The notes under the pieces: model-generated | What the model was told of the DNA's origin: nothing | Seen by the model: the letters and a program-made list of their open reading frames with translations, nothing else | Databases searched by the model: none | DNA from: Actinomycetota bacterium | GTDB taxonomy: Bacteria > Actinomycetota > Actinomycetes > Actinomycetales > Microbacteriaceae | Assembly (NCBI GenBank): GCA_051751085.1 | Contig: JBNJKM010000001.1 | Span: 135,314-199,313, forward strand | DNA: 64,000 bases | Reading direction: 5' to 3' | Shown: positions 1 through 64,000 of the stretch, piece by piece | Numbering within the stretch: position 1 is the stretch's first letter | How the letters are laid out: each line of letters starts with the position of its first letter | Translations under genes and position numbers: made by a program

Positions 1-408
1 GGCCGCCGCCTGGAGGGTGATGGGGGATTCATCAGCAAGTCCGATGCGGACGGTTCCAGCGGTATAGCGTGCTCCCGCCGACCAGACCGGCCCGCTCCGC
101 CCGCGCCAGTCGTTGAGGCCGCGTGCCGCGTCGGTGCGTTCGACGATGTACTGCGACCAGGTCGCGGCCTGGCCGAGGTGCGTGAGATCGCCCGAGTACC
201 GCCACGCCAAGCACGCTGCACGGATCATCAGCGAAACGTCCCAGGCAAAGTGCCCCGATTCGTTCGTCGAGTAGATGGGCTCTTGTGAGAGCTTCTCACC
301 CATCGACCGTAATCCTTCTCTGGTGAGGTTCTCGTAGGCGGAGCGGATGTCCGATGCGCGGCGGTCCGCAGCCATCGGGAGATTGTGCGGAAGCGAGTCG
401 TGGTCCAT
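1..408 (-). CDS. Partial hypothetical protein running off the left edge (absent from the ORF track), probably part of the polysaccharide locus
   Basis: Manual translation from ATG at 408 is open to base 1: MDHDSLPHN...YSTNESGHFAWDVSLMIRAACLAWRYSGDLTHLGQAATWSQYIVERTDAARGLNDWRGRSGPVWSAGARYT. Preceded by GGAGAGAG. The 5' end abuts the IS3 remnant. Confidence 0.55.
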   Translation of the reverse strand, partial: MDHDSLPHNLPMAADRRASDIRSAYENLTREGLRSMGEKLSQEPIYSTNESGHFAWDVSLMIRAACLAWRYSGDLTHLGQAATWSQYIVERTDAARGLNDWRGRSGPVWSAGARYTAGTVRIGLADESPITLQAAA

Positions 409-422
409 CTCTCTCCATCGGT

Positions 423-480
423 GCGGCGATGCCCTCGAGCGCGAGCGTTTCGGCGAAGCCCACAGACGTGTATTGGGCAG
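423..480 (-). mobile_element. IS3-family transposase (integrase core) fragment
   Basis: Translates AQYTSVGFAETLALEGIAA, matching the SQYTS..F...LA.EGIA.SIG segment of actinobacterial IS3 OrfB. Confidence 0.75.
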
Positions 481-840
481 GTTCAACCCGTCGATGCAAC
501 ACCGGCTTGTTGAAGTGAGCGTAACTGCTCGCCGAGCGCGTCGGGTGGGGTCTGCCAGTCGAGGTTCTTGCGTGGCTGATCGTTGAGCGCGACGGCGACG
601 GCTTCGAGGTCCTCGGCAGAGCACCTGGACAGGTGGGTTCCCCCGCGAAGTACTGCCGCAACCGCCCGATCGTATTCTTCGTTCGTCGGCCGCTGCCAGG
701 GCGAACGCGGATCGGCGAAGAACACGCGCGTGCCTGTCGCTAGCGTGAACGCAACGTGGTGCGTCCACTCTCGATCCCAGGTCAGCGTCTGCCGGAATCG
801 GACGGGCAGACGCGTCGTCGAGACGGTCGGTGCACGAAAC
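481..840 (-). pseudogene. IS30-family transposase C-terminal remnant, frameshifted, with its right end
   Basis: QTLTWDRE...VFFADPRSPWQRPTNE and LNDQPRKNLDWQTP...LRSLQQAGVASTG are IS30 motifs; RQYF lies in another frame; the end reads GGTGTTGCATCGACGGGTTGAAC. Confidence 0.85.
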
Positions 841-873
841 CGTCTTCTCCCTTCCGGGTAGAGACACAACACG

Positions 874-901
874 AACTGTCCGGACGTCCAGGGGCGGTTA
901 A
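874..901 (-). mobile_element. Probable IS3-family left inverted repeat remnant
   Basis: Reverse complement TTAACCGCCCCTGGACGTCCGGACAGTT resembles IS6110/IS51-group ends (TGAACCGCCCCGG..GTCCGGA), recalled from memory. Confidence 0.45.
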
Positions 902-1304
902 TGCGGGCTGGGCTTCGAACGCTCCTGCCTTGCCGTCACCGCCAACGCCACCGGACGAACTATCGCATGGCTTCGCGCTCACACTGCTGACGTATCGATT
1001 TGAGTGAGCGTCATCGCGAGTTGCTTGGCTTCGCGTCGCACCAGCGGGACCCGCCGCCTCCCGGGCGGACAGCACCCTGACGTCGAGGAACGCTTCGCAC
1101 GGCGCCCCTCCGCGCCTGTCACAAATGGCTGTCGGTGTTGCATGACTGCGTGCAGCAGCGTCTGGACGGCAAGGTGCTCAACAGGGTCAGGCTTCCTGAG
1201 CCGATGAACCGCACTTGAATCCGGCCACGGGACTTCGAAGCCTCGACGCACGTGCGAAACGGGCTTGCGCCTGAACCTGGTAATCTTAGCGCCATTCACA
1301 AGCG

Positions 1305-2885
1305 TTGGGACTGGTGGGCGTGATCATTTCTAGCTTTACGGGTAGCCCTGCGAAATACTTCGAAGGCTACTGCTTTTCGGGAAGCGACTATGTTGCCGAA
1401 GAGGATGGGTACAGGGCCCATGTCAGTTCTGGCGGGTCGGTGCCGCCCGGATTGGATGGCTGCTACGCAGTGATCCGCACGACCGATGCTGGTGTGGAGT
1501 TCGGCACGGATGCGCGCGGTCTGCGCCGATTATTTGTCTACGAGAACGGAGCCCAATGGGCAGTTGGCTCCTCTCTCTATGAATTAGTTGACCATCTGCG
1601 CTCCCATGGAGTCGACCTGAAGCCATGCTTACCAGTTCTGCGCGCGTTCGGAGTGCGGAAGAGTCTGACAGCACAACTCAGTACTCTCCAGACAATCTTC
1701 CAAAACATCACCTTGGTCCCGTCGTACTGCGTCGTTCGCGTAGAGCGCGACGTAGTCAGTGTTGTGCCCAGGGCTGAGTCAGCCGATCACGCTCCATACG
1801 AGCGAGACCTGCAAGTCTATGTTGAAACATGGTTGTCGCGATTCCAGACGCTGTATCAACATCCCGACTCTCAGTTCACAATCGATCTGAGCGGGGGTCT
1901 GGATTCCCGGCTGGTGTTTGCATTCGCGCTGGCATCAGGAGCTCTCGAGCTTCCAGAAAATCGAATTCGCGTCGTATCTCAGGTGAACCTGTTGGACGAC
2001 TATGTCGCTGCGCAGGTGATTGCTGATAAGCATGGCGTCACGTTGAATCACCCGCGTGGGGAGATAGTTCGCGGCCGGAGTAGCATCGAGAGCGCCATAG
2101 CATCATGGAAGGACACATGCCTCGGTCTCTACCTTCCGCTCTACGCCAATCCGCACCAGTTCGACGCGCTGAGCATAAAAGGACATGGGGCCGGCGGTGG
2201 GACCTTCCGCGACATATACACCGACGCTACGCTCGGACGGAGGCTTGAGTCGCTTAGCGGCGAAATGCCGCGGCAATTGTATGACGAGTATCGTGATCTG
2301 GCCGACTCAGCGCTCCGTAAGATGGCGGACGAGCGTCCCCGCGTGGACGTGGGGAAACTCTTGTACAGAGAGTACAGGAATCGCTTCCATTTCGGGCACG
2401 CACCTCAGCGAAGGCCTGCCTATTCCCCGGTGAACTCAATCCTCACGGACCGCCTCGGAGATCGGCCTGGGTTCGAGCCGAAGAACATCTACTACGACGC
2501 TCTCGACTGCCTGGTCCCGGGCTTGAAGAACGAAGCCTACGACCAGAGCTCAAAGATGCCCGCCGCGTCTGAGCCCAGTGCAGCCTCTCGAAGCGTTCGG
2601 AATCTCCAAATCAGCCCAGGAAGCGTGTATGCCCCCAAGGTGCTTCCGCCGACGAAGCCGGCCTCTACAAGGGCTGCGCTCAGGGAGCTCCATCTGGCCG
2701 CTCGAGAGGTTCTGCAGGACGATGGCGTGCAAGATCTCATCGGAGACAGAACCGTCATCGGTCGCTGCAAGGAAGCTCTCGAGCACGTCCTCTCTGCGGA
2801 GAAGCCGCTGCGAGCAAATCATCCTGACAATCAGGATGTTTCATTCGTTCTGACGACAGCATTCGCGGCCGGCGTTCTTCCTTAG
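1305..2885 (+). CDS. Asparagine-synthase-like (ATP pyrophosphatase fold) protein
   Basis: LSGGLDSR PP-loop; GTDARGLRRLFVY typical of the N-terminal domain; no N-terminal Cys; lower GC; TTG start uncertain. Confidence 0.7.
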   Translation: MGLVGVIISSFTGSPAKYFEGYCFSGSDYVAEEDGYRAHVSSGGSVPPGLDGCYAVIRTTDAGVEFGTDARGLRRLFVYENGAQWAVGSSLYELVDHLRSHGVDLKPCLPVLRAFGVRKSLTAQLSTLQTIFQNITLVPSYCVVRVERDVVSVVPRAESADHAPYERDLQVYVETWLSRFQTLYQHPDSQFTIDLSGGLDSRLVFAFALASGALELPENRIRVVSQVNLLDDYVAAQVIADKHGVTLNHPRGEIVRGRSSIESAIASWKDTCLGLYLPLYANPHQFDALSIKGHGAGGGTFRDIYTDATLGRRLESLSGEMPRQLYDEYRDLADSALRKMADERPRVDVGKLLYREYRNRFHFGHAPQRRPAYSPVNSILTDRLGDRPGFEPKNIYYDALDCLVPGLKNEAYDQSSKMPAASEPSAASRSVRNLQISPGSVYAPKVLPPTKPASTRAALRELHLAAREVLQDDGVQDLIGDRTVIGRCKEALEHVLSAEKPLRANHPDNQDVSFVLTTAFAAGVLP

Positions 2886-2989
2886 GCACCAGAGCGTTTC
2901 CTAACTCGCTCATGGAGGCACGGGCGCGCAGGGTGCCGCGCTGCATGAACTCTGCCTGGGATCGTCGCCGCGCGGACCTATGGGGCGCG

Positions 2990-3108
2990 GGACGGGCTCG
3001 TCCACCACAGCGATGCCTGGTCGCGTGTCAGGTCCGTGGGCTTCGCCGAGGCGCTCGCCCTCCAAGGCATTGCCGCGTCGATCGGCGACGTGTACGACGA
3101 CGCGCTCA
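2990..3108 (+). mobile_element. Second IS3-family integrase fragment
   Basis: Translates GLVHHSDAWSRVRSVGFAEALALQGIAASIGDVYDDAL, versus the IS3 consensus GLIHHSDAGSQYTS..F...LA.EGIAASIGSVGDAYDNAL. Confidence 0.8.
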
Positions 3109-3160
3109 CCGGGTCCGCGTCAATGTCCCATCGAGACGCTTCCGGAGCGAGATCCTTGCG

Positions 3161-4318
3161 TCAATTCACCTTCAGAGCGAAGTCGCTTTCGCGCTCGCCC
3201 ACGCCGAGCAAGGCCGCAATCGCTGCTACCGCTCGAGCGGACGCCTTGCCGTCGCCGTAGGGGTTGGATGCGTTCGCCATGGCGGCGTATGCGTCCGCGT
3301 CCTCGAGGAGGTGGCTCGCTTCGAAAACGATGCGATCGTAGTCGGTTCCAACGAGCCGCACCGTGCCGGCGTCCACTGCTTCGGGTCGCTCTGTGTTCTC
3401 GCGCAGGACGAGCACCGGCTTGCCCAGGCTGGGTGCCTCCTCCTGTACGCCGCCCGAGTCGGTGATGATGATCCGAGCGGCTGCCATCACCTTCGTGAAC
3501 TCAGCGTAGGGAAGCGGCTCGGTGACGATGATGTTGTCCTTGCCCTCCAGGTGAGGGAGGACAGCTTCGCGCACGATCGGGTTGCGGTGCACCGGGAGGA
3601 TCACGATGTGGTCCTTGTGCTTCTTCGCGATCTTGGCCAGAGCGCGACCGATCGCTTCCATGGCGTCGCCCAGGTTCTCTCTGCGGTGCGTCGTCGCGAG
3701 GATGATGGGCCGACCGCTCGCAAGTGCTTCAGCGACGGCAGGGTCTCCTGGCACGGTGTCCCACGTCGCCGCCTCCAGCAGCGCATCGATGACGGTGTTT
3801 CCCGTGACGACGATCGTCGAGGGCTCCACCGACTCGTGGAAGAGGTTGTCGCGCGATCCTCGAGTTGGTGCGAGATGCAGCTTCGCCACCTGGCTGATGA
3901 GCTTGCGATTCGCCTCCTCCGGGAACGGGGATGTGATGTCACCGGTGCGCAGGCCGGCCTCGAGGTGCACGACGGTGACCTGGCGATTGAACGCCGCGAT
4001 CGCCGCAGCCATCGCGGTGGAGGTGTCTCCCTGCACGATCACCACGTCTGGCTCCTCGGCGACGATGAGTTCGTCGATCCCGGCGATCGCACGGGACACG
4101 ATGCCATTCAGCGACTGGCCGGGCTTCATCAGATCGAGGTCGTGCTTGGGCGTGATGCCGAACATCGTATTGACCTGATCCAGCATCTCGCGATGCTGCC
4201 CAGTGACCACTGGGATCGACTCGAAGCGGTCGTCGCGCTCGAGCGCCTCGATGACCGTCGCGACCTTGATCGCCTCTGGGCGAGTGCCGTACACGGTCAT
4301 GATCTTGTGCTGTCGCAT
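3161..4318 (-). CDS. wecB: UDP-N-acetylglucosamine 2-epimerase (non-hydrolysing)
   Basis: GTRPEAIK, VQGDT, HLEAGLRT, TDSGGVQEEAPSLGKP, NPYGDG motifs; start MRQHK at 4318. Confidence 0.95.
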   Translation of the reverse strand: MRQHKIMTVYGTRPEAIKVATVIEALERDDRFESIPVVTGQHREMLDQVNTMFGITPKHDLDLMKPGQSLNGIVSRAIAGIDELIVAEEPDVVIVQGDTSTAMAAAIAAFNRQVTVVHLEAGLRTGDITSPFPEEANRKLISQVAKLHLAPTRGSRDNLFHESVEPSTIVVTGNTVIDALLEAATWDTVPGDPAVAEALASGRPIILATTHRRENLGDAMEAIGRALAKIAKKHKDHIVILPVHRNPIVREAVLPHLEGKDNIIVTEPLPYAEFTKVMAAARIIITDSGGVQEEAPSLGKPVLVLRENTERPEAVDAGTVRLVGTDYDRIVFEASHLLEDADAYAAMANASNPYGDGKASARAVAAIAALLGVGERESDFALKVN

Positions 4319-4326
4319 GGTGGTCC

Positions 4327-5163
4327 TCAGGAGGTGGAGAACATCGGGGGATGACTGCTGGTCGCGCTGGCGAGCGCCTTCTTCGCGGCTTGGTCTTTGC
4401 CGAGCGCGATGCTGTGCGCGTAGTACCGATACATGGTCGCGACCTCGTCGGCAGGCCCGTCCGCGATCAGCGTGCCGTTGTCGAGCCAGAGCGCGCGTGT
4501 GCACATGTCTTCGATGGTCTTTGCCGCGTGGCTCACGAGGAAGACCGTGCCAGCGCGAGCGATGAGGCCTTGCATCGCTTCCTTCGCGCGCTCCGCGAAC
4601 GACGCATCGCCCGTGGAGAGCGCTTCGTCGATCATGAGGATCTCGGGGTCGGCCGCTGCCGAGATCGCGAAGCGCAGGCGCGCTGCCATCCCCGAGGAAT
4701 AGGTGCGCATGGGCTGCTTGATCGCTTCGCCCAAGCGGGCGAGCTCCTCGATGCGCTCCTTCGCGAAGTACGCGTCATCGGGCGTCATCCCCATAGCCAG
4801 TGTGCCGAGCCAGATGTTCTCCTCGCCGGACAGGTCCGGCACGAGAGCCGCGCTCACGCCCAGCAGCTGCGGCTGCGCTGACGCGACGACCGTGCCGGAT
4901 GTCGCCGGTTGCAGGCCCGCGAGCACGCGGAGCAGCGAGCTCTTGCCGGAGCCGTTCAGGCCGACGAGCCCGACCATCTCGCCCTCACGAGCGGCAAGCG
5001 TGACGCCACGGAGCACCGGACCAGTGACGGCCTTGCGGCTCGCGAACGAGCGCAGGGTCGGTCGCTCGGTGCGCTGCACTCGGTAGCGCAGACGCACGTT
5101 CTCGGCGGCGATGGTGACCTTCGGATCGTCGCTGAGTCGCCATCCTGTTCCCAGTTCAGTCAC
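4327..5163 (-). CDS. Polysaccharide ABC exporter ATP-binding subunit (Wzt/KpsT/TagH-like)
   Basis: GLNGSGKS Walker A, YSSGMAARLRF signature, ILMIDE Walker B. Confidence 0.92.
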   Translation of the reverse strand: MTELGTGWRLSDDPKVTIAAENVRLRYRVQRTERPTLRSFASRKAVTGPVLRGVTLAAREGEMVGLVGLNGSGKSSLLRVLAGLQPATSGTVVASAQPQLLGVSAALVPDLSGEENIWLGTLAMGMTPDDAYFAKERIEELARLGEAIKQPMRTYSSGMAARLRFAISAAADPEILMIDEALSTGDASFAERAKEAMQGLIARAGTVFLVSHAAKTIEDMCTRALWLDNGTLIADGPADEVATMYRYYAHSIALGKDQAAKKALASATSSHPPMFSTS

Positions 5164-6118
5164 GGCTGTAGCGCTCCTCGTCGAGCCAGAACAGCGTGAA
5201 GCCGATGACCAGTGCGCCGACGGCCCAGGCTGTCACCATCATCCATGCACTCGCAAGCGGAACAGCACCGTCGATGAGCACCGACCGGTACATCTGGAGG
5301 ATGACGTACAGCGGATTGGCCTCGATCACAGCCATGATCGCAGGCTGATCGACGAACCGATCGATCGGGAAGAGCACGGCCGAGGCGTACATCAGGAATC
5401 GACTGACGAAGCTCATCGCCTGCGCTAGATCAGGCAGGACGGCGCCAAGCCAGCCGAAGAACAGGGCGAACCCGAGGTTCAGTGTGGTCTGCAGGAGGAG
5501 GATGATCGGGAACACGGACCATGCGATGCTCGGCGCTTCGTGCGGCGGGATGACCACGATTCCGACGAGCATGATCACGATCGCTGGCGCGCACATCATG
5601 AGCTCTCGGACCGTCAGAGATAGCGCCAAGGATGCTCGAGGGAAAGCGAAAGCTCGGATCATCGGTTTCGATCCACGGACGAGGCCGGTGCCTCCCCTGA
5701 TCGCTCGGCTTGAGAGCTGGAACATGAAGATTCCGACGACAATCCAGGCGAGGTAGTTCTCCATGCCACGCGAGATCTGCAGGATCACGCCGAAGACCAG
5801 GCCGTAGAACGCTGCATCGAGCACGGGTCGCAAGATGTACCAGAGCGCCCCGAGGCGCTCGTTCGCGTATCGGGTCAGCGCTTCGCCCCGCGCGCCAGCC
5901 CAGATGAAGTGGCGCCGGTCCCAGAGCTCGGTGAAGTACTCGCGGAGAGGCGGGCGACTGCCAACCCGGCGCAGGTGGCTGACGTTGCCGTATCGATCCT
6001 GCAGCTCGTGTCGGAGCGGCTCGGACAAGAGTTGCGCACCCGACTGTCGGGTCGACCACGCCCTTCGCCATTGCGTCCGGAGCCCACGCGGCTCTGGGCG
6101 CTGTGAAGAGCGAGCCAT
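5156..6118 (-). CDS. Polysaccharide ABC exporter permease (Wzm/KpsM/TagG-like)
   Basis: LGALWYILRP, multiple transmembrane segments, NPLY motif; 8-bp overlap with the ATPase gene. Confidence 0.9.
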   Translation of the reverse strand: MARSSQRPEPRGLRTQWRRAWSTRQSGAQLLSEPLRHELQDRYGNVSHLRRVGSRPPLREYFTELWDRRHFIWAGARGEALTRYANERLGALWYILRPVLDAAFYGLVFGVILQISRGMENYLAWIVVGIFMFQLSSRAIRGGTGLVRGSKPMIRAFAFPRASLALSLTVRELMMCAPAIVIMLVGIVVIPPHEAPSIAWSVFPIILLLQTTLNLGFALFFGWLGAVLPDLAQAMSFVSRFLMYASAVLFPIDRFVDQPAIMAVIEANPLYVILQMYRSVLIDGAVPLASAWMMVTAWAVGALVIGFTLFWLDEERYSRD

Positions 6119-6197
6119 GTTCGGGTTCCCGGGCAATCTGTGCGGTGTGACGGAATGATGCCTCGCAGGCACCGTCCTTATGCTCGCACAGGTTGCA

Positions 6198-7970
6198 TCA
6201 TCGTGCGCGCGCAGCGAACGTGCGCGCGTACGTCGCTGCGACCGAGCTCCAGGTGCGCGTCATCGCACGGCGACCCCCGAGCTCAACCAGGCGAGCCCGG
6301 AGCGAATCATCGCCAGCGAGCATCATGATGCAAGCGGCTAGCGCGGAGGCGTCGCCAGCCGGCACAGTCGCGCCTTCGGCCACGAGCTCCTCTCCGACCA
6401 CCTCGAGCAGCGGGGCGAGCGCGCTGACCACCAATGGACGTCCGCTGGCCATCGCTTCGATGGGCTTCAGGGGTGCGACAGTGCGGGTGACCTCGCGATC
6501 GAGTCTCGGCACGACGAACAAGTCGAGCGCGTCACGGCAGCCGTCAACGGCATCCCGCGGCACACGGCCCGCGAAGCGCACGACGTCGGTGAGCCCGAGC
6601 TTTGCCGCGCTCGACTCGAGCCCCTTTCGCGCGGCGCCGTCGCCCACGAGGAGCACACGGATGTCATGCCCGTCTGCGCGCGCCGTCGAGACCGCCTCCA
6701 GGAGCACGTCGAAACCTTCGTAGTCGACGAGCGAGGATGTCGAGCCGACCCAGAACCCGTCGCGTGGGAGGCCGAGCGCTTCCCGGGCGTCGGCGGGTGC
6801 CGCCGGTGAGCGATGCAGCAGGGCTTCGTCGATGCCGTTCGGCACGAGTTCGATGTGCTCACGAGGCACCCCGCGAGCGGTGAGATCGTCTCGCATGCTG
6901 CTCGCGAGCGTGAAGACCGCGTCGGCGGCGGTCGCGAGCTCCGCTTCGCGCTCCCGCGTCAGCCGGTAGCGCTCGCTGGCGAGCGCTCGCGCGCGGGCGG
7001 CGTCGCTGCCGAGGCCGGCGACCCACGTCTGCTCGAGCATCCCGCGCACCTCGTAGGCCCACGGGATCCCCAGTGCCTCGGCGACCTCGCGAACGACGAT
7101 CGCGTTCGGGTAGTGCGTCGTCGTCTGCAGCACGGCCGGTCGTATGCGGGCAGCCAAGCCGAGCAGCGCATCCGCTTGCTGCGTCAGGCGGCCGTCCGGC
7201 GTCGCTGCGAGCCGCATCGGCAGCGCACGGTGGTAGCGGATGCCGTCGACCTCGTCCACCGTTGCGGCGCCGAGCCCTCCGACGACGACGGGATACCCCA
7301 CCCGGGTCATCGCGGTCGGCGCGAGCCCCGCGTCGCGCTGCGCGCGCAGGACGGCGTGCGAGCGGACGGTGTAGCCGGACTGCGTGTGCGGGAGCGAATT
7401 CGTCAGCAGATGGAGCACGCCGTGCGCTGGTTCTCGAGAGCCGTCGAGGCCGGAGGGCGCCCAACGAAGCCTCGTGCCGGGGGTGATGAGCGCGAGCTCG
7501 GCGCGGAACGCGCGGTGCAGTCGAGAGCCCGGTCGATGCGCCTCGAGCAAGCTGATGGCGCGTGACGCCTCGCCCAGCTGCCACGCGGCGCGTGCCCTGG
7601 TGGCGGGGCGGACGCGCACGTCGTCCGCGACGAGCTCTGGCAGGCCGGCCGCCTGCGCGATCTCGGCCGCGATCGTGCTCAGTGCGCCGCTCGCGGCGAG
7701 GGAGGAGAGGACGGTGCGGGTGGCCTCGAGGTCGCCGCCGAGCCAGATCTGCACCAGTTCGCGGTCGCCACCGCTCGCGGTGCGTGAAGCTGCCAGCAAC
7801 TGACCACGCGCGCGGGGGAAGCGACGCGCGAGCTGGATGGAGAACGTGAGCGGATCTTCAGTCACTGAGCGGAAGGCTGTAGACACCGCCATCGCGGCGT
7901 TGCCAGCGAGCCGAGCGGCGCGGCCAGCGCGTGCTCGATCACGCGCGGGAGGGAAAGCCATGGACGCCAT
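6198..7970 (-). CDS. Glycosyltransferase family 4 (GT-B)
   Basis: LTNSLPHTQSGYTVRS, AYEVRG, VPNGID, YEGFDVLL, PLKPIEAMASGRP; start is 7970 or 7961. Confidence 0.9.
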   Translation of the reverse strand: MASMAFPPARDRARAGRAARLAGNAAMAVSTAFRSVTEDPLTFSIQLARRFPRARGQLLAASRTASGGDRELVQIWLGGDLEATRTVLSSLAASGALSTIAAEIAQAAGLPELVADDVRVRPATRARAAWQLGEASRAISLLEAHRPGSRLHRAFRAELALITPGTRLRWAPSGLDGSREPAHGVLHLLTNSLPHTQSGYTVRSHAVLRAQRDAGLAPTAMTRVGYPVVVGGLGAATVDEVDGIRYHRALPMRLAATPDGRLTQQADALLGLAARIRPAVLQTTTHYPNAIVVREVAEALGIPWAYEVRGMLEQTWVAGLGSDAARARALASERYRLTREREAELATAADAVFTLASSMRDDLTARGVPREHIELVPNGIDEALLHRSPAAPADAREALGLPRDGFWVGSTSSLVDYEGFDVLLEAVSTARADGHDIRVLLVGDGAARKGLESSAAKLGLTDVVRFAGRVPRDAVDGCRDALDLFVVPRLDREVTRTVAPLKPIEAMASGRPLVVSALAPLLEVVGEELVAEGATVPAGDASALAACIMMLAGDDSLRARLVELGGRRAMTRTWSSVAATYARTFAARAR

Positions 7971-7994
7971 TCTGGCACCCACTAGCCTGACCCC

Positions 7995-8888
7995 ATGCGG
8001 CACTCCGTCACCAAGGTCGTGATCCCGGCAGCCGGGCTCGGCACTCGATTCCTGCCCGCCACGAAGGCCATGCCGAAAGAGATGCTGCCGGTCGTCGACA
8101 AGCCGGCGATCCAATATGTCGTCGAGGAAGCGGTGCGCGCAGGGCTACCGGATGTGCTGTTCGTCACGGGGCGAAACAAGAATGCGCTCGAGAACCACTT
8201 CGACCGAGCGACCGAGCTCGAGGCGATACTGATGCGAAAGGGCGACCAGGAGCGCCTCTCGAAAGTGGCGGAATCCACAGGTCTGGCCAACATCCATTAC
8301 GTACGCCAGGGAGACCCGCTCGGCCTCGGTCACGCAGTGCTGCGCTCGAAGGCGCATGTAGCGGGCAATTCTTTCGCGGTGCTGCTCGGCGACGACATCA
8401 TCGACTCCCGGGATCACCTGCTCGAGCGCATGCTGCAGGTGCACGACGAGCGCGACACGAATGTGGTGGCACTGATGGAGGTCGATCCATCCCAGGCCCA
8501 TCTCTACGGTGTTGCGACCGTCGAGGCAACCGATGAGGACGACGTCGTGCGCGTGCAAGGGCTGGTGGAGAAGCCCGCGCCCGGCACGGCGCCATCGAAC
8601 CTTGCTGTCGTGGGGCGGTACGTGCTGAAGCCCGAGATCTTCCCCGTGCTGGAGCAGACCACGCCCGGCCGCGGTGGTGAGATCCAGCTCACCGATGCCC
8701 TGCTCACTCTCGCTGAGGACGAGACCGACGGCGGCGTGCATGGGGTGATCTTCCGCGGCAGGCGCTACGACACTGGCGACCGATTGGACTACATCAAGGC
8801 GAATGTGCAGCTCGCGGCCGAGCGGGACGATCTCGGGCCGCCACTGCGTGATTGGCTCCGGGAGTTCGTGCTCACCTTCGACGGCTGA
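7995..8888 (+). CDS. galU: UTP--glucose-1-phosphate uridylyltransferase
   Basis: AAGLGTRFLPATKAMPKEMLP, VEKP, GEIQLTDA; TAGCCT -10 element 6 nt upstream (leaderless). Confidence 0.96.
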   Translation: MRHSVTKVVIPAAGLGTRFLPATKAMPKEMLPVVDKPAIQYVVEEAVRAGLPDVLFVTGRNKNALENHFDRATELEAILMRKGDQERLSKVAESTGLANIHYVRQGDPLGLGHAVLRSKAHVAGNSFAVLLGDDIIDSRDHLLERMLQVHDERDTNVVALMEVDPSQAHLYGVATVEATDEDDVVRVQGLVEKPAPGTAPSNLAVVGRYVLKPEIFPVLEQTTPGRGGEIQLTDALLTLAEDETDGGVHGVIFRGRRYDTGDRLDYIKANVQLAAERDDLGPPLRDWLREFVLTFDG

Positions 8889-8965
8889 CGGCATTCCGCT
8901 CCTGCGTCAATGCTCAGGAATTTCCTGGGTATGGCTGTCCTGCGCACTGCGGTATTCTTCTCGCT

Positions 8966-9313
8966 ATGGCAAAGAAGACAATGGTCCAACTGGTCGACGA
9001 TTTCTCCGGTGAGCCGATCGGTGACGGCGAGGGCCGCACGATCCGCTTCGCCTTCGACGGCGCCGAGTACGAGATCGATCTCACGAACTCCAACATCGAA
9101 GAGTTCTCCAACTCGCTCGAGCGCTTCGTGCGCGCATCTCGGCGGGTCTCCGGGCGACGCAAGACCGGCGGGAATGCCGGCCGCAGCAGCGGCGGCGGTG
9201 GTGGCGATAACGAGACTGCCGCCATTCGCGAGTGGGCGGAGTCGCAGGGGCTGAAGGTCGCGTCGCGCGGGCGGATCTCGGCGGACATCGTGGAGCGGTA
9301 CAAGAACCGCTAG
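8966..9313 (+). CDS. lsr2: Lsr2 family nucleoid-associated / xenogeneic silencer protein
   Basis: MAKKT.VQLVDD, DGAEYEIDL, IREWA..QG.KV.SRGRI (AT-hook RGR). Confidence 0.93.
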   Translation: MAKKTMVQLVDDFSGEPIGDGEGRTIRFAFDGAEYEIDLTNSNIEEFSNSLERFVRASRRVSGRRKTGGNAGRSSGGGGGDNETAAIREWAESQGLKVASRGRISADIVERYKNR

Positions 9314-9325
9314 AGCAAGAACTTC

Positions 9326-9358
9326 GCAGACGCCGTCCCTCTTCGGGGCGGCGTTTGT
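9326..9358 (+). terminator. Intrinsic terminator after lsr2
   Basis: Stem GCAGACGCCGTCCC / GGGGCGGCGTTTGT with a short loop. Confidence 0.7.
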
Positions 9359-9404
9359 GGTTTCAACTCGCTCTGCGCTCTTCGCGCGCGGAGCGGCTCA
9401 ACCA
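9358..9404. repeat. REP-like element (family 1, GGTCTCGA...TCGACC type), variant copy
   Basis: TGGTTTCAACTCGCTCTGCGC...GCGCGGAGCGGCTCAACCA aligns with the copies at 11557 and 14284. Confidence 0.7.
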
Positions 9405-9409
9405 GCGGG

Positions 9410-10120
9410 TCAGCGCATCTGCTCGTGGATGCGCTGGGCGATGAGGGCGAGGCCCTCCTCGTTGGGGTGGAGCTCGTCGGAGGCGATGAGGTCCGGGCGG
9501 TCGAGGAACATGTCGCCGAGGTCGATGTACTCGGCGCCGACACGCGTCGCCTCTCGCTCGACCTGCTCGCGGAGGGTGATCAGCTCATCCGGTGTCGGCC
9601 CGTCGTCCCAGAGCGGTGACGTGACCACGAGACGCGCCGTCGGCAGCTGGCGGCGCAGCTCCGTGTAGAAGGTGACGACCGCCGGTTCGAGGTGCGACCG
9701 GTTGAGGTCGTTGCGGCCGCCCGAGACGATGACGATGTCGGGGTTGGCTTCGGCCGCCGCCGGCAGCATGCCGACGTAGGAGGTGCAGCCGGACTGCGGG
9801 CAGAGGCCGTCGGGCCGGCCCGTGGAGTAGCCGGTGCCGGCGATCGCCAGGTTCTGCACGCTCCAGCCGCGCAGCTCACCGAGGATGGCCGGGAAGCCGG
9901 TGCCGCTCAGCGAGGTGCCGGTGCCGACCGTGTAGGAGTCGCCGATGAAGACGGCGGTGGGCCGGGAGTCGCCGGGGGTGCTCGAAGCGCTGAGCTCGGC
10001 GATCGAAGGGCTCGCTGTCGGCGTCGGTGCGGGGGAGCGGGGCCAGAGGACGATGGCGGCCACGATCGCGACCACGAGCACCGTGACCGTGGTCGCGATG
10101 ACTGCCGTGCGGCGGGTCAT
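9410..10120 (-). CDS. Exported SGNH/GDSL hydrolase family protein
   Basis: FIGDSYT block I, GGRND block III, DELHPN block V; N-terminal transmembrane/signal segment. Confidence 0.88.
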   Translation of the reverse strand: MTRRTAVIATTVTVLVVAIVAAIVLWPRSPAPTPTASPSIAELSASSTPGDSRPTAVFIGDSYTVGTGTSLSGTGFPAILGELRGWSVQNLAIAGTGYSTGRPDGLCPQSGCTSYVGMLPAAAEANPDIVIVSGGRNDLNRSHLEPAVVTFYTELRRQLPTARLVVTSPLWDDGPTPDELITLREQVEREATRVGAEYIDLGDMFLDRPDLIASDELHPNEEGLALIAQRIHEQMR

Positions 10121-10130
10121 GGGCTCAGGC

Positions 10131-10173
10131 TGGTCTCGATACGCGGGCGGCTTCGCCGCCTGCTACTCGACCA
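10131..10173. repeat. REP-like element (family 1)
   Basis: TGGTCTCGATACGCGGGCGGCTTCGCCGCCTGCTACTCGACCA, with internal hairpin and a CTAC (GTAG) tag. Confidence 0.8.
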
Positions 10174-11509
10174 CCGGCGGAGGAGTGAGCAAGGCCCTGA
10201 CCGCCTCCAGCGGGACCGTCACCCAGGTGGGGCGGTTGCGCAGCTCGTAGACGACCTCGTAGAGGGCCTTGTCGAGCAGCAGCGCGACGAAGACGGGGTC
10301 GGATTCATCGACCCGACCTGCAGCAGCCGCGTAGCCAGCGAGGAACTCGGTGCGGCGCTCGAAGACCCAGTCGCCCGCTGCGGCGCCGTCGGCCTCCGGC
10401 AGCTCCTGCAACGCAGAGCCTGCCGCGTAGTCGAACGACCGCAGCATGCCGACGACATCGCGCAGGCGCGGCTCGCGCACCATGCGCTCGTGCATAGGCC
10501 GCAGCGGCTCGCCCTCGAAGTCGAGCAGCAGCCAGCGGCCGTCCGCGCCGCGCAACACCTGGCCGAGGTGCAGGTCACCGTGGATCTGCTGCAGCTGGCC
10601 GAGGTGCTGCACCTCGCGCAGCCGGTCGGCCGCCGCCTGCAGCTCGTCCTGCAGGTCGCCGAGCACATCGTGGGCCTCCTGCCGCGCCCACGCCATGCGC
10701 TGCTCGAGGCCGGTGATGAAGCGCAGCGTGTCGGCCTCGTCGGCCTCGACGGTGCCCATCGCCTGTGCGAGGTCGCGATGCACGATCGCGACCGCCTCGC
10801 CGAGCGCTCGCGCGTCGGGCGCCCCGCCGGCGTCCTCGCCCCGCAGGGTCGCGAGGGCGTGCTGCCGGAACAGCTCCCACGCATCCTCGCCGCCCGCGAC
10901 GAACTCCGAGACCGCGAGCAGGTGCCCGGTCACGAACGCGTCGCCCGCGGGCCAGCCGGCCAGCACCGAGGCGAGCAGGTGCGGGATGCGGTCGCAGCCG
11001 GCCTTCGTCAGGGCGCCGGTGACGACCACGTCGGGGTTGTCGCCGGGTGCGACGACGCGGAAGACCTTGGCGATCCAGCTGCCGTCGCCGCCGATGATCG
11101 AGGTGTTCGACTGCTCGCCGGTGATCACGCGGATGTCGCCCGCGGGCGCCGGGTCGGCGGTGGCGTCACCGTCGAGGCCGTTGACCGCCCGCCTGCCGGT
11201 GGCGACGTCGAGGAGAGCCTGCACGGCATCCGCATCGCCGCACGCGTCGACGAGCCAGCGGTCGCCGAGCTGCGCGATGGGGGAGCCGCCCGGCTCGTCG
11301 CGCCACGCGACCGGCACCTGCAGCAGCGTGTCGCCGGCGCGCAGCAGCAGGATGGCGGCGTCGCCGAGGTCGTAGCTCGTCTCGAGGCTCACGTCGACCC
11401 GCTGGCCCTTCAACGGGTACCAGCGGGTGGTGGGCATCCACGCGGTGATGGCGTCGATGACGGATGCGTCGGTGAGGGCGGGAGCGTCGGTCGGAGTGGG
11501 GTCGCTCAT
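10163..11509 (-). CDS. mak: Maltokinase (Mak/Pep2; aminoglycoside phosphotransferase fold)
   Basis: EQSNTS, IHGDLHLGQVL, LLDFEGEP, RDVVGMLRSFDYA, LDKALYEVVYE.RNRP.W. Confidence 0.85.
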   Translation of the reverse strand: MSDPTPTDAPALTDASVIDAITAWMPTTRWYPLKGQRVDVSLETSYDLGDAAILLLRAGDTLLQVPVAWRDEPGGSPIAQLGDRWLVDACGDADAVQALLDVATGRRAVNGLDGDATADPAPAGDIRVITGEQSNTSIIGGDGSWIAKVFRVVAPGDNPDVVVTGALTKAGCDRIPHLLASVLAGWPAGDAFVTGHLLAVSEFVAGGEDAWELFRQHALATLRGEDAGGAPDARALGEAVAIVHRDLAQAMGTVEADEADTLRFITGLEQRMAWARQEAHDVLGDLQDELQAAADRLREVQHLGQLQQIHGDLHLGQVLRGADGRWLLLDFEGEPLRPMHERMVREPRLRDVVGMLRSFDYAAGSALQELPEADGAAAGDWVFERRTEFLAGYAAAAGRVDESDPVFVALLLDKALYEVVYELRNRPTWVTVPLEAVRALLTPPPVVE

Positions 11510-11556
11510 GGTGGCCATCATGCCGGGTGGGGATGAGCGCTGGCTACGAGCGGGGT

Positions 11557-11665
11557 GGTCTCGACGCGCTCAGCGCGCTTCTCGCGCGGAGCGGCTCGAT
11601 CGGCGGGGGGCGCGCGGAGCGGCTCGACCGGCGGGGGCGCGCGGAGCGGCTCGACCGGCGGCGGG
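11557..11665. repeat. REP family 1 element followed by tandem partial copies
   Basis: TGGTCTCGACGCG...GCGCGGAGCGGCTCGA(T/C)CGGCGG with three 27-bp-period repeats of the 3' half. Confidence 0.85.
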
Positions 11666-12973
11666 TCAGGGGAGCGTGTGCAGCTGCAGTCCGTAGACGA
11701 CGGTGCCGAGCTGCGAGATGGGCGCCATGAGGCCCTCCTGCGCGCAGCGGCTGCCGGTGCCGCGGATGCCGGAGACGACGCCGACGGCGCGGGCGCCGGC
11801 CGCGGTCGGGCGGCTCACGATCGGGCCGCCCGAGTCGCCGAGGCAGAAGGCGGTCGCCGTGCTCGCGTGCACGCGCTGGACGTGCATGCACTCGGAGCCG
11901 CGGGGCGTGCCGTAGCAGGTGACGTAGGCGGCGCCTGCGGTGATGTCGCACTTCCAGCCGGTGACCTGGCCGGAGGAGCAGAGCTGGTAGCCGGCGGGCG
12001 GCCACGTGGTCTGCGTGCTGAGGATGTTGACGGTGGAGGTGTCGCCCGTGTAGATGCGGGGGAGCGTGCGGGTGTCGTAGGGCGCGGCGATGACGCCGAG
12101 GTCGAACGGCAGCGCGCCGTCGTTGAGCTCGGCGACGAGGTCGCTGCGGCCGATGCTCGCGCCGGCCTGGTTGCGCACGGCGCGGTCGTCGGCGTAGTCG
12201 CTGCAGTGCGCGGCGGTGACGATGACGGGCTGGTGGCCGTGGAAGCCGGTGAAGCCGGAGGTGCAGGAGACGAAGCTGCCGGTGCGGAACTGCGTCTGCA
12301 CGCGCATGCCGCCGGAGAGGACGGACACGTCGTTCGTGCGGGCGGTGCTGATCGGTGCGACGGTCGCGGCGTCGATGGGAGTGCCGGCGGTGAGCGGCGT
12401 GGCGGCCGCGTTGAGCGGCACGGTGCCGGTCTGCTCGACGGAGACGCGCGCGCCGACCTGGGCCGCCGCATCCTCGGCGCTGCCGATGACATCGAGCACC
12501 CCGCCCTGCAGCGCGATCGGCGCGGAGCCGGCGGCCTGCGCGGCGGCCTCGGTGGGCACCTCGACCGCGAGCGTGTCCTGGCCGAGACCGATGGAGAACG
12601 CGCCGTCGACCGGCATGGCTGCTGCCATGTCGAGAGCGATCTCGAGCAGCTCGGCGCCGCTCGACTCCTGCTCGACGAAGGTGACCTCGATGCCCTGGGT
12701 GCGCGCGTCACGGGCCATGGCCTGGAGCTCGCTCGGCACGTCGCCGGCCCAGCCGATCTGGATCGTGCCTGCAACCGGGTCGCCCTGGATTGCACCGATG
12801 CGGGGGAACGGCGTGAGGGCATCCCAGCCCGCGATGTCATCGATCACGGCGTAGTGCGCCTCTTGGATCGCCGGGATGTCGTCGGCGGAGACCGCGGCGG
12901 GCGCGGGCGGGACGGCGACGAGAGCGGTGCCGAAGGCAAGGGTCATGACAGCAAGGAAGAGCGGGCGGCGCAA
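11666..12973 (-). CDS. Secreted S1 (chymotrypsin-like, streptogrisin/alpha-lytic type) serine protease with prodomain
   Basis: CTSGF, VTAAHC, GDSGGP catalytic motifs; TTG at 12973 gives the signal peptide MRRPLFLAVMTLAFGTALVAVPPAPAA; start uncertain. Confidence 0.88.
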   Translation of the reverse strand: MRRPLFLAVMTLAFGTALVAVPPAPAAVSADDIPAIQEAHYAVIDDIAGWDALTPFPRIGAIQGDPVAGTIQIGWAGDVPSELQAMARDARTQGIEVTFVEQESSGAELLEIALDMAAAMPVDGAFSIGLGQDTLAVEVPTEAAAQAAGSAPIALQGGVLDVIGSAEDAAAQVGARVSVEQTGTVPLNAAATPLTAGTPIDAATVAPISTARTNDVSVLSGGMRVQTQFRTGSFVSCTSGFTGFHGHQPVIVTAAHCSDYADDRAVRNQAGASIGRSDLVAELNDGALPFDLGVIAAPYDTRTLPRIYTGDTSTVNILSTQTTWPPAGYQLCSSGQVTGWKCDITAGAAYVTCYGTPRGSECMHVQRVHASTATAFCLGDSGGPIVSRPTAAGARAVGVVSGIRGTGSRCAQEGLMAPISQLGTVVYGLQLHTLP

Positions 12974-12991
12974 GCGGGAACCTCGTGACGG

Positions 12992-13040
12992 GGCTGGGGA
13001 GCAGACTGGCTGGGGAGCAGTCGACTGGCTGGGGGAGCAG
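12992..13040. repeat. Three direct repeats GGCTGGGG(G)AGCAG upstream of the protease
   Basis: Seen at 12992, 13008 and 13027. Confidence 0.75.
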
Positions 13041-13216
13041 TACCTCGCCGATGCTAGCAAGGTTCAACGTTTCGTAAAGAGTAATCTTTCGCGGATGCCC
13101 GCGTGGCGATGCGAGACGGCGCTCCCTCCGCTGTAATGCGCGGAGCGGGCGCCGTCGGCGTCCGCTCGACCCGGCGCGCGCGTCGTGTCCGTCCTGGACG
13201 GGTGTCGCGCCCTGCG

Positions 13217-14194
13217 CTACTCGGCCGCGGGCACCGTCGCGGGGTTGTCGACCGACGCGACCCGCGCTGCCGGGCGGCGTGAGGGCATCCGTCGGAGCAC
13301 CGCACGCACGACCAGCCAGGCGACGATGGCCAGCACCGCGAGGAGCACGAGCGCCGGCAGTGCCTGCCCGAGCGCGAAGAGCGCCGCAGCGCCCCAGGCG
13401 AGGAAGGCGCCCCATCCGGCGACCAGACCGTCCCAGAAGCTCGGCGTGCCCGTCGGCCCCTCGACCGTCGTAGAGCTGATGCGCACCTCGATCGTCGACA
13501 TCGCGACCTGGTCGGTGAGCGAGCGCTGCTGCGACATGAGCTGCTCGAGCTCGGACGTGCGATCGGTGAGCTGCGCCTCGACCTCGAGCAGCGTCTCGGT
13601 GTCGGCCGCGGTGGTCTGCAGCTCGGTGAGCCGGTCGACGGATGCGCGGCTCGCGTTGACGCGCACCTCCAGGTCGCGCACCTGGTCGGTGACGACCTCC
13701 TCGCCGAGGTCGACGCTCGTCACGTCGCCGAGCGCGCGCAGCGCCGTCAGGAGATCCTCGACCTGCGCGGCCGGCACGCGCACGGTGAGCATCGCCCATG
13801 CCGGCTGGAAGTCGGTCGACGCGCCCTCGGCCCGACGGTCGATCGAGCCGCCGCGGGACTGCGCGGCGTCGCTCACCGCATCCGCCATCTGGATCGGGTC
13901 GCCGACGCGCATGCTGAGGTTGCCGGAGATGATGACGGCGCGGTCCTCGTCGGCCGCTTCGGCGGGGACGTCGTCGCTCCCGCCCATGTCGCCGCCGGCC
14001 GATTCCTCGTTGCCGGGCTGCGGGGCCGCCTCGGGCTCGCCGGCCCAGTCGGGGAGGCCGCCGCTCTCCGTGAAGGGCGCAGGTTGGCCGATGCCGGGAG
14101 CGGGCGCTTGGGATGCGCTCATCGCGCCGCAGCCGGTGAGGAGGACGGTGCCGGCGATGACGATGCCGGCCATCGAGAGGTGTCTGCGGGTCAT
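13217..14194 (-). CDS. DUF4349-type lipoprotein with C-terminal transmembrane segment
   Basis: LLTGC lipobox, LTVRVPA, EDVT-like EVVTDQVRDL, coiled coil, C-terminal transmembrane segment. Confidence 0.8.
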   Translation of the reverse strand: MTRRHLSMAGIVIAGTVLLTGCGAMSASQAPAPGIGQPAPFTESGGLPDWAGEPEAAPQPGNEESAGGDMGGSDDVPAEAADEDRAVIISGNLSMRVGDPIQMADAVSDAAQSRGGSIDRRAEGASTDFQPAWAMLTVRVPAAQVEDLLTALRALGDVTSVDLGEEVVTDQVRDLEVRVNASRASVDRLTELQTTAADTETLLEVEAQLTDRTSELEQLMSQQRSLTDQVAMSTIEVRISSTTVEGPTGTPSFWDGLVAGWGAFLAWGAAALFALGQALPALVLLAVLAIVAWLVVRAVLRRMPSRRPAARVASVDNPATVPAAE

Positions 14195-14283
14195 GCTTCC
14201 AGGGTGGGCCGAGGGTGGGGAAAGCACAGCCCAACCTTTGTGGGGACTCGGGCGTCAGGCATCAGCGTTGACGTTCGGGTGCG

Positions 14284-14331
14284 GTGATTTCGACTCGCTC
14301 AGCGCGCTGCGCGCGCGGAGCGGCTCGATCA
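14284..14331. repeat. REP family 1 element
   Basis: GTGATTTCGACTCGCTCAGCGCGCTGCGCGCGCGGAGCGGCTCGATCA. Confidence 0.75.
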
Positions 14332-14352
14332 GCGAGGCCTACGATCGGACGC

Positions 14353-15291
14353 GTGAGCATGCCGATTCCCGTGATCGTCGACTGCGACCCCGGGCACGAC
14401 GACGTCTATGCCCTGTGGCTCGCGGCAGGGCATCCGTCGCTCGAGCTGCTCGCGGTGACGACGGTCGGCGGCAACGTCCCGCTCGAGCACACCAGCCGCA
14501 ACGCGCGCATCGCCCTCACCGTCGCCGGCGTGCAGGGTGTGCCGGTCGCGGCGGGGGCGAGCGGGCCCATCCAGCGCGAGCTCGAGACGGCCGAGTCGAT
14601 CCACGGGGAGAACGGTCTCGGCGGACCGGTGCTGCCCGAGCCCGCCGAGCCGCTCGATCCCCGGTCCGCGACCGAGCTCATCGCCGACACCGTGCTCGGC
14701 TCGCCCGAGCCCGTTGCGATCATCGCCACCGGCCCCATCACGAACGTCGCGATCGCCTTGCGCGATCGGCCCGAGCTGGTCGGCCGGATCCGGGAGATCG
14801 TCTGGATGGGCGGATCGACCGAGCGCGGCAACTGGACGCCGTATGCGGAGTTCAACGCGTGGGTCGATCCCGAGGCGCTCGCCCTCGTCCTGGAGAGCGG
14901 CATCCGCTTCACGATGGTCGGCCTCAACGTGACGCACCAGGCACTGGTGACCCCCGCGGTGCGAGCGCGACTGGCTGCTCCCGGGAACGGCACGGCAGCG
15001 TTCGGCGACGAGCTGCTCGAGTTCTTCTGCGCCACGAACGATGCGGTGTTCGGTCTGCGCGACGGTCCGCTGCACGACCCGGTCGCGGTCGCGGTGCTCG
15101 CCGACCCGGGATGTGTCGACCTCACGCACGCACGACTCGACGTCGAGCTCGCGGGAGCCGAGACCGTCGGCGCGACGAGCGTCGACCTCGCCGGCGTGCT
15201 CGGGCGTGAGCCGAACGCGTGGGTCGCGACCGGCATCGACGTCGAGCGGTTCTGGGACGGGATGGCGGACGCGATCGCGCGCCTCTCCTGA
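14353..15291 (+). CDS. Nucleoside hydrolase (IU-NH/RihA-like)
   Basis: DCDPGHDD, TGPITN, AEFN.WVDPEA, LHDPVAV; TACGAT 7 nt upstream of the GTG. Confidence 0.93.
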   Translation: MSMPIPVIVDCDPGHDDVYALWLAAGHPSLELLAVTTVGGNVPLEHTSRNARIALTVAGVQGVPVAAGASGPIQRELETAESIHGENGLGGPVLPEPAEPLDPRSATELIADTVLGSPEPVAIIATGPITNVAIALRDRPELVGRIREIVWMGGSTERGNWTPYAEFNAWVDPEALALVLESGIRFTMVGLNVTHQALVTPAVRARLAAPGNGTAAFGDELLEFFCATNDAVFGLRDGPLHDPVAVAVLADPGCVDLTHARLDVELAGAETVGATSVDLAGVLGREPNAWVATGIDVERFWDGMADAIARLS

Positions 15292-15327
15292 TCCGCAGGG
15301 CGCTGCCGCAACCAGAGGTGCGGGCGG

Positions 15328-16335
15328 TCAGTCGCCGCGCTTCGCCGCCTTCGCCTCGGCTTTGGCGGCGCGAAGCTCCGCCTTCGCCGCGGTCCGCGCC
15401 GCGGCCGCCGCGTCGCGCGCCTCGATGGCCTGCAGCCGCTCGACGGCGTTGGCCACCGCATCCGCCGCCTTCGCCTCGGCCTGCCGCAGACGGCCGCGCG
15501 CCTCGTCGACGAGCTTCGCGGCGTCGCGCACCTGCTTGTCGTTGACGATGGCCGTGGGCATGCGCTCGAGCAGCTCGTCGGGCTCGTTGCGCTCGAGCCA
15601 GCGCTCGATGCCGTCGAACAGCCGCGAGAGGCCGAAGCCGAAGCCGCTGCCGTCGTCTTCGACGTCGCTCCGCTCGAAGACGCCCGCGCGCACGGCGGGT
15701 GCGAGCAGTGGGAACCGCTCGTCGGTCACGAGCTCGGGCAGCGCCCGCCGCACGGCATCGTCGACGAGGGCGTCGCTCGACGCCTTCGAGTAGAGGGCGA
15801 TGTAGCCGAGCAGCAGCCGCAGCGTCGGCAGCTTCATGGTGTCGGGCGCGGGCACGCCCTCGAGCGCGGCGAGGCCGGCCTCGATGATGGCGAGCCGGTT
15901 GGGGGTCGTGGGGGTCGAGCTCGGCGGCAGGTCGGCGAGCCAGGGGTGCGCGTCGTACGCCGCCCGCACGAAGACCGCCCACTCGCGCAGCCGCTCGCGC
16001 CACGTGCTGCCGGCGCCGGGCACGGTCACCTCGCTCGCCGTGTCGTACATGAGCAGCAGCAGGCCGTCCTTGCCGGTCACGTAGCGGTAGAGCGACATCG
16101 GTGCGACCCCGACGGCCGCGGCGACCTTGCCCATGCTCACGGCCTCGAGCCCCTCGGCGTCGGCGAGCTCGATCGCCGCCTCGACGATCTGCTCGGTCGT
16201 CAGCTCCCGCTTCGGGCCGCGGTGCGGCAGCTCGGCGACGCCCCACGTCACCGCGTGCGCGTGCGGCAGGTCGGGGACGTGCTCCGGATGGTCGAGATGG
16301 TCGGGCGGGTTCGTCACGGGTGCCTCGTCGCTCAC
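15328..16335 (-). CDS. TetR/AcrR family regulator with long C-terminal Ala/Lys/Glu coiled-coil tail
   Basis: HTH IVEAAIELADAEGLEAVSMGKVAAAVGVAPMSLYRYV; GTGA overlap with the upstream reductase. Confidence 0.88.
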   Translation of the reverse strand: MSDEAPVTNPPDHLDHPEHVPDLPHAHAVTWGVAELPHRGPKRELTTEQIVEAAIELADAEGLEAVSMGKVAAAVGVAPMSLYRYVTGKDGLLLLMYDTASEVTVPGAGSTWRERLREWAVFVRAAYDAHPWLADLPPSSTPTTPNRLAIIEAGLAALEGVPAPDTMKLPTLRLLLGYIALYSKASSDALVDDAVRRALPELVTDERFPLLAPAVRAGVFERSDVEDDGSGFGFGLSRLFDGIERWLERNEPDELLERMPTAIVNDKQVRDAAKLVDEARGRLRQAEAKAADAVANAVERLQAIEARDAAAAARTAAKAELRAAKAEAKAAKRGD

Positions 16336-17159
16336 TGGCGGTCGTCGGGATGGGTGCCGGTGCGCTCGCCGGTCTCGAGCGCCGCGATCGCGGCCATGTC
16401 GTCGTCGCTCAGCGTGAAGCCGTCCACGTCGAGGTTCTCCCGGAGGCGGTGCGGATGCGTCGACTTGGGGATCAGGGCGCCACCGAGCTGCAGATGCCAG
16501 CGGATGATCGCCCGCGCGGGGCTCACGCCGTGAGCGGCTGCGATCCGCCCGATGACCGGATCCTCGAGCACGCGCGAGCGACCGAGCGGGCTCCACGCCT
16601 GCGTGACGATGCCGTGCTCGGCGTGGAATGCGCGCAGCTCGTGCTGCGGCAGCCACGGGTGCGACTCGACCTGGTTGACGACCGGCGTCACTCCTGTCTC
16701 GTCGATGAGGCGCCGGATGTGCTCCTCGGTGAAGTTCGAGACGCCGATCGAGCGGATGCGCCCCTCGCCCTGCAGCGCGATGAGCTCGCGCCACACGTCG
16801 ACGTACTGCCCGCGCGCCGGGCGCGGCCAGTGAATCATGTAGATGTCGACGGGGGAGCCGAGCGCGGCCTCGCTGGCCGCGAACGACGCGCGCACCGCAT
16901 CCGCCGACTGGCTCTCGTCGCCCCAGAACTTGCTCGTGACCGTGAGGCTCGCTCGGTCGAGGCCTGCGTCGACCGCGCGGCGGATCGACTCGCCGACCTC
17001 GCGCTCGTTGCCGTAGAACTCAGCGCCGTCGACCAGCGCGTAGCCGGCCTCGAGAGCGGCGGCCACGACGGCCGGCGTCTCGTCGGCCGGCACCTTGTAG
17101 AGACCGAACCCGAGCGCGGGGAGCGTGCGGCCGTCGAGCAGGGGCAGGGTGGAGGGCAC
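16332..17159 (-). CDS. Aldo/keto reductase (2,5-DKG reductase-like)
   Basis: GFGLYKV, DGAEFYGNE, TSKFW, MIHWP, SIGVSNF, AWSPLG, IPKS. Confidence 0.93.
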   Translation of the reverse strand: MPSTLPLLDGRTLPALGFGLYKVPADETPAVVAAALEAGYALVDGAEFYGNEREVGESIRRAVDAGLDRASLTVTSKFWGDESQSADAVRASFAASEAALGSPVDIYMIHWPRPARGQYVDVWRELIALQGEGRIRSIGVSNFTEEHIRRLIDETGVTPVVNQVESHPWLPQHELRAFHAEHGIVTQAWSPLGRSRVLEDPVIGRIAAAHGVSPARAIIRWHLQLGGALIPKSTHPHRLRENLDVDGFTLSDDDMAAIAALETGERTGTHPDDRQ

Positions 17160-17241
17160 GCTCCAGTGTCGCAGGCGGCCTCGCTCGCCTCATCCCTCGC
17201 AAGGGGGAGACTGCGCGTGCCTTGGCCTGGCGCCCGGCGGA

Positions 17242-17802
17242 TCAGCCGGCGGGCGTCGTCGGCTGCGCGTGGCGCCAGCCGTCGGGCCCGAGCCGGTACT
17301 CGATGCGCACGTGCTTGCGGTCGTGGGTCGCCTGCAGGAACTCGAAGCGCGTGGGCTGCAGCGCCCAGACGACCCAGTCGGGGTTGGGTCGGCCGTCGTA
17401 GTTGGGCCGCCGCATCCAGTCGTCGACCGCGGCGGCAGGGCCGAGGTCGACGACCGTGCCGGTGATCTCCACCTGGCGGCCGAGCGGACGCCAGAAGAGC
17501 AGCGCCGTCGCGACCGGGCGCGCGGCGAGGTGCGCGGCCTTCCGCGAGCCGCGCGACGAGGAGAAGTGGATGCCGCGCTCGTCGACATCCTTGACGATGA
17601 GGGTGCGGCTGGTCGGCTCGCCCTCGTCGCCGGTCGTCGAGAGCGTGAAGGCGCTCGGCTGCCGCTCGCCGCTCGCGATCGCGTCGTCGAGCCATCCGGT
17701 GAAGAGCTGCAGCGGATGCGTCGGCGCGGCATCCGGGTCGAGCGTCGTCAGGACGTCGGGGAAGGTCGGCAGCGCGCGGAGGCGCTCGCGGAGTTGGCTC
17801 AC
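17242..17802 (-). CDS. Pyridoxamine 5'-phosphate oxidase family protein (short PdxH-like)
   Basis: AFTLST, SRTLIVK, LFW.PLGRQVEI.G, EFLQ....RKH.RI.Y. Confidence 0.8.
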   Translation of the reverse strand: MSQLRERLRALPTFPDVLTTLDPDAAPTHPLQLFTGWLDDAIASGERQPSAFTLSTTGDEGEPTSRTLIVKDVDERGIHFSSSRGSRKAAHLAARPVATALLFWRPLGRQVEITGTVVDLGPAAAVDDWMRRPNYDGRPNPDWVVWALQPTRFEFLQATHDRKHVRIEYRLGPDGWRHAQPTTPAG

Positions 17803-17899
17803 GCCGCCACGCTAGCCCCGACTCGCCGCAGGTAGAGGGTTACCTGTGCTCGACGGCGCGTGGTGAGCGCCGATCGCCCTATAGCTGTCGGCGGCGGTG

Positions 17900-19102
17900 T
17901 CAGCGCGGCAGCTCGACCGGCGCCGTCTCGGGCGGCTCGCCGATGCCGTAGCGGAGGTCGGGCTGGTGCCGGCGGAAGATCGCCGCGATCGCCGCGGCGA
18001 TGGCCACCATCACGACCGCGACCCAGACGGCGCCCACGCCGCCGATCGCGTCGATCGCGATGCCCGCGACCGCCGAGCCGACGGCGGCGCCCAGCAGCTG
18101 GCCGGTGCCGATCCACGCGTAGGCCTCGGGGGTGTCGGCGAACTTCACCGTGGCGGCGATGATGGCGGAGAACGCCGCGAGCGCCGGCGCCGTGCCGAGG
18201 CCGGCGACGAAGAGCGCGATCGAGAGGCCGACGACCTCGCTCATCGGCAGCGCGATGGCCATGCCCGCGAGCACGATCGCGAGCCGGATCGCGAGCGACC
18301 ACGGGGTGATGGGGCGGCCGCCGAGCGCGAAGCCGCCGATGAGCGAGCCCATCGCAGAGACCCCGAGCACGATGCCGGCCTCGAGCGCGCCCTCGCCGAA
18401 GGTGGCGACGACGCCGGCCTCGACGGCCGAGAAGCCGCCGATGAACATCGCCGAGATGACGACCGAGAGCAGCACCGGGGGCTTGCGCAGCACGCGGCCG
18501 AGCTTGCGCGTGGTGGGCGGGATCCGCAGGCGGCGCACCTCGGGCGAGATGATGAAGAACGCGGCGCCGACCGCCTGGATCACCATCACGACGAAGAGCG
18601 TCGGGCCGGTGCCGAACCCGGAGACGAGCACCACGAGGAGCACCGGGCCGAAGACCCAGATGATCTCCTGCAGCGCCGCGTCGAAGGAGAACAGCGGTGA
18701 CAGCAGGCGCTGCGGCACCATGCGCGGGTAGAGCGTGCGGACGGTGGGGGTGATGGGCGGCATCGCGGCGCCCGCGATCGCGCCGGCCAGCACATCCGCC
18801 CAGAGCGGCAGGCTGAGCGTCGAGATGGAGAAGAGCGCGCCCACCGAGACGACGGTCGTCGTGACGAGCACGGTGACCGTGCCGAAGCGGGCCATGAGCC
18901 GCGTGACGAACGGGCCCGCGACGGCCATGCCGATCGAGAAGGCGGCGAGCACGATGCCGGCCGCCGTGTAGTTGCCGTGCTCGTGCTCCATGTGCATGAG
19001 CAGCCCGAGCGAGTACATGCCAGCGGGGAAGCGGCCGATGAGTTGCGCGAGGATGATGCGCGCGAGTCCCGGAACCCTCAGCACCTCGGCATACACACGC
19101 AC
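17900..19102 (-). CDS. MFS transporter
   Basis: About 12 hydrophobic segments; TAGGCT 6 nt upstream of GTG at 19102. Confidence 0.85.
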   Translation of the reverse strand: MRVYAEVLRVPGLARIILAQLIGRFPAGMYSLGLLMHMEHEHGNYTAAGIVLAAFSIGMAVAGPFVTRLMARFGTVTVLVTTTVVSVGALFSISTLSLPLWADVLAGAIAGAAMPPITPTVRTLYPRMVPQRLLSPLFSFDAALQEIIWVFGPVLLVVLVSGFGTGPTLFVVMVIQAVGAAFFIISPEVRRLRIPPTTRKLGRVLRKPPVLLSVVISAMFIGGFSAVEAGVVATFGEGALEAGIVLGVSAMGSLIGGFALGGRPITPWSLAIRLAIVLAGMAIALPMSEVVGLSIALFVAGLGTAPALAAFSAIIAATVKFADTPEAYAWIGTGQLLGAAVGSAVAGIAIDAIGGVGAVWVAVVMVAIAAAIAAIFRRHQPDLRYGIGEPPETAPVELPR

Positions 19103-19214
19103 CAGCACAGCCTAGGGGCGCGGGTGTCGAGCCTTCGGGCAGAATGGCGTGTGTCCGCGGCGTCGCCCGGCGAGCGTGCGCTGACGCGGCAGCAGCGGAC
19201 AGGAGAGGCACATC

Positions 19215-20222
19215 GTGACGGAGACCACTGGCAACGAGCCGACCGGCACCGCGCCCGACCGCAGCGGCCCCGTCGGCCCGGTCGACGCATCCGTCGTGCC
19301 CCGCTACGCGGGCATCGCGACCTTCGCGCGGCTGCCGCGCATCGAGGACGTGCCGCGCGCCGACGTCGCCGTCGTGGGCGTGCCGTTCGACACGGGCGTC
19401 AGCTACCGGCCGGGCACGCGCTTCGGGCCGTCGCACGTGCGCGAGTCGTCGCGGCTGCTGCGGCCGTACAACCCCGCGCAGGACGTGTCGCCGTTCGCGG
19501 TCGCGCAGGTCGTCGACGCGGGCGACTTCCCCGTGAACCCGTTCGACATCCAGGAGGCGGTGCTCGAGGTCGAGCGCGCCGCGACCGAGCTCGGCGAGCG
19601 GGCGACGCGGATCGTGACGATCGGCGGCGACCACACGATCGCGCTGCCGCTGCTGCGCGCGGTCGCGAAGCAGCACGGGCCGGTCGCGGTGCTGCACTTC
19701 GACGCGCACCTCGACACCTGGGACACCTACTTCGGTGCGCCCGTCACGCACGGCACGCCCTTCCGGCGCGCGAGCGAGGAGGGGCTCATCGACCTCACCG
19801 CGAGCTGCCACGTGGGCACGCGCGGGCCGCTGTACTCGAAGCAGGACCTCGAGGACGACGAGCGGCTCGGCTTCTCGATCGTCTCGAGCGAGTACGTCGA
19901 GGAGCGCGGCGCCGAGGCGGCGATCCAGCGGATGCGCGACCGCATCGGCGACAAGCCGCTCTACATCTCGGTCGACATCGACGTGCTCGACCCCGCGCAC
20001 GCGCCCGGCACGGGCACGCCTGAAGCTGGTGGGCTGACGAGCCGCGAGCTGCTGCGGATGCTGCGGAGCCTGGGCGACAAGCACATCGTGGGCGCCGACG
20101 TCGTCGAGGTGTCGCCCGCGTACGACCACGCGCAGATGACCGGCATCGCTGCGAGCCACGTCGTCTACGAGCTCGTGACGCTGCTGGCGGCGCAGGCGGG
20201 GCGGATGCGCGAGGCCGAGTAG
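19215..20222 (+). CDS. speB: Agmatinase / guanidinobutyrase (ureohydrolase)
   Basis: GGDHT, HFDAHLD, SHGT-like [21 protein letters not shown]; exact substrate cannot be told from sequence. Confidence 0.88.
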
Positions 20223-20262
20223 CCCTCCTCCGCTGATCGAGCCGCACGCGTCGACCCGCCGC

Positions 20263-20453
20263 TGGTCGAGCCGCACGCGCCGCAGGCGCGCGCGAGTCGA
20301 GACCACGCCGGTGGTCGAGCCGCACGCGCCGCAGGCGCGCGCGAGTCGAGACCACGCCGCTGGTCGAGCCGCACGCGCCGCAGGCGCGCGCGAGTCGAGA
20401 CCACGCCGCTGGTCGAGCCGCACGCGCCGCAGGCGCGCGCGAGTCGAGACCAC
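20263..20453. repeat. Tandem array of four 49-bp REP family 1 units
   Basis: Unit TGGTCGAGCCGCACGCGCCGCAGGCGCGCGCGAGTCGAGACCACGCCGC at 20263, 20312, 20361 and 20410; partial copy at about 20230-20250. Confidence 0.95.
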
Positions 20454-20485
20454 TCGCCGACGGCCGCACTCCCGACGGCGTCACC

Positions 20486-21595
20486 TCAGACGGCGACCTC
20501 CACCGAGACCGACAACACCTGCCCGCGGAAGGCGGCGACCCGCGCGACCTGCTCCTCGAGCGCGGTCGTCGGCGGCGTGCCGGCCTCGGCGAACCACGAG
20601 ACGGCGAGAGCGTCGCGGCTCATGCGCCACGTGCCGGCGACCACGCCACCCGCGACGACGAGGTTCGCGCCGTTCGAGACGAGCGAGCGCCGCGCGGGCG
20701 GCACGACTCGCGAGTCGGCCGTGCCCGGGCCCAGCACCCACGGGTCGAACGCGGGCAGCAGCACCACGGCATCCGACGGCTCGGCGGCCTCGAGCTCGGC
20801 GACGTCGGCGGTCCGCAGGAGCAGCTCCTCACCATCCACCTCGACGGTCGCCACCTCGCCGCCGAGATCGCGCAGCCACCCCTCGAGGCGCCGGCGCGGC
20901 ACGCCGAGCCCCTCCGTCAGCCAGTAGCCGAGGTTGGCCGCGGTCGCCGGACCGTACGCCTCGAGGTAGAGGAGGCACGCGCGCCGACCCGCCTCGTCGA
21001 GTTCCGGCAGGCCTGGCCAGCGAGGGTCGCCCTCGAGCAGTCGGAACGTCGACTGCCCGTCGCGTGCCGGCCCGAAGCAGATGTCGCCCCACCAGTGCAG
21101 CGGCTTGAAGAGCGCATCGGCGCCGCTGCCGGAGGTCGCGGCCTCGGCGAGGTGCCGCAGCGCGGGGATGCGCGCGAGGTGCGCGCCCACCTCCGATCGC
21201 GTCATCGGGCCGGTGCGCAGCGCATCCCGCACGGCATCGCGCAGCGGCGCCCAGTCGTCGATGGCGAAGCCGCCCTGCCGCTGCCAGCGAGCCGTCTCCC
21301 AGACGCGCGTCGCGGTGCGCGCGGCGAGCAGCACGGAGGCCGCGTCGTGCGTGAAGACGTACGAGCCGCCGCGGAACGCGTAGCTGCGCACCAGCTCGCC
21401 GTCGTCGAGCGCTCGCTCGAGGGCGCCCGGCCGCGGGTCGGTCTGCCGCATGGCGACGGAGAGCTCCGCCGACTCCATGAGCCAGCCGCGCACCGCGACG
21501 ACGCGGCGGATGGTGTCGGTCGCGTCGGCGGGCAGGGCAGGGTCGAGGCCGTGGCGGCGCAGCCGCCAGCCGAGCGCCTGCGCTCCGTCGATCAC
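20486..21595 (-). CDS. Winged-helix HTH_42 (AlkZ/YcaQ-like) DNA glycosylase family protein, divergent
   Basis: Overall layout, YL.AYGPAT...L.YW, LLPAFDPWVLG, GGVVAGTW; the catalytic QxQ position reads RGW. Confidence 0.75.
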   Translation of the reverse strand: MIDGAQALGWRLRRHGLDPALPADATDTIRRVVAVRGWLMESAELSVAMRQTDPRPGALERALDDGELVRSYAFRGGSYVFTHDAASVLLAARTATRVWETARWQRQGGFAIDDWAPLRDAVRDALRTGPMTRSEVGAHLARIPALRHLAEAATSGSGADALFKPLHWWGDICFGPARDGQSTFRLLEGDPRWPGLPELDEAGRRACLLYLEAYGPATAANLGYWLTEGLGVPRRRLEGWLRDLGGEVATVEVDGEELLLRTADVAELEAAEPSDAVVLLPAFDPWVLGPGTADSRVVPPARRSLVSNGANLVVAGGVVAGTWRMSRDALAVSWFAEAGTPPTTALEEQVARVAAFRGQVLSVSVEVAV

Positions 21596-21659
21596 GCGCT
21601 CACGGTAGCGGTGGGCTCCGACGATCGGTGCGCCTGGTGCGCTGCGACCTGGTGCGCTC

Positions 21660-21995
21660 CTACTCGGCGCGCGGCGCCTTGATCATCACGGCCGCCACGA
21701 GCGCGACGAGCGCCGCCGCGAGGTGCGCGAGGAGCCACGGCTGACTGGCGAGGTCGAAGGGCAGCACCGGGTTCCAGATGACCGCGATCGCGAGGAACAC
21801 CGGGATCCACCACCAGTGCTTCGCCTGGAACGCGAACCACGCGACGATCACCGCGAGCACGGCGATCACGAAGCGCAGCGTGTCGTACCACTCGGTGCCC
21901 ATGAGCATCGTGCCGACCACGAGCGCGATCGCGACGAGCACGCCGGGGGCGAGCGCGTTGCGCTGGAACGTGGGGCCGTAGCGGTTGCTCTCCAT
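21660..21995 (-). CDS. Small membrane protein (DUF6804-like)
   Basis: Four hydrophobic segments, IAVIWNPVLP. Confidence 0.6.
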   Translation of the reverse strand: MESNRYGPTFQRNALAPGVLVAIALVVGTMLMGTEWYDTLRFVIAVLAVIVAWFAFQAKHWWWIPVFLAIAVIWNPVLPFDLASQPWLLAHLAAALVALVAAVMIKAPRAE

Positions 21996-22032
21996 CGCCA
22001 TCAACCGTACGGCCTCGGGGTCGCGCCCCCTG

Positions 22033-22121
22033 CTGATCGAGCAGCAGCCGCAGGCCGCGTATCGAGATCCGGTGCGCCGGCGTCGTCTCGATACGCGCGC
22101 TTCGCGTGCTCCTCGACGAGC
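22033..22121. repeat. Inverted pair of REP family 1 elements
   Basis: TGATCGAGCAGC...CGTATCGAGATC followed by GTCGTCTCGATACGCG...CTCCTCGACGAGCG. Confidence 0.8.
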
Positions 22122-22135
22122 GGGGGGCGGGGCGC

Positions 22136-25100
22136 TCAGGCGGCGAGCGCCTTCTTCACCCGCTGCAGGCTGACCGGCCCGGAGGTGCCGAGCTGCTGCG
22201 CGAAGAGGCTGACCCGCAGCTCCTCGAGCAGCCAGCGGGCGGTGATGAGCCGCTCGGCCTTCGGCCATCCGTCGGTGCCCGGGACGGCATCCGTCACCGC
22301 TCGCGCGAGCGGCAGCGTGCCGCCCGCCTCGGTGAAGAGCGCGGTCGCCTGCTCGACCTCGGTCATCCAGATGCGGTCGCGGTGCGCGGTCTCGGGGAGG
22401 CGCTTGACGCGGTGCTCGATCGCGCGCACGTAGACCTCGAGCCGCCCGAGCCTGGCGAGGCCCGTGCGGCTGACGAAGCCGTCGAAGACGAGCTGGTCGA
22501 GGTGCGCGCGGGCGTCGGCGAGCGCGGCCATGTGCGCGAGGCTCGCGCCGTCGCGGATCGCGCGGTCGGCGAGCCGGGCGGAGGTGAGGATGCGCGCCAC
22601 CTGCGAGGCGAGCGCGAACAGCCGGTCGACGAGGCCGTCGGCGACGCGGGCCCGCAGCGCCTCGAAGTCGGCGACCGTCGCGGGCGGCGCGGTGCCGAGC
22701 TCGGCGTCGATGATCGCGAGCATGAGGTCGTCGAAGAGGCGGTCGGTCGACGGGTAGGGGCTCGCGCCGAGCGCGAGCTTCTCGGCCGCTGTGAGGTTCG
22801 ACTGCACGTAGGGCCCGGGGCTCGGCACCTGCCGCAGCAGCAGCTGCCGCACCGCCGCGCGCTGGTCGCGCTGCTGCGCCTCGCGCGTCGACGCGAGCCG
22901 GATGCTGACCGTCGCCTTCCCGCCCTTGCCCGCGCTCGTGATCGCGTAGCCCGGGTAGGCCCGCACCGTGTTGCCGCCCTGCCGCACGTCGATGTGCTCG
23001 GGCAGCTCGACGTCGAAGCCCGTCACCTCGTCGCGCTCCAGGTCGCTCGTCACCTTGACCGCGGCCTTCGCGACCTGCGCGGTCGCCTGCTGGCCGAAGC
23101 GACGCTTGAGCGCCTCGAGGTCCTTGTCGGCCCCGAGTCGGCGGCCGCGGCCGTCCTCGACGGCGAAGGTGGGCTTGAGGTGCTCGGGGATGCGGTGCCA
23201 GTCGACATCGCTCGCGGCCGCCTGCACGTAGGCGGTGCGGGAGATGCGCGCGGCCAGCACCTCTGCGATGGAGGCGGGCCGGTCGCTGCCCTTGCCGGCC
23301 GCGGCGGGCTCGGACGGCAGGTCGGCGAGCATGCCGCGCGCCCAGTCGGCTGCCGGGACGACGTGCTTGCGCACGTGCTTCGGCAGGCTCTTGATCATCG
23401 CGGTCAGCAGCTCCTCCCGCATGCCGGGCACGAGCCAGTCGAAGCCCTCCGGCGTAATGCGCGGCAGCACCGCGAGCGGCACGTGCACGGTGACGCCGTC
23501 GTCCGTGGCGCCCGGCTCGAACCGGTAGCTGAGCCGCAGCCGCTGCTCGCCCTGCTGCCACTTCGTCGGGAACGCCTCCTGGTCGACGCGGGCGTCCTCG
23601 CCGGTGAGGTCCTCGCGCGTCATCGTCAGCAGCTCGGGACGGGTCTTCCGCTCCTCGCGCCACCACCCCTCGAAGCTGCGGGTGGAGGCCACGTCGGCGG
23701 GGATGCGCGCGTCGAAGAAGTCGAAGACGGCCTCGTCGCCGACCAGCAGGTCGCGGCGGCGCTGGCGCTCCTCGAGCCGCTCGATCTCGCGGCGCAGCTC
23801 CTTGTTCTTGCGGTCGAAGTCCTGCGGGCTGTCCCACTCGCCGTCGACGAGCGCGTGCCGGATGAACAGCTCGCGCGCGTGCTCGGGGTCGATGCGCGAG
23901 AACTGCACGCGCCGCCGCTCGACGATCGTGACGCCGAAGAGCGTCACCTTCTCGAAGGCGACGACGGCGCCCTGCTTGCGCTCCCAGTGGGGCTCCGAGA
24001 CCTGGCGCTTCGCGAGGTCGCCCGCGAGCGGCTCGGCCCACGCGAGGTCGATGGATGCGACGTTGCGGGCGAAGAGCCGGCTCGTCTCGACGAGCTCGGC
24101 GGCCATCACGGAGCGCGGCGGCTTCTTGGCGAGGGCCGAACCGGGGAAGATCTGGAACCGCGCGCCACGCGCGCCGAGGTACTCGGGCCGCACGCGCATC
24201 CGCCGCTTGTCGCCCTTGTCGCCGGGCCGCGACTGCTGCGGCTTCTGCGTCTCGTCGAGCGTGCCGATGCGGCCGAGGAGGCCGGAGAGGAGCGCCTTGT
24301 GGACGGCGTCGGCGTCGACGGAGGCGGCGAGCGAGCCGGGGGCCCCGTCCGCTGGTCGAGCCGCCTCCTCCGCTGGTCGAGCCGCACGCGCCGCACCGTC
24401 CGCTGGTCGAGCCGCACGCGCCGCAGGCGCGCGCGAGTCGAGACCACTGCTGTCGTCTCGAGACGCGCCTTCGGTGCTCCTCGACGAGCGACGCTCCGGC
24501 TTCAGCCCCATCGCCCGGGTCAGCTGCCGCACGACGTCCTGCCACTCGCGCACGCGCAGGAACGACAGGTGCTCCGCCTTGCACGCCTTCCTGAACTGGT
24601 TGCCCGAGAGCGCCGCCTGCTGCGCCTGCAGGTGCCGCCAGAGCGCGAGCAGCGTGATGAAGTCGCTCGTCGGGTCGGTGAAGCGCGCGTGCGAGCGGTC
24701 GGCCTCCTCGCGCCGCTCGAGCGGACGCTCCCGGGGGTCCTGGATCGTCAGGCCGGCGACGATCGCGATGACCTCGTGGGCGACGTCCGCGTCCCGGCCG
24801 GCCAACGCCATCCGCCCGAACCTCGGGTCGACGGGCAGGCGCGCGAGCTCGCGCCCGATCCTCGTGATGTCGCCCTTCGCCGAGATGGCGCCGAGCTCGC
24901 GCAGCAGGTCGTGGCCGTCCTTGATGCCGCGCGGGTCGGGCGGCTGGAGGAACGGGAACTCCTCGAGCGGACCGAGCCCGAGCGACGCGGCCTGCAGGAT
25001 GACGGCAGCAAGATTCGTGCGGAGGATCTCGGGGTCGGTGAACGCGGGGCGCTTGTCGAAGTCGTCCTCGGCGTAGAGGCGGATCGCGATGCCCGGCGCG

Positions 25101-26155
25101 ACGCGGCCCGCGCGGCCCGAGCGCTGGTTGGCGCTCGCCTGGCTGATCGCCTCGATCGGCAGCCGCTGCACCTTGCTGCGCGCGGAGTAGCGCGAGATGC
25201 GGGCGGTCCCCGTGTCGATGACGTGACGGATGCCCGGCACGGTCAGGCTCGTCTCGGCGACGTTCGTGGCGAGCACGACACGACGACGGATGCCGGGGCG
25301 GCTCGAGCGCTCGAAGACGCGGTGCTGGTCGGCGGCGCTCAGGCGGCCGTAGAGGGGGAGGATCACGGTGGTCGGGCCGAGCTTGCCCTGCAGCTGGTCC
25401 TGCGCGTCGCGGATGTCGGCCTCGCTGGGGAGGAAGACGAGCACGTCGCCTGCGTCGTCGCGGGCGATCTCCTGCAGCGCCGACTCGATGCCGTCGATCG
25501 GGTCGAGGTCGGCGGCGGGCTCGTCCGCACTGCGTCCATCGAGCTCGGCATCGTCGTCCTCATCCATCGCCTCGGAGACGAGCGGGCGGTAGCGGACGTC
25601 GACCGGGAAGGTGCGGCCGGAGACCTCGATGATCGGGGCGCCGCCGAAGTGCCGGCTGAACGACTCGGGATCGATCGTCGCGCTCGTGACGATCACCTTG
25701 AGGTCGGGGCGGCGGGGGAGCAGCCGCTGCAGGTAGCCGACGAGGAAGTCGATCGTGAGGCTGCGCTCGTGCGCCTCGTCGATGATGATCGTGTCGTACT
25801 GCTTGAGGTCGCGATCGCGGTGCATCTCGGCGAGCAGGATGCCGTCGGTCATCACCTTGATCTGCGTCGCCGCCGACACCTGGTCGGTGAAGCGCACCTT
25901 GTAGCCGACGATGCCGCCGAGCTCCTCGCCGAGCTCCTCGGCGATGCGCTCGGCGATCGTGCGGGCGGCGAGCCGGCGCGGCTGCGTGTGGCCGATGCTG
26001 GTGCGGCCGAGCTCGAGGCACATCTTCGGCAGCTGCGTCGTCTTGCCCGAGCCCGTGGCGCCGGCGACGATCACCACCTGGTGGTCCCGGATCGCCGCCA
26101 TGATCTCGTCGCGCGCCGCGCTGACGGGCAGATCAGCCGGGTACTCGATGCGCAT
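22136..26155 (-). CDS. hrpA: ATP-dependent RNA helicase HrpA with an internal REP-derived insertion
   Basis: GATGSGKTTQLPK, DEAHERS, SAT, LATNVAETSLT, QRSGRAGR, C-terminal WLLEELRVSLFAQ; start MRIEYP at 26155. Confidence 0.96.
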   Translation of the reverse strand: MRIEYPADLPVSAARDEIMAAIRDHQVVIVAGATGSGKTTQLPKMCLELGRTSIGHTQPRRLAARTIAERIAEELGEELGGIVGYKVRFTDQVSAATQIKVMTDGILLAEMHRDRDLKQYDTIIIDEAHERSLTIDFLVGYLQRLLPRRPDLKVIVTSATIDPESFSRHFGGAPIIEVSGRTFPVDVRYRPLVSEAMDEDDDAELDGRSADEPAADLDPIDGIESALQEIARDDAGDVLVFLPSEADIRDAQDQLQGKLGPTTVILPLYGRLSAADQHRVFERSSRPGIRRRVVLATNVAETSLTVPGIRHVIDTGTARISRYSARSKVQRLPIEAISQASANQRSGRAGRVAPGIAIRLYAEDDFDKRPAFTDPEILRTNLAAVILQAASLGLGPLEEFPFLQPPDPRGIKDGHDLLRELGAISAKGDITRIGRELARLPVDPRFGRMALAGRDADVAHEVIAIVAGLTIQDPRERPLERREEADRSHARFTDPTSDFITLLALWRHLQAQQAALSGNQFRKACKAEHLSFLRVREWQDVVRQLTRAMGLKPERRSSRSTEGASRDDSSGLDSRAPAARAARPADGAARAARPAEEAARPADGAPGSLAASVDADAVHKALLSGLLGRIGTLDETQKPQQSRPGDKGDKRRMRVRPEYLGARGARFQIFPGSALAKKPPRSVMAAELVETSRLFARNVASIDLAWAEPLAGDLAKRQVSEPHWERKQGAVVAFEKVTLFGVTIVERRRVQFSRIDPEHARELFIRHALVDGEWDSPQDFDRKNKELRREIERLEERQRRRDLLVGDEAVFDFFDARIPADVASTRSFEGWWREERKTRPELLTMTREDLTGEDARVDQEAFPTKWQQGEQRLRLSYRFEPGATDDGVTVHVPLAVLPRITPEGFDWLVPGMREELLTAMIKSLPKHVRKHVVPAADWARGMLADLPSEPAAAGKGSDRPASIAEVLAARISRTAYVQAAASDVDWHRIPEHLKPTFAVEDGRGRRLGADKDLEALKRRFGQQATAQVAKAAVKVTSDLERDEVTGFDVELPEHIDVRQGGNTVRAYPGYAITSAGKGGKATVSIRLASTREAQQRDQRAAVRQLLLRQVPSPGPYVQSNLTAAEKLALGASPYPSTDRLFDDLMLAIIDAELGTAPPATVADFEALRARVADGLVDRLFALASQVARILTSARLADRAIRDGASLAHMAALADARAHLDQLVFDGFVSRTGLARLGRLEVYVRAIEHRVKRLPETAHRDRIWMTEVEQATALFTEAGGTLPLARAVTDAVPGTDGWPKAERLITARWLLEELRVSLFAQQLGTSGPVSLQRVKKALAA
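24349..24490. repeat. REP family 1 cluster inside the hrpA coding sequence
   Basis: 24404-24447 is identical to the first 44 nt of the 49-bp array unit; two truncated copies and an inverted partner adjoin it; reading frame preserved. Confidence 0.93.
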
Positions 26156-26244
26156 CCGACCATTCTCCCGTGCCGGGCTGTGCCTGCGCACCGCGCCCAC
26201 CGCATCCGCCGTCGCCCGTCCCCGTCGCCCCCCCCGCTCTCGAT

Positions 26245-26306
26245 GCGGACCCCAGTTCGGCAGCCGGACCCGCGATCGCGGGTCCGTCTGCCGAACTCGG
26301 GTCCGG
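26245..26306. repeat. 62-bp four-box palindrome (family 2), copy A
   Basis: GCGGACCC-N12-CGGACCC-GCGATCGC-GGGTCCG-N12-GGGTCCGG. Confidence 0.95.
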
Positions 26307-26376
26307 CGGGCGGGAGTCTCCACAGCTCCGCGGATGCAACGGGTCGCGTGGCGCGCGCCCGTGCGACAGTGCCGAC

Positions 26377-27327
26377 ATGGCCGTGGGGAAGCAGCACGAT
26401 GCACCCGCTCTGCATCGGGCGAGGAGCCTCGCCGGCGCCGATGTCGGGGTCCAGCCCGAACGAGAGCCGTCGCTCGCGCGGGTGCGCTACGGCGTCTATG
26501 CCGATGCGGCGGAGCTCGAGGTTGCGAGCCGCGAGGCCTCGTACCTCGCGCTCGTGCGGTCGGTCGCGATCACGCGCGACCAGCCCGTATTCGCGCGTGA
26601 GTCAGCGCTCGCCGTCCACGGCATCCCCTTCGGGCTCGCACCTGATGCCGTGTTCACCATCGGCGACGAGCGCACCGCCAGGAAGAAGGCGGGCGTGATC
26701 CACGCCGTCACGGTGCTCGATCCGATCGACGTCACGACCGTCGGCGAGCTGCTCGTCTGCACGGTGGAGCATGCGCTCGCAGACGTTGCTCGGCGGCGCG
26801 AGGTGGTCGTGGCAGTCGCCGCTCTCGACTGGGCGCTGCGGAATGGGCTCGCCAGCAAGGACGGCGTGCTCGAGGCGCTCGGTCGGCAGGGAAAGCGAGG
26901 GCGGGCCGCCGCGGAGTGGGCGATCGCGTTCGCCGACGCGGCCGCCGAATCGGTCGGTGAGTCCTACAGTCGCGTGCGGCTGCATCAGCTCGGCTTCGCG
27001 ATCCCCGAGCTGCAGGCGCTCGTCGTCGGCAGGAGCGGCAAGGAGTATCGCGTCGATGCGAAGTGGTCGTTCAGCGATCGGCGCCCGCTGTTCGGTGAGT
27101 TCGACGGCATGCAGAAGTACGGCGAGCTTGCGAACCGCGCCGGGAAGTCCGGTGCGGCGGCGCTGGCGCAGGAGAAGGCGCGCGAGGACGACATACGTTT
27201 CCGAGGCGACGTCATGCGCTGGGTCTGGGACGAGATGATCCAGCCACGGCGCTTCGAGCGGCTGCTGCTGGCGCACCGCGTGCCGCGGGTACGCGCTGCG
27301 CTGCCGGAAGCGCTCCTCCGCGGCTGA
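26377..27327 (+). CDS. Orphan AbiEi-like wHTH plus DUF559/Vsr-like putative nuclease domain protein
   Basis: RVRYGVY, ESALAVHG, TVEHALADVAR, AESVGES.SRVRL..LGF.IPELQ, RVD...GEFDG.QKY...EK.RED...RW.W; family assignment from recalled motifs. Confidence 0.75.
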   Translation: MAVGKQHDAPALHRARSLAGADVGVQPEREPSLARVRYGVYADAAELEVASREASYLALVRSVAITRDQPVFARESALAVHGIPFGLAPDAVFTIGDERTARKKAGVIHAVTVLDPIDVTTVGELLVCTVEHALADVARRREVVVAVAALDWALRNGLASKDGVLEALGRQGKRGRAAAEWAIAFADAAAESVGESYSRVRLHQLGFAIPELQALVVGRSGKEYRVDAKWSFSDRRPLFGEFDGMQKYGELANRAGKSGAAALAQEKAREDDIRFRGDVMRWVWDEMIQPRRFERLLLAHRVPRVRAALPEALLRG

Positions 27328-27348
27328 CCGACAGCTCCCGCTCAGGAA

Positions 27349-27410
27349 GCGGACCCGAGTTCGGCATGCGGACCCGCGATCCCAGGTCCGGCTGCCGAAC
27401 TGGGGTCCGC
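27349..27410. repeat. 62-bp four-box palindrome, copy B (inverted relative to A)
   Basis: GCGGACCC GAGTTCGGCATG CGGACCC GCGATCCC AGGTCCG GCTGCCGAACTG GGGTCCGC. Confidence 0.95.
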
Positions 27411-27489
27411 TTGCCACTCCAGCCGGTGCGGGCGGCGGATGCGGCACGCACTCTGGTGCTTCTCAGGGCACGCCGCCAGGATGGCGAGC

Positions 27490-27960
27490 ATGGACATCCA
27501 CGACAACGGGCCCAAGCCGAACACGTTCGACATCGAGACCGCCACCACCGAGAACGACGCCTACCGCCGCGTCGCCTGGACGGGCAAGCACCTCCAGGTG
27601 ACCCTCATGTCGATCGAGCCGGGCAAGGCGATCGGCCTCGAGGTGCACCACGGCACCGACCAGTTCCTGCGCATCGACCAGGGCAAGGGCGTCGCGAAGA
27701 TGGGCCCGGAGAAGGACGACCTGCAGGAGCACGAGGTCGAGGACGGCTGGAGCATCCAGGTGCCCGCCGGCACGTGGCACGACGTCGAGAACACCGGCGA
27801 CGAGCCGCTCCGCCTCTACACGATCTACGCGCCCACGCACCACGCGAAGGGCATCGTGCAGCAGACGGCCGAGAAGGCCGAGGAGGACGAGGAGGCCGGC
27901 CGCGACGAGCCGCCGAAGTGGGTCGAAGAGGTCGACGAGAAGGGCGAGGAGAGCGCCTGA
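27490..27960 (+). CDS. Cupin domain protein
   Basis: LQVTLMSI.PG..IGLEVH..TDQFLRI..G, VPAGTWHDV.NTG...L.LYTIYAP. Confidence 0.88.
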   Translation: MDIHDNGPKPNTFDIETATTENDAYRRVAWTGKHLQVTLMSIEPGKAIGLEVHHGTDQFLRIDQGKGVAKMGPEKDDLQEHEVEDGWSIQVPAGTWHDVENTGDEPLRLYTIYAPTHHAKGIVQQTAEKAEEDEEAGRDEPPKWVEEVDEKGEESA

Positions 27961-27975
27961 CGCCTCCCCGCACGC

Positions 27976-28007
27976 GAGACGCCCGCCGGTGATCCGGCGG
28001 GCGTCTC
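27976..28007. terminator. Terminator-like hairpin after the cupin gene
   Basis: GAGACGCCCGCCGG-TGAT-CCGGCGGGCGTCTC perfect stem. Confidence 0.7.
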
Positions 28008-28060
28008 GTCGTCTGCGGCAGGCGGATGCGCGTCAGGCGTGCGCGGTCCCGTCCGCGTCG
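27978..28060. repeat. Direct repeat, left copy, flanking the acyl-CoA dehydrogenase gene
   Basis: A 32-bp block (27978-28009) and a 39-bp block (28022-28060) are identical to 29412-29443 and 29474-29512. Confidence 0.92.
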
Positions 28061-28226
28061 CGCGCGACCACCGAAGTCGGCGGCGCCGACCGCGGGGCCA
28101 CGAGTCGAAGCGAGGCGCTCATGCTGGCATGCTTGCGCCAGCGCCCAGTGCGGGGCGTGGGCGGTCGAGACCCGACCGGCCGGATCCCGCGCACCGTGGC
28201 GCATCCACGGACAACGGGAGACACGA

Positions 28227-29390
28227 ATGACGATCGATCTGGCCACCTACCAGCTGAGCGAGGACGAGCTGGCGCTCGCCGAGGGTGTGCGCGACTTCGC
28301 GGACCGGGTGGTAGCACCGGTCTCGTACGAGGCCGACCGCACCAAGACGCTGCCGATGGACGTCGTGGCGCGGATGGGCGAGATGGGCCTGTTCGGGATC
28401 CCCTTCCCGGAGGAGCTCGGCGGCCAGGGCGGCGACTACTTCGCGCTCTGCTTGGCGATCGAGGCGCTCGCGCGCGTCGACCAGTCGATCGCGATCACCC
28501 TCGAGGCGGGCGTCAGCCTGGGCGCGATGCCGATCTTCCGCTTCGGCAGCGACGAGCAGAAGGCCGAGCTGCTGCCCGACCTGCTCTCGGGCGCCGCGCT
28601 CGCCGGCTTCGGCCTCACCGAGCCGGAGGCCGGTTCGGACGCGGGCGCCACCCGCACCACCGCCCGCCTGGAGGGCGACGAGTGGGTGATCAACGGCGCG
28701 AAGCAGTTCATCACCAACTCCGGCACCCCGATCACGCGATTCGTCACCGTCACCGCTGTGACCGGCGAGCAGGACGGCCGCAAGGAGATCTCGACCATCT
28801 ACGTGCCCAACGGCACCCCCGGCTTCACCGTCGAGGCCCCGTACGACAAGGTCGGCTGGCACGCGTCCGACACGCATCCGCTCACGTTCCGCGACGTGCG
28901 GGTGCCGGCGCGGAACCTGGTGGGCGAGCGGGGCCGCGGCTTCGCGGGGTTCCTGCACATCCTCGACGAGGGGCGCATCGCGATCGCCGCGCTCTCCACC
29001 GGTGCCGCGGAGGGGTGCCTCGAGGACGCCATCGACTACGCGCACTCGCGCAAGGTCTTCGGCGAGCCCCTCGCGAGCCGGCAGAACGTGCAGTTCGTGA
29101 TCGCCCGCATGCAGGCACGCGTGCACAACGCGCGCCTCGCCTGGCATCACGCGGCTCGCCTGCGCGACGCCGGCAGGCCCTTCAAGACCGAGGCGGCGCT
29201 CGCCAAGCTCACGGCCAGCGACGCGGCGATGGACAACGCGCGCGACGCGACCCAGATCCTCGGCGGCAACGGCTTCATGAACGAGTATGCGGTCGCGCGT
29301 CACTTCCGCGACTCGAAGATCCTCGAGATCGGCGAGGGCACGAGCGAGGTGCAGCTGCTCGTCATCGCGCGCGCCCTCGGGCTCGCCTGA
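28227..29390 (+). CDS. Acyl-CoA dehydrogenase
   Basis: FGLTEPEAGSDA, WVINGAKQFITN, KVGWHASDT, RIAIAA, ILGGNGFM.EY.V.R.FRD.KILEIGEGTSEVQ. Confidence 0.95.
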   Translation: MTIDLATYQLSEDELALAEGVRDFADRVVAPVSYEADRTKTLPMDVVARMGEMGLFGIPFPEELGGQGGDYFALCLAIEALARVDQSIAITLEAGVSLGAMPIFRFGSDEQKAELLPDLLSGAALAGFGLTEPEAGSDAGATRTTARLEGDEWVINGAKQFITNSGTPITRFVTVTAVTGEQDGRKEISTIYVPNGTPGFTVEAPYDKVGWHASDTHPLTFRDVRVPARNLVGERGRGFAGFLHILDEGRIAIAALSTGAAEGCLEDAIDYAHSRKVFGEPLASRQNVQFVIARMQARVHNARLAWHHAARLRDAGRPFKTEAALAKLTASDAAMDNARDATQILGGNGFMNEYAVARHFRDSKILEIGEGTSEVQLLVIARALGLA

Positions 29391-29411
29391 CCCTCCGGGG
29401 CTGAGCAGCAC

Positions 29412-29512
29412 GACGCCCGCCGGTGATCCGGCGGGCGTCTCGTGCACGCAGCGTCACGCGGATGCCAGGCGGTGCGGATGCGCGTCAGGCGTGCGCGGTC
29501 CCGTCCGCGTCG
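29412..29512. repeat. Direct repeat, right copy (hairpin plus 3' end of the small acidic gene)
   Basis: Identical blocks to the left copy; includes the codons DADGTAHA-stop on the minus strand. Confidence 0.92.
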
Positions 29513-29712
29513 TGCTGTCCCACGTCGCCCTCGGGTGAGGCGTCGACGTCGGTGTCGACGGGCGAGGTGGCGATGTCGGGGTCGGCGCCCACGACCGCGG
29601 TGCCGTCCTGGGCGCCCTCGCTCGGACCGGGATGCGACGCCGCGGTCCCGTCTGCGCGGGCCTCTGCGTCGGCGTCGCCCTGCGTGCCGTTGGGGGTGGT
29701 GCTATCGGTCAT
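29485..29712 (-). CDS. Small acidic low-complexity protein (75 aa)
   Basis: GGAGGG ribosome-binding site before MTDSTTPNG; overlaps the stop of the upstream gene. Confidence 0.5.
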   Translation of the reverse strand: MTDSTTPNGTQGDADAEARADGTAASHPGPSEGAQDGTAVVGADPDIATSPVDTDVDASPEGDVGQHDADGTAHA

Positions 29713-30232
29713 GCTGCCCTCCGTGGTGGTCGGTGCCGGCGTCGTCGCCGGCGGTGGGAACGGTGCCGCCGAGCGGCTGGTCGTGCCGAGCCCGCGCATC
29801 GCGGGGTCGGGCGTCGCCGGTCGCGGCGGGCGCGGGGTCGTCGGGGATGACATCGGCGTCGGAGCCGGGCACGCCGTCCTGGGACGTCGGCCGGTGCGCC
29901 CCGACGGCCGGGTCATCCGCGTCGTCCGTGTCCCCGTCGAACGGGTTGTCGCCGATGAGCGGCGGCAGCTCCTCGCCGTGCTCGCCGCGACGCTCGAGCA
30001 CGAAGATCGACGCGAGCATCGTCATGATCGCGAGGGCCACGAAGACCCAGCCGATGATGCTGTTGGCCAGGAATCCGAGCGGGTCGGTGACGCGCGTGTA
30101 GCTCAGGATCGCGAGCAGCGCGCCGACGCCGACGAGCACGCTCGTCAGCACGACGAACCACGTGGGCCGCGTGCGACGGGTGGCGATGACGGCGCCCATG
30201 ACGAGTGCTGCGAGACCGAGCAGGTAGTGCAT
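29702..30232 (-). CDS. Membrane protein with three transmembrane segments and an acidic tail
   Basis: Hydrophobic N-terminal half; TAGGCT 6 nt upstream of ATG. Confidence 0.7.
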   Translation of the reverse strand: MHYLLGLAALVMGAVIATRRTRPTWFVVLTSVLVGVGALLAILSYTRVTDPLGFLANSIIGWVFVALAIMTMLASIFVLERRGEHGEELPPLIGDNPFDGDTDDADDPAVGAHRPTSQDGVPGSDADVIPDDPAPAATGDARPRDARARHDQPLGGTVPTAGDDAGTDHHGGQHDR

Positions 30233-30414
30233 GCGGTCAGCCTAGGCGCCCGCCCCTGGATCCGCGACGAGATCTCAACGTCGCGGGTGGCAGCTCGCGG
30301 GCCCATACACGTCGAACGACCACCCGCGACGTTGAGACCGGAGAACGCGAGCGGGGGCGGATGCGCGACACGCGCAGGCGCACCGCGTCGGCGGCCGCGC
30401 CTACGATGGAGCGA

Positions 30415-32268
30415 GTGACCGACCAGCCTGCCGCGACCCCGTTCGGGGCCTTCTCCGGGCAGCAGTGGATCCAGCACACGGGTCAGCAGGCCGGCCAGCA
30501 GGCCGCCGAGCAGGGCACGCACTTCGGCACCTACGCGGCCGATCACCTGCCGCCGACCTACCCCGAGCGCGCCGCGTGGGGCACCGCGCAGCCGCTCCGC
30601 GCGTGGCAGGAGGAGGCGCTCACGCAGTACTTCCGCACTGAGCCGCGCGACTTCCTCGCCGCCGCCACGCCGGGCGCCGGCAAGACGACCTTCGCACTCC
30701 GCCTCGCCTCCGAGCTGCTCCTCCGCGGCAGCATCGCGCGCATCACGGTCGTCGCGCCCACCGAGCACCTCAAGCAGCAGTGGGCCGACGCCGCGCACCG
30801 GGCCGGCATCCGCCTCGACCCCGACTTCTCCAACGGCGACGGCGACTACCCGCGGCAGTACCACGGCGTCGTCGTCACCTACGCGCAGGTCGCCGCGCGG
30901 CCGCCGGTGCACGAGCGCATCACCCGCTCCGCGCCGAGCCTCGTCATCCTCGACGAGGTGCACCACGCCGGCGACGCGCTGAGCTGGGGCGACGCGGTGC
31001 TCGAGGCGTTCGGCCCCGCCGCGCGCCGGCTGTCGCTCACGGGCACGCCGTTCCGCAGCGACACCGCGCCCATCCCGTTCGTCGAGTACGTGCGCGACGA
31101 GCGCGGCATCCGCCTCTCGCGCACCGACTACGCCTACGGCTACGACCACGCGCTCCGCGACGGCGTCGTGCGCCCGGTGCTCTTCATGGCCTACGCCGGC
31201 ACGATGCAGTGGCGCACGTCGATGGGCGACGAGATGAAGGCGACGCTCGGCCACGGCGACACGAAGGACATCACGAACGGCGCCTGGCGCACGGCCCTCG
31301 ACCCGGGCGGCGCGTGGATCCAGCAGGTCCTGAAGAGCGCGGACGTGCGGCTCGCGCATGTGCGGCAGACGGTGCCGGATGCGGGCGGCCTCGTGGTCGC
31401 GACCGACCAGGCCCAGGCGCGGCAGTACGCGCAGCTGCTGCGGGAGATCGCGGGGGAGGAGCCGACCGTGGTCCTCTCGGACGACGCCGGCGCATCCGAC
31501 CGCATCAGCGCCTTCGCGCAGGGCACGCAGCGCTGGATGGTGGCGGTGCGGATGGTGTCGGAGGGCGTGGACGTGCCGCGGCTGGCGGTGGGCGTCTACG
31601 CGACGAGCTCCTCGACGCCGCTGTTCTTCGCGCAGCTCATCGGCCGCTTCGTGCGGTCGCGCCGCCGCGGCGAGGTCGCGACCGTCTTCCTGCCGTCGGT
31701 GCCGCCGCTGCTCACGCTCGCGGCGGAGCTCGAGCGGCAGCGCGACCACGCGCTCGACCGCGAGCAGGCCGACGACCAGCTGCTCGACGACGACGCGATG
31801 GATGCGGCCGAGAAGGGCGACAACGACGACCGCGAGGCCGCGCCCTTCACGTGGGAGCCGCTCGAGTCGAGCGCCACCTTCGACCGCGTGCTCTTCGGCG
31901 ATGCCGAGTTCGGCCAGCTCGTCGAGCCGGCGACCGAGGAGGAGATGGACTTCATCGGCATCCCCGGCCTCCTCGACGCGGAGGACGTCTCCGACCTCCT
32001 GAAGCGCCGGCACGCGCGACAGGCCGCGCGCATCCGCGACCGGCCGCCCAACCAGGAGGCGCCGGAGCCGCTCTACCGCAACATGCGCGAGGAGCGGCAG
32101 CTGCTCAACTCGCTCGTCGCGATCGCGGCGAAGCGGCGCGGCGAGGCGCACGCGCTCGTGCACGCCGAGGCGCGGCGCATCTGCGGCGGCCCGCCCGTCG
32201 CGCAGGCGTCGATGCAGCAGCTGCGCGACCGCATCCGCTACCTGCGCAAGGTGGTCGACAAGCGCTGA
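30415..32268 (+). CDS. Superfamily II DEAD/DEAH-box helicase (actinobacterial Rv2917-like)
   Basis: LRAWQ, ATPGAGKT, ILDEVHH, LTGTPFR, VRMVSEGVDVP, QLIGRFVR; TACGAT 7 nt before the GTG. Confidence 0.92.
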   Translation: MTDQPAATPFGAFSGQQWIQHTGQQAGQQAAEQGTHFGTYAADHLPPTYPERAAWGTAQPLRAWQEEALTQYFRTEPRDFLAAATPGAGKTTFALRLASELLLRGSIARITVVAPTEHLKQQWADAAHRAGIRLDPDFSNGDGDYPRQYHGVVVTYAQVAARPPVHERITRSAPSLVILDEVHHAGDALSWGDAVLEAFGPAARRLSLTGTPFRSDTAPIPFVEYVRDERGIRLSRTDYAYGYDHALRDGVVRPVLFMAYAGTMQWRTSMGDEMKATLGHGDTKDITNGAWRTALDPGGAWIQQVLKSADVRLAHVRQTVPDAGGLVVATDQAQARQYAQLLREIAGEEPTVVLSDDAGASDRISAFAQGTQRWMVAVRMVSEGVDVPRLAVGVYATSSSTPLFFAQLIGRFVRSRRRGEVATVFLPSVPPLLTLAAELERQRDHALDREQADDQLLDDDAMDAAEKGDNDDREAAPFTWEPLESSATFDRVLFGDAEFGQLVEPATEEEMDFIGIPGLLDAEDVSDLLKRRHARQAARIRDRPPNQEAPEPLYRNMREERQLLNSLVAIAAKRRGEAHALVHAEARRICGGPPVAQASMQQLRDRIRYLRKVVDKR

Positions 32269-32274
32269 GCCGCG

Positions 32275-32958
32275 CTACGGCAGCGAGCCGATGCGCGTGA
32301 CGACCCAGTCCATCGGCTCGAGGTCGAACCCGGTCGTCCGCTCGTGCCACGCGAGGTCGTTCTCGCCGAGCATCGCCGAGTCGAGCCGGACCGCCTGCAG
32401 GGTGCCCGCGGGGGCGGCCTCGTCGCCCAGCACGTAGCTCGGGTGCTCCGCGGCCGCATCGACCGCCGCGTACCCGTGCGTCGACGCCCACGACTGCACC
32501 GCGGCGCCGACGTCGTCGCCGCGCACGTACGACGTCGAGACCTCGATCGCCTCCTGCGCGCCGTCGAGCTCGACGTCGAACGTGGTCGCGCAGAGCACGG
32601 CCGCTGCCTCCAGCACCGACGCCGGCTCGAAGCCCGGCCGGGCGGCGCCGGCCTCCAGCCACCCGTCCGCGGACGGGGAGTCGGGCTCCACCATCGCCGC
32701 GGCGAGCACCACGCCGTCGCCGCAGCTCGGCGCATCGGCGAGCGGGCCGCCGGCGCTGACCGCCAGCGACGGCTCGGCGGTCGGGGACGCGGCGGGCGGT
32801 GACGCGACCTCTGCGGTCGCGGTCGCGGATGCGGTGGGCTCGGCCGTCGAGGAGCCGGTCGGCGCGGTGCTCGGGACGGCCGGCGGCGCGGCGGGCCCGG
32901 CGCAGCCGGCCAGGGCGAGCGCCACGGCGGTGACGAGGAGGGGGAGGACGGTTCGCAT
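32275..32958 (-). CDS. Lipoprotein, two-Cys paralogue family A, member 1
   Basis: ALAGC lipobox, Pro/Thr/Ala linker, C...RPGFEP....VLC...WA.THGY. Confidence 0.8.
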   Translation of the reverse strand: MRTVLPLLVTAVALALAGCAGPAAPPAVPSTAPTGSSTAEPTASATATAEVASPPAASPTAEPSLAVSAGGPLADAPSCGDGVVLAAAMVEPDSPSADGWLEAGAARPGFEPASVLEAAAVLCATTFDVELDGAQEAIEVSTSYVRGDDVGAAVQSWASTHGYAAVDAAAEHPSYVLGDEAAPAGTLQAVRLDSAMLGENDLAWHERTTGFDLEPMDWVVTRIGSLP

Positions 32959-32962
32959 GGCG

Positions 32963-33646
32963 CTATCCCTGCGTGAAGTCGGCGTGCCACACGAGCACGG
33001 CATCGGGCTGCGCCCCGGAGAGGCGCACGATCTCGGCCGCATTGCCGATCGTCGGGTCGGTGCCGTCGAGCGGCGCCCAGAAGATCTTCATCGTCGAGGT
33101 GCCGTCGGCGTTGAGCGGCGCCTCGCGCTCGACGAAGCCGGTCTGGCCCGTGCGCGACGCGTAGCCGTTGGCTGTCGCCCAGGCCTCGAGCTCCTGGAAG
33201 ACGACGTCGTCGCGCGCGAGCACCGCCTCCGAGACGACCGCGACGCCGGGACTGCCGTCCGTCGGGCTGCGGTAGGTCACGACGCACTCCACGTCGAGAC
33301 CGGCGAGCGCCTCGGCCGGAGCGAAGGACCCCTGCGGCTGCGCCTGCGCGAGCTGCTCCTCGTCGGTGCCCTCCCAGCCGACCGGGCCGGAGCCGATCAT
33401 CAGCAGCACGTACTCGTCGCCGCAGTAGGGAACGTCGGAGGCGTCGGGCGAGGGCGTGGGCGAGGCAGCGGGGGAGGCCGGCGCCGTGGTCGCGGGCCGG
33501 CTGAAGGGATCGCTGCTGGGCTCCGGTGGCGGGGTGGTCGTGGCAGCCGGCGTCGGGCCGGGCGTCGACGCGGGTGCGGTGGGGACGCAGCCGACGAGCG
33601 CGACGAGCGCGATGCCGGCGGCGGAGAGCGCGAGCGTGGGCCGCAT
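32963..33646 (-). CDS. Lipoprotein, family A, member 2
   Basis: LVGC lipobox, C...VGWEGT.E.Q...GSFAP....VEC...WA.ANGY. Confidence 0.8.
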   Translation of the reverse strand: MRPTLALSAAGIALVALVGCVPTAPASTPGPTPAATTTPPPEPSSDPFSRPATTAPASPAASPTPSPDASDVPYCGDEYVLLMIGSGPVGWEGTDEEQLAQAQPQGSFAPAEALAGLDVECVVTYRSPTDGSPGVAVVSEAVLARDDVVFQELEAWATANGYASRTGQTGFVEREAPLNADGTSTMKIFWAPLDGTDPTIGNAAEIVRLSGAQPDAVLVWHADFTQG

Positions 33647-33772
33647 GACAGGCTCCTTCGGTGCTGGCGCCCCGGCGGCGCGCGTGCCCTTCAGTGTCCG
33701 GAGCGTACCCCGACGAGAGCCACGAGCTCGGTCACGATTGCGCCACGATCGGCGCCGGGTTCGGAGCCGTCC

Positions 33773-34390
33773 TCAGTCGTGCTCGGTCCAGCAGACGAGC
33801 ACGGCGGAGGCGACCGCGTACGCGACCTCGTCGCGCGTCATCGTGCCGTCGGCGAGCTCGGCGGGCAGGCGGGTCGCGTCGACGACGAGCGTCTTGCCGT
33901 CGCGCAGGAAGGCGACCGTCCCCGCATCCGTCGTGAACGAGGGCATGCCGAGCGCCAGCAGTCCCTCGATGTCGCGCGCGCCCTCGACGCTGCCCTGCAG
34001 CTCATCGAAGTGCGCCGCACCGACCTCGAGGTCGGTGGCGTCGTGCACCGAGAGCATCAGCGGTGCCCCGTCGACGTCGTAGGTGCAGGTGAAGGTCGGC
34101 TCGTTCCACGTCGACGTCGACGGCGCATCGCCGGGGAGGCGGAGCATCGAGGCGATCGCGCCCGTCACCTGCCCCTCGCAGATCATCGCGGCGGCCGCGG
34201 ACGGCTCCGCGGCGGCCTCGTGCCCCGATCCGTGCGCACCGTGCTCGGCCCCGGTCATCACGGTCCCGTCGGGCATCGTGTGCGACGCCTCCGGAGCCCG
34301 GCTCTCGGGAGCGGAGGCGGAGGGGCTCGCGCAGCCGGTCAGCAGCAGCGCGGCGACGGCGATGGCGGTGAGCCAGCTCGTGCGGGCCAT
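33773..34390 (-). CDS. His/Met-rich lipoprotein of unknown function
   Basis: LLTGC lipobox, HTMPDGTVM..AEHGAHGSGH, two Cys. Confidence 0.8.
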   Translation of the reverse strand: MARTSWLTAIAVAALLLTGCASPSASAPESRAPEASHTMPDGTVMTGAEHGAHGSGHEAAAEPSAAAAMICEGQVTGAIASMLRLPGDAPSTSTWNEPTFTCTYDVDGAPLMLSVHDATDLEVGAAHFDELQGSVEGARDIEGLLALGMPSFTTDAGTVAFLRDGKTLVVDATRLPAELADGTMTRDEVAYAVASAVLVCWTEHD

Positions 34391-34439
34391 GGGGACATCC
34401 GATCTGTCGGGTGCGTGCACGGTGGTGCCTGCACGGAGT

Positions 34440-34468
34440 GGTTCGGCGCCACCCGCCAACGGGATTGG
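34440..34468 (-). promoter_or_regulatory. ECF (SigK-type) promoter, leftward
   Basis: CCAATCC-N15-CCGAACC on the minus strand; M. tuberculosis SigK consensus recalled as CCATCC-N15-CCGAA. Confidence 0.7.
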
Positions 34469-34499
34469 TGCGCATCCGGAGCGATCGATCCCGACTGCT

Positions 34500-34528
34500 C
34501 CAATCCGCCGGAGCGGCCGCCCCGAACC
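34500..34528 (+). promoter_or_regulatory. ECF (SigK-type) promoter, rightward
   Basis: CCAATCC-N15-CCGAACC with identical boxes and spacing. Confidence 0.7.
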
Positions 34529-34585
34529 ATTGCCAGGAGACGGCGCAACTCCATGTGCCCGACACTCAAGGAAGAGGACATCCCC

Positions 34586-35356
34586 ATGAAGAAATCAGCA
34601 TTCCTGATCGCTCCGGCGCTCGGGATCGGCCTCGTGGCCATGGCCGCGACCCCCGCGATGGCGCACGACGGCGCGCACTCGTACTCGGCGATGCTTGGCG
34701 AGATCAACAACAGCGGTGCCACCGGTGAGGTCTGGATCGACGTCGAGGGCACCACGGCGACCGTGACGCTCAACGCCTCCGGCCTCGCGGCCGAGTTCGA
34801 CGGCGCCGCGTACCCGCACGTGCAGCACATCCACATCGGTGCGCAGGGCCTGTGCCCGAGCCCCGAGGCCGACGAGAACGGCGACGGCATCATCAGCACG
34901 ACCGAGGGTGGACCCTCCTACGGCGAGATCGGCACGACGCTCTCGGTCGGCGACGCCGACAAGAGCCCGGCCGGCGGCCTCGACCTGGCGGCTGCACCGT
35001 CCGGCGCGACCATCGCCTACGAGGAGACCTTCGAGATCGACCAGGCGACGCACGACGCGATCGAGGACGGCACCGCCGTCGTCGTGGTGCACGGCCTCGA
35101 CCCGGCCACGCAGCCCGAGTCCGGCACGAGCCCCAGCGACCTCGTCCCCGAGCTGCCGCTCGCGGCGACCTCGCCCGCCCTCTGCGGTGCGCTTGAGATG
35201 GCACCGGCCGGCGGCGTCGACACCGACGTCACGACCATCGCTGCTGCCGGCACCGGCGACTCCGCGCTCGGCACCGTCGCCCTCGGCGGCACGCTCGCGC
35301 TGATGGCCGCCGCTGGCGTCTACGCCGTCCGTCGTCGCGTGGTCCGCGACAACTGA
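34586..35356 (+). CDS. Secreted SodC/CHRD-like protein with C-terminal sortase-type sorting signal
   Basis: Signal peptide ending AMA, PHVQHIH, VVVVHG, PALCG, then PAGGVDT, a transmembrane segment and RRR. Confidence 0.7.
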   Translation: MKKSAFLIAPALGIGLVAMAATPAMAHDGAHSYSAMLGEINNSGATGEVWIDVEGTTATVTLNASGLAAEFDGAAYPHVQHIHIGAQGLCPSPEADENGDGIISTTEGGPSYGEIGTTLSVGDADKSPAGGLDLAAAPSGATIAYEETFEIDQATHDAIEDGTAVVVVHGLDPATQPESGTSPSDLVPELPLAATSPALCGALEMAPAGGVDTDVTTIAAAGTGDSALGTVALGGTLALMAAAGVYAVRRRVVRDN

Positions 35357-35369
35357 TCCAGTCACCACG

Positions 35370-36032
35370 ATGATCGAGCACAGCAACGGCCGTCGCCTCC
35401 ACCTCGCGGTGGGGGCGGCGGCCGTCGTGATCGCCCTGACCGCCTGCACCTCGAGCGGCGGCGGCTCGCCCGCGCCCGCACCGCCGGCCTCGACCGCCCC
35501 CGCGGCTCCCGAGTCCGAGGCTCCGGCGTCCGAGGCACCGAGCGACGCGGCGCCGGCGCCGGACGACATGGTCATGGATGCCTCGGCGCCCGTGCGCGTG
35601 GGCATCCCGTCGGTCGGCCTCGACGCCGCGCTCATCCAGACGGGCGTCCGCGACGACGGCGTGCTCGAGGTGCCGCCCGGCGAGGAGGGCTCGCCCGCCA
35701 GCTGGTACGACGGCTCGCCGACGCCCGGCGAGCGCGGCGCCTCCGTGCTGCTCGGCCAGGTCAACTCGACCACCGACGACAGCGGCGTCTTCTACGACCT
35801 GCCTCGACTCGTCGAGGGCGACGAGGTGACCGTGACGCGGGAGGACGGCTCGACGGCCGTCTTCGAGGTCTACGCCTCCGAGACGTTCGCCAAGGACGAG
35901 TTCCCGACGCGCGCGGTGTACTACCCGGTGCAGGGTCCTGAGCTGCGGCTCATCACGTGCCACGAGGGCGAGGGCGAAGGCCCCTACCCGAACAACTACG
36001 TCGTCTTCGCGCGACTCGTCGGGTCGGCGTAG
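35370..36032 (+). CDS. Class F sortase with catalytic His replaced by Gln
   Basis: PV.V.IPSVG.DA, WY..SP.PGE.G, LLGQVNS (normally GHVD), LRLITC, NYVVFA. Confidence 0.85.
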   Translation: MIEHSNGRRLHLAVGAAAVVIALTACTSSGGGSPAPAPPASTAPAAPESEAPASEAPSDAAPAPDDMVMDASAPVRVGIPSVGLDAALIQTGVRDDGVLEVPPGEEGSPASWYDGSPTPGERGASVLLGQVNSTTDDSGVFYDLPRLVEGDEVTVTREDGSTAVFEVYASETFAKDEFPTRAVYYPVQGPELRLITCHEGEGEGPYPNNYVVFARLVGSA

Positions 36033-36043
36033 GCGCCGGTCGG

Positions 36044-36712
36044 TCACCCGGCCGGTGGCGGCGACTCCCACCCCTGCAGGGAGGGGCAGACCTGCCAGGA
36101 GACCGACACGTCGGCGCCATCGAGCGGGATGCCGGCGAGGTCGGCGTGGCGCTGCACCCCGTCGGCTCCCTCGGAACGGCTCACCGGATCCCACTGCAGC
36201 ATCGTCGCGACAGCGCCGTCGCCGCTCACGCTGATCCCGAAGCTGCGCGTGTTGTCGGTCATCGCGATGTCGGTGCGCTCGAGCCCGTGCTCGTCGGCCC
36301 ACGCCATGAGCGCCTCGTCGATCTCGCCGATCCTCGCGCCCTCGACGCCACCGTCGAGGTAGGCGCGGGCGAAGTCCATCTGGCAGTCGTTGGTCAAGAA
36401 CGTCCAGCTCGACGCGCACAGGATGTCGAAGCCGTCGACGACGCCCGGCAGCGCGAATCCGCTGCGGTACTCCGCTGACGACGGCAGCGCTCCACCCTTG
36501 TCGTCGGCGCCACCCCAGAAGACGTTCTCGTGGCACAGGGCGTCGGGCCCGGGCGCATCGCCGACCGCCTCGGCAGGGACCGCGGTGGCGCTGGCGTCCG
36601 TGCGGTCTGGGAGGGACGCGCATGCCGACAGGGCCAGGGCGGCCGCGGATGCGGCGGCGGCAGCCGCGAGCCAGCGGCGAGCTCCGGATGCGCGTGCGCT
36701 CCACTCGGCCAT
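36044..36712 (-). CDS. Lipoprotein, family A, member 3 (most divergent)
   Basis: LSAC lipobox, C...RSGFALP...ILC...WA.EHGL; extra Cys pair. Confidence 0.75.
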   Translation of the reverse strand: MAEWSARASGARRWLAAAAAASAAALALSACASLPDRTDASATAVPAEAVGDAPGPDALCHENVFWGGADDKGGALPSSAEYRSGFALPGVVDGFDILCASSWTFLTNDCQMDFARAYLDGGVEGARIGEIDEALMAWADEHGLERTDIAMTDNTRSFGISVSGDGAVATMLQWDPVSRSEGADGVQRHADLAGIPLDGADVSVSWQVCPSLQGWESPPPAG

Positions 36713-36823
36713 GGCCGCCTCTTCCTCGAGGGTCGGCGCGATCGTACGCCCGCGCGACGCCGCGCGGCAGGGGTCGATCCGGCGGTGCGGGTCAGCGAGC
36801 GCCGGAGTGCGGCGCCGGGCGGG

Positions 36824-37519
36824 TCACTCCGACGGCGCCCCGAAGGTCACGTGCGTGAGGAGCACGTCGGTCGGCTGCAGGTCGAGACCCGACCGGCGCT
36901 CCAGCGCATCGAGCTGCGGCTCGTCGCCGTAGAGCGGCTCCCCGATGGGGGCCACCGCGAGCCGGGCGCTGAACACGTCGCCGTCCCGCTGCACGTACTC
37001 GGGACCCTCGGCCTCCGGTTCGAGCGGCTCATAGCCGTGCTCGGCAGCCCAGGCCTGCACGGCGGGAACGACGTCGGCGTCGCGCACGATCGCGGTCGAG
37101 AATCGGCCGACACCGGCGCCGGGGCCGTCGGCCGGGTAGTCGTAGGTGACGGCGCACAGCACGCCGTCGCTGTCGAGCAGGTCGGCGGGCTCGAAGCCGG
37201 GGCGCGGGGCGGATGCCGCGATCTGCTGCTCGTAGGTGCCCTCCCAGCCCACGGTGTAGGCGCCCTCCGGGTCGATCACGATGGCGTCGGCGCATCGGGG
37301 CCAGTCGGCCTCGGGTGACGCCGTCGGCACGGCGGATGCGGTGGGTGCCGGCGTCGGCGTCGGCGTCGGCGTCGCGCTCGGCGTCGGCGTGGGCGTGGCC
37401 GTCGCGCTCGGCGTCGGCGCCGGGCTCGAGGGGGCGGGAACCTCGGCATCTGGCGCGCAGCCGGTCAGCAGGGCGAGCGCGGCGATGCCGACGACGATGG
37501 AGCGGGCGGCGGAAGCCAT
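36824..37519 (-). CDS. Lipoprotein, family A, member 4
   Basis: LTGC lipobox, PT repeats, C...VGWEGT.EQQ...RPGFEP...VLC...WA.EHGY. Confidence 0.8.
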
Positions 37520-37668
37520 GCGGGATGCCTCTCAGGACGGTGGCGGACGCGACGGGGCGTCCTCGAGCCAGTCTCTCGGAGTCGACGGCATCCGACCCGA
37601 CCGACGGCAGGGAGAGGGGTAACGATCCCGCAACGAGCGCCCGACCGCCGCCGGATAGGCTCGGCAGC

Positions 37669-39174
37669 ATGCAGCACCATGACGTGAGAGCCCACAAGAG
37701 CGCCGAGAACCTGCCCCGCGAGGAGCAGCTCGCCTGGAAGATCGCGCAGGTCGCGGTCGACCCGGTGGAGGTGGAGGCCGACGTCGTGGAGATGATCGCG
37801 AACCGCATCATCGACAACGCCGCCGTGGCGATCGCGAGCCTCAACCGGCCGCCGGTCGTCTCGGCTCGCGAGCAGGCGCAGCGCCACCCGTACTCGCCGG
37901 GCGCCGCCGTCTTCGGCATCGAGGACCGTGTCAGCCCCGAGTGGGCTGCGTGGGCGAACGGCGTCGCCGTGCGCGAGCTCGACTACCACGACACCTTCCT
38001 GGCCGCGGAGTACTCCCACCCGGGCGACAACATCCCGCCCATCCTCGCCGTCGCGCAGCACGTCGGCTGCGACGGGCGGGCGCTCGTGCGCGGCCTCGCG
38101 ACCGGCTACGAGATCCAGGTCGACCTCGTGCGCTCGATCAGCCTCCACAAGCACAAGATCGATCACGTCGCGCACCTCGGCCCGTCGGCCGCCGCCGGCA
38201 TCGGCACGATGCTCGGCCTCGACGCCGAGACGATCTTCCAGGCCGTCGGCCAGGCGCTCCACACCACGACGGCCACGCGCCAGTCGCGCAAGGGCGAGAT
38301 CTCGACGTGGAAGGCGCACGCCCCCGCCTTCGCCGGCAAGATGGCGGTCGAGTCGGTCGACCGCGCGATGCGCGGCCAGACGAGCCCCGTCCCCATCTAC
38401 GAGGGCGAGGACGGCGTGATCGCCTGGCTGCTCGACGGCTGGGAGGGCGCCTACTCCGTGCCGCTGCCCGCACCGGGCGAGCCCAAGCGCGGCATCCTCG
38501 ACACGTACACGAAGGAGCACTCGGCCGAGTACCAGGCGCAGGCCTGGATCGACCTCGCCCGCAAGCTCTCCGCCGAGCGGCCCGAGCTGCGCGACCCTGA
38601 CAACGTGCAGTCGATCGTGCTCCACACGAGCAACCACACGCACTTCGTGATCGGCTCCGGCGCGAACGACCCCCAGAAGTACGACCCGACCGCGAGCCGC
38701 GAGACGCTCGACCACTCCATCCCCTACATCGTCGCGGTGGCGCTGCAGGACGGCGGCTGGCACCACGTCGACTCCTACGCGCCCGAGCGCGCATCCCGCC
38801 CCGACACCGTCCAGCTGTGGAACCGGATCACGACGCTCGAGGACCCGCTCTGGACCGAGCGGTACCACGACCCGGACCCCGACAAGAAGGCGTTCGGCGG
38901 CCGCATCGTCATCACCCTCACCTCCGGCGAGGTCATCGAGGACGAGATCTCGGTGGCGGATGCGCACCCGGCCGGAGCGCGTCCGTTCGGCCGCGCGGAG
39001 TACGTGCACAAGCTGCGCTCGCTCGCGCAGGGGATCGTCGGGAACGACGAGCTCGAGCGGTTCCTCGCGCTCGTCGAGCGGCTGCCGGAGCTCTCGGTCG
39101 ACGAGGTGCGCCAGCTCACCGTCTACGCGCCCGCCGGCATCGTCGACCAGGGCACGACGAAGGGTCTCTTCTAG
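37669..39174 (+). CDS. prpD: 2-methylcitrate dehydratase
   Basis: [55 protein letters not shown]. Confidence 0.95.
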
Positions 39175-40094
39175 TGCTGTCGACGTCGGTCACGCCCTCC
39201 GAGAAGCGGAAGGCGATGCGCGCGGGCCTCGCCTCCGGCACGCTCCAGCGCTTCCCGGGCGCCTTCACGCCGCTCACCGCGCCGCTCATCCAGCAGCTCG
39301 GCTTCGAGGGCGTCTACATCTCGGGCGCCGTCATGGCGGCCGAGCTGGGCCTGCCCGACATCGGCATGACGACGCTCACCGAGGTCGCGCAGCGCGGCCG
39401 CGAGATCTCGCGCATGACCGACCTCCCGACCCTCATCGACGCCGACACCGGCTTCGGCGAGGCGATGAACGTCGCGCGCGCCGTGCACGAGCTCGAGGAC
39501 GCGGGCGTCTCCGGGCTGCACCTCGAGGACCAGGTCAACCCCAAGCGCTGCGGCCACCTCGACGGCAAGGAGGTCGTCTCGCTCGACCAGGCGGTGCAGC
39601 GCATCGCGGCCGCCGTCTCGGCCCGACGCGACAGCGACCTCGTCATCATGGCCCGCACGGACATCCGCGGCGTGTCCGGCCTCGACGCCGCGAAGGACCG
39701 CGCCAAGGCGCTCGAGGCGGCCGGGGCCGACGCGATCTTCCCCGAGGCGATGGCGAGCCTCGAGGAGTTCGCGGCCATCCGCGAGGCCGTCGACGTGCCG
39801 ATCCTCGCCAACATGACCGAGTTCGGCAAGAGCGCCCTCTTCACCCACCAGCAGCTGCAGGACGTCGGCGTCGACATCGCGATCCATCCCGTGTCGCTGC
39901 TGCGCATCGCGATGGGCGCGATCGAGCGCGAGCTCGGGCTGCTCGCCGAGACCGGCACGCTCGACGGTGCCGTGGAGCGCATGCAGACGCGCGCGCGCCT
40001 CTACGAGCTCAACGACTACGCCGCGTACAACGCGTTCGACGAGGGCGTCTTCAACTTCGAGGTGCCGGGCGTCGAGACAGGTGCCGAGCGATGA
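39174..40094 (+). CDS. prpB: Methylisocitrate lyase
   Basis: DADTGFG, HLEDQVNPKRCGH, ARTD, FPEA, ANMTEFGKS; overlaps the prpD stop. Confidence 0.95.
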   Translation: MLSTSVTPSEKRKAMRAGLASGTLQRFPGAFTPLTAPLIQQLGFEGVYISGAVMAAELGLPDIGMTTLTEVAQRGREISRMTDLPTLIDADTGFGEAMNVARAVHELEDAGVSGLHLEDQVNPKRCGHLDGKEVVSLDQAVQRIAAAVSARRDSDLVIMARTDIRGVSGLDAAKDRAKALEAAGADAIFPEAMASLEEFAAIREAVDVPILANMTEFGKSALFTHQQLQDVGVDIAIHPVSLLRIAMGAIERELGLLAETGTLDGAVERMQTRARLYELNDYAAYNAFDEGVFNFEVPGVETGAER

Positions 40095-41185
40095 GCGTGC
40101 TGTTCTCGCCCGTGCAGCTCGGGCCGATCGAGGTGCGCAACCGCGCCTGGGTCTCGCCGATGTGCCAGTACTCCTGCGAGGAGCGCGACGGCATGGCGGG
40201 CTACTGGCACCACGAGCACCTGACCTCCTTCGCGCGCGGCGGCGCCGGGCTCGTCATGACCGAGGCGGCCGCGATCGAGCCGATCGGGCGCATCTCGCCG
40301 CACGACCTGGGGATCTGGAACGACGCGCAGGCCGAGGCGCTCGCGCCGATCGCCGCGCGCATCCGCGCCCACGGCGCCGTGCCGGCCGTGCAGCTCGCGC
40401 ACGCCGGCCGCAAGGCGTCGATCCACCGCGAGTGGAGCGGGCGAGGCTCCGTGCCCGAGGCCGAGGGCGGCTGGCAGACGGTGAGCGCGGGGTCGGATGC
40501 GTTCGGCAGCTACGCGGCGCCGCGCGCGCTCACGTCCGACGAGGTCGCGGCCGTGCCGGAGCTCTTCGCCGCGGCGGCGCGCCGCGCGGTCGGCGCCGGT
40601 TTCGACGTGCTCGAGGTCCACGGCGCGCACGGCTACCTGCTGCACCAGTTCCTCTCGCCGCTCTCCAACCACCGCGACGACGAGTGGGGCGTGGGCGACG
40701 GGGGACTCCGCACGCTGCTGCTGCAGCGCGTCGTCGAGGCTGTGCGCGCCGCGGCACCCGACGCCGCCCTCATGGTGCGCCTGAGCGCATCCGACTGGGT
40801 CGACGGCGGCATCGATTCGGCCATGACCGTCGAGCACGTGCGCGTCGCGATCGCCGCGGGCGCCGACTGGTTCGACCTCTCGTCCGGCGGCAACGACCCG
40901 CGGCAGCAGATCCCGCTCGAGCCCGGCTACCAGGTGCCGTTCGCGCGCGCCGTGCGCGCCGCGACCGGCGCGAAGGTCAACGCCGTCGGGCTCATCGAGG
41001 AGCCGGAGCACGCCGAGTCGGTGCTCGCCGACGGCGACGCCGACGCGGTCATGCTCGCGCGCGCCTGGATGCGCAACCCGCACTGGGCGCTCGGCGCCGA
41101 GGTCGAGCTCGACGGCGTCGCGGATGCGTCGGTGTGGCCGCCGCAGTACACGCGCGCCCGGCGCGTCCCGACCCCGGCCCGCTGA
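40091..41185 (+). CDS. NADH:flavin oxidoreductase (old yellow enzyme, YqjM-like)
   Basis: SPMCQYS, QLAHAGRKAS, EVHGAHGYLLHQFLSP, GYQVPFA. Confidence 0.93.
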   Translation: MSVLFSPVQLGPIEVRNRAWVSPMCQYSCEERDGMAGYWHHEHLTSFARGGAGLVMTEAAAIEPIGRISPHDLGIWNDAQAEALAPIAARIRAHGAVPAVQLAHAGRKASIHREWSGRGSVPEAEGGWQTVSAGSDAFGSYAAPRALTSDEVAAVPELFAAAARRAVGAGFDVLEVHGAHGYLLHQFLSPLSNHRDDEWGVGDGGLRTLLLQRVVEAVRAAAPDAALMVRLSASDWVDGGIDSAMTVEHVRVAIAAGADWFDLSSGGNDPRQQIPLEPGYQVPFARAVRAATGAKVNAVGLIEEPEHAESVLADGDADAVMLARAWMRNPHWALGAEVELDGVADASVWPPQYTRARRVPTPAR

Positions 41186-41195
41186 AGCGCGCGGC

Positions 41196-42284
41196 ATGTC
41201 CGAGCACGTGCGCACAGCCCGGCGCGGGCACCTCGCGGTGATCGAGCTGCACCGTCCCGAAGCGCTCAACGCGCTCACGCACGAGATGGTGCGCGGCATC
41301 GCCGCGGCGCTCGCGGAGGCCGAGGCCGACGCATCCGTCGCGACGATCGCGATCGTCGGCGCCGGGGAGCGCGGGCTGTGCGCGGGCGGCGACGTCGTGG
41401 GCCTCCGCACCGACGTGCAGGAGCGCGGCGGTGCGGGCGCGCGCGCCTTCTGGCGCGACGAGTACGCGCTCAACGCCGCGATCGCCCGCGCCGGGAAGCC
41501 CGTCGTCGCCATCCAGCACGGCATCGTGCTCGGCGGCGGGGTCGGCATCTCGGCGCACGCGAGCCACCGCGTGGTCACCGACTCGACCCGCATCGGCTTC
41601 CCCGAGGTGACGATCGGCTTCGTGCCCGACGTGGGCGCCAGCTGGCTGCTCTCTCGCGCGCCGGGGGAGCTCGGCACGCGCGCCGCGCTGACCGGTGAGC
41701 ACGTCGGCCCGGCCGACGCGATCCTGCTCGGGCTGTCGGATGCGTTCGTGCCGCACGCGGGGATCCCCGATCTCCTCCAGGCGCTCACGACGACCGCCGC
41801 CGACGAGGCGATCGCCGCGGCCGCAGCGGCGCCGCCCGCGGGCCAGCTCTCGGAGGGCGCGCCGATCGACGGGGCGTTCGCGGGCGACGACCTACCTGCG
41901 ATCGTCGCCCGGCTCGAGGCGGCGGGGGCGGAGGGCGCGGCGCTCGCGGCGACGATCGCGAAGCGCTCGCCGACGGCGCTCGCCGTGACGCTCGCGTCGC
42001 TCCGCCGCGCCGCGCACCTCCCGTCGCTCGAGCGCGCCCTCGAGCAGGAGTACCGGGTCTCGTCGCACGTGAGCCTCCTGCCCGACTTCGCCGAGGGCAT
42101 CCGCGCCCAGCTCGTCGACAAGGACCGCAGCCCCTCGTGGCAGCCCGCCGACATCGAGCACGTGACGGATGCCATGGTGGAGGCCTGCTTCGCCCTCGCG
42201 CCCGACGGCGACCTCGAGCTGCCGGCGCCCGACCTGCCAGAGACCGACCTGCCAGAGCCCGACCTGCCAGAGGAGACACCATGA
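41196..42284 (+). CDS. 3-hydroxyisobutyryl-CoA hydrolase-like crotonase
   Basis: ALNAL, CAGGD, GIVLGGGVG, PEVTIGFVPDVG, DFAEGIRAQLVDKDR.P.W. Confidence 0.88.
   Translation: MSEHVRTARRGHLAVIELHRPEALNALTHEMVRGIAAALAEAEADASVATIAIVGAGERGLCAGGDVVGLRTDVQERGGAGARAFWRDEYALNAAIARAGKPVVAIQHGIVLGGGVGISAHASHRVVTDSTRIGFPEVTIGFVPDVGASWLLSRAPGELGTRAALTGEHVGPADAILLGLSDAFVPHAGIPDLLQALTTTAADEAIAAAAAAPPAGQLSEGAPIDGAFAGDDLPAIVARLEAAGAEGAALAATIAKRSPTALAVTLASLRRAAHLPSLERALEQEYRVSSHVSLLPDFAEGIRAQLVDKDRSPSWQPADIEHVTDAMVEACFALAPDGDLELPAPDLPETDLPEPDLPEETP
42228..42272 (+). repeat. Three 15-bp tandem repeats encoding (P/T)DLPE in the C-terminal tail
   Basis: CCCGACCTGCCAGAG ACCGACCTGCCAGAG CCCGACCTGCCAGAG. Confidence 0.9.
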
Positions 42285-43057
42285 TCGAGCCCACCACCAT
42301 CCGCGTGGAGCGCCGCGACCGAGTCGCCTGGATCCACCTCGACCGTCCCGAGGCGCTCAACGCGCTCAACGCGCAGCTCATGCGGGAGGTCGTCGCCGCC
42401 GCCGTCGAGCTCGACGGCGACGACGGCATCGGCGCGATCGTCGTCACCGGCTCGGAGCGCGCCTTCGCCGCCGGCGCCGACATCAAGGAGATGGCCTCGA
42501 AGTCGGCCGCCGAGATGCGCGCCGACGACCACTTCGGCGAATGGCTGCGGTTCGCGGACGTGCGGAAGCCGGTGATCGCGGCCGTCTCGGGCTACGCGCT
42601 CGGCGGCGGCCTCGAGCTGGCGCTCATGTGCGACATCATCCTCGCGGCCGACTCGGCGACGTTCGGGTTCCCCGAGGTCTCGCTGGGCGTCATCCCCGGC
42701 ATCGGCGGCACGCAGAGGCTCGTGCGCGCGGTCGGCTACCCGAAGGCGGCGGAGATCATCCTCACGGGCCGCCGCATCGGTGCTGAGGAGGCCGAGCGAG
42801 CGGGCCTCGTCTCGCGCGTCGTGCCCGCCGATCGGCTGCTCGACGAGGCGCAGGAGCTCGCGGTCGGCATCGCCGCGAAGCCGCTGCCCGCGCTCGTCGC
42901 GGCGAAGGCCGCGATGGATGCCGCGCTCGAGCTGCCGCTCGCCGATGGCCTCGCCCTCGAGACCGAGCGGTTCACGGCGCTCTTCGACACCGAGGACCAG
43001 CAGGAGGGCATGGCGGCCTTCAGCGAGAAGCGGGAGCCGCACTTCCAGCACCGCTGA
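42281..43057 (+). CDS. Enoyl-CoA hydratase
   Basis: AFAAGADIKEM, GYALGGGLELALMCD, FGFPEV.LG.IPG.GGTQRL, DQQEGMAAF.EKR.P. Confidence 0.93.
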   Translation: MIEPTTIRVERRDRVAWIHLDRPEALNALNAQLMREVVAAAVELDGDDGIGAIVVTGSERAFAAGADIKEMASKSAAEMRADDHFGEWLRFADVRKPVIAAVSGYALGGGLELALMCDIILAADSATFGFPEVSLGVIPGIGGTQRLVRAVGYPKAAEIILTGRRIGAEEAERAGLVSRVVPADRLLDEAQELAVGIAAKPLPALVAAKAAMDAALELPLADGLALETERFTALFDTEDQQEGMAAFSEKREPHFQHR

Positions 43058-43174
43058 GCCTCCGGGCGGTGAGAGCCCTCTCATCCGCCGCTCCTTCCCG
43101 CCTCACGGCCGCTCGCGAGGGTGGGTGTCAGACGCAGGGACGGCCACCGCCTCCCACGACAGAAGGAGCAGCTC

Positions 43175-43762
43175 ATGCACACGAAGTGGATCGCCGTCGG
43201 CACCCTCAGCACCCTCGGCCTCGGCGCGATTGCCGCGAGCGCGGCGAGCATCGCCAACGCCGTCGAGCTGCGCGACACGCAGGGCCGGGTGCTCGAGTCG
43301 AGCACCGTGCGCGGCGACCTGCTCGAGCGCGGCACGGTGTCGATCAAGACGACGGGCGACCACGCCTCGGTCATCTCCGCCGCATCCGCCTCGGACGCGA
43401 GCTCGGCGGACGTCGCATCCGCCACCTCGGCAGACGCCGCCACCGCCTCCGCGCCCTCGGCCACGCAGTCGGCCGTCTCGCCCGCGTCGGCGCCGTCGCC
43501 CGCCTCGGCGCCGTCGGCGGCAGCCCCCGCCCCTGCACCCGCTCGCCAGGCGCCCGCGCCTGCACCCGCACCGGCGCAGCAGGCCCCGGCGCCCGCTCCC
43601 GTGCAGGCGCCCGCCCCCGCTCCGGCACCGGCGGTCGACTCCGCCCCGAGCCCCGCGTACTCGGCGCCGAGCGCCGCCTCTGCACCGTCGGCGGCCTCCG
43701 CGCCGTCGCCGGTCTCGGCGCCGTCCCCGGGATCGGCGCCCTCGGCCGGCTCGAACGACTGA
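43175..43762 (+). CDS. Secreted Pro/Ala/Ser-rich low-complexity protein
   Basis: AGAAGGAG ribosome-binding site, signal peptide, long SAPS/APAP repeats. Confidence 0.75.
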   Translation: MHTKWIAVGTLSTLGLGAIAASAASIANAVELRDTQGRVLESSTVRGDLLERGTVSIKTTGDHASVISAASASDASSADVASATSADAATASAPSATQSAVSPASAPSPASAPSAAAPAPAPARQAPAPAPAPAQQAPAPAPVQAPAPAPAPAVDSAPSPAYSAPSAASAPSAASAPSPVSAPSPGSAPSAGSND

Positions 43763-43783
43763 GCCGCAGCCCCGCCCGACCGC

Positions 43784-43810
43784 AGCGCCCCGCCACTCCG
43801 GCGGGGCGCT
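43784..43810 (+). terminator. Terminator-like hairpin
   Basis: AGCGCCCCGCC-ACTCC-GGCGGGGCGCT. Confidence 0.7.
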
Positions 43811-43911
43811 TCGGCGTCGCGCGGAGGAGGCGGCCGGCGCGCGGCGGTCGTCGGGGGAGCGTGCCCTAGAGTCGGATGGCGCCCCGCACCACCGTTCCAC
43901 CGAGGAGCACC

Positions 43912-45905
<1,994 letters not shown>

Positions 45906-45921
45906 CCGCGACCGCGCGCAT

Positions 45922-45983
45922 CCGGACCCGAGTCCGGCAGCCGGACCCCCGATCGGGGGTCCGCCTGCCGAGCTCGGGTCCGT
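45922..45983. repeat. 62-bp four-box palindrome, copy C
   Basis: CCGGACCC GAGTCCGGCAGC CGGACCC CCGATCGG GGGTCCG CCTGCCGAGCTC GGGTCCGT. Confidence 0.93.
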
Positions 45984-45991
45984 TCGCGTTC

Positions 45992-46053
45992 GCGGACCCG
46001 TTCCACCGGGGCGGACCCGGTGCACCGGGTCCCGGATGGTGGAGCGGGTCCGC
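45992..46053. repeat. 62-bp four-box palindrome, divergent copy E
   Basis: GCGGACCC GTTCCACCGGGG CGGACCC GGTGCACC GGGTCCC GGATGGTGGAGC GGGTCCGC; same boxes and length, different but still partly self-pairing spacers. Confidence 0.85.
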
Positions 46054-46083
46054 GTGCCCTGCCAGGTCGGCGACGGGCGCGCG

Positions 46084-46743
46084 TCAGCGCAGCAGCGCCG
46101 CGATCCGCGGGCCGAGCGCCGCCGCGACCCGCTCCGGGTCGCGATCGCCGCCCGCGACCAGGAACGAGTGGTCGCCGCCCGCGACCCAGTCGACCCGCGC
46201 ATCCGGCAGCCGGGCGACGACGTGGTCGAGCGCGTCCCCCGACTGGAACGGGTCGTTCGTGCCCTGCAGGAACCGCTGCGGCAGGGCGATGTCGCCGAGG
46301 TGGGCGTCGCGGATGCGCTCCGGCCGGCCGGGCGGGTGCAGCGGGTAGCCGAGGTAGACGAGGCCCGCCGCCGGCATGCCGGCCGTGACCGCGGCTGCGG
46401 CCATCCGCCCGCCGAGGGACTTGCCGCCGGCCCAGGGCGGGTGCGGCAGGAGCCCTTCGGCGGCGGCCATCACGGCGAGCCACGTCGCGATCGCGCTCGG
46501 CTCGCGCTCCGGCTGTCGCTTGCCGGCCTGCGCGTTCGGGAAGCTCGCGCGCAGCACCGCGATGCCCTCGCCGACGAGTCCGCGCGCGACGCCCGCCATC
46601 CACGGATGCGTCGCCGAGCCGCCCGCGCCGTGCAGCAGCACGATGCTCGCCCACGCGTCGGCGGGCACCTCGACGATCGCGTCGACGTGCGGCACCGTCG
46701 GGTGCTCGATCGCGACGGGCACGACGCGGTGGGAGGCATCCAT
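46084..46743 (-). CDS. Alpha/beta hydrolase (KANL3/Tex30-like)
   Basis: HGAGG, GGKSLGGRMA nucleophile elbow, LGYPLHPPG, LQGTNDPF, GGDHSF. Confidence 0.9.
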   Translation of the reverse strand: MDASHRVVPVAIEHPTVPHVDAIVEVPADAWASIVLLHGAGGSATHPWMAGVARGLVGEGIAVLRASFPNAQAGKRQPEREPSAIATWLAVMAAAEGLLPHPPWAGGKSLGGRMAAAAVTAGMPAAGLVYLGYPLHPPGRPERIRDAHLGDIALPQRFLQGTNDPFQSGDALDHVVARLPDARVDWVAGGDHSFLVAGGDRDPERVAAALGPRIAALLR

Positions 46744-46780
46744 CCCTCGAGCTTCCCACGCGGCGCGCCGGCCGCCTCGT

Positions 46781-46842
46781 GCGGACCCGAGTTCGGCAGA
46801 CGGACCCGCGATCGCGGGTCCGCGTGCCGAGCTCGGGTCCGC
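46781..46842. repeat. 62-bp four-box palindrome, copy D
   Basis: GCGGACCC GAGTTCGGCAGA CGGACCC GCGATCGC GGGTCCG CGTGCCGAGCTC GGGTCCGC. Confidence 0.95.
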
Positions 46843-46852
46843 CTGGGGTGTG

Positions 46853-47446
46853 TCAGGCGCCCACGAGCGCTGCGGCGGGTCGCGGCGCCCGCGCGCGGTC
46901 CTTCGCGCCGTCGGCGGCGACGAGCGCGAGCCACGCGGCGCGCTGCTCGGGGCTGGACGTGCGCACCGGGCCGAGCCGCCGCATCCGCACGGGGCTGATG
47001 CCGCAGAGCCCGAGGGTGCCCGTCCGCAGCTGGTCGAGCCGGGTGTCGGGCAGCAGCGGCGCGAGCCAGCTCGGGGTGTCGGCGGTCGCGATGATGCGGC
47101 CCGTGCGGCCGGTGAGCAGCCCCTCGGGCGTCGCGCCCTTGTAGCGGTAGTCCTCCTGCGGCAGCAGCGCGCGGTCGAGGAAGCCCTTGAGCATCGCGGG
47201 GGTCGAGCGCCACCAGACCGGCGTGGCGATGACGATGTGGTCTGCGTCGCGGATCGCCTGCCGGGCGTCGGCGAGGTCGGGCTCGATGGGCATGCGTTGG
47301 GTGTAGCCGAAGCGGAGGTGCACGTCGAAGTCGAGGTCGCGCAGCGCCAGGAGGCGGCTGTCGCCATGGCCGTCGACGTACGCGCGAGCGAGGGCGGCGA
47401 CGAGGGAGTCGGGGTTGGGATGGGCGTCGATCACGAGGGCGGACAT
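46853..47446 (-). CDS. NAD(P)H-dependent oxidoreductase (flavodoxin-2, MdaB/KefF-like)
   Basis: AHPNPDS, TPVWW.STPAMLKGFLDR, GLLTGRT. Confidence 0.9.
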   Translation of the reverse strand: MSALVIDAHPNPDSLVAALARAYVDGHGDSRLLALRDLDFDVHLRFGYTQRMPIEPDLADARQAIRDADHIVIATPVWWRSTPAMLKGFLDRALLPQEDYRYKGATPEGLLTGRTGRIIATADTPSWLAPLLPDTRLDQLRTGTLGLCGISPVRMRRLGPVRTSSPEQRAAWLALVAADGAKDRARAPRPAAALVGA

Positions 47447-47456
47447 GGCGGTTCCT

Positions 47457-47521
47457 ATCTGGACAGTGTCAACAATCTGGACACCGCCCAGCGTGGCGTA
47501 GGATCTTGCACGTGTCAAGAT
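47457..47521. promoter_or_regulatory. Probable TetR operator sites in the divergent promoter
   Basis: ATCTGGACAGTGTCAAC (47457), ATCTGGACAC (47476) and the near-palindrome ATCTTGCACGTGTCAAGAT (47503-47521) overlapping the TAGGAT -10 element and the start codon. Confidence 0.7.
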
Positions 47522-48096
47522 CGGGCGCCGCCTACCACCACGGGAACCTGCCGGAGGCGCTCGAGCGCGCGGCGATGGGCCTGCTCGAGGCGCAGCCGGC
47601 GGCGGCGATCAGCCTGCGCGAGGTGGCTCGCGCGGCCGGCGTCAGCCACAACGCGCCGTACCACCACTTCGGCGATCGCCGGGCGCTGCTCAAGGCGCTC
47701 GCCGAGCGCAGCATGGCCGCGCTGCTCGAGTCGCAGCGCGAGGCGGCGGCGATCGACGGGCCGGCAGGCAGCCTGCGGGAGATCGCGCGCGACTACGTGC
47801 GCTTCGCCGCGGAGCGCCCGCACGCCTTCGCCGTCGTCTATGACCCGACGGTGTGCGTCCCCGGGCAGCCGACCGCCGCGATGGCCCCGCTCATCGCGGC
47901 AGAGGAGGCGCTCGTCGGCGACGCGGTGCGGGCCGCCATGCCCGATCTCGACGAGCCGGCGGTCGCGGCGATGACGGCGGCCGCATGGGGCGCCGCCCAC
48001 GGCCTCGCGCAGCTGGCCCAAGCCGGGCACCTCGCGCTCGACGAGGCGCTCGCCGCGGTCGACGCGCTCATCGCCCGGCTGGTGCGCTCCGACTGA
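47512..48096 (+). CDS. TetR family regulator (WHG-type C-terminal domain)
   Basis: YHHGNL, SLREVARAAGVSHNAPYHHF, WGAAHGL. Confidence 0.92.
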   Translation: MSRSGAAYHHGNLPEALERAAMGLLEAQPAAAISLREVARAAGVSHNAPYHHFGDRRALLKALAERSMAALLESQREAAAIDGPAGSLREIARDYVRFAAERPHAFAVVYDPTVCVPGQPTAAMAPLIAAEEALVGDAVRAAMPDLDEPAVAAMTAAAWGAAHGLAQLAQAGHLALDEALAAVDALIARLVRSD

Positions 48097-48175
48097 GTCG
48101 CCCCGCTCCCGCACTCTCCACAAGCAGGCGGATGCGTCGCACGCGCGAGCACCCGCCTCTGCCATCGTGCGGGCC

Positions 48176-48598
48176 ATGGAGCGATCGATCACCGACGATG
48201 CCGAGTCCTACGTGCGCGGCCTGCTCGACGAGTGGCTCGCGCCGCTCGTGGGCGAGTGCCTCGCCTGCTACCTCGACCGCGTGCTCGAGTACCAGGAGTG
48301 CGACGGCAGCCTGCGGTTCGCGAAGCACTACCGCGACCTCGCCGCGCCCCGCGCGACGCGCGTCGAGCAGCGGCTCGAGGCGAGCGGCGGCTTCTGCGAC
48401 TGCGAGGTGCTCGCCAACGTGGTGCAGCCGGCATGGCACCTGTGGACGACGAGCCGCGAGGTCGACGTCGACGGCCAGTCGATCGTGCTCGAGGCCGAGC
48501 CGCCGGACGGCATGCCGCCGTGCGCGGGCGTCCGGCGCGGCTCGACGCAGCCGTGCGTGCACTGGCACCGGATGCGGCGGCCCCGGATGCCGTACTGA
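48176..48598 (+). CDS. DUF2695-like Cys-rich protein
   Basis: ECL.CY, GGFCDCEVL.N, CAGVRRGSTQPC. Confidence 0.7.
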   Translation: MERSITDDAESYVRGLLDEWLAPLVGECLACYLDRVLEYQECDGSLRFAKHYRDLAAPRATRVEQRLEASGGFCDCEVLANVVQPAWHLWTTSREVDVDGQSIVLEAEPPDGMPPCAGVRRGSTQPCVHWHRMRRPRMPY

Positions 48599-48649
48599 TG
48601 CGCTGGTCAGCACCGCGGTCTCGCGGCCCGCCGGAGTACCGTTGGGCGC

Positions 48650-50395
48650 ATGCAGGAGCACGGCGACAACCGGCTCGCGGACGCGACGAGCGACTACCTG
48701 AGACTGCACGCCGACAACCCGGTCGACTGGCGCGAATGGGGCGACGACGCCTTCGCCGAGGCGCGCGAGCGCGGCGTGCCCGTGTTCGCCTCGGTCGGCT
48801 ACGCCACCTGCCACTGGTGCCACGTCATGGCGCGCGAGTCGTTCGCCGATCCCGATGTCGGGGCGCTGCTGCGCGGTGGGTTCGTCGCGGTGAAGGTCGA
48901 CCGCGAGGAGCGGCCCGACGTCGACGCCGCGCTCATGGGGGCGGCCTCCGCCTTCACCCGCCAGCTCGGCTGGCCGCTCAGCGTCTTCCTCACGCCCGAT
49001 GGTCTGCCGTTCTACGCCGGCACCTACTTCCCGCCGGTGGCGACGCAGGGCATGCCGGGGTTCCGCGACGTGCTGGCGGCGATCGGTGACGCGTGGCGCG
49101 AGCAGCCGGATGCGGTGGCGGGCACGGCAGACCAGGTGCAGCAGGCGCTGCGGGACGCCGCGGTCGGCCCGGAGGGCGGCGCGCCCGACGCGGCCGCCGT
49201 GCGCGACGCGCTCGCGTCGGTCGTGCGCGCGGAGGACCCGGAGCACGGCGGGCTCGGCACCGGGCAGAAGTTCCCGCAGGCGCCGCTGCTGCTCGCCCTC
49301 GTCGACGTCGATCCGGAGCTCGCCCATCGGCTCCTCGACGCGGCAGCGGGCGACGACGCGGTGGTCGCCGCCGGCGGCTACTCGCACCTGCGCGGTCGCG
49401 ACGGCGGCTTCTTCCGGTACGCGACGCAGCGCGACTGGTCGGTGCCGCACTTCGAGCGCATGCTCGTCGACAACGCGCAGCTGCTGCACGTCGCGACGCT
49501 GCTGGGCCGCGAGACCGTCGCGCGCGGGCTCGTCGGCTTCCTCGCCGACGTGCTGCGGCTGCCGGGCGGCGCGTTCGCGATGGCGGAGGACGCCGAGTCG
49601 ACCGTCGACGGGCAGCGCGTCGAGGGCGGATGGCACCTCGCGCCTCCGGACGCCGACGTCGAGCGGCCGCCGCTCGACCGGCTCGTCGTCACCGCCGCCA
49701 ACGGACTCGCGATCGAGGCGCTCGCCCTGCGGGCGCTCCGCGACGGCGATGCGGCGGCGCTCGCACTCGCCCGCGGCGCGGCCGAGCACCTGCTCGAGCA
49801 CCACGCATCCGACCCTGCGGCGCTCGTCCACGCGAGCCTCGACGGCCGCCCGTCATCCGCGGCCGCGACCGCCACCGACGCCGGCTGCCTCGCGAGCGGG
49901 CTGCTCGCGCTCACGGCCGCCACCGGTGAGGCGCGCTGGGCGGTCGCCGCCCGCGCGATCCTCGAGGCGGCCCCCGATCCCGCCCGCACCTCGAGCGGCG
50001 GACCCGCGCTGCAGCTCGGGCCGGATGCCGACGGCGATGCCCCGTCGGGTCAGGCGGCGCTCGCGGGCGCGCTGCACACGCTCTTCTCGCTCACCGGCGA
50101 CGCCACCCATCTGGACCGCGCCGCCCGCGTGCTCGACGCGCGCCTCGCGATGCGCAACCCGATCGCGGGCCCGGCCATGCTGCGGGTCGCGGCCCTCATC
50201 GCCGAGCCGCCGCGCACGCTCGTCCTCATCGGCGACCCGCCTTCCGCGCTCCGCCGCGAGCATGGCGCCTTCGTCGCGAGCCCCGAGCAGGCGGCCGAGC
50301 TCGCCGCCGCCGGTTTCGCGCTGCTGGAGGGCAAGACGGCGCCCGCCGCCTACCGCTGCGAGGGCTTCGTCTGCGAGCTGCCGCAGCCGTACTGA
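48650..50395 (+). CDS. Thioredoxin-domain YyaL/SPATA20 (DUF255) protein
   Basis: NRL...TS.YL..HA.NPVDW, CHWCHVM..ESF, KVDREERPDVD, GWPLSVFLTP, PHFERML.DNAQL. Confidence 0.9.
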   Translation: MQEHGDNRLADATSDYLRLHADNPVDWREWGDDAFAEARERGVPVFASVGYATCHWCHVMARESFADPDVGALLRGGFVAVKVDREERPDVDAALMGAASAFTRQLGWPLSVFLTPDGLPFYAGTYFPPVATQGMPGFRDVLAAIGDAWREQPDAVAGTADQVQQALRDAAVGPEGGAPDAAAVRDALASVVRAEDPEHGGLGTGQKFPQAPLLLALVDVDPELAHRLLDAAAGDDAVVAAGGYSHLRGRDGGFFRYATQRDWSVPHFERMLVDNAQLLHVATLLGRETVARGLVGFLADVLRLPGGAFAMAEDAESTVDGQRVEGGWHLAPPDADVERPPLDRLVVTAANGLAIEALALRALRDGDAAALALARGAAEHLLEHHASDPAALVHASLDGRPSSAAATATDAGCLASGLLALTAATGEARWAVAARAILEAAPDPARTSSGGPALQLGPDADGDAPSGQAALAGALHTLFSLTGDATHLDRAARVLDARLAMRNPIAGPAMLRVAALIAEPPRTLVLIGDPPSALRREHGAFVASPEQAAELAAAGFALLEGKTAPAAYRCEGFVCELPQPY

Positions 50396-50440
50396 GTCGC
50401 GCGCGGCAGGACTGTCCGCGCTGTGGTGCAGGATCGTCCC

Positions 50441-50935
50441 ATGACGATCGAAGCGTCCGGCTCCGCGAGCACGTGGGCCGAGTTCCACCACTTCGCCCTC
50501 TCGCCGGACTGGGAGACGTTCGACTGGGACGGCAGCGCCCGGAACGGCGTGATCGAGCCGCTCCCGGGCGGTGGCGCCGTGGTGGTCACCGGAGTCGCGA
50601 TGGGGGAGGTGCCCTACGAGTGGGCATCGCACGCCGAGCGACCGACGGTCGAGGACGGCTGGGACGATGTCGTCGAGGTCGTGCTCGCCGTCGAGAGCGG
50701 CGACCTGCGCGTCGAGGGCTGGGGAGGGATGGGCGGGGAGTCCGAGAACCTCGCGTCCCGTGGTCCCGGGCGCTACGTCGTGCGCTGCAGCGCGCGGGAC
50801 CGCGACGCCCAGTGGGATCAGGTGTACGAGGCGCCGGGGGAGGCATTCCGCTTCGACGTCTGGCCGGCTGCTGAGGGCGACGAGGAGCAGGTGATCCGCT
50901 CGAGCGGCTTCGCAGAGCGCCACCGCAGCGCATGA
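50441..50935 (+). CDS. Acidic Trp-rich hypothetical protein
   Basis: GC3-rich ORF; WDDVVEV, GPGRYVVR.SAR.RD, FDVWPA; CAGGAT 6 nt upstream. Confidence 0.7.
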   Translation: MTIEASGSASTWAEFHHFALSPDWETFDWDGSARNGVIEPLPGGGAVVVTGVAMGEVPYEWASHAERPTVEDGWDDVVEVVLAVESGDLRVEGWGGMGGESENLASRGPGRYVVRCSARDRDAQWDQVYEAPGEAFRFDVWPAAEGDEEQVIRSSGFAERHRSA

Positions 50936-50950
50936 CCGCTCAGGGGCCTG

Positions 50951-52675
50951 TCAGGGCCAGGTCGGCGGCCAGAACCGCAGCCGCATGAGCTCGGGCGGCA
51001 GCGGGATGCCGTAGGCGACCGGCAGGTACCAGACGGCGACGACGATGCTCGTCACGACGAGGAGCGCGACGATCGACCACGCGGCCGCGCGCCACTCCAC
51101 GTCGTCCGCCGGCTCGCCACCGGCCGAGGCAGCGGTCGAGGGTGTGCCCGGGCCCGCGGCCGCGGGCAGCGGCGGGATCGCCGCCGCGACGTCCGCGTCG
51201 ATGGGCGGCACCGCATCCGCTCGCACGGCAGGCACCCGCGACCGCAGCCCGACGAGCTGCTGCAGCGCGAGGGCCAGCCCGATCACGAGGAACGGCAGGA
51301 AGACGATCGCGTAGAAGAAGAAGATCGTGCGGTCGGGGAACAGCAGCCACGGCCCGTAGCCGGCGGCGATCGCGACGAGCAGGAATCCCGCGCGGCGGTC
51401 GAGCGTGCGGCCGAAGTGGAAGAGCAGGAAGCCGAGCGCGAGCACCGCGGCGTACCAGACGAGCAGGTTGGGGAGCGCGGTGATCCACCAGGCGCCGTCT
51501 CCGACCGCCATCGTCTTGAAGCCGGTCGGGCGGCCGAGCCACAGCCACTCGATCGCGGGGGACTGGTAGGCGTGGTCGTTCGACAGCCCCACGTGGAAGC
51601 CCAGCTGCTGCGCGTGGTACGCCCACAGCGACTGGAGTCCGAGCGGCACCCAGGCGAGCAGCCCGCCCCAGCGCAGGTCGGCGCGCTCGAGCATGAGCTG
51701 CGAGCCCCAGCCGCCGTCGAACCAGCCGGCGAAGCTCGCGACGTAGACGACGAGGGCGGGCCCGACGAGCAGCACGAGGCTCGTCGGCGCCTGCGTGAGC
51801 AGGGTTCCGATCCACGGGTGCCGGTAGCCGGCGCGGCGCCGGTCGAGCGCATCGAGCGCCACGATCCACAGCCCGAAGAGCGCCAGGAACGCGGCGCCCG
51901 ACCACTTCGTCGCGCAGCCGGCGCCGAGCAGCACGCCCGCGACGAGGATCCACGGGCGGTTCCACATGGCGGCGCCGAAGCGTCGCGGCTTGTCGGCGAG
52001 CGCCCGCACGGTGCGCGCGGGGGAGCCCCGCCGATCGAGCAGCAGCGCCCCGGCGCCGGCGAGCACGAAGACCGCGAGGATCCCGTCGAGCAGCGCCGTG
52101 CGGCTCATCACGATCGCGAAGCCGTCGATCGCCAGCCAGAAGCCGGCGAGCGACGCGAACGCGACCGACCGCAGCACCCCGCGCGCGACCGCGTAGGTGA
52201 GGCCGACGAGCGCGATGCCCGCGAGCGCGCTCGGCAGCCGCCACCAGGAGGGGTCCGTCATGCCGAACACGGCCATCGCCATGCCGATGAGCCACTTGCC
52301 GAGCGGCGGGTGCACGACGTAGTCGGCGTCGGTCGAGAGCGCGCCCGGGTCGCCGGCCTCGAAGCGCTCGTTCGCCGTCTCACCCCACTCGCCCTCGTAG
52401 CCGAGCTGCCACATCGACCAGCCCTCCTTGACGTAGTACGTCTCGTCGAAGACGAGGAGGTGCGGATGCCCGAGGCCGACGAGCCGCGCGACGGCGGCGA
52501 GGCCGACGATGGCGACCGGCGCGGCGATCTCGATGCGGCGGCGGATGCGCGGCTCGGCCAGGCGGCGCTCGAGCGACCCGTACGCATCCGTGAGCCGCTC
52601 GAGGCGAGGCCGGGAGGTGGCCGCGGATGCTGTCCCGCCGTCGAGCGCGGGGTCGGCGTCGCGCTGCAGGGTCAC
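50951..52675 (-). CDS. pmt: Dolichyl-phosphate-mannose--protein mannosyltransferase (GT39)
   Basis: VFDETYY.KE, VVHPPLGKW, SRTALLDG, GCATKWSG, H.YQS, RTIFFFY; GAGAAT 7 nt before the GTG. Confidence 0.92.
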   Translation of the reverse strand: MTLQRDADPALDGGTASAATSRPRLERLTDAYGSLERRLAEPRIRRRIEIAAPVAIVGLAAVARLVGLGHPHLLVFDETYYVKEGWSMWQLGYEGEWGETANERFEAGDPGALSTDADYVVHPPLGKWLIGMAMAVFGMTDPSWWRLPSALAGIALVGLTYAVARGVLRSVAFASLAGFWLAIDGFAIVMSRTALLDGILAVFVLAGAGALLLDRRGSPARTVRALADKPRRFGAAMWNRPWILVAGVLLGAGCATKWSGAAFLALFGLWIVALDALDRRRAGYRHPWIGTLLTQAPTSLVLLVGPALVVYVASFAGWFDGGWGSQLMLERADLRWGGLLAWVPLGLQSLWAYHAQQLGFHVGLSNDHAYQSPAIEWLWLGRPTGFKTMAVGDGAWWITALPNLLVWYAAVLALGFLLFHFGRTLDRRAGFLLVAIAAGYGPWLLFPDRTIFFFYAIVFLPFLVIGLALALQQLVGLRSRVPAVRADAVPPIDADVAAAIPPLPAAAGPGTPSTAASAGGEPADDVEWRAAAWSIVALLVVTSIVVAVWYLPVAYGIPLPPELMRLRFWPPTWP

Positions 52676-52699
52676 GCGGGCGATTCTCGCACTCCCGGC

Positions 52700-52972
52700 T
52701 GATCGAGCGGGATCGCGCCGCGCCCCGCAGCCCGTGCTCCGGTGGTCGAGCCGCTCGGCGCAGCGCCGGTCGAGCCGCTCGGCGCCGCGCTGGTCGAGCC
52801 GCACGGCGCCGCGCTGCTCGAGCCGCACGGCGCCCCCAGGGCGCCGCGCGAGTCGAGACCAGAGCGGGCGGGTGGTCTCGACTCGGGCGGGGCGCGGGGC
52901 GCCCCGACCGGCTCGACCGGCGGGACCGGCTCGACCGGCTCGCCCGGCTCGCCCGGCTCGACCGGCGGGAGG
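52700..52972. repeat. Large REP family 1 cluster with slipped partial copies in the pmt/rsmI divergent promoter
   Basis: Repeated GGTCGAGCCGC(T/A)CGGCGC, ...GAGTCGAGACCA, an inverted TGGTCTCGACTCG, and CCGGCTCG(A/C)CC repeats. Confidence 0.85.
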
Positions 52973-52990
52973 AGCAATAGCCTGGATCGC

Positions 52991-53809
52991 GTGATCATCC
53001 TCGGCGCGACGCCCATCGGCAACCTGGGCGACGCGAGCGGCAGGCTCCGCGACGCGCTCGCGACCGCGCCCATCATCGCGGCCGAGGACACCCGCACGGC
53101 CAGGCAGCTCATCCGCGCGCTCGGCATCGAGGCGCAGCCGCAGCTCGTCGCCCTGCACGAGCACAACGAGGAGGCCGCGTCGCCCGCGCTCGTCGAGCGC
53201 GCCCGCGACCAGGACGTGCTCGTGCTCACCGACGCCGGCATGCCGACCGTGAGCGACCCCGGCTTCCGGCTCGTGCAGGCAGCGGTCGCCGCCGGCGTCG
53301 CCGTCACGTGCCTCCCCGGCCCGTCGGCCGTGCTGACGGCGCTGGCGCTCTCGGGCCTGCCGACCGACCGCTTCGCCTTCGACGGGTTCCTGCCGCGCAA
53401 GGCGGGGGAGCGCGATCGCATGCTCGCCTCGATCGCCCGCGAGGAGCGCACCGTCGTGCTGTTCGAGGCGCCCCACCGCATCGCCGACTCGCTCGCGGCG
53501 GTCGACCGCGCCATGCCCGGTCGGCGCATCGCGGTGTGCCGCGAGCTGACGAAGCGGTTCGAGGAGGTGCGCCGCGGCACGGCGGCCGAGCTCGTGCCGT
53601 GGGCGAGAGAGGGCGTGAAGGGCGAGATCGTCATCGTCATCGAGGGCGCGGTCCCCGTGCTCGCCGACCTGGATGCCGCGGTCGAGCAGGTGCTGCGGCT
53701 GAAGGCGGGCGGGATGCGGCTGAAGGACGCCGCCGCGGAGGTCGCCGAGGCGACCGGGCACCCGCGCAACGCGCTGTACCAGGCCGCGCTCGCGAAGCCC
53801 GCGCCGTAG
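52991..53809 (+). CDS. rsmI: 16S rRNA (cytidine1402-2'-O)-methyltransferase
   Basis: ATPIGNL.DAS, AAEDTR, TDAGMP.VSDPG, PGPSA, FEAPHR, CRELTK; TAGCCT 7 nt before the GTG. Confidence 0.95.
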   Translation: MIILGATPIGNLGDASGRLRDALATAPIIAAEDTRTARQLIRALGIEAQPQLVALHEHNEEAASPALVERARDQDVLVLTDAGMPTVSDPGFRLVQAAVAAGVAVTCLPGPSAVLTALALSGLPTDRFAFDGFLPRKAGERDRMLASIAREERTVVLFEAPHRIADSLAAVDRAMPGRRIAVCRELTKRFEEVRRGTAAELVPWAREGVKGEIVIVIEGAVPVLADLDAAVEQVLRLKAGGMRLKDAAAEVAEATGHPRNALYQAALAKPAP

Positions 53810-53815
53810 CGGGCT

Positions 53816-53916
53816 GGTCTCGACACGGTCAGCGCGCTGCGCGCGCGGACCGGCTCGACCGGCGAAGGGGGGCTGACCCCGGGCGTGACGCGCGGACCGG
53901 CTCGACCGGCGAAGGA
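53816..53916. repeat. REP family 1 element plus duplicated 3' half
   Basis: TGGTCTCGACACGG...GCGCGGACCGGCTCGACCGGCGAAGG, with the 3' half occurring twice. Confidence 0.8.
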
Positions 53917-53979
53917 GGGGCGACGACCACTGGCGTCACACGCCGAGCGGCCAGCGCCCGCGCACCTAGACTGGAGCCC

Positions 53980-55530
53980 ATGCCCGAGCGCTTCACCGTC
54001 ACGACGCCGATCTACTACGTCAACGACGTGCCGCACATCGGGCACGCCTACAACGAGGTGGCCACCGACGTGCTCGCGCGCTGGCACCGGATGCGCGGCG
54101 ACGCCACGTGGATGCTCACCGGCACCGACGAGCACGGGCAGAAGATCATGCGCACCGCCGCGGCGAACGGCGTGAGCCCGCAGGAGTGGACCGACCGGTT
54201 GGTCGAGACCGCCTGGATCCCGCAGCTCGAGCTGCTGAACATCGCGAACGACGACTTCATCCGCACGACCGACGAGCGCCACAAGGTGGGCGTGCGCATC
54301 TTCCTCGAGCGGCTCAGGGAGGCCGGGTACATCTACCACGGCGAGTTCGAGGGCCAGTACTGCGTCGGCTGCGAGGAGTACAAGACGCCGAACGACCTCG
54401 TGCCGGGAACGGGCGAGTTCGAGGGCCAGCTCGTGTGCGCCATCCACTCCCGCCCGATCGAGACGGTGCGCGAGGCGAACTACTTCTTCAAGCTGTCGGA
54501 GTTCGGCGACCGGCTGCTCGCGCTCTACGACGAGCGCCCCGACTACGTGCAGCCCGAGCACGTGCGCAACGAGGTGCGGCAGTTCGTGAAGCAGGGCCTC
54601 AACGACCTGTCGATCAGCCGCAACACCTTCGACTGGGGCATCAAGGTCCCGTGGGACGAGACGCACGTCGTCTACGTCTGGTTCGAGGCGCTCCTCAACT
54701 ACATCACCGCCAACGGCTACGGCGTCGACGACGAGCAGTTCGAGCGCCGCTGGCCCGCGACCCACATCGTCGGCAAGGACATCGCGCGCTTCCACGCGGT
54801 CATCTGGCCCGCGATGCAGATGGCGGCCGGCCTCGAGATCTCCGACCACGTCTTCGGACACGGCTGGCTGCTCGTCGGCGGCGAGAAGATGTCGAAGTCG
54901 AAGGCGACCGGCATCGAGCCGCGTCAGATCACCGAGGTGTTCGGCGTCGACGCCTTCCGCTACTACTTCATGTCGGCGATCGCGTTCGGCTCCGACGGCT
55001 CGTTCTCGTGGGAGGACCTCGACGCCCGCTACCACTCCGAGCTCGCCAACGGGCTCGGCAACCTCGCGAGCCGGGTCATCGCGATGGTGCACAAGTACTG
55101 CGACGGCGTCGTGCCGGCGGTGGATGCGGACGACGACATCCGAGCGCTCGTCGCGGATGCCGTGGGCCGCGCCGACCGCGCGATCGACCGGTTCGCGATC
55201 GACGAGGCCGTCGACGCGGCGATGTCGATCGTCGAGCGGCTGAACGGCTACATCACCGAGCAGGCGCCGTGGGTGCTCGCGAAGGACGAGGCGCAGCGCG
55301 ACCGGCTCGCGGCGGTGCTCGCCTCGAACGTGCACGGCATCGGCGCGGCGGCCATCCTGCTCGCGCCGATCATGCCCGAGTCGTCGCAGAAGCTGTGGTC
55401 GGCCGTCGGCGGCGAGGGCGACGTGCTCGCCCAGCCGATCCGCGAGGCCCACGCGTGGCAGGGCACGGGCCGCGTCTCGACCGTGCCGCCGCTGTTCCCG
55501 CGCATCGAGCAGGCGCAGCCCGCGGCCTGA
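53980..55530 (+). CDS. metG: Methionine--tRNA ligase
   Basis: HIGH, GTDEHGQK, CVGC/CAIH knuckle, YVWFEAL.NY, KMSKS. Confidence 0.97.
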   Translation: MPERFTVTTPIYYVNDVPHIGHAYNEVATDVLARWHRMRGDATWMLTGTDEHGQKIMRTAAANGVSPQEWTDRLVETAWIPQLELLNIANDDFIRTTDERHKVGVRIFLERLREAGYIYHGEFEGQYCVGCEEYKTPNDLVPGTGEFEGQLVCAIHSRPIETVREANYFFKLSEFGDRLLALYDERPDYVQPEHVRNEVRQFVKQGLNDLSISRNTFDWGIKVPWDETHVVYVWFEALLNYITANGYGVDDEQFERRWPATHIVGKDIARFHAVIWPAMQMAAGLEISDHVFGHGWLLVGGEKMSKSKATGIEPRQITEVFGVDAFRYYFMSAIAFGSDGSFSWEDLDARYHSELANGLGNLASRVIAMVHKYCDGVVPAVDADDDIRALVADAVGRADRAIDRFAIDEAVDAAMSIVERLNGYITEQAPWVLAKDEAQRDRLAAVLASNVHGIGAAAILLAPIMPESSQKLWSAVGGEGDVLAQPIREAHAWQGTGRVSTVPPLFPRIEQAQPAA

Positions 55531-55539
55531 CGCTCTCGT

Positions 55540-55617
55540 TCGTCTCGAGACGCGGCGCCTGCGGCGCTGCTCCTCGACGAGCGGGTGGGCGGAGCCGGCC
55601 GCGTATCGAGATCGCGT
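55540..55617. repeat. REP family 1 pair
   Basis: TCGTCTCGAGACGCGG...CTCCTCGACGAGCG followed by CGTATCGAGATC. Confidence 0.75.
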
Positions 55618-55629
55618 AGTCTCACCGCC

Positions 55630-56097
55630 ATGAGCGAGACCACCCACGAGCGCGTCAGCGACCAGTCGATCGTGCACCGACGCGAGTTCGATGCATCGGC
55701 GTCAGCCGTGCAGCGCGCCCACACCACGGCCGAGCTCTTCGCGCAGTGGATGGGGCCGCGCGGCTCCCGGCTGCGCATCGAGCACTTCGAGGCGCGCACC
55801 GGTGGCCGCTTCGACTACACCGTCGAGGCGGGCGGCGACTGGCGCTTCTGGGGCTCGTACCACGAGGTCGTCGAGGGACGCATCGTGCACACGTGGGAGT
55901 TCCAGGCGCAGCCCGGCCGGCCGACGCTCGAGGTGCTCGAGTTCCGCGACCTGCCCGACGGCGGCAGCGCGCTCGAGATCACCTCGACCTACGCCTCGAA
56001 GGCCGACTGCGACGCGATGGTCGCCTCCGGGATCGACGGCGGCATGGACGAGGACTTCGAGCGGCTCGACGAGGCCCTCGCGCGCCTCGCGCACTGA
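55630..56097 (+). CDS. SRPBCC/AHSA1 domain protein
   Basis: RREFDA, QWMGP, F.G.Y.EV, T.EF, GMDE.FERLDE. Confidence 0.85.
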   Translation: MSETTHERVSDQSIVHRREFDASASAVQRAHTTAELFAQWMGPRGSRLRIEHFEARTGGRFDYTVEAGGDWRFWGSYHEVVEGRIVHTWEFQAQPGRPTLEVLEFRDLPDGGSALEITSTYASKADCDAMVASGIDGGMDEDFERLDEALARLAH

Positions 56098-56116
56098 CCG
56101 CCCCGACGAGGCGCCG

Positions 56117-56713
56117 CTACGCCGACGGCAGCGTGAGGGTGAACTCGTGCTCGAGCCCGACGACCGCGAGATGCAGGTCGGCGCTCGTGTCGACGCCATC
56201 CGGCACCGGGATCGCATAGGTGCGGGCGGCGTTGGGGGCGCCGCACGGCTGGGGCAGCTCGACGTGCACGACGATCAGGGTCGGCGACTCCACGACCGGC
56301 TCCGCGGCGAACGGCCAGCAGTCGCTCGTCGCCGGCAGCGAGAGCGCGATCAGCACGGGCTGCTCGATCCAGGTGGCGACCGCGCCGAGCCGCAGCACGT
56401 CGTCGATCGACGCGCCGCTCAGCTGCGGGAGCCCGGGCACGCCGGGATCGCCCTGCGCCGCGGCGTCCGTCGCGCTGGAGTCCTCCGGCTGCCCGCTGCC
56501 CGACTCGGTCGCGCTCGCGGTCGGCTCGGCGTCGCTCGGCTCGGTCTCGCTCGGCGCGGTCGCGCTCGCATCAGGCGCGGGCGAGGTGCCCGTCTGCGTC
56601 GCCGAGGCCCCCGGACGTGCGGGCGCCGTGCTGCTCGCGTCGTCGACAGATGCGCACGCAGACAGCGTGAGCACAGCCGCGACGGCGACGGGCAGGGCGA
56701 GGGATCGAAGCAT
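56117..56713 (-). CDS. Lipoprotein, two-Cys paralogue family B, member 1
   Basis: LSAC lipobox, Ser/Thr/Pro linker, W....SDCWP...CGAP...TY.IPVP. Confidence 0.75.
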   Translation of the reverse strand: MLRSLALPVAVAAVLTLSACASVDDASSTAPARPGASATQTGTSPAPDASATAPSETEPSDAEPTASATESGSGQPEDSSATDAAAQGDPGVPGLPQLSGASIDDVLRLGAVATWIEQPVLIALSLPATSDCWPFAAEPVVESPTLIVVHVELPQPCGAPNAARTYAIPVPDGVDTSADLHLAVVGLEHEFTLTLPSA

Positions 56714-56827
56714 GCCGGGAGGACCTCCAACAGGTGTCGCTGCCGGTCATGGTGGCATCGACCCCAATGCGCAACCTGGGCGGTGACTCAGGATCCGCCG
56801 CGCGGCCGCGCTCGTAGGCTGGGCGGC

Positions 56828-57781
56828 ATGCCTGCGAGCCCCGACGGAACCGTGCCCATCCCTGACGTCGCCAGCCGCCTCGGCGAGGCCCCGCGCGGGA
56901 CGACGCTGCCGGGCGGCGAGTACATCCGCGAGCGGTTCGACGACGGCAAGCGCGACACGACGAGGCCGCCCGAGCCAGAGCCGCTCGGCGTGCCGATCTA
57001 CGACAACCACACGCACCTCGAGATCAAGGACGGCGAGGACTTCCCCTACTGGGCGGCGCTCGACGCGGCCGAGCGGGCGGGGGTCGTCGGCGTCATCCAG
57101 GTCGGCGGCGACGTCGAGTCGTCGGAGTGGTCGGCCTCGCTCGCGGCGCAGGATCGACGGGTGCTCGCGGCCGTCGCGCTCCACCCCAACGAGGCGCCCG
57201 GCTACGCCGACGCGGGCACGCTCCCCGACGCCCTCGCGACCATCGACGCGCTCGCCGCGCAGCCGCGCGTGCGCGCGATCGGCGAGACGGGGCTCGACTT
57301 CTTCCGCACCGGAGACGAAGGGCGGCACGCGCAGTTCGAGTCGTTCGAGGCGCACATCGAGATCGCGAAGCGGCACCGTCTCGCGCTGCAGATCCACGAC
57401 CGGGATGCGCACGACGCGGTGGTCGAGACGCTCCTGCGGGTGGGCGCGCCCGAGACGACCGTCTTCCACTGCTTCTCCGGCGACGAGCACCTCGCCCGCG
57501 TCGCGGCGGAGCACGGCTGGTACCTCTCGTTCGCCGGCACCGTCACCTTCTCGAACGCCCGCAACCTGCACGCGGCGCTCGCGGTCGCCGACCGCAGCCG
57601 CATCCTCGTCGAGACGGATGCGCCGTTCCTCACGCCCGCGCCGCACCGCGGTCGCCCGAACAGCCCGTACCTGACGCCGGTCACCGTGCGCGCCATGGCG
57701 GAGCGGCTCGGCGTCGACGCCGACGAGCTCGCGGCCGAGACGGCCGAGAACACGCTGCGCGCCTACGGCAGCTGGGACTGA
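56828..57781 (+). CDS. tatD: TatD family hydrolase
   Basis: DNHTHL, ALHPNE, IGETGLD, IHDR.AH, FHCFSG, LVETDAPFL.P. Confidence 0.94.
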   Translation: MPASPDGTVPIPDVASRLGEAPRGTTLPGGEYIRERFDDGKRDTTRPPEPEPLGVPIYDNHTHLEIKDGEDFPYWAALDAAERAGVVGVIQVGGDVESSEWSASLAAQDRRVLAAVALHPNEAPGYADAGTLPDALATIDALAAQPRVRAIGETGLDFFRTGDEGRHAQFESFEAHIEIAKRHRLALQIHDRDAHDAVVETLLRVGAPETTVFHCFSGDEHLARVAAEHGWYLSFAGTVTFSNARNLHAALAVADRSRILVETDAPFLTPAPHRGRPNSPYLTPVTVRAMAERLGVDADELAAETAENTLRAYGSWD

Positions 57782-57790
57782 GCTCGAGCC

Positions 57791-58357
57791 TCAGCCCGCC
57801 GGCTCGATGTCGACGGTCACGCCGTCGCCGTCGGCGAGCCCGTCGATCCGCGCCGTCATGATGGCGGCGCTGCCCTCGGTCGGCAGCGTGAACTCCCAGC
57901 CGAAGACCGCGAGGTCGGCCGGGCAGTCGCCCTCGCCCTCCGGCTCGTCGAAGTCGATCTCGAGCCGGTCGCCCTCGATCTCGACGTCGTCACCGGTGGG
58001 CTGGCACTCCGGGCTGCTGCTGCCGGCGGAGAAGACGCGCACGGTCGAGAAGCCGTCGCCCCACACGACGACCGGCGCGGTCGACACGGTCACGGGGTCC
58101 CACGCATCCAGCTGGGCGGCATCGGCGATCCGAGTCGCGCGGTCGTCGTCGTCCTGGGTGGCGGATGCGCTCGGCTCGGCCGACGTCGAGGGCGACGGCG
58201 AGGTCGACTCCTCAGGGGACGCGGACGAACCGGGTTCCGCCGGGCTCATGCTCGGCGCCGGATCGGGCGTGATCGAGGGCGTGCTCGACGCGCAGCCCGC
58301 CAGGGCTGCGACGCCGATGGCGGCGATGGTGATCGTCAGGGGCTGGATGCGGCGCAC
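57791..58357 (-). CDS. Lipoprotein, family B, member 2
   Basis: LAGC lipobox, W...GSSSPECQP...CPADL...WEFTLP; GAGGAG before the GTG. Confidence 0.78.
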   Translation of the reverse strand: MRRIQPLTITIAAIGVAALAGCASSTPSITPDPAPSMSPAEPGSSASPEESTSPSPSTSAEPSASATQDDDDRATRIADAAQLDAWDPVTVSTAPVVVWGDGFSTVRVFSAGSSSPECQPTGDDVEIEGDRLEIDFDEPEGEGDCPADLAVFGWEFTLPTEGSAAIMTARIDGLADGDGVTVDIEPAG

Positions 58358-58380
58358 GGGGCGCTCCTCTCGGGGCAGGA

Positions 58381-59433
58381 TCATGGGATGTCGAGCAGGT
58401 CGTCGGGCTGGAGCGTCAGCACCGCGGTCGCGCCCGTCCTGCTCGCGCCGGTCACGGTCACCTCGACGGGCTGCGTCGCGGGCACGCGCTCGGGCAGCGT
58501 GAAGGCCCAGCCGCGCAGCATGCCGTCGGCGCTGCAGTCACGGTCGTCCGGCGCGAACTCGAACGACACCTCGACCATGCCGATGCCGGTCGAGCGCGCC
58601 GCGACGGGCGTCGGCGTGCAGTGGTCCGCGCCGGATCCGTAGCGCAGCACCGCGAGCCGCACACCCGGCTCGATCCAGCGCACGCCGACCTCCGGGTCCT
58701 CGGTCTGCACCACGCCGGCCTCGGTGGACGACGGCAGCTGCTCTGCGGGGATGGCCGACGGCGCGGGCACGTCCTCGGGCGGCGTCGGGATGAGCGACGG
58801 CTGCGGATCGGCGGTCGGGCCGCTGTCGAGCAGGTCGTCGGGGCCGATCTCCACGTCGGTGGACTCGTCCTCCCCGCGCAGGTTCTCGAGCATCACCGTC
58901 AGCGTCTCGGTGGCATCGACCGGTGACGCGAGCCCCAGCTCCCAGCCGTGCAGCCGGAAGTCGGCCGTGCACATCATGGCCGGGTCAGGCGGATCGAAGG
59001 CGACCAGGACGCCGCTCTCGCCTTGCTCGGCGGCGTGCGGCTGGGGGATGCACCCGCCACCGCCGCCCGAGCCGCCGATGACGACCGCGATGGATTCGCC
59101 GGGCTCCAGCCAGCGCACCGCGAAGCCCTCCTCGCTCACCTCGTCGAAGAGGCCCTCCGACTGCAGCAGCTCGTCCGCGAGCTCGACGGGCGCGGCGCCG
59201 GCCGCGCCCGGGGCGCCGGTCGAGGTGGAGGGCTGCGGCGGCGCGGAGGTCGGCGACGTGCCGGGCGACGCGCACGCGGCCAGCAGCGCGGCCGAGCCGG
59301 CGAGCGCGACGGCGGCGAGCATCCGCCGCGATCGAGCGGCAGATCGGCCTCCGGTGGCGGTGAGCGGGTGACTCTCGGATCGGCGCACGGCTGGGTCCTC
59401 TCTCGCGAGGCTCCTCCTCGCACGTCCTGACAT
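58381..59433 (-). CDS. Lipoprotein, family B, member 3, with two tandem domain copies
   Basis: LAAC lipobox; RW.EPG...GSG...C.P.P...C(T/S)AD...GW occurs twice; alternative start 59388. Confidence 0.78.
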   Translation of the reverse strand: MSGRARRSLAREDPAVRRSESHPLTATGGRSAARSRRMLAAVALAGSAALLAACASPGTSPTSAPPQPSTSTGAPGAAGAAPVELADELLQSEGLFDEVSEEGFAVRWLEPGESIAVVIGGSGGGGGCIPQPHAAEQGESGVLVAFDPPDPAMMCTADFRLHGWELGLASPVDATETLTVMLENLRGEDESTDVEIGPDDLLDSGPTADPQPSLIPTPPEDVPAPSAIPAEQLPSSTEAGVVQTEDPEVGVRWIEPGVRLAVLRYGSGADHCTPTPVAARSTGIGMVEVSFEFAPDDRDCSADGMLRGWAFTLPERVPATQPVEVTVTGASRTGATAVLTLQPDDLLDIP

Positions 59434-59561
59434 GTCCAGTCTCCGGCCGAGGTCACGCCGGTGCGGTCACGATCCGGTCACGTTCCGACGGGCTCCGCCA
59501 CCGCATCCTGTCGCAGATCGCGGCGCGCGCGCTCGCGACGGGCTCGGCATAGGCTCGACCC

Positions 59562-60515
59562 GTGAGCATCGACAGCCAGGCCGGCGACACCCGACCCGGT
59601 ACCGGCAGGGGCAGCCTCGAGTCGCTGCTCGGGCCGACCGAGATCCGCGCGCTCGCGTCGACCCTCGACCTCACCCCCACGAAGCGCTGGGGCCAGAACT
59701 TCGTCGTCGACGCGAACACCGTGCGCCGCATCGTGAAGATCGCGGATGTCGCCGGTCGCGACGTCGTCGAGGTCGGACCGGGTCTCGGCTCGCTGACGCT
59801 CGGGCTGACCGAGGTCGGCGCGCGGGTCGCGGCCGTCGAGATCGACGCGCGGCTCGCGGAGCTGCTGCCGAGGACCGTGGAGCGGAAGCAGCCCGACGCG
59901 AGGCTCGAGGTCGTGCAGCACGACGCGCTCACGATCGAGTCGCTGCCCTTCGCGCCGCAGGCGCTCGTCGCGAACCTGCCCTACAACGTCTCCGTGCCCG
60001 TGCTCATCCACCTGCTCGAGCGGTTCCCGACGATCGACCGGGCGCTCGTGATGGTGCAGTCCGAGGTCGGCCACCGGCTCGCGGCGCCGCCCGGATCGAA
60101 GGTGTACGGCTCGCCGAGCGCGAAGGTCGCATGGTGGGGCCAGTGGGGGCTCGAGGGCGACGTGTCGCGGCAGATCTTCTGGCCGGTGCCCAACGTCGAC
60201 AGCGTGCTCGTCGGCTTCCGCCGCGGCCCGTCGCGGGGCGACGAGGCGCTGCGGCGGCGCACCTTCCGGGTGATCGACGGCGCCTTCGGCCAGCGCCGCA
60301 AGATGCTGCGGCAGGCGCTCTCGGGCGTCTTCGGCTCGTCGGCGGCCGCGACCGAGGTGCTCGAGCGCGCCGGCGTCGCGCCCACGCTGCGCGGCGAGGC
60401 GCTCGACCTCGACGACTTCATCCGCATCGCCGAGGCCGCGCCTGGGGGCGTCGCCGGCCCGGACGCATCCGCCGCCGACGCATCCGCCGTGCCGGACGCA
60501 TCCGCGGAGCACTGA
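59562..60515 (+). CDS. rsmA: 16S rRNA (adenine1518/1519) dimethyltransferase
   Basis: PTKRWGQNFV.D, EVGPGLGSLT, VANLPYNVS, MVQ.EV, FGQRRKMLR. Confidence 0.96.
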   Translation: MSIDSQAGDTRPGTGRGSLESLLGPTEIRALASTLDLTPTKRWGQNFVVDANTVRRIVKIADVAGRDVVEVGPGLGSLTLGLTEVGARVAAVEIDARLAELLPRTVERKQPDARLEVVQHDALTIESLPFAPQALVANLPYNVSVPVLIHLLERFPTIDRALVMVQSEVGHRLAAPPGSKVYGSPSAKVAWWGQWGLEGDVSRQIFWPVPNVDSVLVGFRRGPSRGDEALRRRTFRVIDGAFGQRRKMLRQALSGVFGSSAAATEVLERAGVAPTLRGEALDLDDFIRIAEAAPGGVAGPDASAADASAVPDASAEH

Positions 60516-61045
60516 TGGTCGACCGCATCGACCGCACCATGGGGCCGGCCGCGATGCGCGCCGCGACCGGTCGCGACCACGAGGCGTGGCGCGACCTGCT
60601 CGAGGCGGCCGGCGCGCTCGAGTGGAGCCATCGGCAGATCGCCGACTGGCTGGTCGCCGAGCACGGCGTCGAGCCGTGGTGGGCGCAGGGGATCACGGTC
60701 GACTTCGAGCAGGACCGCAAGGGCAGGATGCCGGGCCAGCAGCCCGACGGCTCGTTCTCGGTCGCGCGGACGCGCACGGTGCCGGGGGAGCGGCTCGCGG
60801 CGCTCGCTGCGGTGCGCGCGGCGATCGAGGAGCGCCACGGCCCCGCGCACGGCGAGAACCTCGCCGCCGCGCAGCCGGTCGTGCGGTGGCGACTGGGCGA
60901 CGGGACGCGCCTCACGGCCGCCGCGCAGCAGCCGAACGCGACGGGCACGCCCGTGAGCCTCACGGTGCAGAAGCTCGCGGATGCGTCGGCGATGGACACC
61001 GCGAAGGCCGAGATCGCCGCGATCTTCGACGCCGTCGCGGGCTGA
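60515..61045 (+). CDS. DUF4287-like hypothetical protein
   Basis: ATGRD...W...L, WL..EHGV..WWAQ.ITV.FEQ. Confidence 0.65.
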   Translation: MVDRIDRTMGPAAMRAATGRDHEAWRDLLEAAGALEWSHRQIADWLVAEHGVEPWWAQGITVDFEQDRKGRMPGQQPDGSFSVARTRTVPGERLAALAAVRAAIEERHGPAHGENLAAAQPVVRWRLGDGTRLTAAAQQPNATGTPVSLTVQKLADASAMDTAKAEIAAIFDAVAG

Positions 61046-61049
61046 GCCC

Positions 61050-61448
61050 TCAGCCGTCGGGCGAGCGCGCGTCGAGCTCGGCCGCGAGGCGGCGCGGCGC
61101 CGTGACGCGGAAGGATGCGTCGAGCAGCTCGGCCACGCGCGCCCAGTCGGCGGCGTCGAGGTCGACCGCGATCCAACCGCTCGGCGCGAGGTAGGCGGGC
61201 TCGATCGCGCCCTCCTCGAGCATTGCGAGCCGCTCGTCGGGCTCGAGCAGCACGCTCAGGTGGTGCGGGTGCTGCAGCCACTCGCCGTCGCGCTTCGTCG
61301 AGCAGCCGAAGTAGGCGAAGACCTTCTGGGTGAAGAACGCGGGCCGCCCGTGCGAGACCTTCTCGGCGGCACCGGGGAGCGCGAGCGCGAGCGCGCGGAC
61401 GCGCGCGAGCACCGGGTCGTCGTCGTCGAACATCGGCGGATGCGCCAT
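61050..61448 (-). CDS. MmcQ/YjbR family protein
   Basis: [35 protein letters not shown]. Confidence 0.85.
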
Positions 61449-61512
61449 GGCCGCGAGAGTAGCGCTGCCCGTGCGACAGGAGCACCCTGCGGCGCGCACT
61501 AGGTTGGTTGCC

Positions 61513-62445
61513 GTGGTGCGCGGAACTCAGAGGAGCACGGTGCGGGCGAAGGCGCCCGGCAAGATCAACGTGCACCTGGGCGTGGGCGCGCTGCAGGACG
61601 ACGGCTACCACGACGTCGCGACCGCCTACCAGGCCGTGAGCCTGCACGAGCTCGTCGAGGCGACCGAGGCCGACGACTTCTCGGTGCGCTTCTCGGGACC
61701 GGTGCCGCACGACCACCTCTCCACCGGCGCCGACAACCTCGCGATCCGCGCTGCGATGGCGCTCGCCCGGCGCGGTCGCGTGACCGGCGGCGTGGCGCTC
61801 TCGATCGAGAAGCACGTGCCGATCGCCGGCGGCATGGGCGGCGGCAGCGCGGATGCGGCGGCGACGCTCGTCGCGTGCGACGAGCTGTGGGGGCTGCACC
61901 TGGGGCGCGAGGCGCTGCACGAGATCGGCCGGGAGCTCGGCGCCGACGTGCCGTTCGCGCTCGCGGGCGGGACCGCCGTCGGCACGGGCCGCGGCGACCG
62001 GCTGACGCCCGCGCTCGCGCGCGGCCAGTTCCACTGGGTGCTCGCCTACGCCGAGGCAGGCCTCTCGACCCCGGACGTCTACCGGGCGCTCGACGAGCAC
62101 CGCGCCGTGCACGCGGCCGACATCGCGCCCGCGCACGACGTGCCGACGGTGGATGCGCGGGTGCTGCAGGCGCTCCGCGCCGGCGACCCGTCGATGCTCG
62201 CCGAGGTGCTCCAGAACGACCTGCAGGCGCCGGCGCTGCGGCTCATGCCGCGGCTGGCCGGCACGCTCGAGCTGGGGGAGCGCTCCGGCGCGCTCGCGGG
62301 CATCGTCTCCGGCTCCGGCCCGACCGTCGCCTTCCTGTGCGACGGCGTCGAGTCGGCGCTGGAGGTGCGCGAGCGCCTCGCGGCGGCCCAGCTCACGGCG
62401 GTCAAGGTGACCGGCCCGGTGCCCGGCGCCCGCCTGATCGACTGA
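61513..62445 (+). CDS. ispE: 4-diphosphocytidyl-2-C-methyl-D-erythritol kinase
   Basis: [43 protein letters not shown]. Confidence 0.95.
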
Positions 62446-62587
62446 GCCGACCGCATCCGCCCGTCCGTCCCGTGAGGGGCGCCTCCGGCATGTGACCGGC
62501 GTCCTCTGCGAGTGCGTGGCGTCACTCAGGTGCGAGCGGCACCGGCCCTCGGCGCGGCGCTCGCCGCGCGTGCGGGAGGATGGAGGC

Positions 62588-64000
62588 ATGGCTCATCTTC
62601 TGGGCGCCGAACGCGTCGGCGTCGCGTTCCCCACGCGCACCGTGTTCGAGTCGATCTCGCTCGGCCTCGAGGACGGCGACCGCATCGGCATCGTCGGCCG
62701 CAACGGCGACGGCAAGTCGACCCTGCTGCGCGTGCTCGCCGGCAGCCTCGAGCCGACGAGCGGCCGCGTCACGCGCCGCGGCGGCCTGCAGGTCGGCGTG
62801 CTCGACCAGCGCGACACGCTCGACCACGAGATGACGATCAGCGAGGCCATCGTCGGCGACCGGCCCGAGCACGAGTGGGCGGGGGATGCGCGCATCCGCG
62901 ACCTGCTCGCCGGCCTCGTGGGCGACCTCGACTGGCACGGCCGCATCGGCGACCTCTCCGGCGGCCAGCGCCGCCGCGTCGCGCTCGCGCAGCTGCTCGC
63001 GGGCGACTGGGACGTGCTCTTCCTCGACGAGCCCACGAACCACCTCGACGTGCAGGGCATCGCCTGGCTCGCCGACCACCTCAACGCCCGCTACGCGACC
63101 GGCCGCGGCGCCTTCGTGGCCGTCACGCACGACCGGTGGTTCCTCGATGCGGTCTGCACCGGCACGTGGGAGGTGCACGACCAGCTCGTCGAGCCCTTCG
63201 AGGGCGGCTACGCCGCCTACGTGCTGCAGCGCGTCGAGCGCGACCGCATGTCGGCCGCGAGCGAGGCGAAGCGCCAGAACCTCATGAAGAAGGAGCTCGC
63301 GTGGCTCCGTCGCGGCGCGCCCGCCCGCACCGCGAAGCCGAAGTTCCGCATCGACGCGGCGACGCAGCTCATCGAGGACGAGCCGCCCGTGCGCGACCCG
63401 ATCCAGCTCGCGCAGCTCGCCGCGACCCGCCTCGGCAAGGACGTCGTCGACGTCGTCGACGTCTCCGTCGAGCTCGGCGGCCGCACGATCCTCGACGACG
63501 TCACGTGGCGCATCGCGCCCGGCGAGCGCGCCGGCGTGCTCGGGCGCAACGGCGCCGGCAAGTCGACCCTGCTCGCGCTCATCGCCGGACGCATCCGCCC
63601 CACGACGGGCCGCGTGAAGACCGGCAAGACGGTGAAGATCGCCGAGCTGACGCAGGAGCTCTCCGAGCTCGAGCAGCACGAGGACGACCCGGTGCGCACC
63701 GTGGTCGCCAACCTCAAGACGAGCTACGCCTCCGGCGGCAAGGAGCTCACGCCCGGCCAGCTGCTCGAGAAGCTCGGCTTCCGCTCCGGCGAGCTCTCCA
63801 CGCCCGTCAGGGACCTCTCGGGCGGTCAGCGCCGCCGCCTGCAGCTGCTGCTCATCCTGCTGGACGAGCCGAACGTGCTCATCCTCGACGAGCCCACGAA
63901 CGACCTCGACACCGACATGCTCGCCGCGATGGAGGACGTGCTCGACTCGTGGGCCGGATGCCTCATCGTCGTGAGCCACGACCGCTACCTCATCGAGCGC
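62588..64000 (+). CDS. ABC-F family ATP-binding protein (Uup-like), truncated by the window end
   Basis: GRNGDGKST, LSGGQRRR, LDEPTNHLD; second ABC domain GRNGAGKST, LSGGQRRR, LDEPTNDLD. Confidence 0.93.
   Translation, partial: MAHLLGAERVGVAFPTRTVFESISLGLEDGDRIGIVGRNGDGKSTLLRVLAGSLEPTSGRVTRRGGLQVGVLDQRDTLDHEMTISEAIVGDRPEHEWAGDARIRDLLAGLVGDLDWHGRIGDLSGGQRRRVALAQLLAGDWDVLFLDEPTNHLDVQGIAWLADHLNARYATGRGAFVAVTHDRWFLDAVCTGTWEVHDQLVEPFEGGYAAYVLQRVERDRMSAASEAKRQNLMKKELAWLRRGAPARTAKPKFRIDAATQLIEDEPPVRDPIQLAQLAATRLGKDVVDVVDVSVELGGRTILDDVTWRIAPGERAGVLGRNGAGKSTLLALIAGRIRPTTGRVKTGKTVKIAELTQELSELEQHEDDPVRTVVANLKTSYASGGKELTPGQLLEKLGFRSGELSTPVRDLSGGQRRRLQLLLILLDEPNVLILDEPTNDLDTDMLAAMEDVLDSWAGCLIVVSHDRYLIER

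Follow-up and report, generated by a model that had tools for sequence, protein, structure and literature searches.

A hyper-abundant asymmetric octamer in Agrococcus DNA and its possible role as a strand-read recombination signal

The window analyzed here, a stretch of 64,000 nt from a Microbacteriaceae genome, is crowded with copies of the non-palindromic octamer CGGATGCG, which raises the question of what maintains such a word. Hyper-abundant genomic words are rare, and those that are understood (Chi, DUS/USS and KOPS) have each exposed a core DNA-handling machine.

Abundance in the window and the genome

The window contains 66 exact copies, 34 on the + strand and 32 on the - strand. Sixty-four of them lie within 9400-64000, a density of 1.17 per kb, and are found on both strands, in all reading frames and also in intergenic DNA. 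A sequence-only reading of this DNA had counted about 60 copies by hand. The example positions that it gave are all real, two of them being off by one (43380 and 57616, with true starts at 43381 and 57615), and it had missed one of the two copies in the first 9.4 kb, listing 7167 and overlooking 1507. The features are as follows, "copy" denoting one exact CGGATGCG.

1..9400, no strand: right-hand end of a glycosyltransferase island of lower GC (62-67%), only 2 copies
9400..64000, no strand: core part of the window bearing the octamer, 64 copies
1507..1514, +: copy, in the island
7167..7174, -: copy, in the island
11461..11468, +: copy
13639..13646, +: copy
13877..13884, -: copy
15457..15464, -: copy
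16452..16459, +: copy
16753..16760, +: copy
16896..16903, -: copy
17713..17720, +: copy
19286..19293, -: copy
19929..19936, +: copy
20202..20209, +: copy
24195..24202, -: copy, inside hrpA
26151..26158, -: copy
26201..26208, -: copy
27436..27443, +: copy
28023..28030, +: copy
28873..28880, -: copy
29475..29482, +: copy
30358..30365, +: copy
31376..31383, +: copy
31491..31498, -: copy, opposite-strand neighbor of 31376 (115 bp)
32029..32036, -: copy
32230..32237, -: copy
32826..32833, +: copy
33923..33930, -: copy
34471..34478, -: copy
36646..36653, +: copy
36685..36692, +: copy
37333..37340, +: copy
38957..38964, +: copy
40358..40365, -: copy
40494..40501, +: copy, opposite-strand neighbor of 40358 (136 bp)
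40786..40793, -: copy
41121..41128, +: copy
41330..41337, -: copy
41737..41744, +: copy
43381..43388, -: copy
43414..43421, -: copy
44183..44190, -: copy
44627..44634, +: copy
45917..45924, -: copy
46198..46205, -: copy
46310..46317, +: copy
46603..46610, +: copy
46980..46987, -: copy
48129..48136, +: copy
48569..48576, +: copy
49107..49114, +: copy
49804..49811, -: copy
51212..51219, -: copy
52542..52549, +: copy
52583..52590, -: copy
54088..54095, +: copy
57615..57622, +: copy
58162..58169, +: copy
60464..60504, -: same-strand triplet of copies, with spacings of 15 and 18 bp
60978..60985, +: copy
61437..61444, +: copy
61850..61857, +: copy
62452..62459, -: copy
62891..62898, -: copy
63590..63597, -: copy

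The triplet at 60464..60504 lies in the gene at 59562-60515, where it codes for D-A-S repeats (GAC GCA TCC) within the C-terminal tail. Dinucleotide shuffles of the window gave 13.6 ± 4.2 copies with a maximum of 22, and a simple composition model, calculated by hand from GC values, predicts about 4.7 copies for 9400-64000. The excess is therefore about 5-fold over the dinucleotide shuffles and about 14-fold over the composition model, the latter being the kind of model on which the sequence-only reading had put it at about ten-fold.

The whole genome of 2.72 Mb has 1925 copies (955 on +, 970 on -), or approximately one per 1.4 kb chromosome-wide on both strands, with an overall spacing that is Poisson-like. 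The Bernoulli expectation is 233, and Markov models of orders 1, 2 and 3 predict 591, 535 and 412 copies. The ratios of observed to expected counts for orders 1 to 5 are 3.3, 3.6, 4.7, 2.7 and 1.7, and in the order-3 ranking CGGATGCG is the top octamer among those with at least 200 copies. REP or MITE elements were rejected as the source, there being no conserved flanks and no hairpin longer than CGGATGCG; the flanks, those of intergenic copies included, are uninformative apart from a weak G at -1/-2.

That the excess is an artefact of usage at the codon, dipeptide or oligonucleotide level has next to no probability. Shuffling synonymous codons within genes leaves 370 ± 17 copies, with an excess of 1.5- to 21-fold across all six frames; the lowest value, the one point that such an artefact could claim, belongs to CGC-ATC-CGx (Arg-Ile-Arg), which is made of favored codons. 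A dicodon chain predicts 669 copies genome-wide, so that a 2.2-fold excess persists (z about 30), and this ratio is 1.9-2.7 in every reading frame. The sequence-only claim of an excess has therefore withstood Markov, codon-shuffle and dicodon-preserving models. In the 84 kb of intergenic DNA, CGGATGCG ranks first among the 840 words of the same composition, occurring 78 times where the median word occurs 6 times, its enrichment there being similar to that in coding DNA, and sister families of equal GC content have no such excess. When octamers are ranked against the synonymous-codon shuffle, every one of the genome's nine most exceptional overlaps CGGATGCG. The palindromic neighbors CGCATGCG and CGGATCCG are depleted (0.68x), and CGGATGCG itself is depleted in ribosomal-protein operons.

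The override of codon usage that had been noticed by eye is borne out by the counts. The share of GAT among Asp codons rises from 13.3% genome-wide to 79% within xCG-GAY-GCG, and that of GCA among Ala codons from 5.7% to 55% within C-GCN-TCC-G. Usage of CAT increases from 12% to 53%, and that of GGA from 5% to 39%, where the codon completes the octamer. We conclude that the iteration of CGGATGCG is genuine, operates at the level of DNA and takes precedence over codon usage.

Lineage distribution, native DNA and methylation

All 19 Agrococcus genomes contain 800-2500 copies of CGGATGCG, versus 110-260 copies of a reversed control word, and the ratio of the two is about 1 in twelve sister families. 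The core GGATGC is enriched 3.4-9.9-fold in 14 word-rich Microbacteriaceae genomes, compared with 0.7-1.9-fold in 11 word-poor members of the family and 1.0-2.2-fold in other families. This enrichment is graded across genera, and another Microbacteriaceae genus favors CGGATGC(C/G). In Agrococcus, CGGATGCG is the dialect form of a family-wide hyper-abundant word, the core of which is enriched in many Microbacteriaceae genera and absent from some as well as from sister families. No comparable word was seen in 100-kb samples, which give low power, of four sister families and the word-free genome G085, all of which have AdnAB or ComEC; this counts against the self-signal reading proposed below. 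In four Agrococcus orthologous loci, 73, 57, 47 and 82% of the CGGATGCG sites are conserved, versus 48, 40, 34 and 48% for all octamers; the sample is small and the four relatives are not independent.

The glycosyltransferase island (C1:113-145 kb) begins about 22 kb before the start of the window. Its part within 1..9400 has 2 copies versus about 8.8 expected at core enrichment, with a Poisson P of about 0.007, the expectation being composition-corrected and the P value calculated by hand. Genome-wide, observed/expected ratios are 1.1-3.5 in windows of <69% GC and 8.4-9.8 in typical core DNA. The octamer is far rarer in compositionally foreign than in native DNA, as the sequence-only reading had suggested, and in practice it distinguishes native and acquired DNA without reference to GC content.

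That reading had also linked the word to a methyltransferase, by which a restriction-modification target would accumulate in the manner of HIP1. CGGATGCG does contain GGATG and GCATC, which are type IIS sites of the FokI and SfaNI types, and an MmeI-family enzyme is present in this genome. It is the only DNA methyltransferase found, in a search with the HMMs PF00145, PF01555 and PF02384 and a motif-IV regular expression, Dam-type and MT-A70 enzymes lying outside the HMM set, and its gene sits in a word-free island of 68% GC. The genome has no C5 (PF00145), N6/N4 (PF01555) or N6 (PF02384) DNA methyltransferase and no Vsr (PF03852), and these families are sporadic among the 19 Agrococcus genomes, all of which carry the octamer. 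Two of them, G009 and G010, have none of the three methyltransferase families, yet contain 2268 and 1309 copies. A specificity conserved across a whole family would also be atypical of restriction-modification systems. On the enzyme families covered, a methylation or VSP product is rejected, and an accumulating methyltransferase target of any such kind is most improbable.

Strand alternation and a possible self signal

Neighboring copies of CGGATGCG 50-500 bp apart are on the same strand in 37% of cases, versus 50% by chance. The same-strand share is 32% at 50-200 bp (z -4.9), 40% at 200-500 bp and 49-50% for pairs >1 kb apart. Within genes there are 130 same-strand versus 222 opposite-strand pairs, against an expected same-strand share of 50.1% (z -4.9). 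The deficit is unique to CGGATGCG among 217 abundant octamers, which have a median z of +1.7, and it recurs in G007, a different species, at 37% (z -3.7) and in G132, which belongs to another genus, at 41% (z -4.4). The anti-correlation of orientation extends to about 0.75 kb; at 50-750 bp only same-strand neighbors are depleted, opposite-strand pairs being at or above expectation. In the window, the six copies from 40358 to 41744 are in strict strand alternation. There is no excess of close inverted pairs, no inverted terminator pairs were found, and the near inverted pairs examined have no extra complementarity.

Such a short-range deficit points to a strand-specific reader with a locally saturating effect, though an alternative source would be deletion, stimulated by the word, between direct copies that lie close together. 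It also bears on neutral replenishment, in which a methylation-independent repair or gene-conversion bias would make the octamer an absorbing state with no function of its own. Independently created sites should not interact, yet these are anti-correlated; in addition, there is no conserved Vsr-type endonuclease, and an eight-base specificity demands a dedicated protein, of which we know none. A repair bias is quite unlikely for these reasons, even if it accords with the similar coding and intergenic enrichment, with the gradation across genera, and with the yielding of the word in ribosomal operons that a weak genome-wide pressure predicts.

From the observed statistics, phylogenetic distribution, exclusions and strand alternation, we infer a reader of CGGATGCG and a link to recombination. 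We tentatively propose that the octamer is a strand-specific "self" recombination signal with Chi-like mechanics and an uptake-like footprint, a reading that we hold at somewhat less than even confidence. The word would act at the DNA level and not via proteins, RNA or methylation. It would be read in one orientation by a conserved machine, either one acting on single strands or one moving along the DNA; DNA ends or incoming fragments with a correctly oriented copy would survive and recombine more often, and alleles with the word would then be preferentially retained. Since the machine may process either of the two strands or ends, both orientations would be needed everywhere, which is our proposed reason for the absence of replichore polarity. 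A second same-strand copy within a few hundred bases would contribute little, and local alternation of strands may follow from this.

The only family-wide candidate readers found are an AdnAB-type helicase-nuclease and the ComEA/ComEC transformation apparatus. Of 55 genomes searched for ComEC, 54 have it, and the exception is an assembly of only 63% completeness; ComEA is present alongside ComEC. A search for an AdnAB-like gene pair succeeded in 27 of 27 genomes. As AdnAB-like genes and ComEC also occur in word-free lineages and sister families, their presence or absence gives the self-signal reading no support. More doubtfully still, CGGATGCG might be the first recombination "self" signal of Actinobacteria, either the long-missing Chi-type sequence for an AdnAB helicase-nuclease or an uptake or transformation signal read on the single strand as it enters. 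A literature search on natural transformation or self-uptake in Microbacteriaceae found no report; to our knowledge, neither natural transformation nor a self recombination or uptake signal like CGGATGCG has been described for this family.

If the octamer serves uptake, an unsuspected, self-preferring natural transformation would exist in a large group of actinobacteria from soil, plants and water. If it is linked to AdnAB, break processing of the AdnAB type would have its first control sequence, in a family without RecBCD. Strand alternation would, if the self-signal reading is true, be a new computational signature that separates strand-read from duplex-bound signals. The proposal lends itself to direct tests in laboratory strains of Microbacterium, the word-free sister lineages provide natural controls in the hunt for a reader, and the word may improve recombineering or transformation of Microbacteriaceae.

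Comparison with known systems

KOPS and other architecture-imparting sequences are, like CGGATGCG, abundant asymmetric octamers. They are defined by polarity, however, and in this genome that part is filled by the 98%-polar word CGGGGGAG, with which CGGATGCG is co-oriented in only 51% of cases (809 co-oriented, 773 anti-oriented, z 0.9). Its strand heterogeneity (chi2/df 0.64) ranks 2487th of 2495 words, compared to 4.8 for CGGGGGAG. The KOPS-like role suggested earlier is rejected.

With the Chi sites of RecBCD/AddAB, which are asymmetric and 5-8 bp long, CGGATGCG shares its place among the most over-represented core octamers, here under several Markov models, and its under-representation in foreign DNA; an enzyme that tracks along DNA and reads the word in one orientation only would also explain the strand-specific local saturation. 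Chi sites are polarized with replication, and this polarization serves as a criterion for their detection (10.1101/2020.08.13.249359). The 51% co-orientation of CGGATGCG counts against a Chi-like proposal, and two consecutive sites share a strand more rarely, not more commonly, than expected by chance. RecC (PF04257) has no match in 43 of 43 Microbacteriaceae genomes (19/19 Agrococcus and 24/24 others), which discards a RecBCD form of the Chi-like role raised by the sequence-only reading; a Chi-like role with another helicase-nuclease is conceivable. The sole conserved helicase-nuclease of the family is AdnAB-like, and we know of no Chi for AdnAB.

HIP1 (GCGATCGC) of cyanobacteria is likewise a hyper-abundant octamer, genic and intergenic and conserved above background, as CGGATGCG is in the small set of related genomes compared above. 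It differs in being a palindrome with known methyltransferase targets, whereas CGGATGCG is asymmetric, has depleted palindromic neighbors and is accompanied by no conserved methyltransferase. HIP1 sites are argued to serve chromosome structure, their function being still unknown despite long study (PMC5861425). By analogy, the thousands of dispersed, conserved copies of CGGATGCG might bind an abundant nucleoid or chromosome-organizing protein. This is very doubtful, as a double-strand binder offers no cause for strand-specific repulsion and no family-specific DNA-binding protein was identified.

The uptake sequences (DUS/USS) of Neisseriaceae and Pasteurellaceae suggest a further alternative, in which a surface receptor binds the double-stranded word and transformation-driven molecular drive accumulates it. 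Known uptake sequences are 9-12 bp long and have flanks, and the Neisseria DUS is read by a dedicated receptor, ComP, points that together with the lack of reported transformation in the family also weigh against the self-signal proposal. CGGATGCG has only 8 bp, no extended flanks and no inverted terminator pairs, and it occurs in a Gram-positive actinobacterium for which no competence or receptor is reported. A double-strand receptor is blind to orientation and would not predict repulsion of same-strand neighbors alone; ComEC, moreover, is just as present in word-free lineages. We consider a classical uptake sequence unlikely on these grounds. The footprint is nevertheless similar: a short asymmetric word at about one per kb, with equal and unpolarized use of both strands, occupies several gene frames despite the coding cost, is restricted to a lineage with genus-level dialects, and coexists with ComEA-ComEC. 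The density of one copy per 1.4 kb is also comparable to that of USS and DUS, which number 1471 in H. influenzae and 1892 in N. meningitidis, and as CGGATGCG is missing from DNA of foreign composition, so genes without homologs lack uptake sequences (PMC2817400).

Abundance of the octamer against null models

The window contains 66 copies of the asymmetric octamer CGGATGCG (hereafter, the word), with 34 on the plus and 32 on the minus strand, versus 13.6 ± 4.2 in dinucleotide-preserving shuffles, with 66 reached in 0 of 100 shuffles. The source genome, an Agrococcus draft (G000) of 2.72 Mb and 72.3% GC in which the window spans C1:135314–199313, holds 1925 copies (955 plus, 970 minus). Coding sequence was delimited by crude gene calls based on GC3 periodicity, giving 1751 ORFs that cover 75% of the genome.

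Copies of the word expected under different null models and observed in the source genome
Bernoulli, whole genome: expected 233, observed 1925
Markov order 1, 2 and 3, whole genome: expected 591, 535 and 412, observed 1925
Synonymous-codon shuffle, coding only: expected 370 ± 17, observed 1455
Whole-codon permutation, coding only: expected 229, observed 1455
Dicodon chain, coding only: expected 669, observed 1455

Under the Markov model of order 3, the word ranks first in enrichment among octamers with at least 200 copies. When all octamers are ranked against the synonymous-shuffle null, each of ranks 1–9 overlaps the word, which is enriched in all six reading frames by 1.5- to 21-fold. The dicodon chain is a strict null, having already absorbed six of the eight word bases, and a 2.2-fold excess nevertheless remains (z ~30; 1.9- to 2.7-fold in each frame). 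An earlier sequence-only reading had named loss of the excess under a dicodon-preserving null as the outcome that would count against it; the excess stays, so its proposal withstands this comparison. Short intergenic segments (84 kb) contain 78 copies (0.92 per kb) versus 14–17 expected, making the word the most frequent of 840 words of the same composition (median 6). The two codon-based shuffles, the dicodon chain and the intergenic counts together rule out a codon or dipeptide artefact.

Rare codons are raised in contexts that complete the word: GAT from 13% to 79%, GCA from 5.7% to 55%, CAT from 12% to 53% and GGA from 5% to 39%. One fifth of the genome's GAT codons lie within GGATGC. The over-representation and the override of codon usage claimed in the sequence-only reading are thus both borne out, and its example coordinates are right to within one base. 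It is noted that the synonymous-shuffle null also leaves a second tier of octamers, enriched ~3-fold and built on GCAGC/GCTGC (GCAGCTGC, CTGCAGCA, GCAGCAGC), possibly as a codon-pair effect.

The hexamer at the center of the word, GGATGC, is strict, and there is a preference for C and G at the outer positions, the variants NGGATGCG and CGGATGCC keeping ~2-fold and 2-fold enrichment, respectively. The palindromic one-off neighbors CGCATGCG and CGGATCCG are depleted (0.68-fold). The flanks of the copies, including the intergenic ones, show no conservation beyond a weak G at −1/−2; without conserved flanks or hairpins, REP and MITE elements are ruled out. Spacing is Poisson-like overall (median gap 970 bp versus 969 expected), with no excess of close inverted pairs. 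Three copies within 150 bp are found at just four places genome-wide, at three of which the word spells out tandem peptide repeats, ruling out regulatory clusters.

Tandem peptides built from the word
Window 60464–60504: three in-frame copies encoding D-A-S repeats, in the C-terminal tail (…PDASAADASAVPDASAEH) of the gene at 59562–60515
C5:185469 and C12:1651 (contigs of the same genome): similar tandem peptides

Apart from primers and E. coli REP, a literature search with the raw octamer gave no matches. The octamer sits in the E. coli REP consensus (…GCCGGATGCGGCG…), which accounts for the predominance of E. coli papers among the text matches. This overlap is probably a coincidence, since the copies in the source genome do not have REP-like flanks.

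The word in native and constrained DNA

The composition-corrected ratio of observed to expected copies is 1.1–3.5 in 5-kb windows below 69% GC and 8.4–9.8 in typical DNA, in support of the suggestion that the word marks native versus foreign DNA. Positions 1–9400 of the window are the end of a ~31-kb glycosyltransferase region of 63–67% GC that is nearly word-free (upstream part, C1:113072–134912); the first 9.4 kb hold two copies, rather than the single copy counted earlier in the first 9 kb. The ribosomal-protein/secY/adk and secE-nusG-rplKA operons (C2:100–105 kb and C5:109–111 kb) are of normal GC but word-free, and so are two adjoining genes of 1314 and 1024 codons at C5:168–176 kb, which we take from their sizes to be probably rpoBC. 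The word-free operons at normal GC indicate that word pressure gives way where coding and translation are strongly constrained, a behavior also reported of uptake sequences (PMC2817400). In four orthologous Agrococcus loci, a small sample of non-independent relatives, 73, 57, 47 and 82% of the window sites are kept, versus 48, 40, 34 and 48% for all octamers.

Distribution across genomes and candidate machinery

All 19 Agrococcus genomes carry 800–2500 copies of the word versus 110–260 of the reversed control, and the ratio of the two is ~1 in 12 other families of the same order. Among 120 Microbacteriaceae genomes, this ratio ranges from <1 to ~16. Counts of the core GGATGC split the family in two, word-rich (3.4- to 9.9-fold) and word-poor (0.7- to 1.9-fold), and values in other families (1.0- to 2.2-fold) are in the range of word-poor Microbacteriaceae. 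Flanks differ among genera: in a genome of another genus (G132), the form is CGGATGC with C or G as the next base, and other flanks are favored in Klugiella and Leifsonia loci. In another Microbacteriaceae genus (G085), the octamer is under-represented, with 47 copies versus 160 of the control, and the core stands at 0.69-fold; this lineage is naturally free of the word and may actively avoid it. GGATCC is likewise rare there (5 per 100 kb). Four sister families and G085 were also scanned de novo for words of this kind, and at the low power of 100-kb samples nothing comparable came up.

Candidate enzymes and their presence
C5 methyltransferase (PF00145): absent from the source genome and 9 other Agrococcus genomes
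N6/N4 (PF01555) and N6 (PF02384) methyltransferases: absent from the source genome, sporadic in the genus
Vsr (PF03852): absent from the source genome and 12 others
RecC (PF04257): absent from 19/19 Agrococcus and 24/24 other Microbacteriaceae genomes (17 other genera), present in 7/12 sister families
AdnAB-like pair (PF12705): present in 27/27 genomes, both word-rich and word-free
ComEC (PF03772): present in 54/55 genomes searched, the one miss being an Agrococcus assembly that is 63% complete

These absences leave the methylation-linked and RecBCD-Chi readings unsupported. With neither a C5 methyltransferase nor Vsr found, a drive by 5mC and VSP repair is ruled out, and no conserved enzyme is available for an N6/N4 methyltransferase target. 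The proposal that the word is a methyltransferase target is therefore not supported: the source genome has none of the three methyltransferase families or Vsr, and two Agrococcus genomes (G009 and G010) that likewise have none of the three yet carry 2268 and 1309 copies. The sole DNA methyltransferase found in the source genome is encoded by a complete gene of the MmeI family (type IIL restriction-modification; C11:36660–39476, 5/5 MmeI Pfam domains). It lies in a 9.2-kb stretch of 68% GC with zero copies of the word and so was probably acquired recently.

RecC is missing from 43/43 Microbacteriaceae genomes, which rules out a RecBCD Chi. The family appears to be without RecBCD and to keep only the AdnAB-like pair, two adjoining genes of ~1050–1150 codons with a PDDEXK nuclease domain in each. 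The comEA-comEC-holA locus is ordinary, ruling out an unusual ComEA-ComEC locus. Since AdnAB and ComEC are both universal, neither is linked to the presence of the word, and their presence or absence gives no basis for choosing among the readings that are left.

Strand orientation and possible function

GC skew in the source genome is too weak for orienting replichores, and therefore a 98%-polar octamer, CGGGGGAG, obtained from a scan for strand-heterogeneous octamers, was used as the compass. It is 98% one-sided across whole contigs (311 copies on the local majority strand versus 5 on the other) and changes strand at about 200 kb on C3 and 80 kb on C8. Every copy in the window is on one strand, and contig C1 is one-sided. 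The same octamer is one-sided elsewhere, at 0/31 in another Agrococcus species (G007) and 1/47 in G132 (400–500 kb samples). CGGGGGAG is of the KOPS/AIMS type and reveals the layout of replichores where GC skew does not. The word itself is co-oriented with this compass in 51% of cases (809 versus 773, z 0.9), and is balanced in genes (700 sense, 755 antisense). The strand-bias test for a Chi/KOPS-like role, proposed in the sequence-only reading, thus shows no bias, and a KOPS-like or replication-polar Chi-like role is excluded.

Relative orientation of neighboring copies of the word
50–200 bp apart: 61 same strand, 128 opposite, 32% same, z −4.9
200–500 bp apart: 160 same strand, 241 opposite, 40% same, z −4.0
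500–1000 bp apart: 300 same strand, 377 opposite, 44% same, z −3.0
>1 kb apart: 49–50% same strand

At short range, neighboring copies tend to alternate between strands. The overall density of word pairs is close to Poisson, with same-strand pairs at ~0.72-fold and opposite-strand pairs at ~1.2-fold of expectation. The same-strand fraction of the word, 0.375, is the lowest of any of the 217 asymmetric octamers that have 1300 copies or more, followed by its own overlapping neighbor (0.422), the remaining octamers being at 0.473 or higher. Within genes, 130 same-strand and 222 opposite-strand pairs are found (z −4.9), when sense/antisense proportions predict 50.1% same. Because this deficit is peculiar to the word (next unrelated octamer, z −1.5; median, +1.7), an instability common to 8-bp direct repeats at large is ruled out. 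As an alternative to the signal favored below, deletion between close direct copies that is stimulated by the word itself could likewise yield a same-strand deficit. Alternation is strongest with the full octamer and weak with the hexamer core. It replicates in G007 (400 kb, 37% same, z −3.7) and, with its own dialect, in G132 (500 kb, 41% same, z −4.4). Close opposite-strand pairs share no complementarity outside the word, which rules out both hairpins and templated inverted duplication as their origin.

Independent creation of sites, by mutation or repair bias or by methylation-linked repair, predicts zero interaction between neighbors, and a duplex-binding protein predicts effects blind to orientation. 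Same-strand repulsion with opposite-strand indifference would be expected if each copy were functional in one orientation only, both orientations were required everywhere, and a single copy on each strand within a few hundred bases sufficed. The reader of such a word would act on a single strand or be a tracking enzyme. Based on this pattern, we favor a strand-specific 'self' recombination signal as the function that we infer for the word.

Full-text searches turned up no account of CGGATGCG and, for Microbacteriaceae, neither an uptake sequence nor a Chi site nor an iterated word of any kind; on transformation in this family and on Chi and AdnAB in Actinobacteria they gave nothing relevant. 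As far as we have seen, the Agrococcus dialect, the family-wide absence of RecBCD, the methyltransferase/Vsr exclusion and the strand alternation are new here.

As a strand-specific recombination signal, the word would match Chi in mechanics, although known Chi sites are polar on the chromosome (10.1101/2020.08.13.249359) and CGGATGCG is non-polar. In footprint it would be closer to uptake sequences, in having no polarity, in its dialects, in being missing from foreign DNA and in its coding cost. Known uptake sequences are, however, longer than the word, and those of Neisseria have a dedicated receptor, ComP, as their reader.

Follow-up and report, generated by a model that had tools for sequence, protein, structure and literature searches.

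REP-like hairpin repeats lie in frame within a linker of the RNA helicase HrpA in Agrococcus

The window analyzed here, a stretch of 64,000 nucleotides, derives from an Agrococcus genome (G000) that is available as a 22-contig draft of 2.7 Mb; at 72% GC, antisense frames are open in this genome. The minus strand of the window carries hrpA, which encodes a DEAH-box RNA helicase in an open frame of 1422 codons, and the ATG at 26155 (MRIEYPADLP), which was checked as a start codon, is the probable start. Every HrpA domain is present (Pfam DEAD, Helicase_C, HA2_N/HA2_C, OB_NTP_bind and DUF3418), all features of the class are found, i.e. RecA1/RecA2, the WH/HA2 ratchet, the OB fold and the C-terminal DUF3418 region, and a PDB search matched the protein to the E. 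coli HrpA chains 9ggr and 6zww with E = 2e-164. The relevant features are as follows, with REP denoting members of a family of REP-like hairpin repeats.

20224-20452, plus strand: intergenic array of REP subtype sub1, with a half-unit lead (20224-20256) and four 49-nt units (20257-20452)
22037-22116, no strand assigned: convergent REP pair of the TA/GTAG subtype just 3' of the hrpA stop codon, in an ordinary extragenic position
22136-26404, minus strand: hrpA open frame, DEAH-box RNA helicase HrpA (translation, Pfam, PDB match)
24347-24490, minus strand: REP-derived coding insert of 48 codons, P0001 residues 639-686, RSSRSTEG...AARPAD (translation)
24349-24369, plus strand: truncated sub1 half-unit (5' half), 21 nt
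24370-24399, plus strand: truncated sub1 half-unit (5' half), 30 nt
24400-24447, plus strand: full sub1 REP unit, reverse relative to hrpA, CCGCTGGTCGAGCCGC-hairpin-GCGAGTCGAGACCAC, encoding GLDSRAPAARAARPA (48/48 match)
24452-24490, minus strand: forward element relative to hrpA, subtype CTC, CGCTCG-TCGAGGAGC-ACCGAAGGCG-CGTCTCGAGAC-GAC, encoding RSSRSTEGASRDD (39/39 match)

The REP-like family has about 105 copies in 68 clusters in G000, nearly all of them intergenic. The GC-rich hairpins are mostly at 3' ends of genes and frequently form convergent pairs and tandem arrays. Two subtypes have common TCGAG...TCGAGAC boxes around a GC hairpin in which the stem changes are compensatory. The sub1 subtype is present in about 50 copies and the CTC subtype in six, and reversed-pattern controls in the subtype searches gave 0 matches per genome. 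The sub1 array in the window is flanked by an arginase-family gene (19215-20222, plus strand) and an AlkZ-like gene (20486-21595, minus strand), whose 3' ends converge on it. This 3-kb segment, comprising both genes and the array, is absent from the hrpA-proximal stretch retrieved from the genomes G014, G001 and G017, where the ortholog of gene_17900 is still present.

The insert in hrpA is made up of two REP-like hairpin repeats from the family resident in this genome, arranged as a convergent pair, and of two truncated half-units. The first-pass annotation, made from the sequence of the window, had noticed that a 44-nt core of the array recurs at 24404-24447 in hrpA, accompanied by two truncated copies and by an inverted partner resembling the one near 22082, and all of these observations hold. 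The full unit, at 24400-24447, is identical at 48/48 positions to array units at 20257-20452, 4 kb away; the truncated copies are the half-units at 24349-24369 and 24370-24399; and the inverted partner is the minus-strand CTC element, which has 39/39 identity with a copy on another contig (C6:148902-148943). The same CTC element is similar to the element at 22085-22116 past the hrpA stop codon. Exact matches of 48 nt and 39 nt are far beyond chance in a 2.7-Mb genome. The similarity to the array also extends past the full unit: the 30-nt half-unit plus the full unit align with the left edge of the array (20224-20306) at 79/84 positions (94%) with one 1-nt indel. Neither half-unit (21 or 30 nt) is an exact copy of the other or of the array lead; substitutions and a 1-nt indel set them apart. 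Across the insert the minus-strand frame of hrpA is open, reading RSSRSTEGASRDDSSGLDSRAPAARAARPADGAARAARPAEEAARPAD, and is flanked by VRQLTRAMGL and DAVHKALL. About 47 added residues had been claimed between these flanks, and the translation reads 48 codons. The conservation of the frame suggests that the insert is translated.

The insert separates the ratchet/HA2 domain from the OB fold and falls between the equivalents of E. coli HrpA residues 604 and 641. The first-pass annotation had described the linker as much shorter in E. coli HrpA, and this is borne out: the anchor points enclose 37 residues in E. coli, compared to a distance of 108 residues in G000. The composition of the insert is rich in Arg, Ala, Ser and Pro, with 96% disorder-promoting residues. 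Modelling of the linker, one of the checks proposed at the outset, gave an AlphaFold2 model in which the insert is a disordered loop, with residues 374-422 of the modelled segment having pLDDT <50 and no secondary structure and being flanked by two confident helices. Thus, the insert is predicted to occupy a loop or linker compatible with the HrpA fold. Because this site appears to be a solvent-exposed, unstructured connector, the extra residues probably affect helicase function little. The first-pass annotation had also raised the possibility of a strong mRNA hairpin at the insert. The 191-nt insert region has a minimum free energy of -109 kcal/mol compared to a dinucleotide-shuffle mean of -104 kcal/mol (z = -1.0), i.e. 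the predicted structure is no more stable than composition predicts, and the suggestion of a strong hairpin is not supported.

To follow the linker across the genus, hrpA linkers in relatives were located by tblastn anchoring. Among 20 crown Agrococcus species, linker length ranges from 57 to 125 aa and recognisable REP pairs are present in 18/20; the two crown species G024 and G006 have linkers of 59-60 aa without recognisable boxes. The linker measures 35-46 aa in the two basal Agrococcus lineages, and most of the other genera in the family have 30-38 aa. Basal Agrococcus and other families have short linkers free of REPs, and the insert stretch is missing in basal Agrococcus, other families and E. 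coli. The orthologues with an empty site are too diverged in the linker for base-by-base alignment. When four subtypes were counted in 31 genomes, the subtype found in hrpA was always resident in that genome, for instance TA in G008 (108 copies), CAC in G022 (121), CTC in G010 (49) and sub1 in G000 (50). The genomes G004, G013 and G018 have zero REPs of the four types and a short hrpA linker. G012 and G060 have many REPs and yet a short linker, and REP abundance alone is therefore no predictor of slot occupancy. Among the closest relatives, A. citreus has an identical 46-nt reverse element at the same hrpA position together with a different forward element in another frame, and the number of half-units varies, with none in A. 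citreus and one of 18 nt in G014. All three codon phases are used in the hrpA slots (RSSSS..., VEER..., GRRVG...). At this hrpA site, an independent REP pair, belonging to another type, is also present in one genome from a different genus of the same family.

The idea that intergenic REPs had inserted in frame into hrpA is thus upheld with respect to family membership and frame. The implied recent one-off insertion does not stand, because REP pairs occur in this slot across the crown clade of ~20 species. Rather, the slot dates to the base of this clade and has been repeatedly remodelled since; the recent part is only its present content, i.e. the array-identical sub1 unit and the two half-units.

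Changes in the slots respect the reading frame. The spacing between same-strand boxes is a multiple of three in 22/23 cases in hrpA linkers versus 1/13 in intergenic arrays of G000, and internal duplications in the hrpA slots have lengths that are multiples of three. Of 684 element-frames, 643 (94%) are stop-free. Scanning of the other coding sequences, as the first-pass annotation had suggested, added two G000 proteins with a similar slot: one is an alpha/beta-hydrolase/acyl-AMP-ligase fusion, which has the slot in its linker, and the other is a NERD/UvrD-like helicase, so that about 3 of the 68 clusters are in frame; a looser regex census of elements in coding sequences returned mostly false positives in ordinary coding sequence, and these three clusters were kept.

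Based on these data, we suggest a model in which the genome's own REPs lie in frame in the HrpA linker, where they are tolerated, and in which the slot is remodelled by copying and slippage. We consider this explanation likely. In this model, REPs would have colonized the linker at the base of the crown clade. Because the repeats are GC-rich and mostly stop-free, any insert of 3n length would leave the frame intact. Later, resident elements would have given way to the REP subtype populating the respective genome, and half-units would have been duplicated. We infer that this remodelling combines replication slippage with homology-driven copying between the REP in the slot and others in the genome, whether through template switching or through gene conversion, with selection keeping only changes in multiples of three. 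More tentatively, and with somewhat less confidence than an even chance would warrant, we propose that flexible protein linkers are heritable "REP slots" in Agrococcus, in which a doublet serves as a homology landing pad that is repeatedly overwritten by the currently expanding subtype without a RAYT, while slippage adjusts length in 3-nt steps. If so, the slot would record the turnover of the REP family and would be a source of length variation in the linkers of HrpA and of two or more further proteins.

Several other explanations were weighed. That the insert is a low-complexity linker that merely resembles REPs is ruled out by the exact 48-nt and 39-nt identities and by the per-genome matching of subtypes. 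An assembly artefact, in which a short-read assembly wrongly placed sequence of the array, 4 kb away, within hrpA, would account for the identity of the full hrpA unit with a nearby array unit, and the genome is a 22-contig draft; however, the reading frame is exactly preserved, the 21-nt and 30-nt half-units match neither each other nor the array lead exactly, given the substitutions and the 1-nt indel, and REP pairs occupy this codon position in independently assembled relatives, closed genomes included, with A. citreus having the identical 46-nt element at the same site. Accordingly, we regard an artefact as extremely improbable. A different possibility is that the insert has been co-opted, either as a peptide that adjusts how far apart the helicase core and the OB/C-terminal part lie or how they move relative to each other, or as an RNA or DNA element, for example a pause site, an attenuator within hrpA or a site for RNase or gyrase. 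REPs elsewhere have been reported as RNA or DNA elements (PMC3733652), the expanded linker has been kept in about 20 species and its extra length could be useful, and even the box-less G024 and G006 retain 59-60 residues with no reversion to about 35. By contrast, the peptide sequence is unconserved, with three phases, four REP subtypes and lengths of 57-125 aa, the predicted RNA structure does not exceed that of the shuffled sequences, and the same behaviour is seen in two unrelated proteins, which points to tolerance and not to a function specific to HrpA. Co-option thus seems improbable to us.

The remaining alternative shares the REP origin of the insert and differs in how the slot changes: instead of conversion of a resident element, a REP-mobilising enzyme with a preference for the hrpA site would insert elements repeatedly and de novo. 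Such insertions would yield a pattern similar to copying, and the three codon phases, the different forward element in close relatives and the independent pair in the other genus, which lies at this site and is of a different REP type, all fit with it. Against it, a RAYT/Y1 transposase gene (PF01797) was not found in G000 nor in 30/31 Agrococcus genomes, while the control genomes were detected, and terminal inverted repeats of the MITE type (15-30 bp) were not seen, the end boxes being direct (GTCGAG...GTCGAGAC) and the units 30-49 nt long. Moreover, the 84-nt tract common to hrpA and the array includes the idiosyncratic half-unit edge, which is more easily explained by copying of a DNA stretch than by insertion of a defined element. 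We therefore consider repeated transposition unlikely and favor copying between resident REPs as the probable route of remodelling.

REPs within genes have been described in other bacteria. REPs tagged with GTAG or CGTC are short, GC-rich, palindromic and mostly extragenic; some lie within ORFs, where single, dimeric or clustered copies encode 20-82 aa (Di Nocera, De Gregorio & Rocco 2013, BMC Genomics 14:522, PMC3733652). The intragenic ones are often located in genes for repair proteins and RNA helicases and have been proposed to be neutral because of their position in flexible linkers, and the CGTC type has no dedicated transposase (PMC3733652). In the Agrococcus family, the tag depends on the subtype: the TA subtype has GTAG by the stem (TCGA-GTAG-C) and the CTC and CAC subtypes CGTC (GCGTC by the stem), but sub1, the subtype of the unit in hrpA, has neither tag. 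The Agrococcus hairpin also differs in having direct-repeat boxes. An actinobacterial REP family was not found in the main text of that study, and our literature search for Agrococcus or actinobacterial REPs or REPINs found nothing relevant. The hrpA insert is therefore a new actinobacterial example of in-frame intragenic REPs, a phenomenon already described in other bacteria, and not a new principle; what is added to the tagged REPs is that slot occupancy and subtype replacement are tracked genus-wide over about 30 species.

The parallel that had been drawn with Rickettsia palindromic elements is apt: the hrpA insert belongs to a mainly extragenic palindromic repeat family of its own genome and lies in frame, the host protein is otherwise intact and insert-free orthologues exist. 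In the account summarised in PMC10969869, the Rickettsia elements are selfish palindromic repeats that lie in frame in conserved genes and add fold-compatible peptides (Ogata et al. 2000 Science 290:347); they are about 100-150 bp long with a conserved peptide and a preferred frame, with dozens in ORFs of a reduced, AT-rich intracellular genome. The Agrococcus elements, however, are 30-49 nt, GC-rich and used in all three phases, and ~3/68 clusters are in ORFs of a free-living actinobacterium. In REPIN-RAYT systems, REP hairpins form inverted doublets and arrays; they are specific to a lineage, persist vertically and comprise several subfamilies in a genome (Bertels & Rainey 2011, PMC3116915; PMC3337134). 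Agrococcus REPs share this arrangement, lineage specificity, persistence and diversity; a defining partner of these systems is missing because the RAYT/Y1 gene was not found in 30/31 genomes.

Together, translated REP insertions would now extend to a free-living, high-GC actinobacterium with a REP family lacking a RAYT transposase. About 30 sequenced species provide a comparative series in which one slot in a conserved helicase appears to have been colonized once, at the base of a clade, after which subtype, phase and copy number shifted while the frame was kept. Thus, homogenisation of REPs by conversion versus their spread by transposition, as well as the tolerance of a linker for arbitrary sequence, become testable in one genus. 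For annotation, REP-derived inserts explain odd low-complexity stretches rich in Arg, Ala and Ser in HrpA and other proteins of Agrococcus.

The genome under study (G000; other G numbers denote compared genomes) is a 2.72-Mb draft in 22 contigs with 72% GC, and its nearest relatives are Agrococcus species. Its hrpA open frame encodes a protein with DEAD, Helicase_C, HA2, OB_NTP_bind and DUF3418 domains (Pfam), E. coli HrpA is the top match among solved structures (E = 2e-164), and translation probably starts at the ATG at 26155. The first-pass annotation had claimed that intergenic REP elements, i.e. short GC-rich hairpin repeats, are inserted in frame into this gene. This observation is right in all details: four pieces are located, and the frame is open throughout, translating them as RSSRSTEGASRDDSSGLDSRAPAARAARPADGAARAARPAEEAARPAD (residues 639-686 of the HrpA translation). 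Because elements in this genome are usually arranged in convergent +/- pairs ~20 nt apart or in tandem arrays, the insert is typed as a typical convergent REP doublet with half-units.

Features of the hrpA region (window coordinates)
22136-26404, minus strand: hrpA open frame
24349-24369: truncated 5' half of a unit, 21 nt, in hrpA
24370-24399: truncated 5' half of a unit, 30 nt, in hrpA
24400-24447: full unit in hrpA, 48/48 identical to the array unit
24452-24490, opposite strand to the full unit: second-subtype element in hrpA, matching a contig C6 copy at 39/39 positions
22037-22116: ordinary REP pair directly past the hrpA stop codon
20224-20256 and 20257-20452: intergenic array, half-unit lead and four 49-nt units

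A box-plus-hairpin search gave ~105 elements in 68 clusters. Subtype sub1 (GGTCGAGCCGC-[GC hairpin]-GCGAGTCGAGACC) is present in ~50-70 copies and sub2 (TCGAG(G/T/C)AGC-[hairpin]-GCGT(A/C)TCGAGAC) in ~30, and the stems vary from copy to copy via compensatory changes. Among genomes sampled across the order, the sub2-type pattern is limited to the GTDB family holding Agrococcus, with 0-1 matches per genome elsewhere. A Y1/RAYT transposase (PF01797), the enzyme of REPIN-RAYT systems, was found neither in G000 nor in 30 of 31 Agrococcus genomes, in searches that detected the controls.

The array lies 4 kb from the insert, flanked by an arginase-family gene (19215-20222, plus strand) and an AlkZ-like gene (20486-21595, minus strand) whose 3' ends converge on it. 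Positions 24364-24447 in hrpA align with its left edge (20224-20306) at 79 of 84 positions with one 1-nt indel. This left edge is idiosyncratic, and the homology extends past the unit itself, an indication that a stretch of DNA was copied. Extragenic copies can also carry half-unit leads, the C6 copy being one example. As a separate observation, a ~3-kb segment (19185-21682) that separates hrpA from the gene at 17900-19111 comprises the arginase-family gene, the array and the gene for the AlkZ-like glycosylase. The hrpA-proximal DNA fetched from G014, G001 and G017 contains the ortholog of the gene at 17900, but this segment was not located in it; the segment is a lineage-specific indel adjoining hrpA.

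Linkers were read between VRQL and HKALL, with the conserved flanks anchored by tblastn in 30 relatives and named records added. In the flank tree, basal Agrococcus lineages (G012/G013, including A. versicolor, and G004/G018) have a linker of 35-46 residues, as in other families, and in a crown clade of 20 species (support 98/95) it measures 57-125 residues, with REP boxes recognisable in 18 of the 20. In the usual layout, a short spacer separates a forward from a reverse element. Half-unit tandem duplications are frequent (24 nt x4 in A. sediminis; 36 nt x4 in A. baldri and A. sp. DT81.2), and all three codon phases are used (RSSSS..., VEER..., GRRVG...). When four subtypes were counted in 31 genomes, the subtype within each hrpA proved to be resident, and often dominant, in its own genome.

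Subtype in the hrpA linker, with genome copies of that subtype in brackets
TA/GTAG: G008 (108), G016 (53), G020 (51), G001 (49)
CAC: G022 (121), G003 (80), G009 (44), G015 (44)
CTC: G010 (49)
sub1: G000 (50), G014 (10)

G004, G013 and G018 have zero copies of the four counted subtypes and a short linker. REP load alone does not predict occupancy of this linker position, or slot, because G012 and G060 hold 80-110 REP copies, yet their hrpA linker is short and REP-free. In A. citreus, whose segment is 93% identical, the 46-nt reverse sub1 element is identical, the forward element differs and lies in another phase, and there are no half-units; G014 has one half-unit of 18 nt. By this comparison the slot is old, and its content is turning over. 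The first-pass annotation had proposed dating the insertion from relatives' HrpA; by this measure the slot goes back to the crown clade, and what is recent in the G000 lineage is the pair of half-units and the perfect match to the array nearby. At the same site, HrpA of G119 (locus L157), from another genus of the same family, has a 54-aa linker whose REP pair is of another type (TCGTCGAGCGAGCGGAGCGAGTCGAAAC and its reverse partner). Because this pair is unrelated and the linkers of three congeners measure 30-38 residues, it represents an independent colonisation.

The alignment to E. coli HrpA stops at its residue 604 and resumes at 641, and the same anchors are 108 residues apart in G000. 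In an AlphaFold2 model of a 767-residue segment (52-sequence alignment, mean pLDDT 77), the insert (model residues 374-422) is predicted with pLDDT < 50 and without secondary structure, between confident helices at 347-363 and 430-438, the latter preceding the OB fold. The inserted peptide has 96% disorder-promoting and 2% hydrophobic residues. For the strong mRNA hairpin that had been suggested, we find no support beyond base composition: the 191-nt region folds at -109 kcal/mol and shuffled sequences at a mean of -104 kcal/mol (z = -1.0).

Same-strand box spacings are divisible by three in 22 of 23 cases inside hrpA linkers and in 1 of 13 in the intergenic arrays of G000 (49, 53, 58, 62 ...). 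As 643 of 684 element-frame combinations are stop-free, a REP insert leaves the frame intact as long as its length is divisible by three. Which duplications have survived shows that selection acts on the hrpA frame, and speaks indirectly for translation of the insert within a functional gene.

Based on these data, the best-supported explanation is a translated and near-neutral REP doublet, housed in a disordered linker and kept as a heritable slot. The slot would be inherited and reshaped both by slippage and by sequence copied from other REPs, with changes surviving solely in multiples of three. The 84-nt shared tract together with the subtype matching argues for conversion-type copying; repeated insertion of REPs by some enzyme is the less likely alternative. 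Co-option of the insert for a function is unlikely, because sequence, phase and length are all unconserved, and mis-assembly is unlikely because inserts recur in independent assemblies.

In-frame intragenic REPs have already been described, and the Agrococcus hrpA is a new instance. Rickettsia RPEs are the classic case of in-frame intragenic repeats (PMC10969869). Di Nocera et al. 2013 (PMC3733652) reported GTAG- and CGTC-tagged REPs within ORFs, RNA helicase and repair genes among them, with intragenic clusters encoding up to 82 aa, argued for neutral linker placement and described CGTC REPs as having no transposase. In the searched literature, nothing was found on Agrococcus or actinobacterial REPs. 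What the present case adds is a genus-wide series that combines slot persistence, subtype turnover and RAYT absence.

Judged by GC3 periodicity of the flanks, 3 of the 68 clusters are in frame within coding sequence, namely hrpA and two further slots. The second (C2:294893-294993, encoding VEERATEEHASRDHSPPHAGLDSGAARRATSGSTS) belongs to an alpha/beta-hydrolase/acyl-AMP-ligase fusion, where it occupies the linker between the domains. This linker has REP-derived sequence of the own-species subtype in G014, G008, G003, G002, G005, G011, G009, G010, G015 and G001, as pairs, singles or tandem copies (two pairs in G001), whereas basal G013 and G012 and the outgroups have no REP sequence there. In G000 this slot holds a REP pair and falls within C2:294515-295186, outside the window (loci L115-L128). 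The third slot (C9:113373-113412, also outside the window; loci L141-L148) is a single in-frame REP, LVEERAPEGGAGLET, in a loop of a NERD/UvrD-like helicase (Pfam). At the same site, G015 has one element, G007 has two and G008 carries a decayed copy; the gene is accessory and present in few species only. Upstream of hrpA, at 26246-26305, there is also a palindrome with 34-nt arms that are 94% complementary, belonging to a separate repeat family with CGGACCC boxes.

What the first reader, a model, noticed from the sequence alone, without database searches (positions are those of the whole stretch)
26245..27410. Candidate new repeat-mobilising system: orphan AbiEi/DUF559-like nuclease gene enclosed by inverted 62-bp four-box palindromes
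A single 316-aa gene is tightly bracketed by palindrome A (26245-26306) and B (27349-27410). Diagnostic asymmetries (CCAG/CGAG, GCC/GAC) show that B is the inverse of A. Each palindrome has fixed geometry: box GCGGACCC, 12 nt, box CGGACCC, an 8-nt core, then the mirror half. Three more copies occur 19 kb away. The layout mirrors RAYT genes flanked by their REP/REPINs, but the protein is not an HUH transposase. It has an AbiEi-like wHTH and a C-terminal Vsr/DUF559-like motif (D...EFDG..KY...EK.RED...RW), and there is no AbiEii toxin partner. Hypothesis: this widespread but uncharacterised actinobacterial protein family binds the CGGACCC boxes and nicks or spreads the palindromes, or moves as a unit. 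I know of no description of this pairing but could not search.
Basis: partly seen in the sequence, partly recalled or inferred. Interest (0 to 1): 0.87.

Follow-up and report, generated by a model that had tools for sequence, protein, structure and literature searches.

The report
Nuclease gene bracketed by own repeats
A single-copy Agrococcus gene for an AbiEi-like protein with a nuclease-fold tail sits between two copies of a 62-base palindrome; the palindrome is scattered through the genome and tracks the gene across species, like a REP/RAYT partnership built on an unrelated enzyme, and no description was found in the literature searched.

Summary
Palindromes A (26245-26306) and B (27349-27410) bracket one 316-aa gene. 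They belong to a family of 23 four-box palindromes in this 2.72-Mb Agrococcus genome.

The protein is a solitary AbiEi homologue with no AbiEii partner. Its C-terminal domain has a PD-(D/E)XK (DUF559/MTES_1575-type) fold with invariant acidic and lysine residues.

- **Bracketing:** the syntenic orthologue is bracketed on both sides in 16 of 19 genus loci.
- **Paralogue:** it sits between palindromes of the same geometry but with a different box.
- **Distant homologues:** those in other families carry their own box arrays.
- **Co-occurrence:** genomes with the gene hold 7-27 copies, and most without it hold 0-3.
- **Turnover:** about half the sites differ between species, with clean indels between convergent genes.
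- **No RAYT:** none exists in the genus.

The gene itself is immobile and vertically inherited.

Best reading: this is a REPIN/RAYT-like partnership between a repeat and a dedicated enzyme, built on an unrelated enzyme, and the upstream palindrome doubles as an AbiEi-type operator. DNA binding, cleavage and the copying mechanism are inferred, not shown. No publication describing this was found.

The parts
26245..26306 (.). Palindrome A: a 62-bp four-box element (type 1: boxes CGGACCC, spacer AGTTCGGCAG, core GCGATCGC). It lies in the divergent gap 90 nt from the hrpA start and 70 nt upstream of the gene's ATG. It is the candidate AbiEi-type operator.
   Evidence: as single-stranded DNA it folds at -33.2 kcal/mol, z -6.7
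26377..27327 (+). 316-aa solitary AbiEi-like protein. Residues 33-180 are AbiEi-homologous. Residues ~185-316 form a PD-(D/E)XK nuclease-fold domain with invariant E195, D227, E241, D243, K247, E266, K267 and R269.
   Evidence: single copy
27349..27410 (.). Palindrome B: a type-1 four-box element 22 nt after the stop codon and 80 nt before the cupin gene. It is closest to the inverse of A.
45921..45982 (.). Type-1 copy, in the convergent gap between an upstream (+) gene and the hydrolase gene.
45992..46053 (.). Type-2 copy (same boxes, spacer TTCCACC, core GGTGCACC), in tandem with the type-1 copy. The orthologous site is occupied in G016, G017, G049 and others.
46781..46842 (.). Type-1 copy on the other side of the hydrolase gene.
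46084..46752 (-). Abhydrolase_11 gene, an accessory gene (17 of 34 genomes) bracketed by family copies. It is unrelated to the AbiEi-like gene.
22136..26155 (-). hrpA helicase gene, the conserved left neighbour (context).
27490..27960 (+). Cupin_2 gene, the conserved right neighbour (context).

Best explanation
The gene encodes a solitary AbiEi-family protein fused to a PD-(D/E)XK nuclease-fold domain. The 62-bp elements are inverted pairs of a ~28-bp half-site (GACCC, 14 nt, GACCC, plus half of the core) and are the protein's cognate DNA sites. SHOWN: the gene is single-copy, syntenic and vertically inherited, and is bracketed by such elements throughout the genus. Its paralogue and its distant homologues are bracketed by elements of the same geometry but with other boxes. 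The element family (7-27 copies per genome) is present where the gene is and nearly absent where it is not. Copies are gained and lost between species, and no RAYT exists in the genus. INFERRED: one protomer binds per box or half-site, as AbiEi and Rv2827c bind their inverted repeats. The upstream element acts as an autoregulatory operator. The dispersed population is maintained or propagated by the protein, a REPIN/RAYT-like partnership with an unrelated enzyme. SPECULATIVE: the nuclease domain cuts at bound sites, and recombinational repair from other copies copies, replaces or homogenises elements, preferentially at existing palindromes.
For: AbiEi homology comes from PADLOC profiles and from fold. 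Both flanks are occupied in 16/19 group-1 and 8/11 group-2 loci, against 0.2% of random segments. Box type follows the protein tree, including two paralogues in one genome (G005) that carry different variants. Distant homologues L022, L026 and L043 have box arrays on both flanks with a 19-22 bp period. Co-occurrence: 20 of 20 genomes with the gene have at least 7 copies, against 2 of 12 without it (Fisher p 1e-6, not corrected for phylogeny). The paralogue system gives p 0.001. The two exceptions, G011 and G020, have the gene replaced at the syntenic site, which points to recent loss. Of 33 relatives' sites mapped to this genome, 15 are occupied and 18 are empty, with clean 80-110 bp indels between convergent genes. 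Orthologous copies keep 79% identity while the surrounding intergenic DNA cannot be aligned. Conserved blocks are separated by a variable block of 6 nt, which fits protein contacts. PF01797 is absent from all 34 genomes while the controls are positive. The AbiEi precedent for 2-4 inverted repeats in its own promoter is in PMC7319586.
Against: There is no biochemical evidence for binding or cleavage. The recognition helices of the AbiEi wHTH are not matched in this protein. In the one distant genus checked (G040) the elements occur only at the gene's two flanks, so dispersal is not universal and an operator function could be primary. Orthologous copies are slightly more alike than same-genome paralogues (0.79 vs 0.76), so turnover is slow and much of the pattern is vertical. 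No target-site duplication or conserved flank was seen. The co-occurrence is partly confounded by clade structure. Fold-search E-values for the nuclease domain are weak (0.03-1).
Confidence: 0.6

Rival explanations
1. The protein is a pure regulator or architectural protein. It is an AbiEi-type repressor whose operator flanks its gene, possibly looping the DNA. The other ~20 sites are a regulon or structural binding sites kept by selection. The nuclease-fold domain is inactive or serves oligomerisation, and nothing is mobilised by the protein.
For: AbiEi and Rv2827c autoregulate through 2-4 inverted repeats in their promoters (PMC7319586). Palindrome A lies 70 nt upstream of the ATG. In G040 only the two flanks carry sites. 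The sites show conserved blocks with an uncompensated variable block. Orthologous sites are conserved across species.
Against: Many copies sit where no promoter exists: between convergent stop codons, just after stop codons, and in frame inside the dnaX linker. Whole 62-bp units, spacers and cores included, are shared within subfamilies, which indicates copying rather than convergent sites. About half of the sites are lineage-specific clean indels. The catalytic-type residues are invariant across 50 diverse members.
Confidence: 0.2
2. The protein is a self-contained defence or toxin-antitoxin-like module. An AbiEi-derived sensor or regulator domain controls a nuclease effector. The palindromes are only its operator, plus unrelated REP-like DNA.
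For: AbiEi belongs to abortive-infection systems (PADLOC hits). The architecture resembles wHTH plus PD-(D/E)XK enzymes. The hrpA-cupin gap is a variable spot: G020 carries foreign low-GC DNA there.
Against: The gene is vertically inherited at one locus in 20 or more species, and its paralogue at another locus. That is unlike defence islands. This reading does not explain the co-occurrence of gene and repeat family or the paralogue-specific dispersed families.
Confidence: 0.1
3. The bracket is a coincidence or a hot-spot effect. The palindromes are generic REP-like or terminator elements handled by host factors, and the gene merely sits in a gap that attracts them, as the hydrolase and mycothiol-S-transferase genes do.
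For: Two unrelated genes in this genome are bracketed too. Elements cluster in tandem and recur at the same gaps.
Against: Only 0.007 bracketed genes are expected by chance. The bracket is kept in 16/19 species, while the hydrolase bracket is not. The paralogue at another locus has another box family. Distant homologues have their own arrays. The repeat family is nearly absent where the gene is absent.
Confidence: 0.05
4. The palindrome-gene-palindrome unit is itself a mobile element (IS- or cassette-like), with the palindromes as terminal inverted repeats.
For: In this genome B is the inverse of A. The gene is lost cleanly in some genomes (G047). G041 and G008 keep both paralogue-type palindromes without the gene.
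Against: The gene is single-copy. Synteny is strict for both lineages across the genus. The inverse orientation is not general (13:7:4). No target-site duplication was seen.
Confidence: 0.05

Closest known systems
REPIN-RAYT systems / REPtrons (REP doublets with REP-associated tyrosine transposases)
   Same: A single-copy, vertically inherited gene is flanked on both sides by members of a dispersed palindromic repeat family. Tens of copies lie in intergenic DNA, often in tandem clusters. Each paralogue has its own repeat family. The repeat population is present with the gene and dwindles without it. The system persists over speciation (abstracts of 10.1101/2022.05.22.493013 and PMC3116915; here).
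   Different: The enzyme is not an HUH/Y1 transposase: PF01797 is absent from the genus. It is an AbiEi-like domain plus a PD-(D/E)XK fold. Copy numbers are low (7-27). The unit is a four-box inverted pair of 28-bp half-sites. There is no compensatory covariation between the arms, which points to duplex recognition rather than a single-stranded hairpin. No activity has been shown.
AbiEi / Rv2827c antitoxin-repressors of type IV AbiE toxin-antitoxin systems
   Same: They share sequence and fold homology. Inverted repeats of ~23-28 bp lie in pairs just upstream of their own genes; Rv2827c has four repeats, each bound by one protomer (PMC7319586).
   Different: There is no AbiEii (DUF1814) toxin gene next to it. 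The C-terminal domain has a nuclease fold instead of an antitoxicity domain. The wHTH helices are not matched. Sites also lie downstream of the gene and at ~20 other places.
DUF559 / REase_MTES_1575 / Vsr-like PD-(D/E)XK domains
   Same: Aligned homologues hit these Pfam families. The fold search returns restriction-endonuclease-like nucleases (R2 RLE, EndoMS, Bax1, XisH, Card1, TnsA, RecU). D...ExD...K-type residues are invariant.
   Different: The window protein itself scores below Pfam thresholds. No substrate is known. The domain is fused to an AbiEi-like module and tied to a repeat family.
MITEs and BIME-type REP clusters
   Same: They are short palindromic intergenic repeats with presence/absence polymorphism between relatives and with tandem mosaics of subtypes.
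   Different: There is no parent IS with a DDE transposase and no target-site duplication was seen. The partner gene is immobile.

Membership tests
REPIN-RAYT / REPtron | The partner enzyme is an IS200/IS605-type HUH Y1 transposase (PF01797) | tested here: not met
   No Pfam hit for the protein. PF01797 is absent from 33 of 34 Agrococcus genomes, this one included; G049 has one borderline hit. The control genomes were positive.
REPIN-RAYT / REPtron | The gene is flanked on both sides by members of its repeat family | tested here: met
   (16/19 orthologue loci, 8/11 paralogue loci). Random control: 0.2%.
REPIN-RAYT / REPtron | One gene copy per repeat family, vertically inherited | tested here: met
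   Single copy. hrpA|gene|cupin synteny is conserved. The paralogue is syntenic in 20 of 20 genomes.
REPIN-RAYT / REPtron | The repeat population co-occurs with the gene | tested here: met
   The exceptions G011 and G020 show replacement of the gene at the syntenic site. The test is not corrected for phylogeny.
REPIN-RAYT / REPtron | The repeats act as single-stranded hairpins (an inverted REP pair) cut and joined by the enzyme | tested here: inconclusive
   Hairpin potential is strong, but there is no excess arm complementarity within subfamilies. Some distant homologues have direct-repeat arrays. Activity is not testable here.
AbiEi antitoxin (type IV AbiE TA) | AbiEi sequence and fold | tested here: met
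   PADLOC AbiEi E 1.4e-11 over residues 33-180. Foldseek hits 6y8q and 1zel with probability 0.99-1.0. 19 of 50 aligned homologues hit PF13338.
AbiEi antitoxin (type IV AbiE TA) | Complete N-terminal winged helix-turn-helix | tested here: inconclusive
   The first ~40-64 positions of the matching AbiEi profiles are unmatched. The model shows only a short helix and the beta wing before residue 44. The wing motif RxRxGxY is conserved.
AbiEi antitoxin (type IV AbiE TA) | Adjacent AbiEii (DUF1814) nucleotidyltransferase toxin gene | tested here: not met
   The neighbours are hrpA and a Cupin_2 gene, here and in the syntenic loci.
AbiEi antitoxin (type IV AbiE TA) | Inverted repeats in its own promoter, bound for autoregulation | not testable with these tools
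   An inverted pair of half-sites lies 70 nt upstream of the ATG. The promoter scan found nothing in this high-GC DNA. Binding was not assayed.
DUF559 / REase_MTES_1575 (PD-(D/E)XK) | Profile match to the family | tested here: inconclusive
   The window protein gives no hit. Aligned homologues hit PF04480 (6) and PF18741 (4) of 50.
DUF559 / REase_MTES_1575 (PD-(D/E)XK) | Restriction-endonuclease-like fold with conserved acidic and lysine residues | tested here: met
   The domain model has pLDDT 84.8. Most of the leading Foldseek hits are PD-(D/E)XK nucleases, though with E 0.03-1. E195, D227, E241, D243, K247, E266 and K267 are invariant.
MITE / IS with terminal inverted repeats | Target-site duplication, multiple or mobile gene copies | tested here: not met
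   No conserved flank or duplication. The gene is single-copy and syntenic.

The most novel reading that the evidence does not exclude
Actinobacteria may carry a second class of vertically inherited 'repeat plus dedicated enzyme' replicators that is unrelated by enzyme to REPIN-RAYT. An AbiEi-derived DNA-binding module fused to a PD-(D/E)XK nuclease would recognise a phased four-box palindrome, repress itself through the copy in its promoter, and propagate, replace and homogenise the dispersed copies by site-specific cleavage and recombinational copying. The family is large: 5,174 clusters at 50% identity match at E<=1e-30. Paralogues would run separate repeat families in one genome.
Probability: 0.45. 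Interest if true: 0.9.

Novelty: new variant of a known kind. Interest (0 to 1): 0.8.

Why it matters
REP/REPIN-RAYT is so far the only described case of a short repeat population kept for long periods by a domesticated single-copy enzyme. A second case built on a different enzyme fold would show that this arrangement evolved more than once.

It would also give a function to a very large uncharacterised actinobacterial family, usually annotated as 'AbiEi antitoxin domain / DUF559 / hypothetical'. It would correct the habit of reading these genes as orphan antitoxins.

It would explain a class of intergenic palindromes in high-GC genomes that bracket accessory genes, mark sites of gene gain and loss, and even sit in frame inside dnaX.

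The box-protein pairs that differ between paralogues form a natural specificity series for studying DNA recognition. If cleavage is shown, they are also a possible source of programmable long-site nucleases.

Tried and rejected
- **Direct family scans.** Pfam and NCBIfam scans of the protein gave nothing useful. A profile search of PDB sequences gave no hit.
- **Promoter and terminator scan.** It found nothing in this 72% GC DNA, which is uninformative.
- **A/B inverse orientation as a terminal-repeat signature.** It was tested across 24 loci and is not general (13:7:4).
- **Hairpin covariation.** The apparent excess of arm complementarity disappears within subfamilies, so I dropped single-stranded hairpin recognition as the favoured mode.
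- **Strong concerted evolution.** I first read the species-specific variants as homogenisation. In fact orthologous copies are slightly more alike than same-genome paralogues (0.79 vs 0.76), so the claim is reduced to lineage-specific gains plus slow divergence.
- **Mobile unit.** Rejected by synteny.
- **RAYT as hidden mobiliser.** Rejected.
- **Enrichment of copies near the gene.** It looked suggestive by eye in G003, G007 and G017. The nearby sites are shared orthologous sites, so I make no claim.
- **G047 empty site.** The search for a recombinant solo palindrome was unclear.
Full report
**1. The observation.** The window is C1:135314-199313 of a 2.72-Mb, 72% GC genome. Homologues name the genus Agrococcus, family Microbacteriaceae. 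Palindromes A (26245-26306) and B (27349-27410) have the geometry described: outer box, 12 nt, inner box, 8-nt core, then the mirror half. The half-unit pattern occurs 9 times in the window against 0.17 expected from shuffles. Three more copies lie at 45921-45982, 45992-46053 and 46781-46842. Between A and B lies one ORF, 26377-27327 (+). The longer 385-aa reading that starts at 26170 runs through palindrome A and is not supported by homologue lengths. The neighbours are hrpA on the minus strand, starting at 26155, and a Cupin_2 gene at 27490-27960.

**2. The protein.**
- Pfam and NCBIfam do not recognise it.
- PADLOC AbiEi profiles do: E 1.4e-11, residues 33-180 against profile positions 65-203 of 216.
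- A high-confidence AlphaFold model (pLDDT 91.7) matches AbiEi (6y8q) and Rv2827c (1zel) first, followed among weaker hits by several PD-(D/E)XK nucleases.
- The C-terminal 134 residues modelled alone (pLDDT 84.8) return mostly restriction-endonuclease-like folds, although at weak E-values: R2 RLE, EndoMS, Bax1, XisH, Card1, TnsA and RecU.
- In an alignment of 50 homologues down to 25% identity, E195, D227, E241, D243, G244, K247, Y248, E266, K267 and R269 are invariant (confirmed on 45 locus-derived sequences).
- Of those 50 members, 19 hit AbiEi_4, 6 hit DUF559 and 4 hit REase_MTES_1575.
- The canonical HTH helices of AbiEi are not matched in the Agrococcus proteins. Only the wing motif (RxRxGxY) and the middle domain are.
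- The family is large. A profile search of 1.84 billion representatives finds 5,174 at E<=1e-30, mostly full-length proteins of ~300-330 aa.

**3. The repeat family in this genome.** There are 23 copies matching GACC-N15-GACC-N10-GGTC-N15-GGTC with at most one mismatch. They fall into two subtypes that share the boxes but differ in spacer and core:
- type 1: AGTTCGGCAG / GCGATCGC, 7 copies, including A and B;
- type 2: TTCCACC / GGTGCACC, 16 copies.

The unit ends at sCG|GACCC...GGGTC|CGs, with no conserved flank or duplication beyond it. Contexts are mixed: divergent, tandem and convergent gaps. One copy lies in frame inside the Pro/Ala linker of dnaX.

Three genes are individually bracketed: the AbiEi-like gene, an Abhydrolase_11 gene (window 46084-46752) and a mycothiol-S-transferase gene at C1:20175-20690. 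By simple arithmetic about 0.007 bracketed genes are expected by chance.

**4. Association across relatives.**
- The gene has one copy here.
- In the genus there are two lineages. Group 1 is 51-63% identical and always lies between hrpA and the cupin gene. Group 2 is 41-47% identical, lies at another locus, and is syntenic in all 20 genomes that have it.
- By box pattern, both flanks are occupied in 16 of 19 group-1 loci and the remaining three have one flank occupied. For group 2 the figure is 8 of 11.
- A structure-blind palindrome finder gives 14/18 and 18/20 loci with at least one flank occupied. Random 900-bp segments of this genome give 7.4% with one flank and 0.2% with both.
- Group-2 elements keep the 19-bp box period and the 10-nt gap between inner boxes, but their boxes are GGTGC, GGTAC or relatives.
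- On a protein tree, sister proteins have sister box variants. The two group-1 paralogues of G005 carry different variants.
- Homologues at 25-40% identity in other families of the order carry their own arrays with a 19-22 bp period on one or both flanks. Examples are GAGGGCGGGT, CGCACCT, GAGGTCGAG and CCCCGGCG. Some arrays are direct rather than inverted repeats.
- In G040 the cognate element occurs only at the two flanks of its gene.

**5. Co-occurrence.**
- All 20 genomes with an intact group-1 gene have 7-27 GACC-type elements (median 19).
- Twelve genomes without it have a median of 1: 0 in G018, G004, G023, G042 and G048; 1 in G012, G013, G014 and G044; 3 in G047.
- The reversed-pattern control gives about 0. 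Fisher p is 1e-6, not corrected for phylogeny.
- The two exceptions are informative. At the syntenic site G011 has a GNAT-like gene plus one remaining palindrome, G020 has foreign low-GC DNA, and G047 has an empty 194-bp gap.
- Group-2-type elements number 10-25 in G042, G044, G012, G013, G010, G047 and G003. They number 0 in this genome and in most others that lack the group-2 gene (p 0.001).
- No RAYT/IS200 transposase exists in the genus, and the control genomes were positive.

**6. Dynamics.**
- I fetched 40 dispersed sites from G017, G007, G003 and G015 and mapped their flanks onto this genome. Of the 33 that map collinearly, 15 are occupied here and 18 are not.
- Several are clean indels of about 80-110 bp between convergent stop codons, for example L126 against C3:275354 and L097 against C5:129013.
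- At the hydrolase locus, related species carry different numbers and subtypes at the same position. G003 and G015 lack the hydrolase and have a solo palindrome there.
- Where the group-2 gene has been lost, G017, G041, G008 and G048 keep group-2-type remnants. This genome, G015, G045 and G006 carry a GACC-type element at that very spot. That suggests insertion into, or replacement of, existing palindromes.
- Orthologous copies are 79% identical. That compares with 76% to same-genome paralogues and 73% to non-orthologous copies of the other genome.
- Copies are therefore old, largely vertical and constrained, since the surrounding intergenic DNA cannot be aligned. There is also a genome-specific component: the nearest neighbour lies in the same genome for 58 of 86 copies.

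**7. Duplex or hairpin?** The elements fold strongly as single strands. Within subfamilies, however, the two arms of a copy are no more complementary than arms of different copies. The values are 0.79 vs 0.77 in G000, 0.77 vs 0.77 in G017 and 0.65 vs 0.64 in G003; only G015 shows an excess. Conservation is blockwise: GACCCCTTCCACC, then 6 variable and uncompensated nt, then sGACCCGGTG. Distant homologues can have direct-repeat arrays. This fits recognition of ~28-bp half-sites in duplex DNA. AbiEi binds two 23-bp inverted repeats in this way, and Rv2827c binds four (PMC7319586).

**8. Interpretation.**
- **Shown:** there is a specific, evolutionarily stable pairing of a single-copy, immobile gene with a dynamic dispersed palindrome family. 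It is repeated in a paralogue with another box and echoed in distant homologues.
- **Inferred:** the protein binds the boxes. The upstream copy is an autoregulatory operator. The population depends on the protein.
- **Speculative:** the nuclease domain cuts at bound sites, and repair copies or replaces elements.

The closest analogue is REPIN-RAYT, which is single-copy, vertically inherited and flanked by its repeats. The defining HUH enzyme is absent, so this works like a REPtron but is not a member of that family. It is homologous to AbiEi but lacks the toxin partner, so it is not an AbiE TA system.

Full-text searches found no paper that combines AbiEi with DUF559, or REP elements with actinobacterial endonucleases. 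Earlier notes of this scan report the same layout in other actinobacterial genomes. They are AI notes, not independent evidence, and I saw them after the core tests here were done.

**9. Limits.** There is no biochemistry. The co-occurrence statistics ignore phylogeny. The nuclease-fold E-values are weak. Dispersal was quantified only in Agrococcus and one distant genome.

Noticed in passing
window 45921-46842: An unrelated accessory gene (Abhydrolase_11, 46084-46752, minus strand) is bracketed by three family copies. It is present in 17 of 34 genus genomes and frameshifted in G041 and G043. G003 and G015 lack it and have a solo palindrome at the site.
   Followed up: yes
G000 C1:20015-20805 (outside the window): A mycothiol-S-transferase (MST/DinB_2) gene on the minus strand is bracketed the same way. 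A type-1 plus type-2 tandem lies after its stop, and a type-2 copy lies before its start.
   Followed up: partly
G000 C5:181274-181329 (outside the window): One family copy lies in frame inside the Pro/Ala-rich linker of dnaX, encoding ...DRDPAHRAGPGAPGPARSSGS... The orthologous site is also occupied in G003 and G015.
   Followed up: partly
G000 C2:48257-48312 (outside the window); L127-L134: The syntenic site of the group-2 paralogue, which this genome lacks, holds a GACC-type (group-1) palindrome here and in G015, G045 and G006. G017, G041, G008 and G048 keep group-2-type remnants there without the gene.
   Followed up: partly
window 20208-20501, 24349-24495; also 9349, 11547, 14276, 52864, 53806: A different repeat family (49-bp unit ...GGTCGAGCCGCACGCGCCGCAGGCGCGCGCGAGTCGAGACCA) forms a tandem array. 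It also lies inside the hrpA reading frame.
   Followed up: no
G000, e.g. C2:290690-290892, C5:53799-53927, C12:13606-13735 (outside the window): The most abundant palindromic family of the genome (about 40 copies, GTTGAGGGTTTGCGTCCGAGTTG...CAACTCGGACGCAAACCCTCAAC) often occurs in tandem pairs about 70 bp apart. No partner gene was sought.
   Followed up: no
L060/L063 (G049:C8:157827-158774): The group-1 gene of G049 is interrupted (one in-frame TGA, and the match is split into two pieces). The genome still has 26 palindromes and both flanking copies. This could be recent inactivation or an assembly error, since the genome is only 79% complete.
   Followed up: no
L065 (G020:C3:40140-41190): In G020 the hrpA-cupin gap holds about 1 kb of lower-GC DNA with two small ORFs instead of the AbiEi-like gene, so the gap is a site of gene exchange.
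   Followed up: no
G000 C2:48165-48205 and group-2 loci (L016, L032, L038, L056): A pair of CGCGATATATCGCG-type short palindromes next to the group-2 locus is conserved across the genus. It looks like an operator of the neighbouring gene.
   Followed up: no
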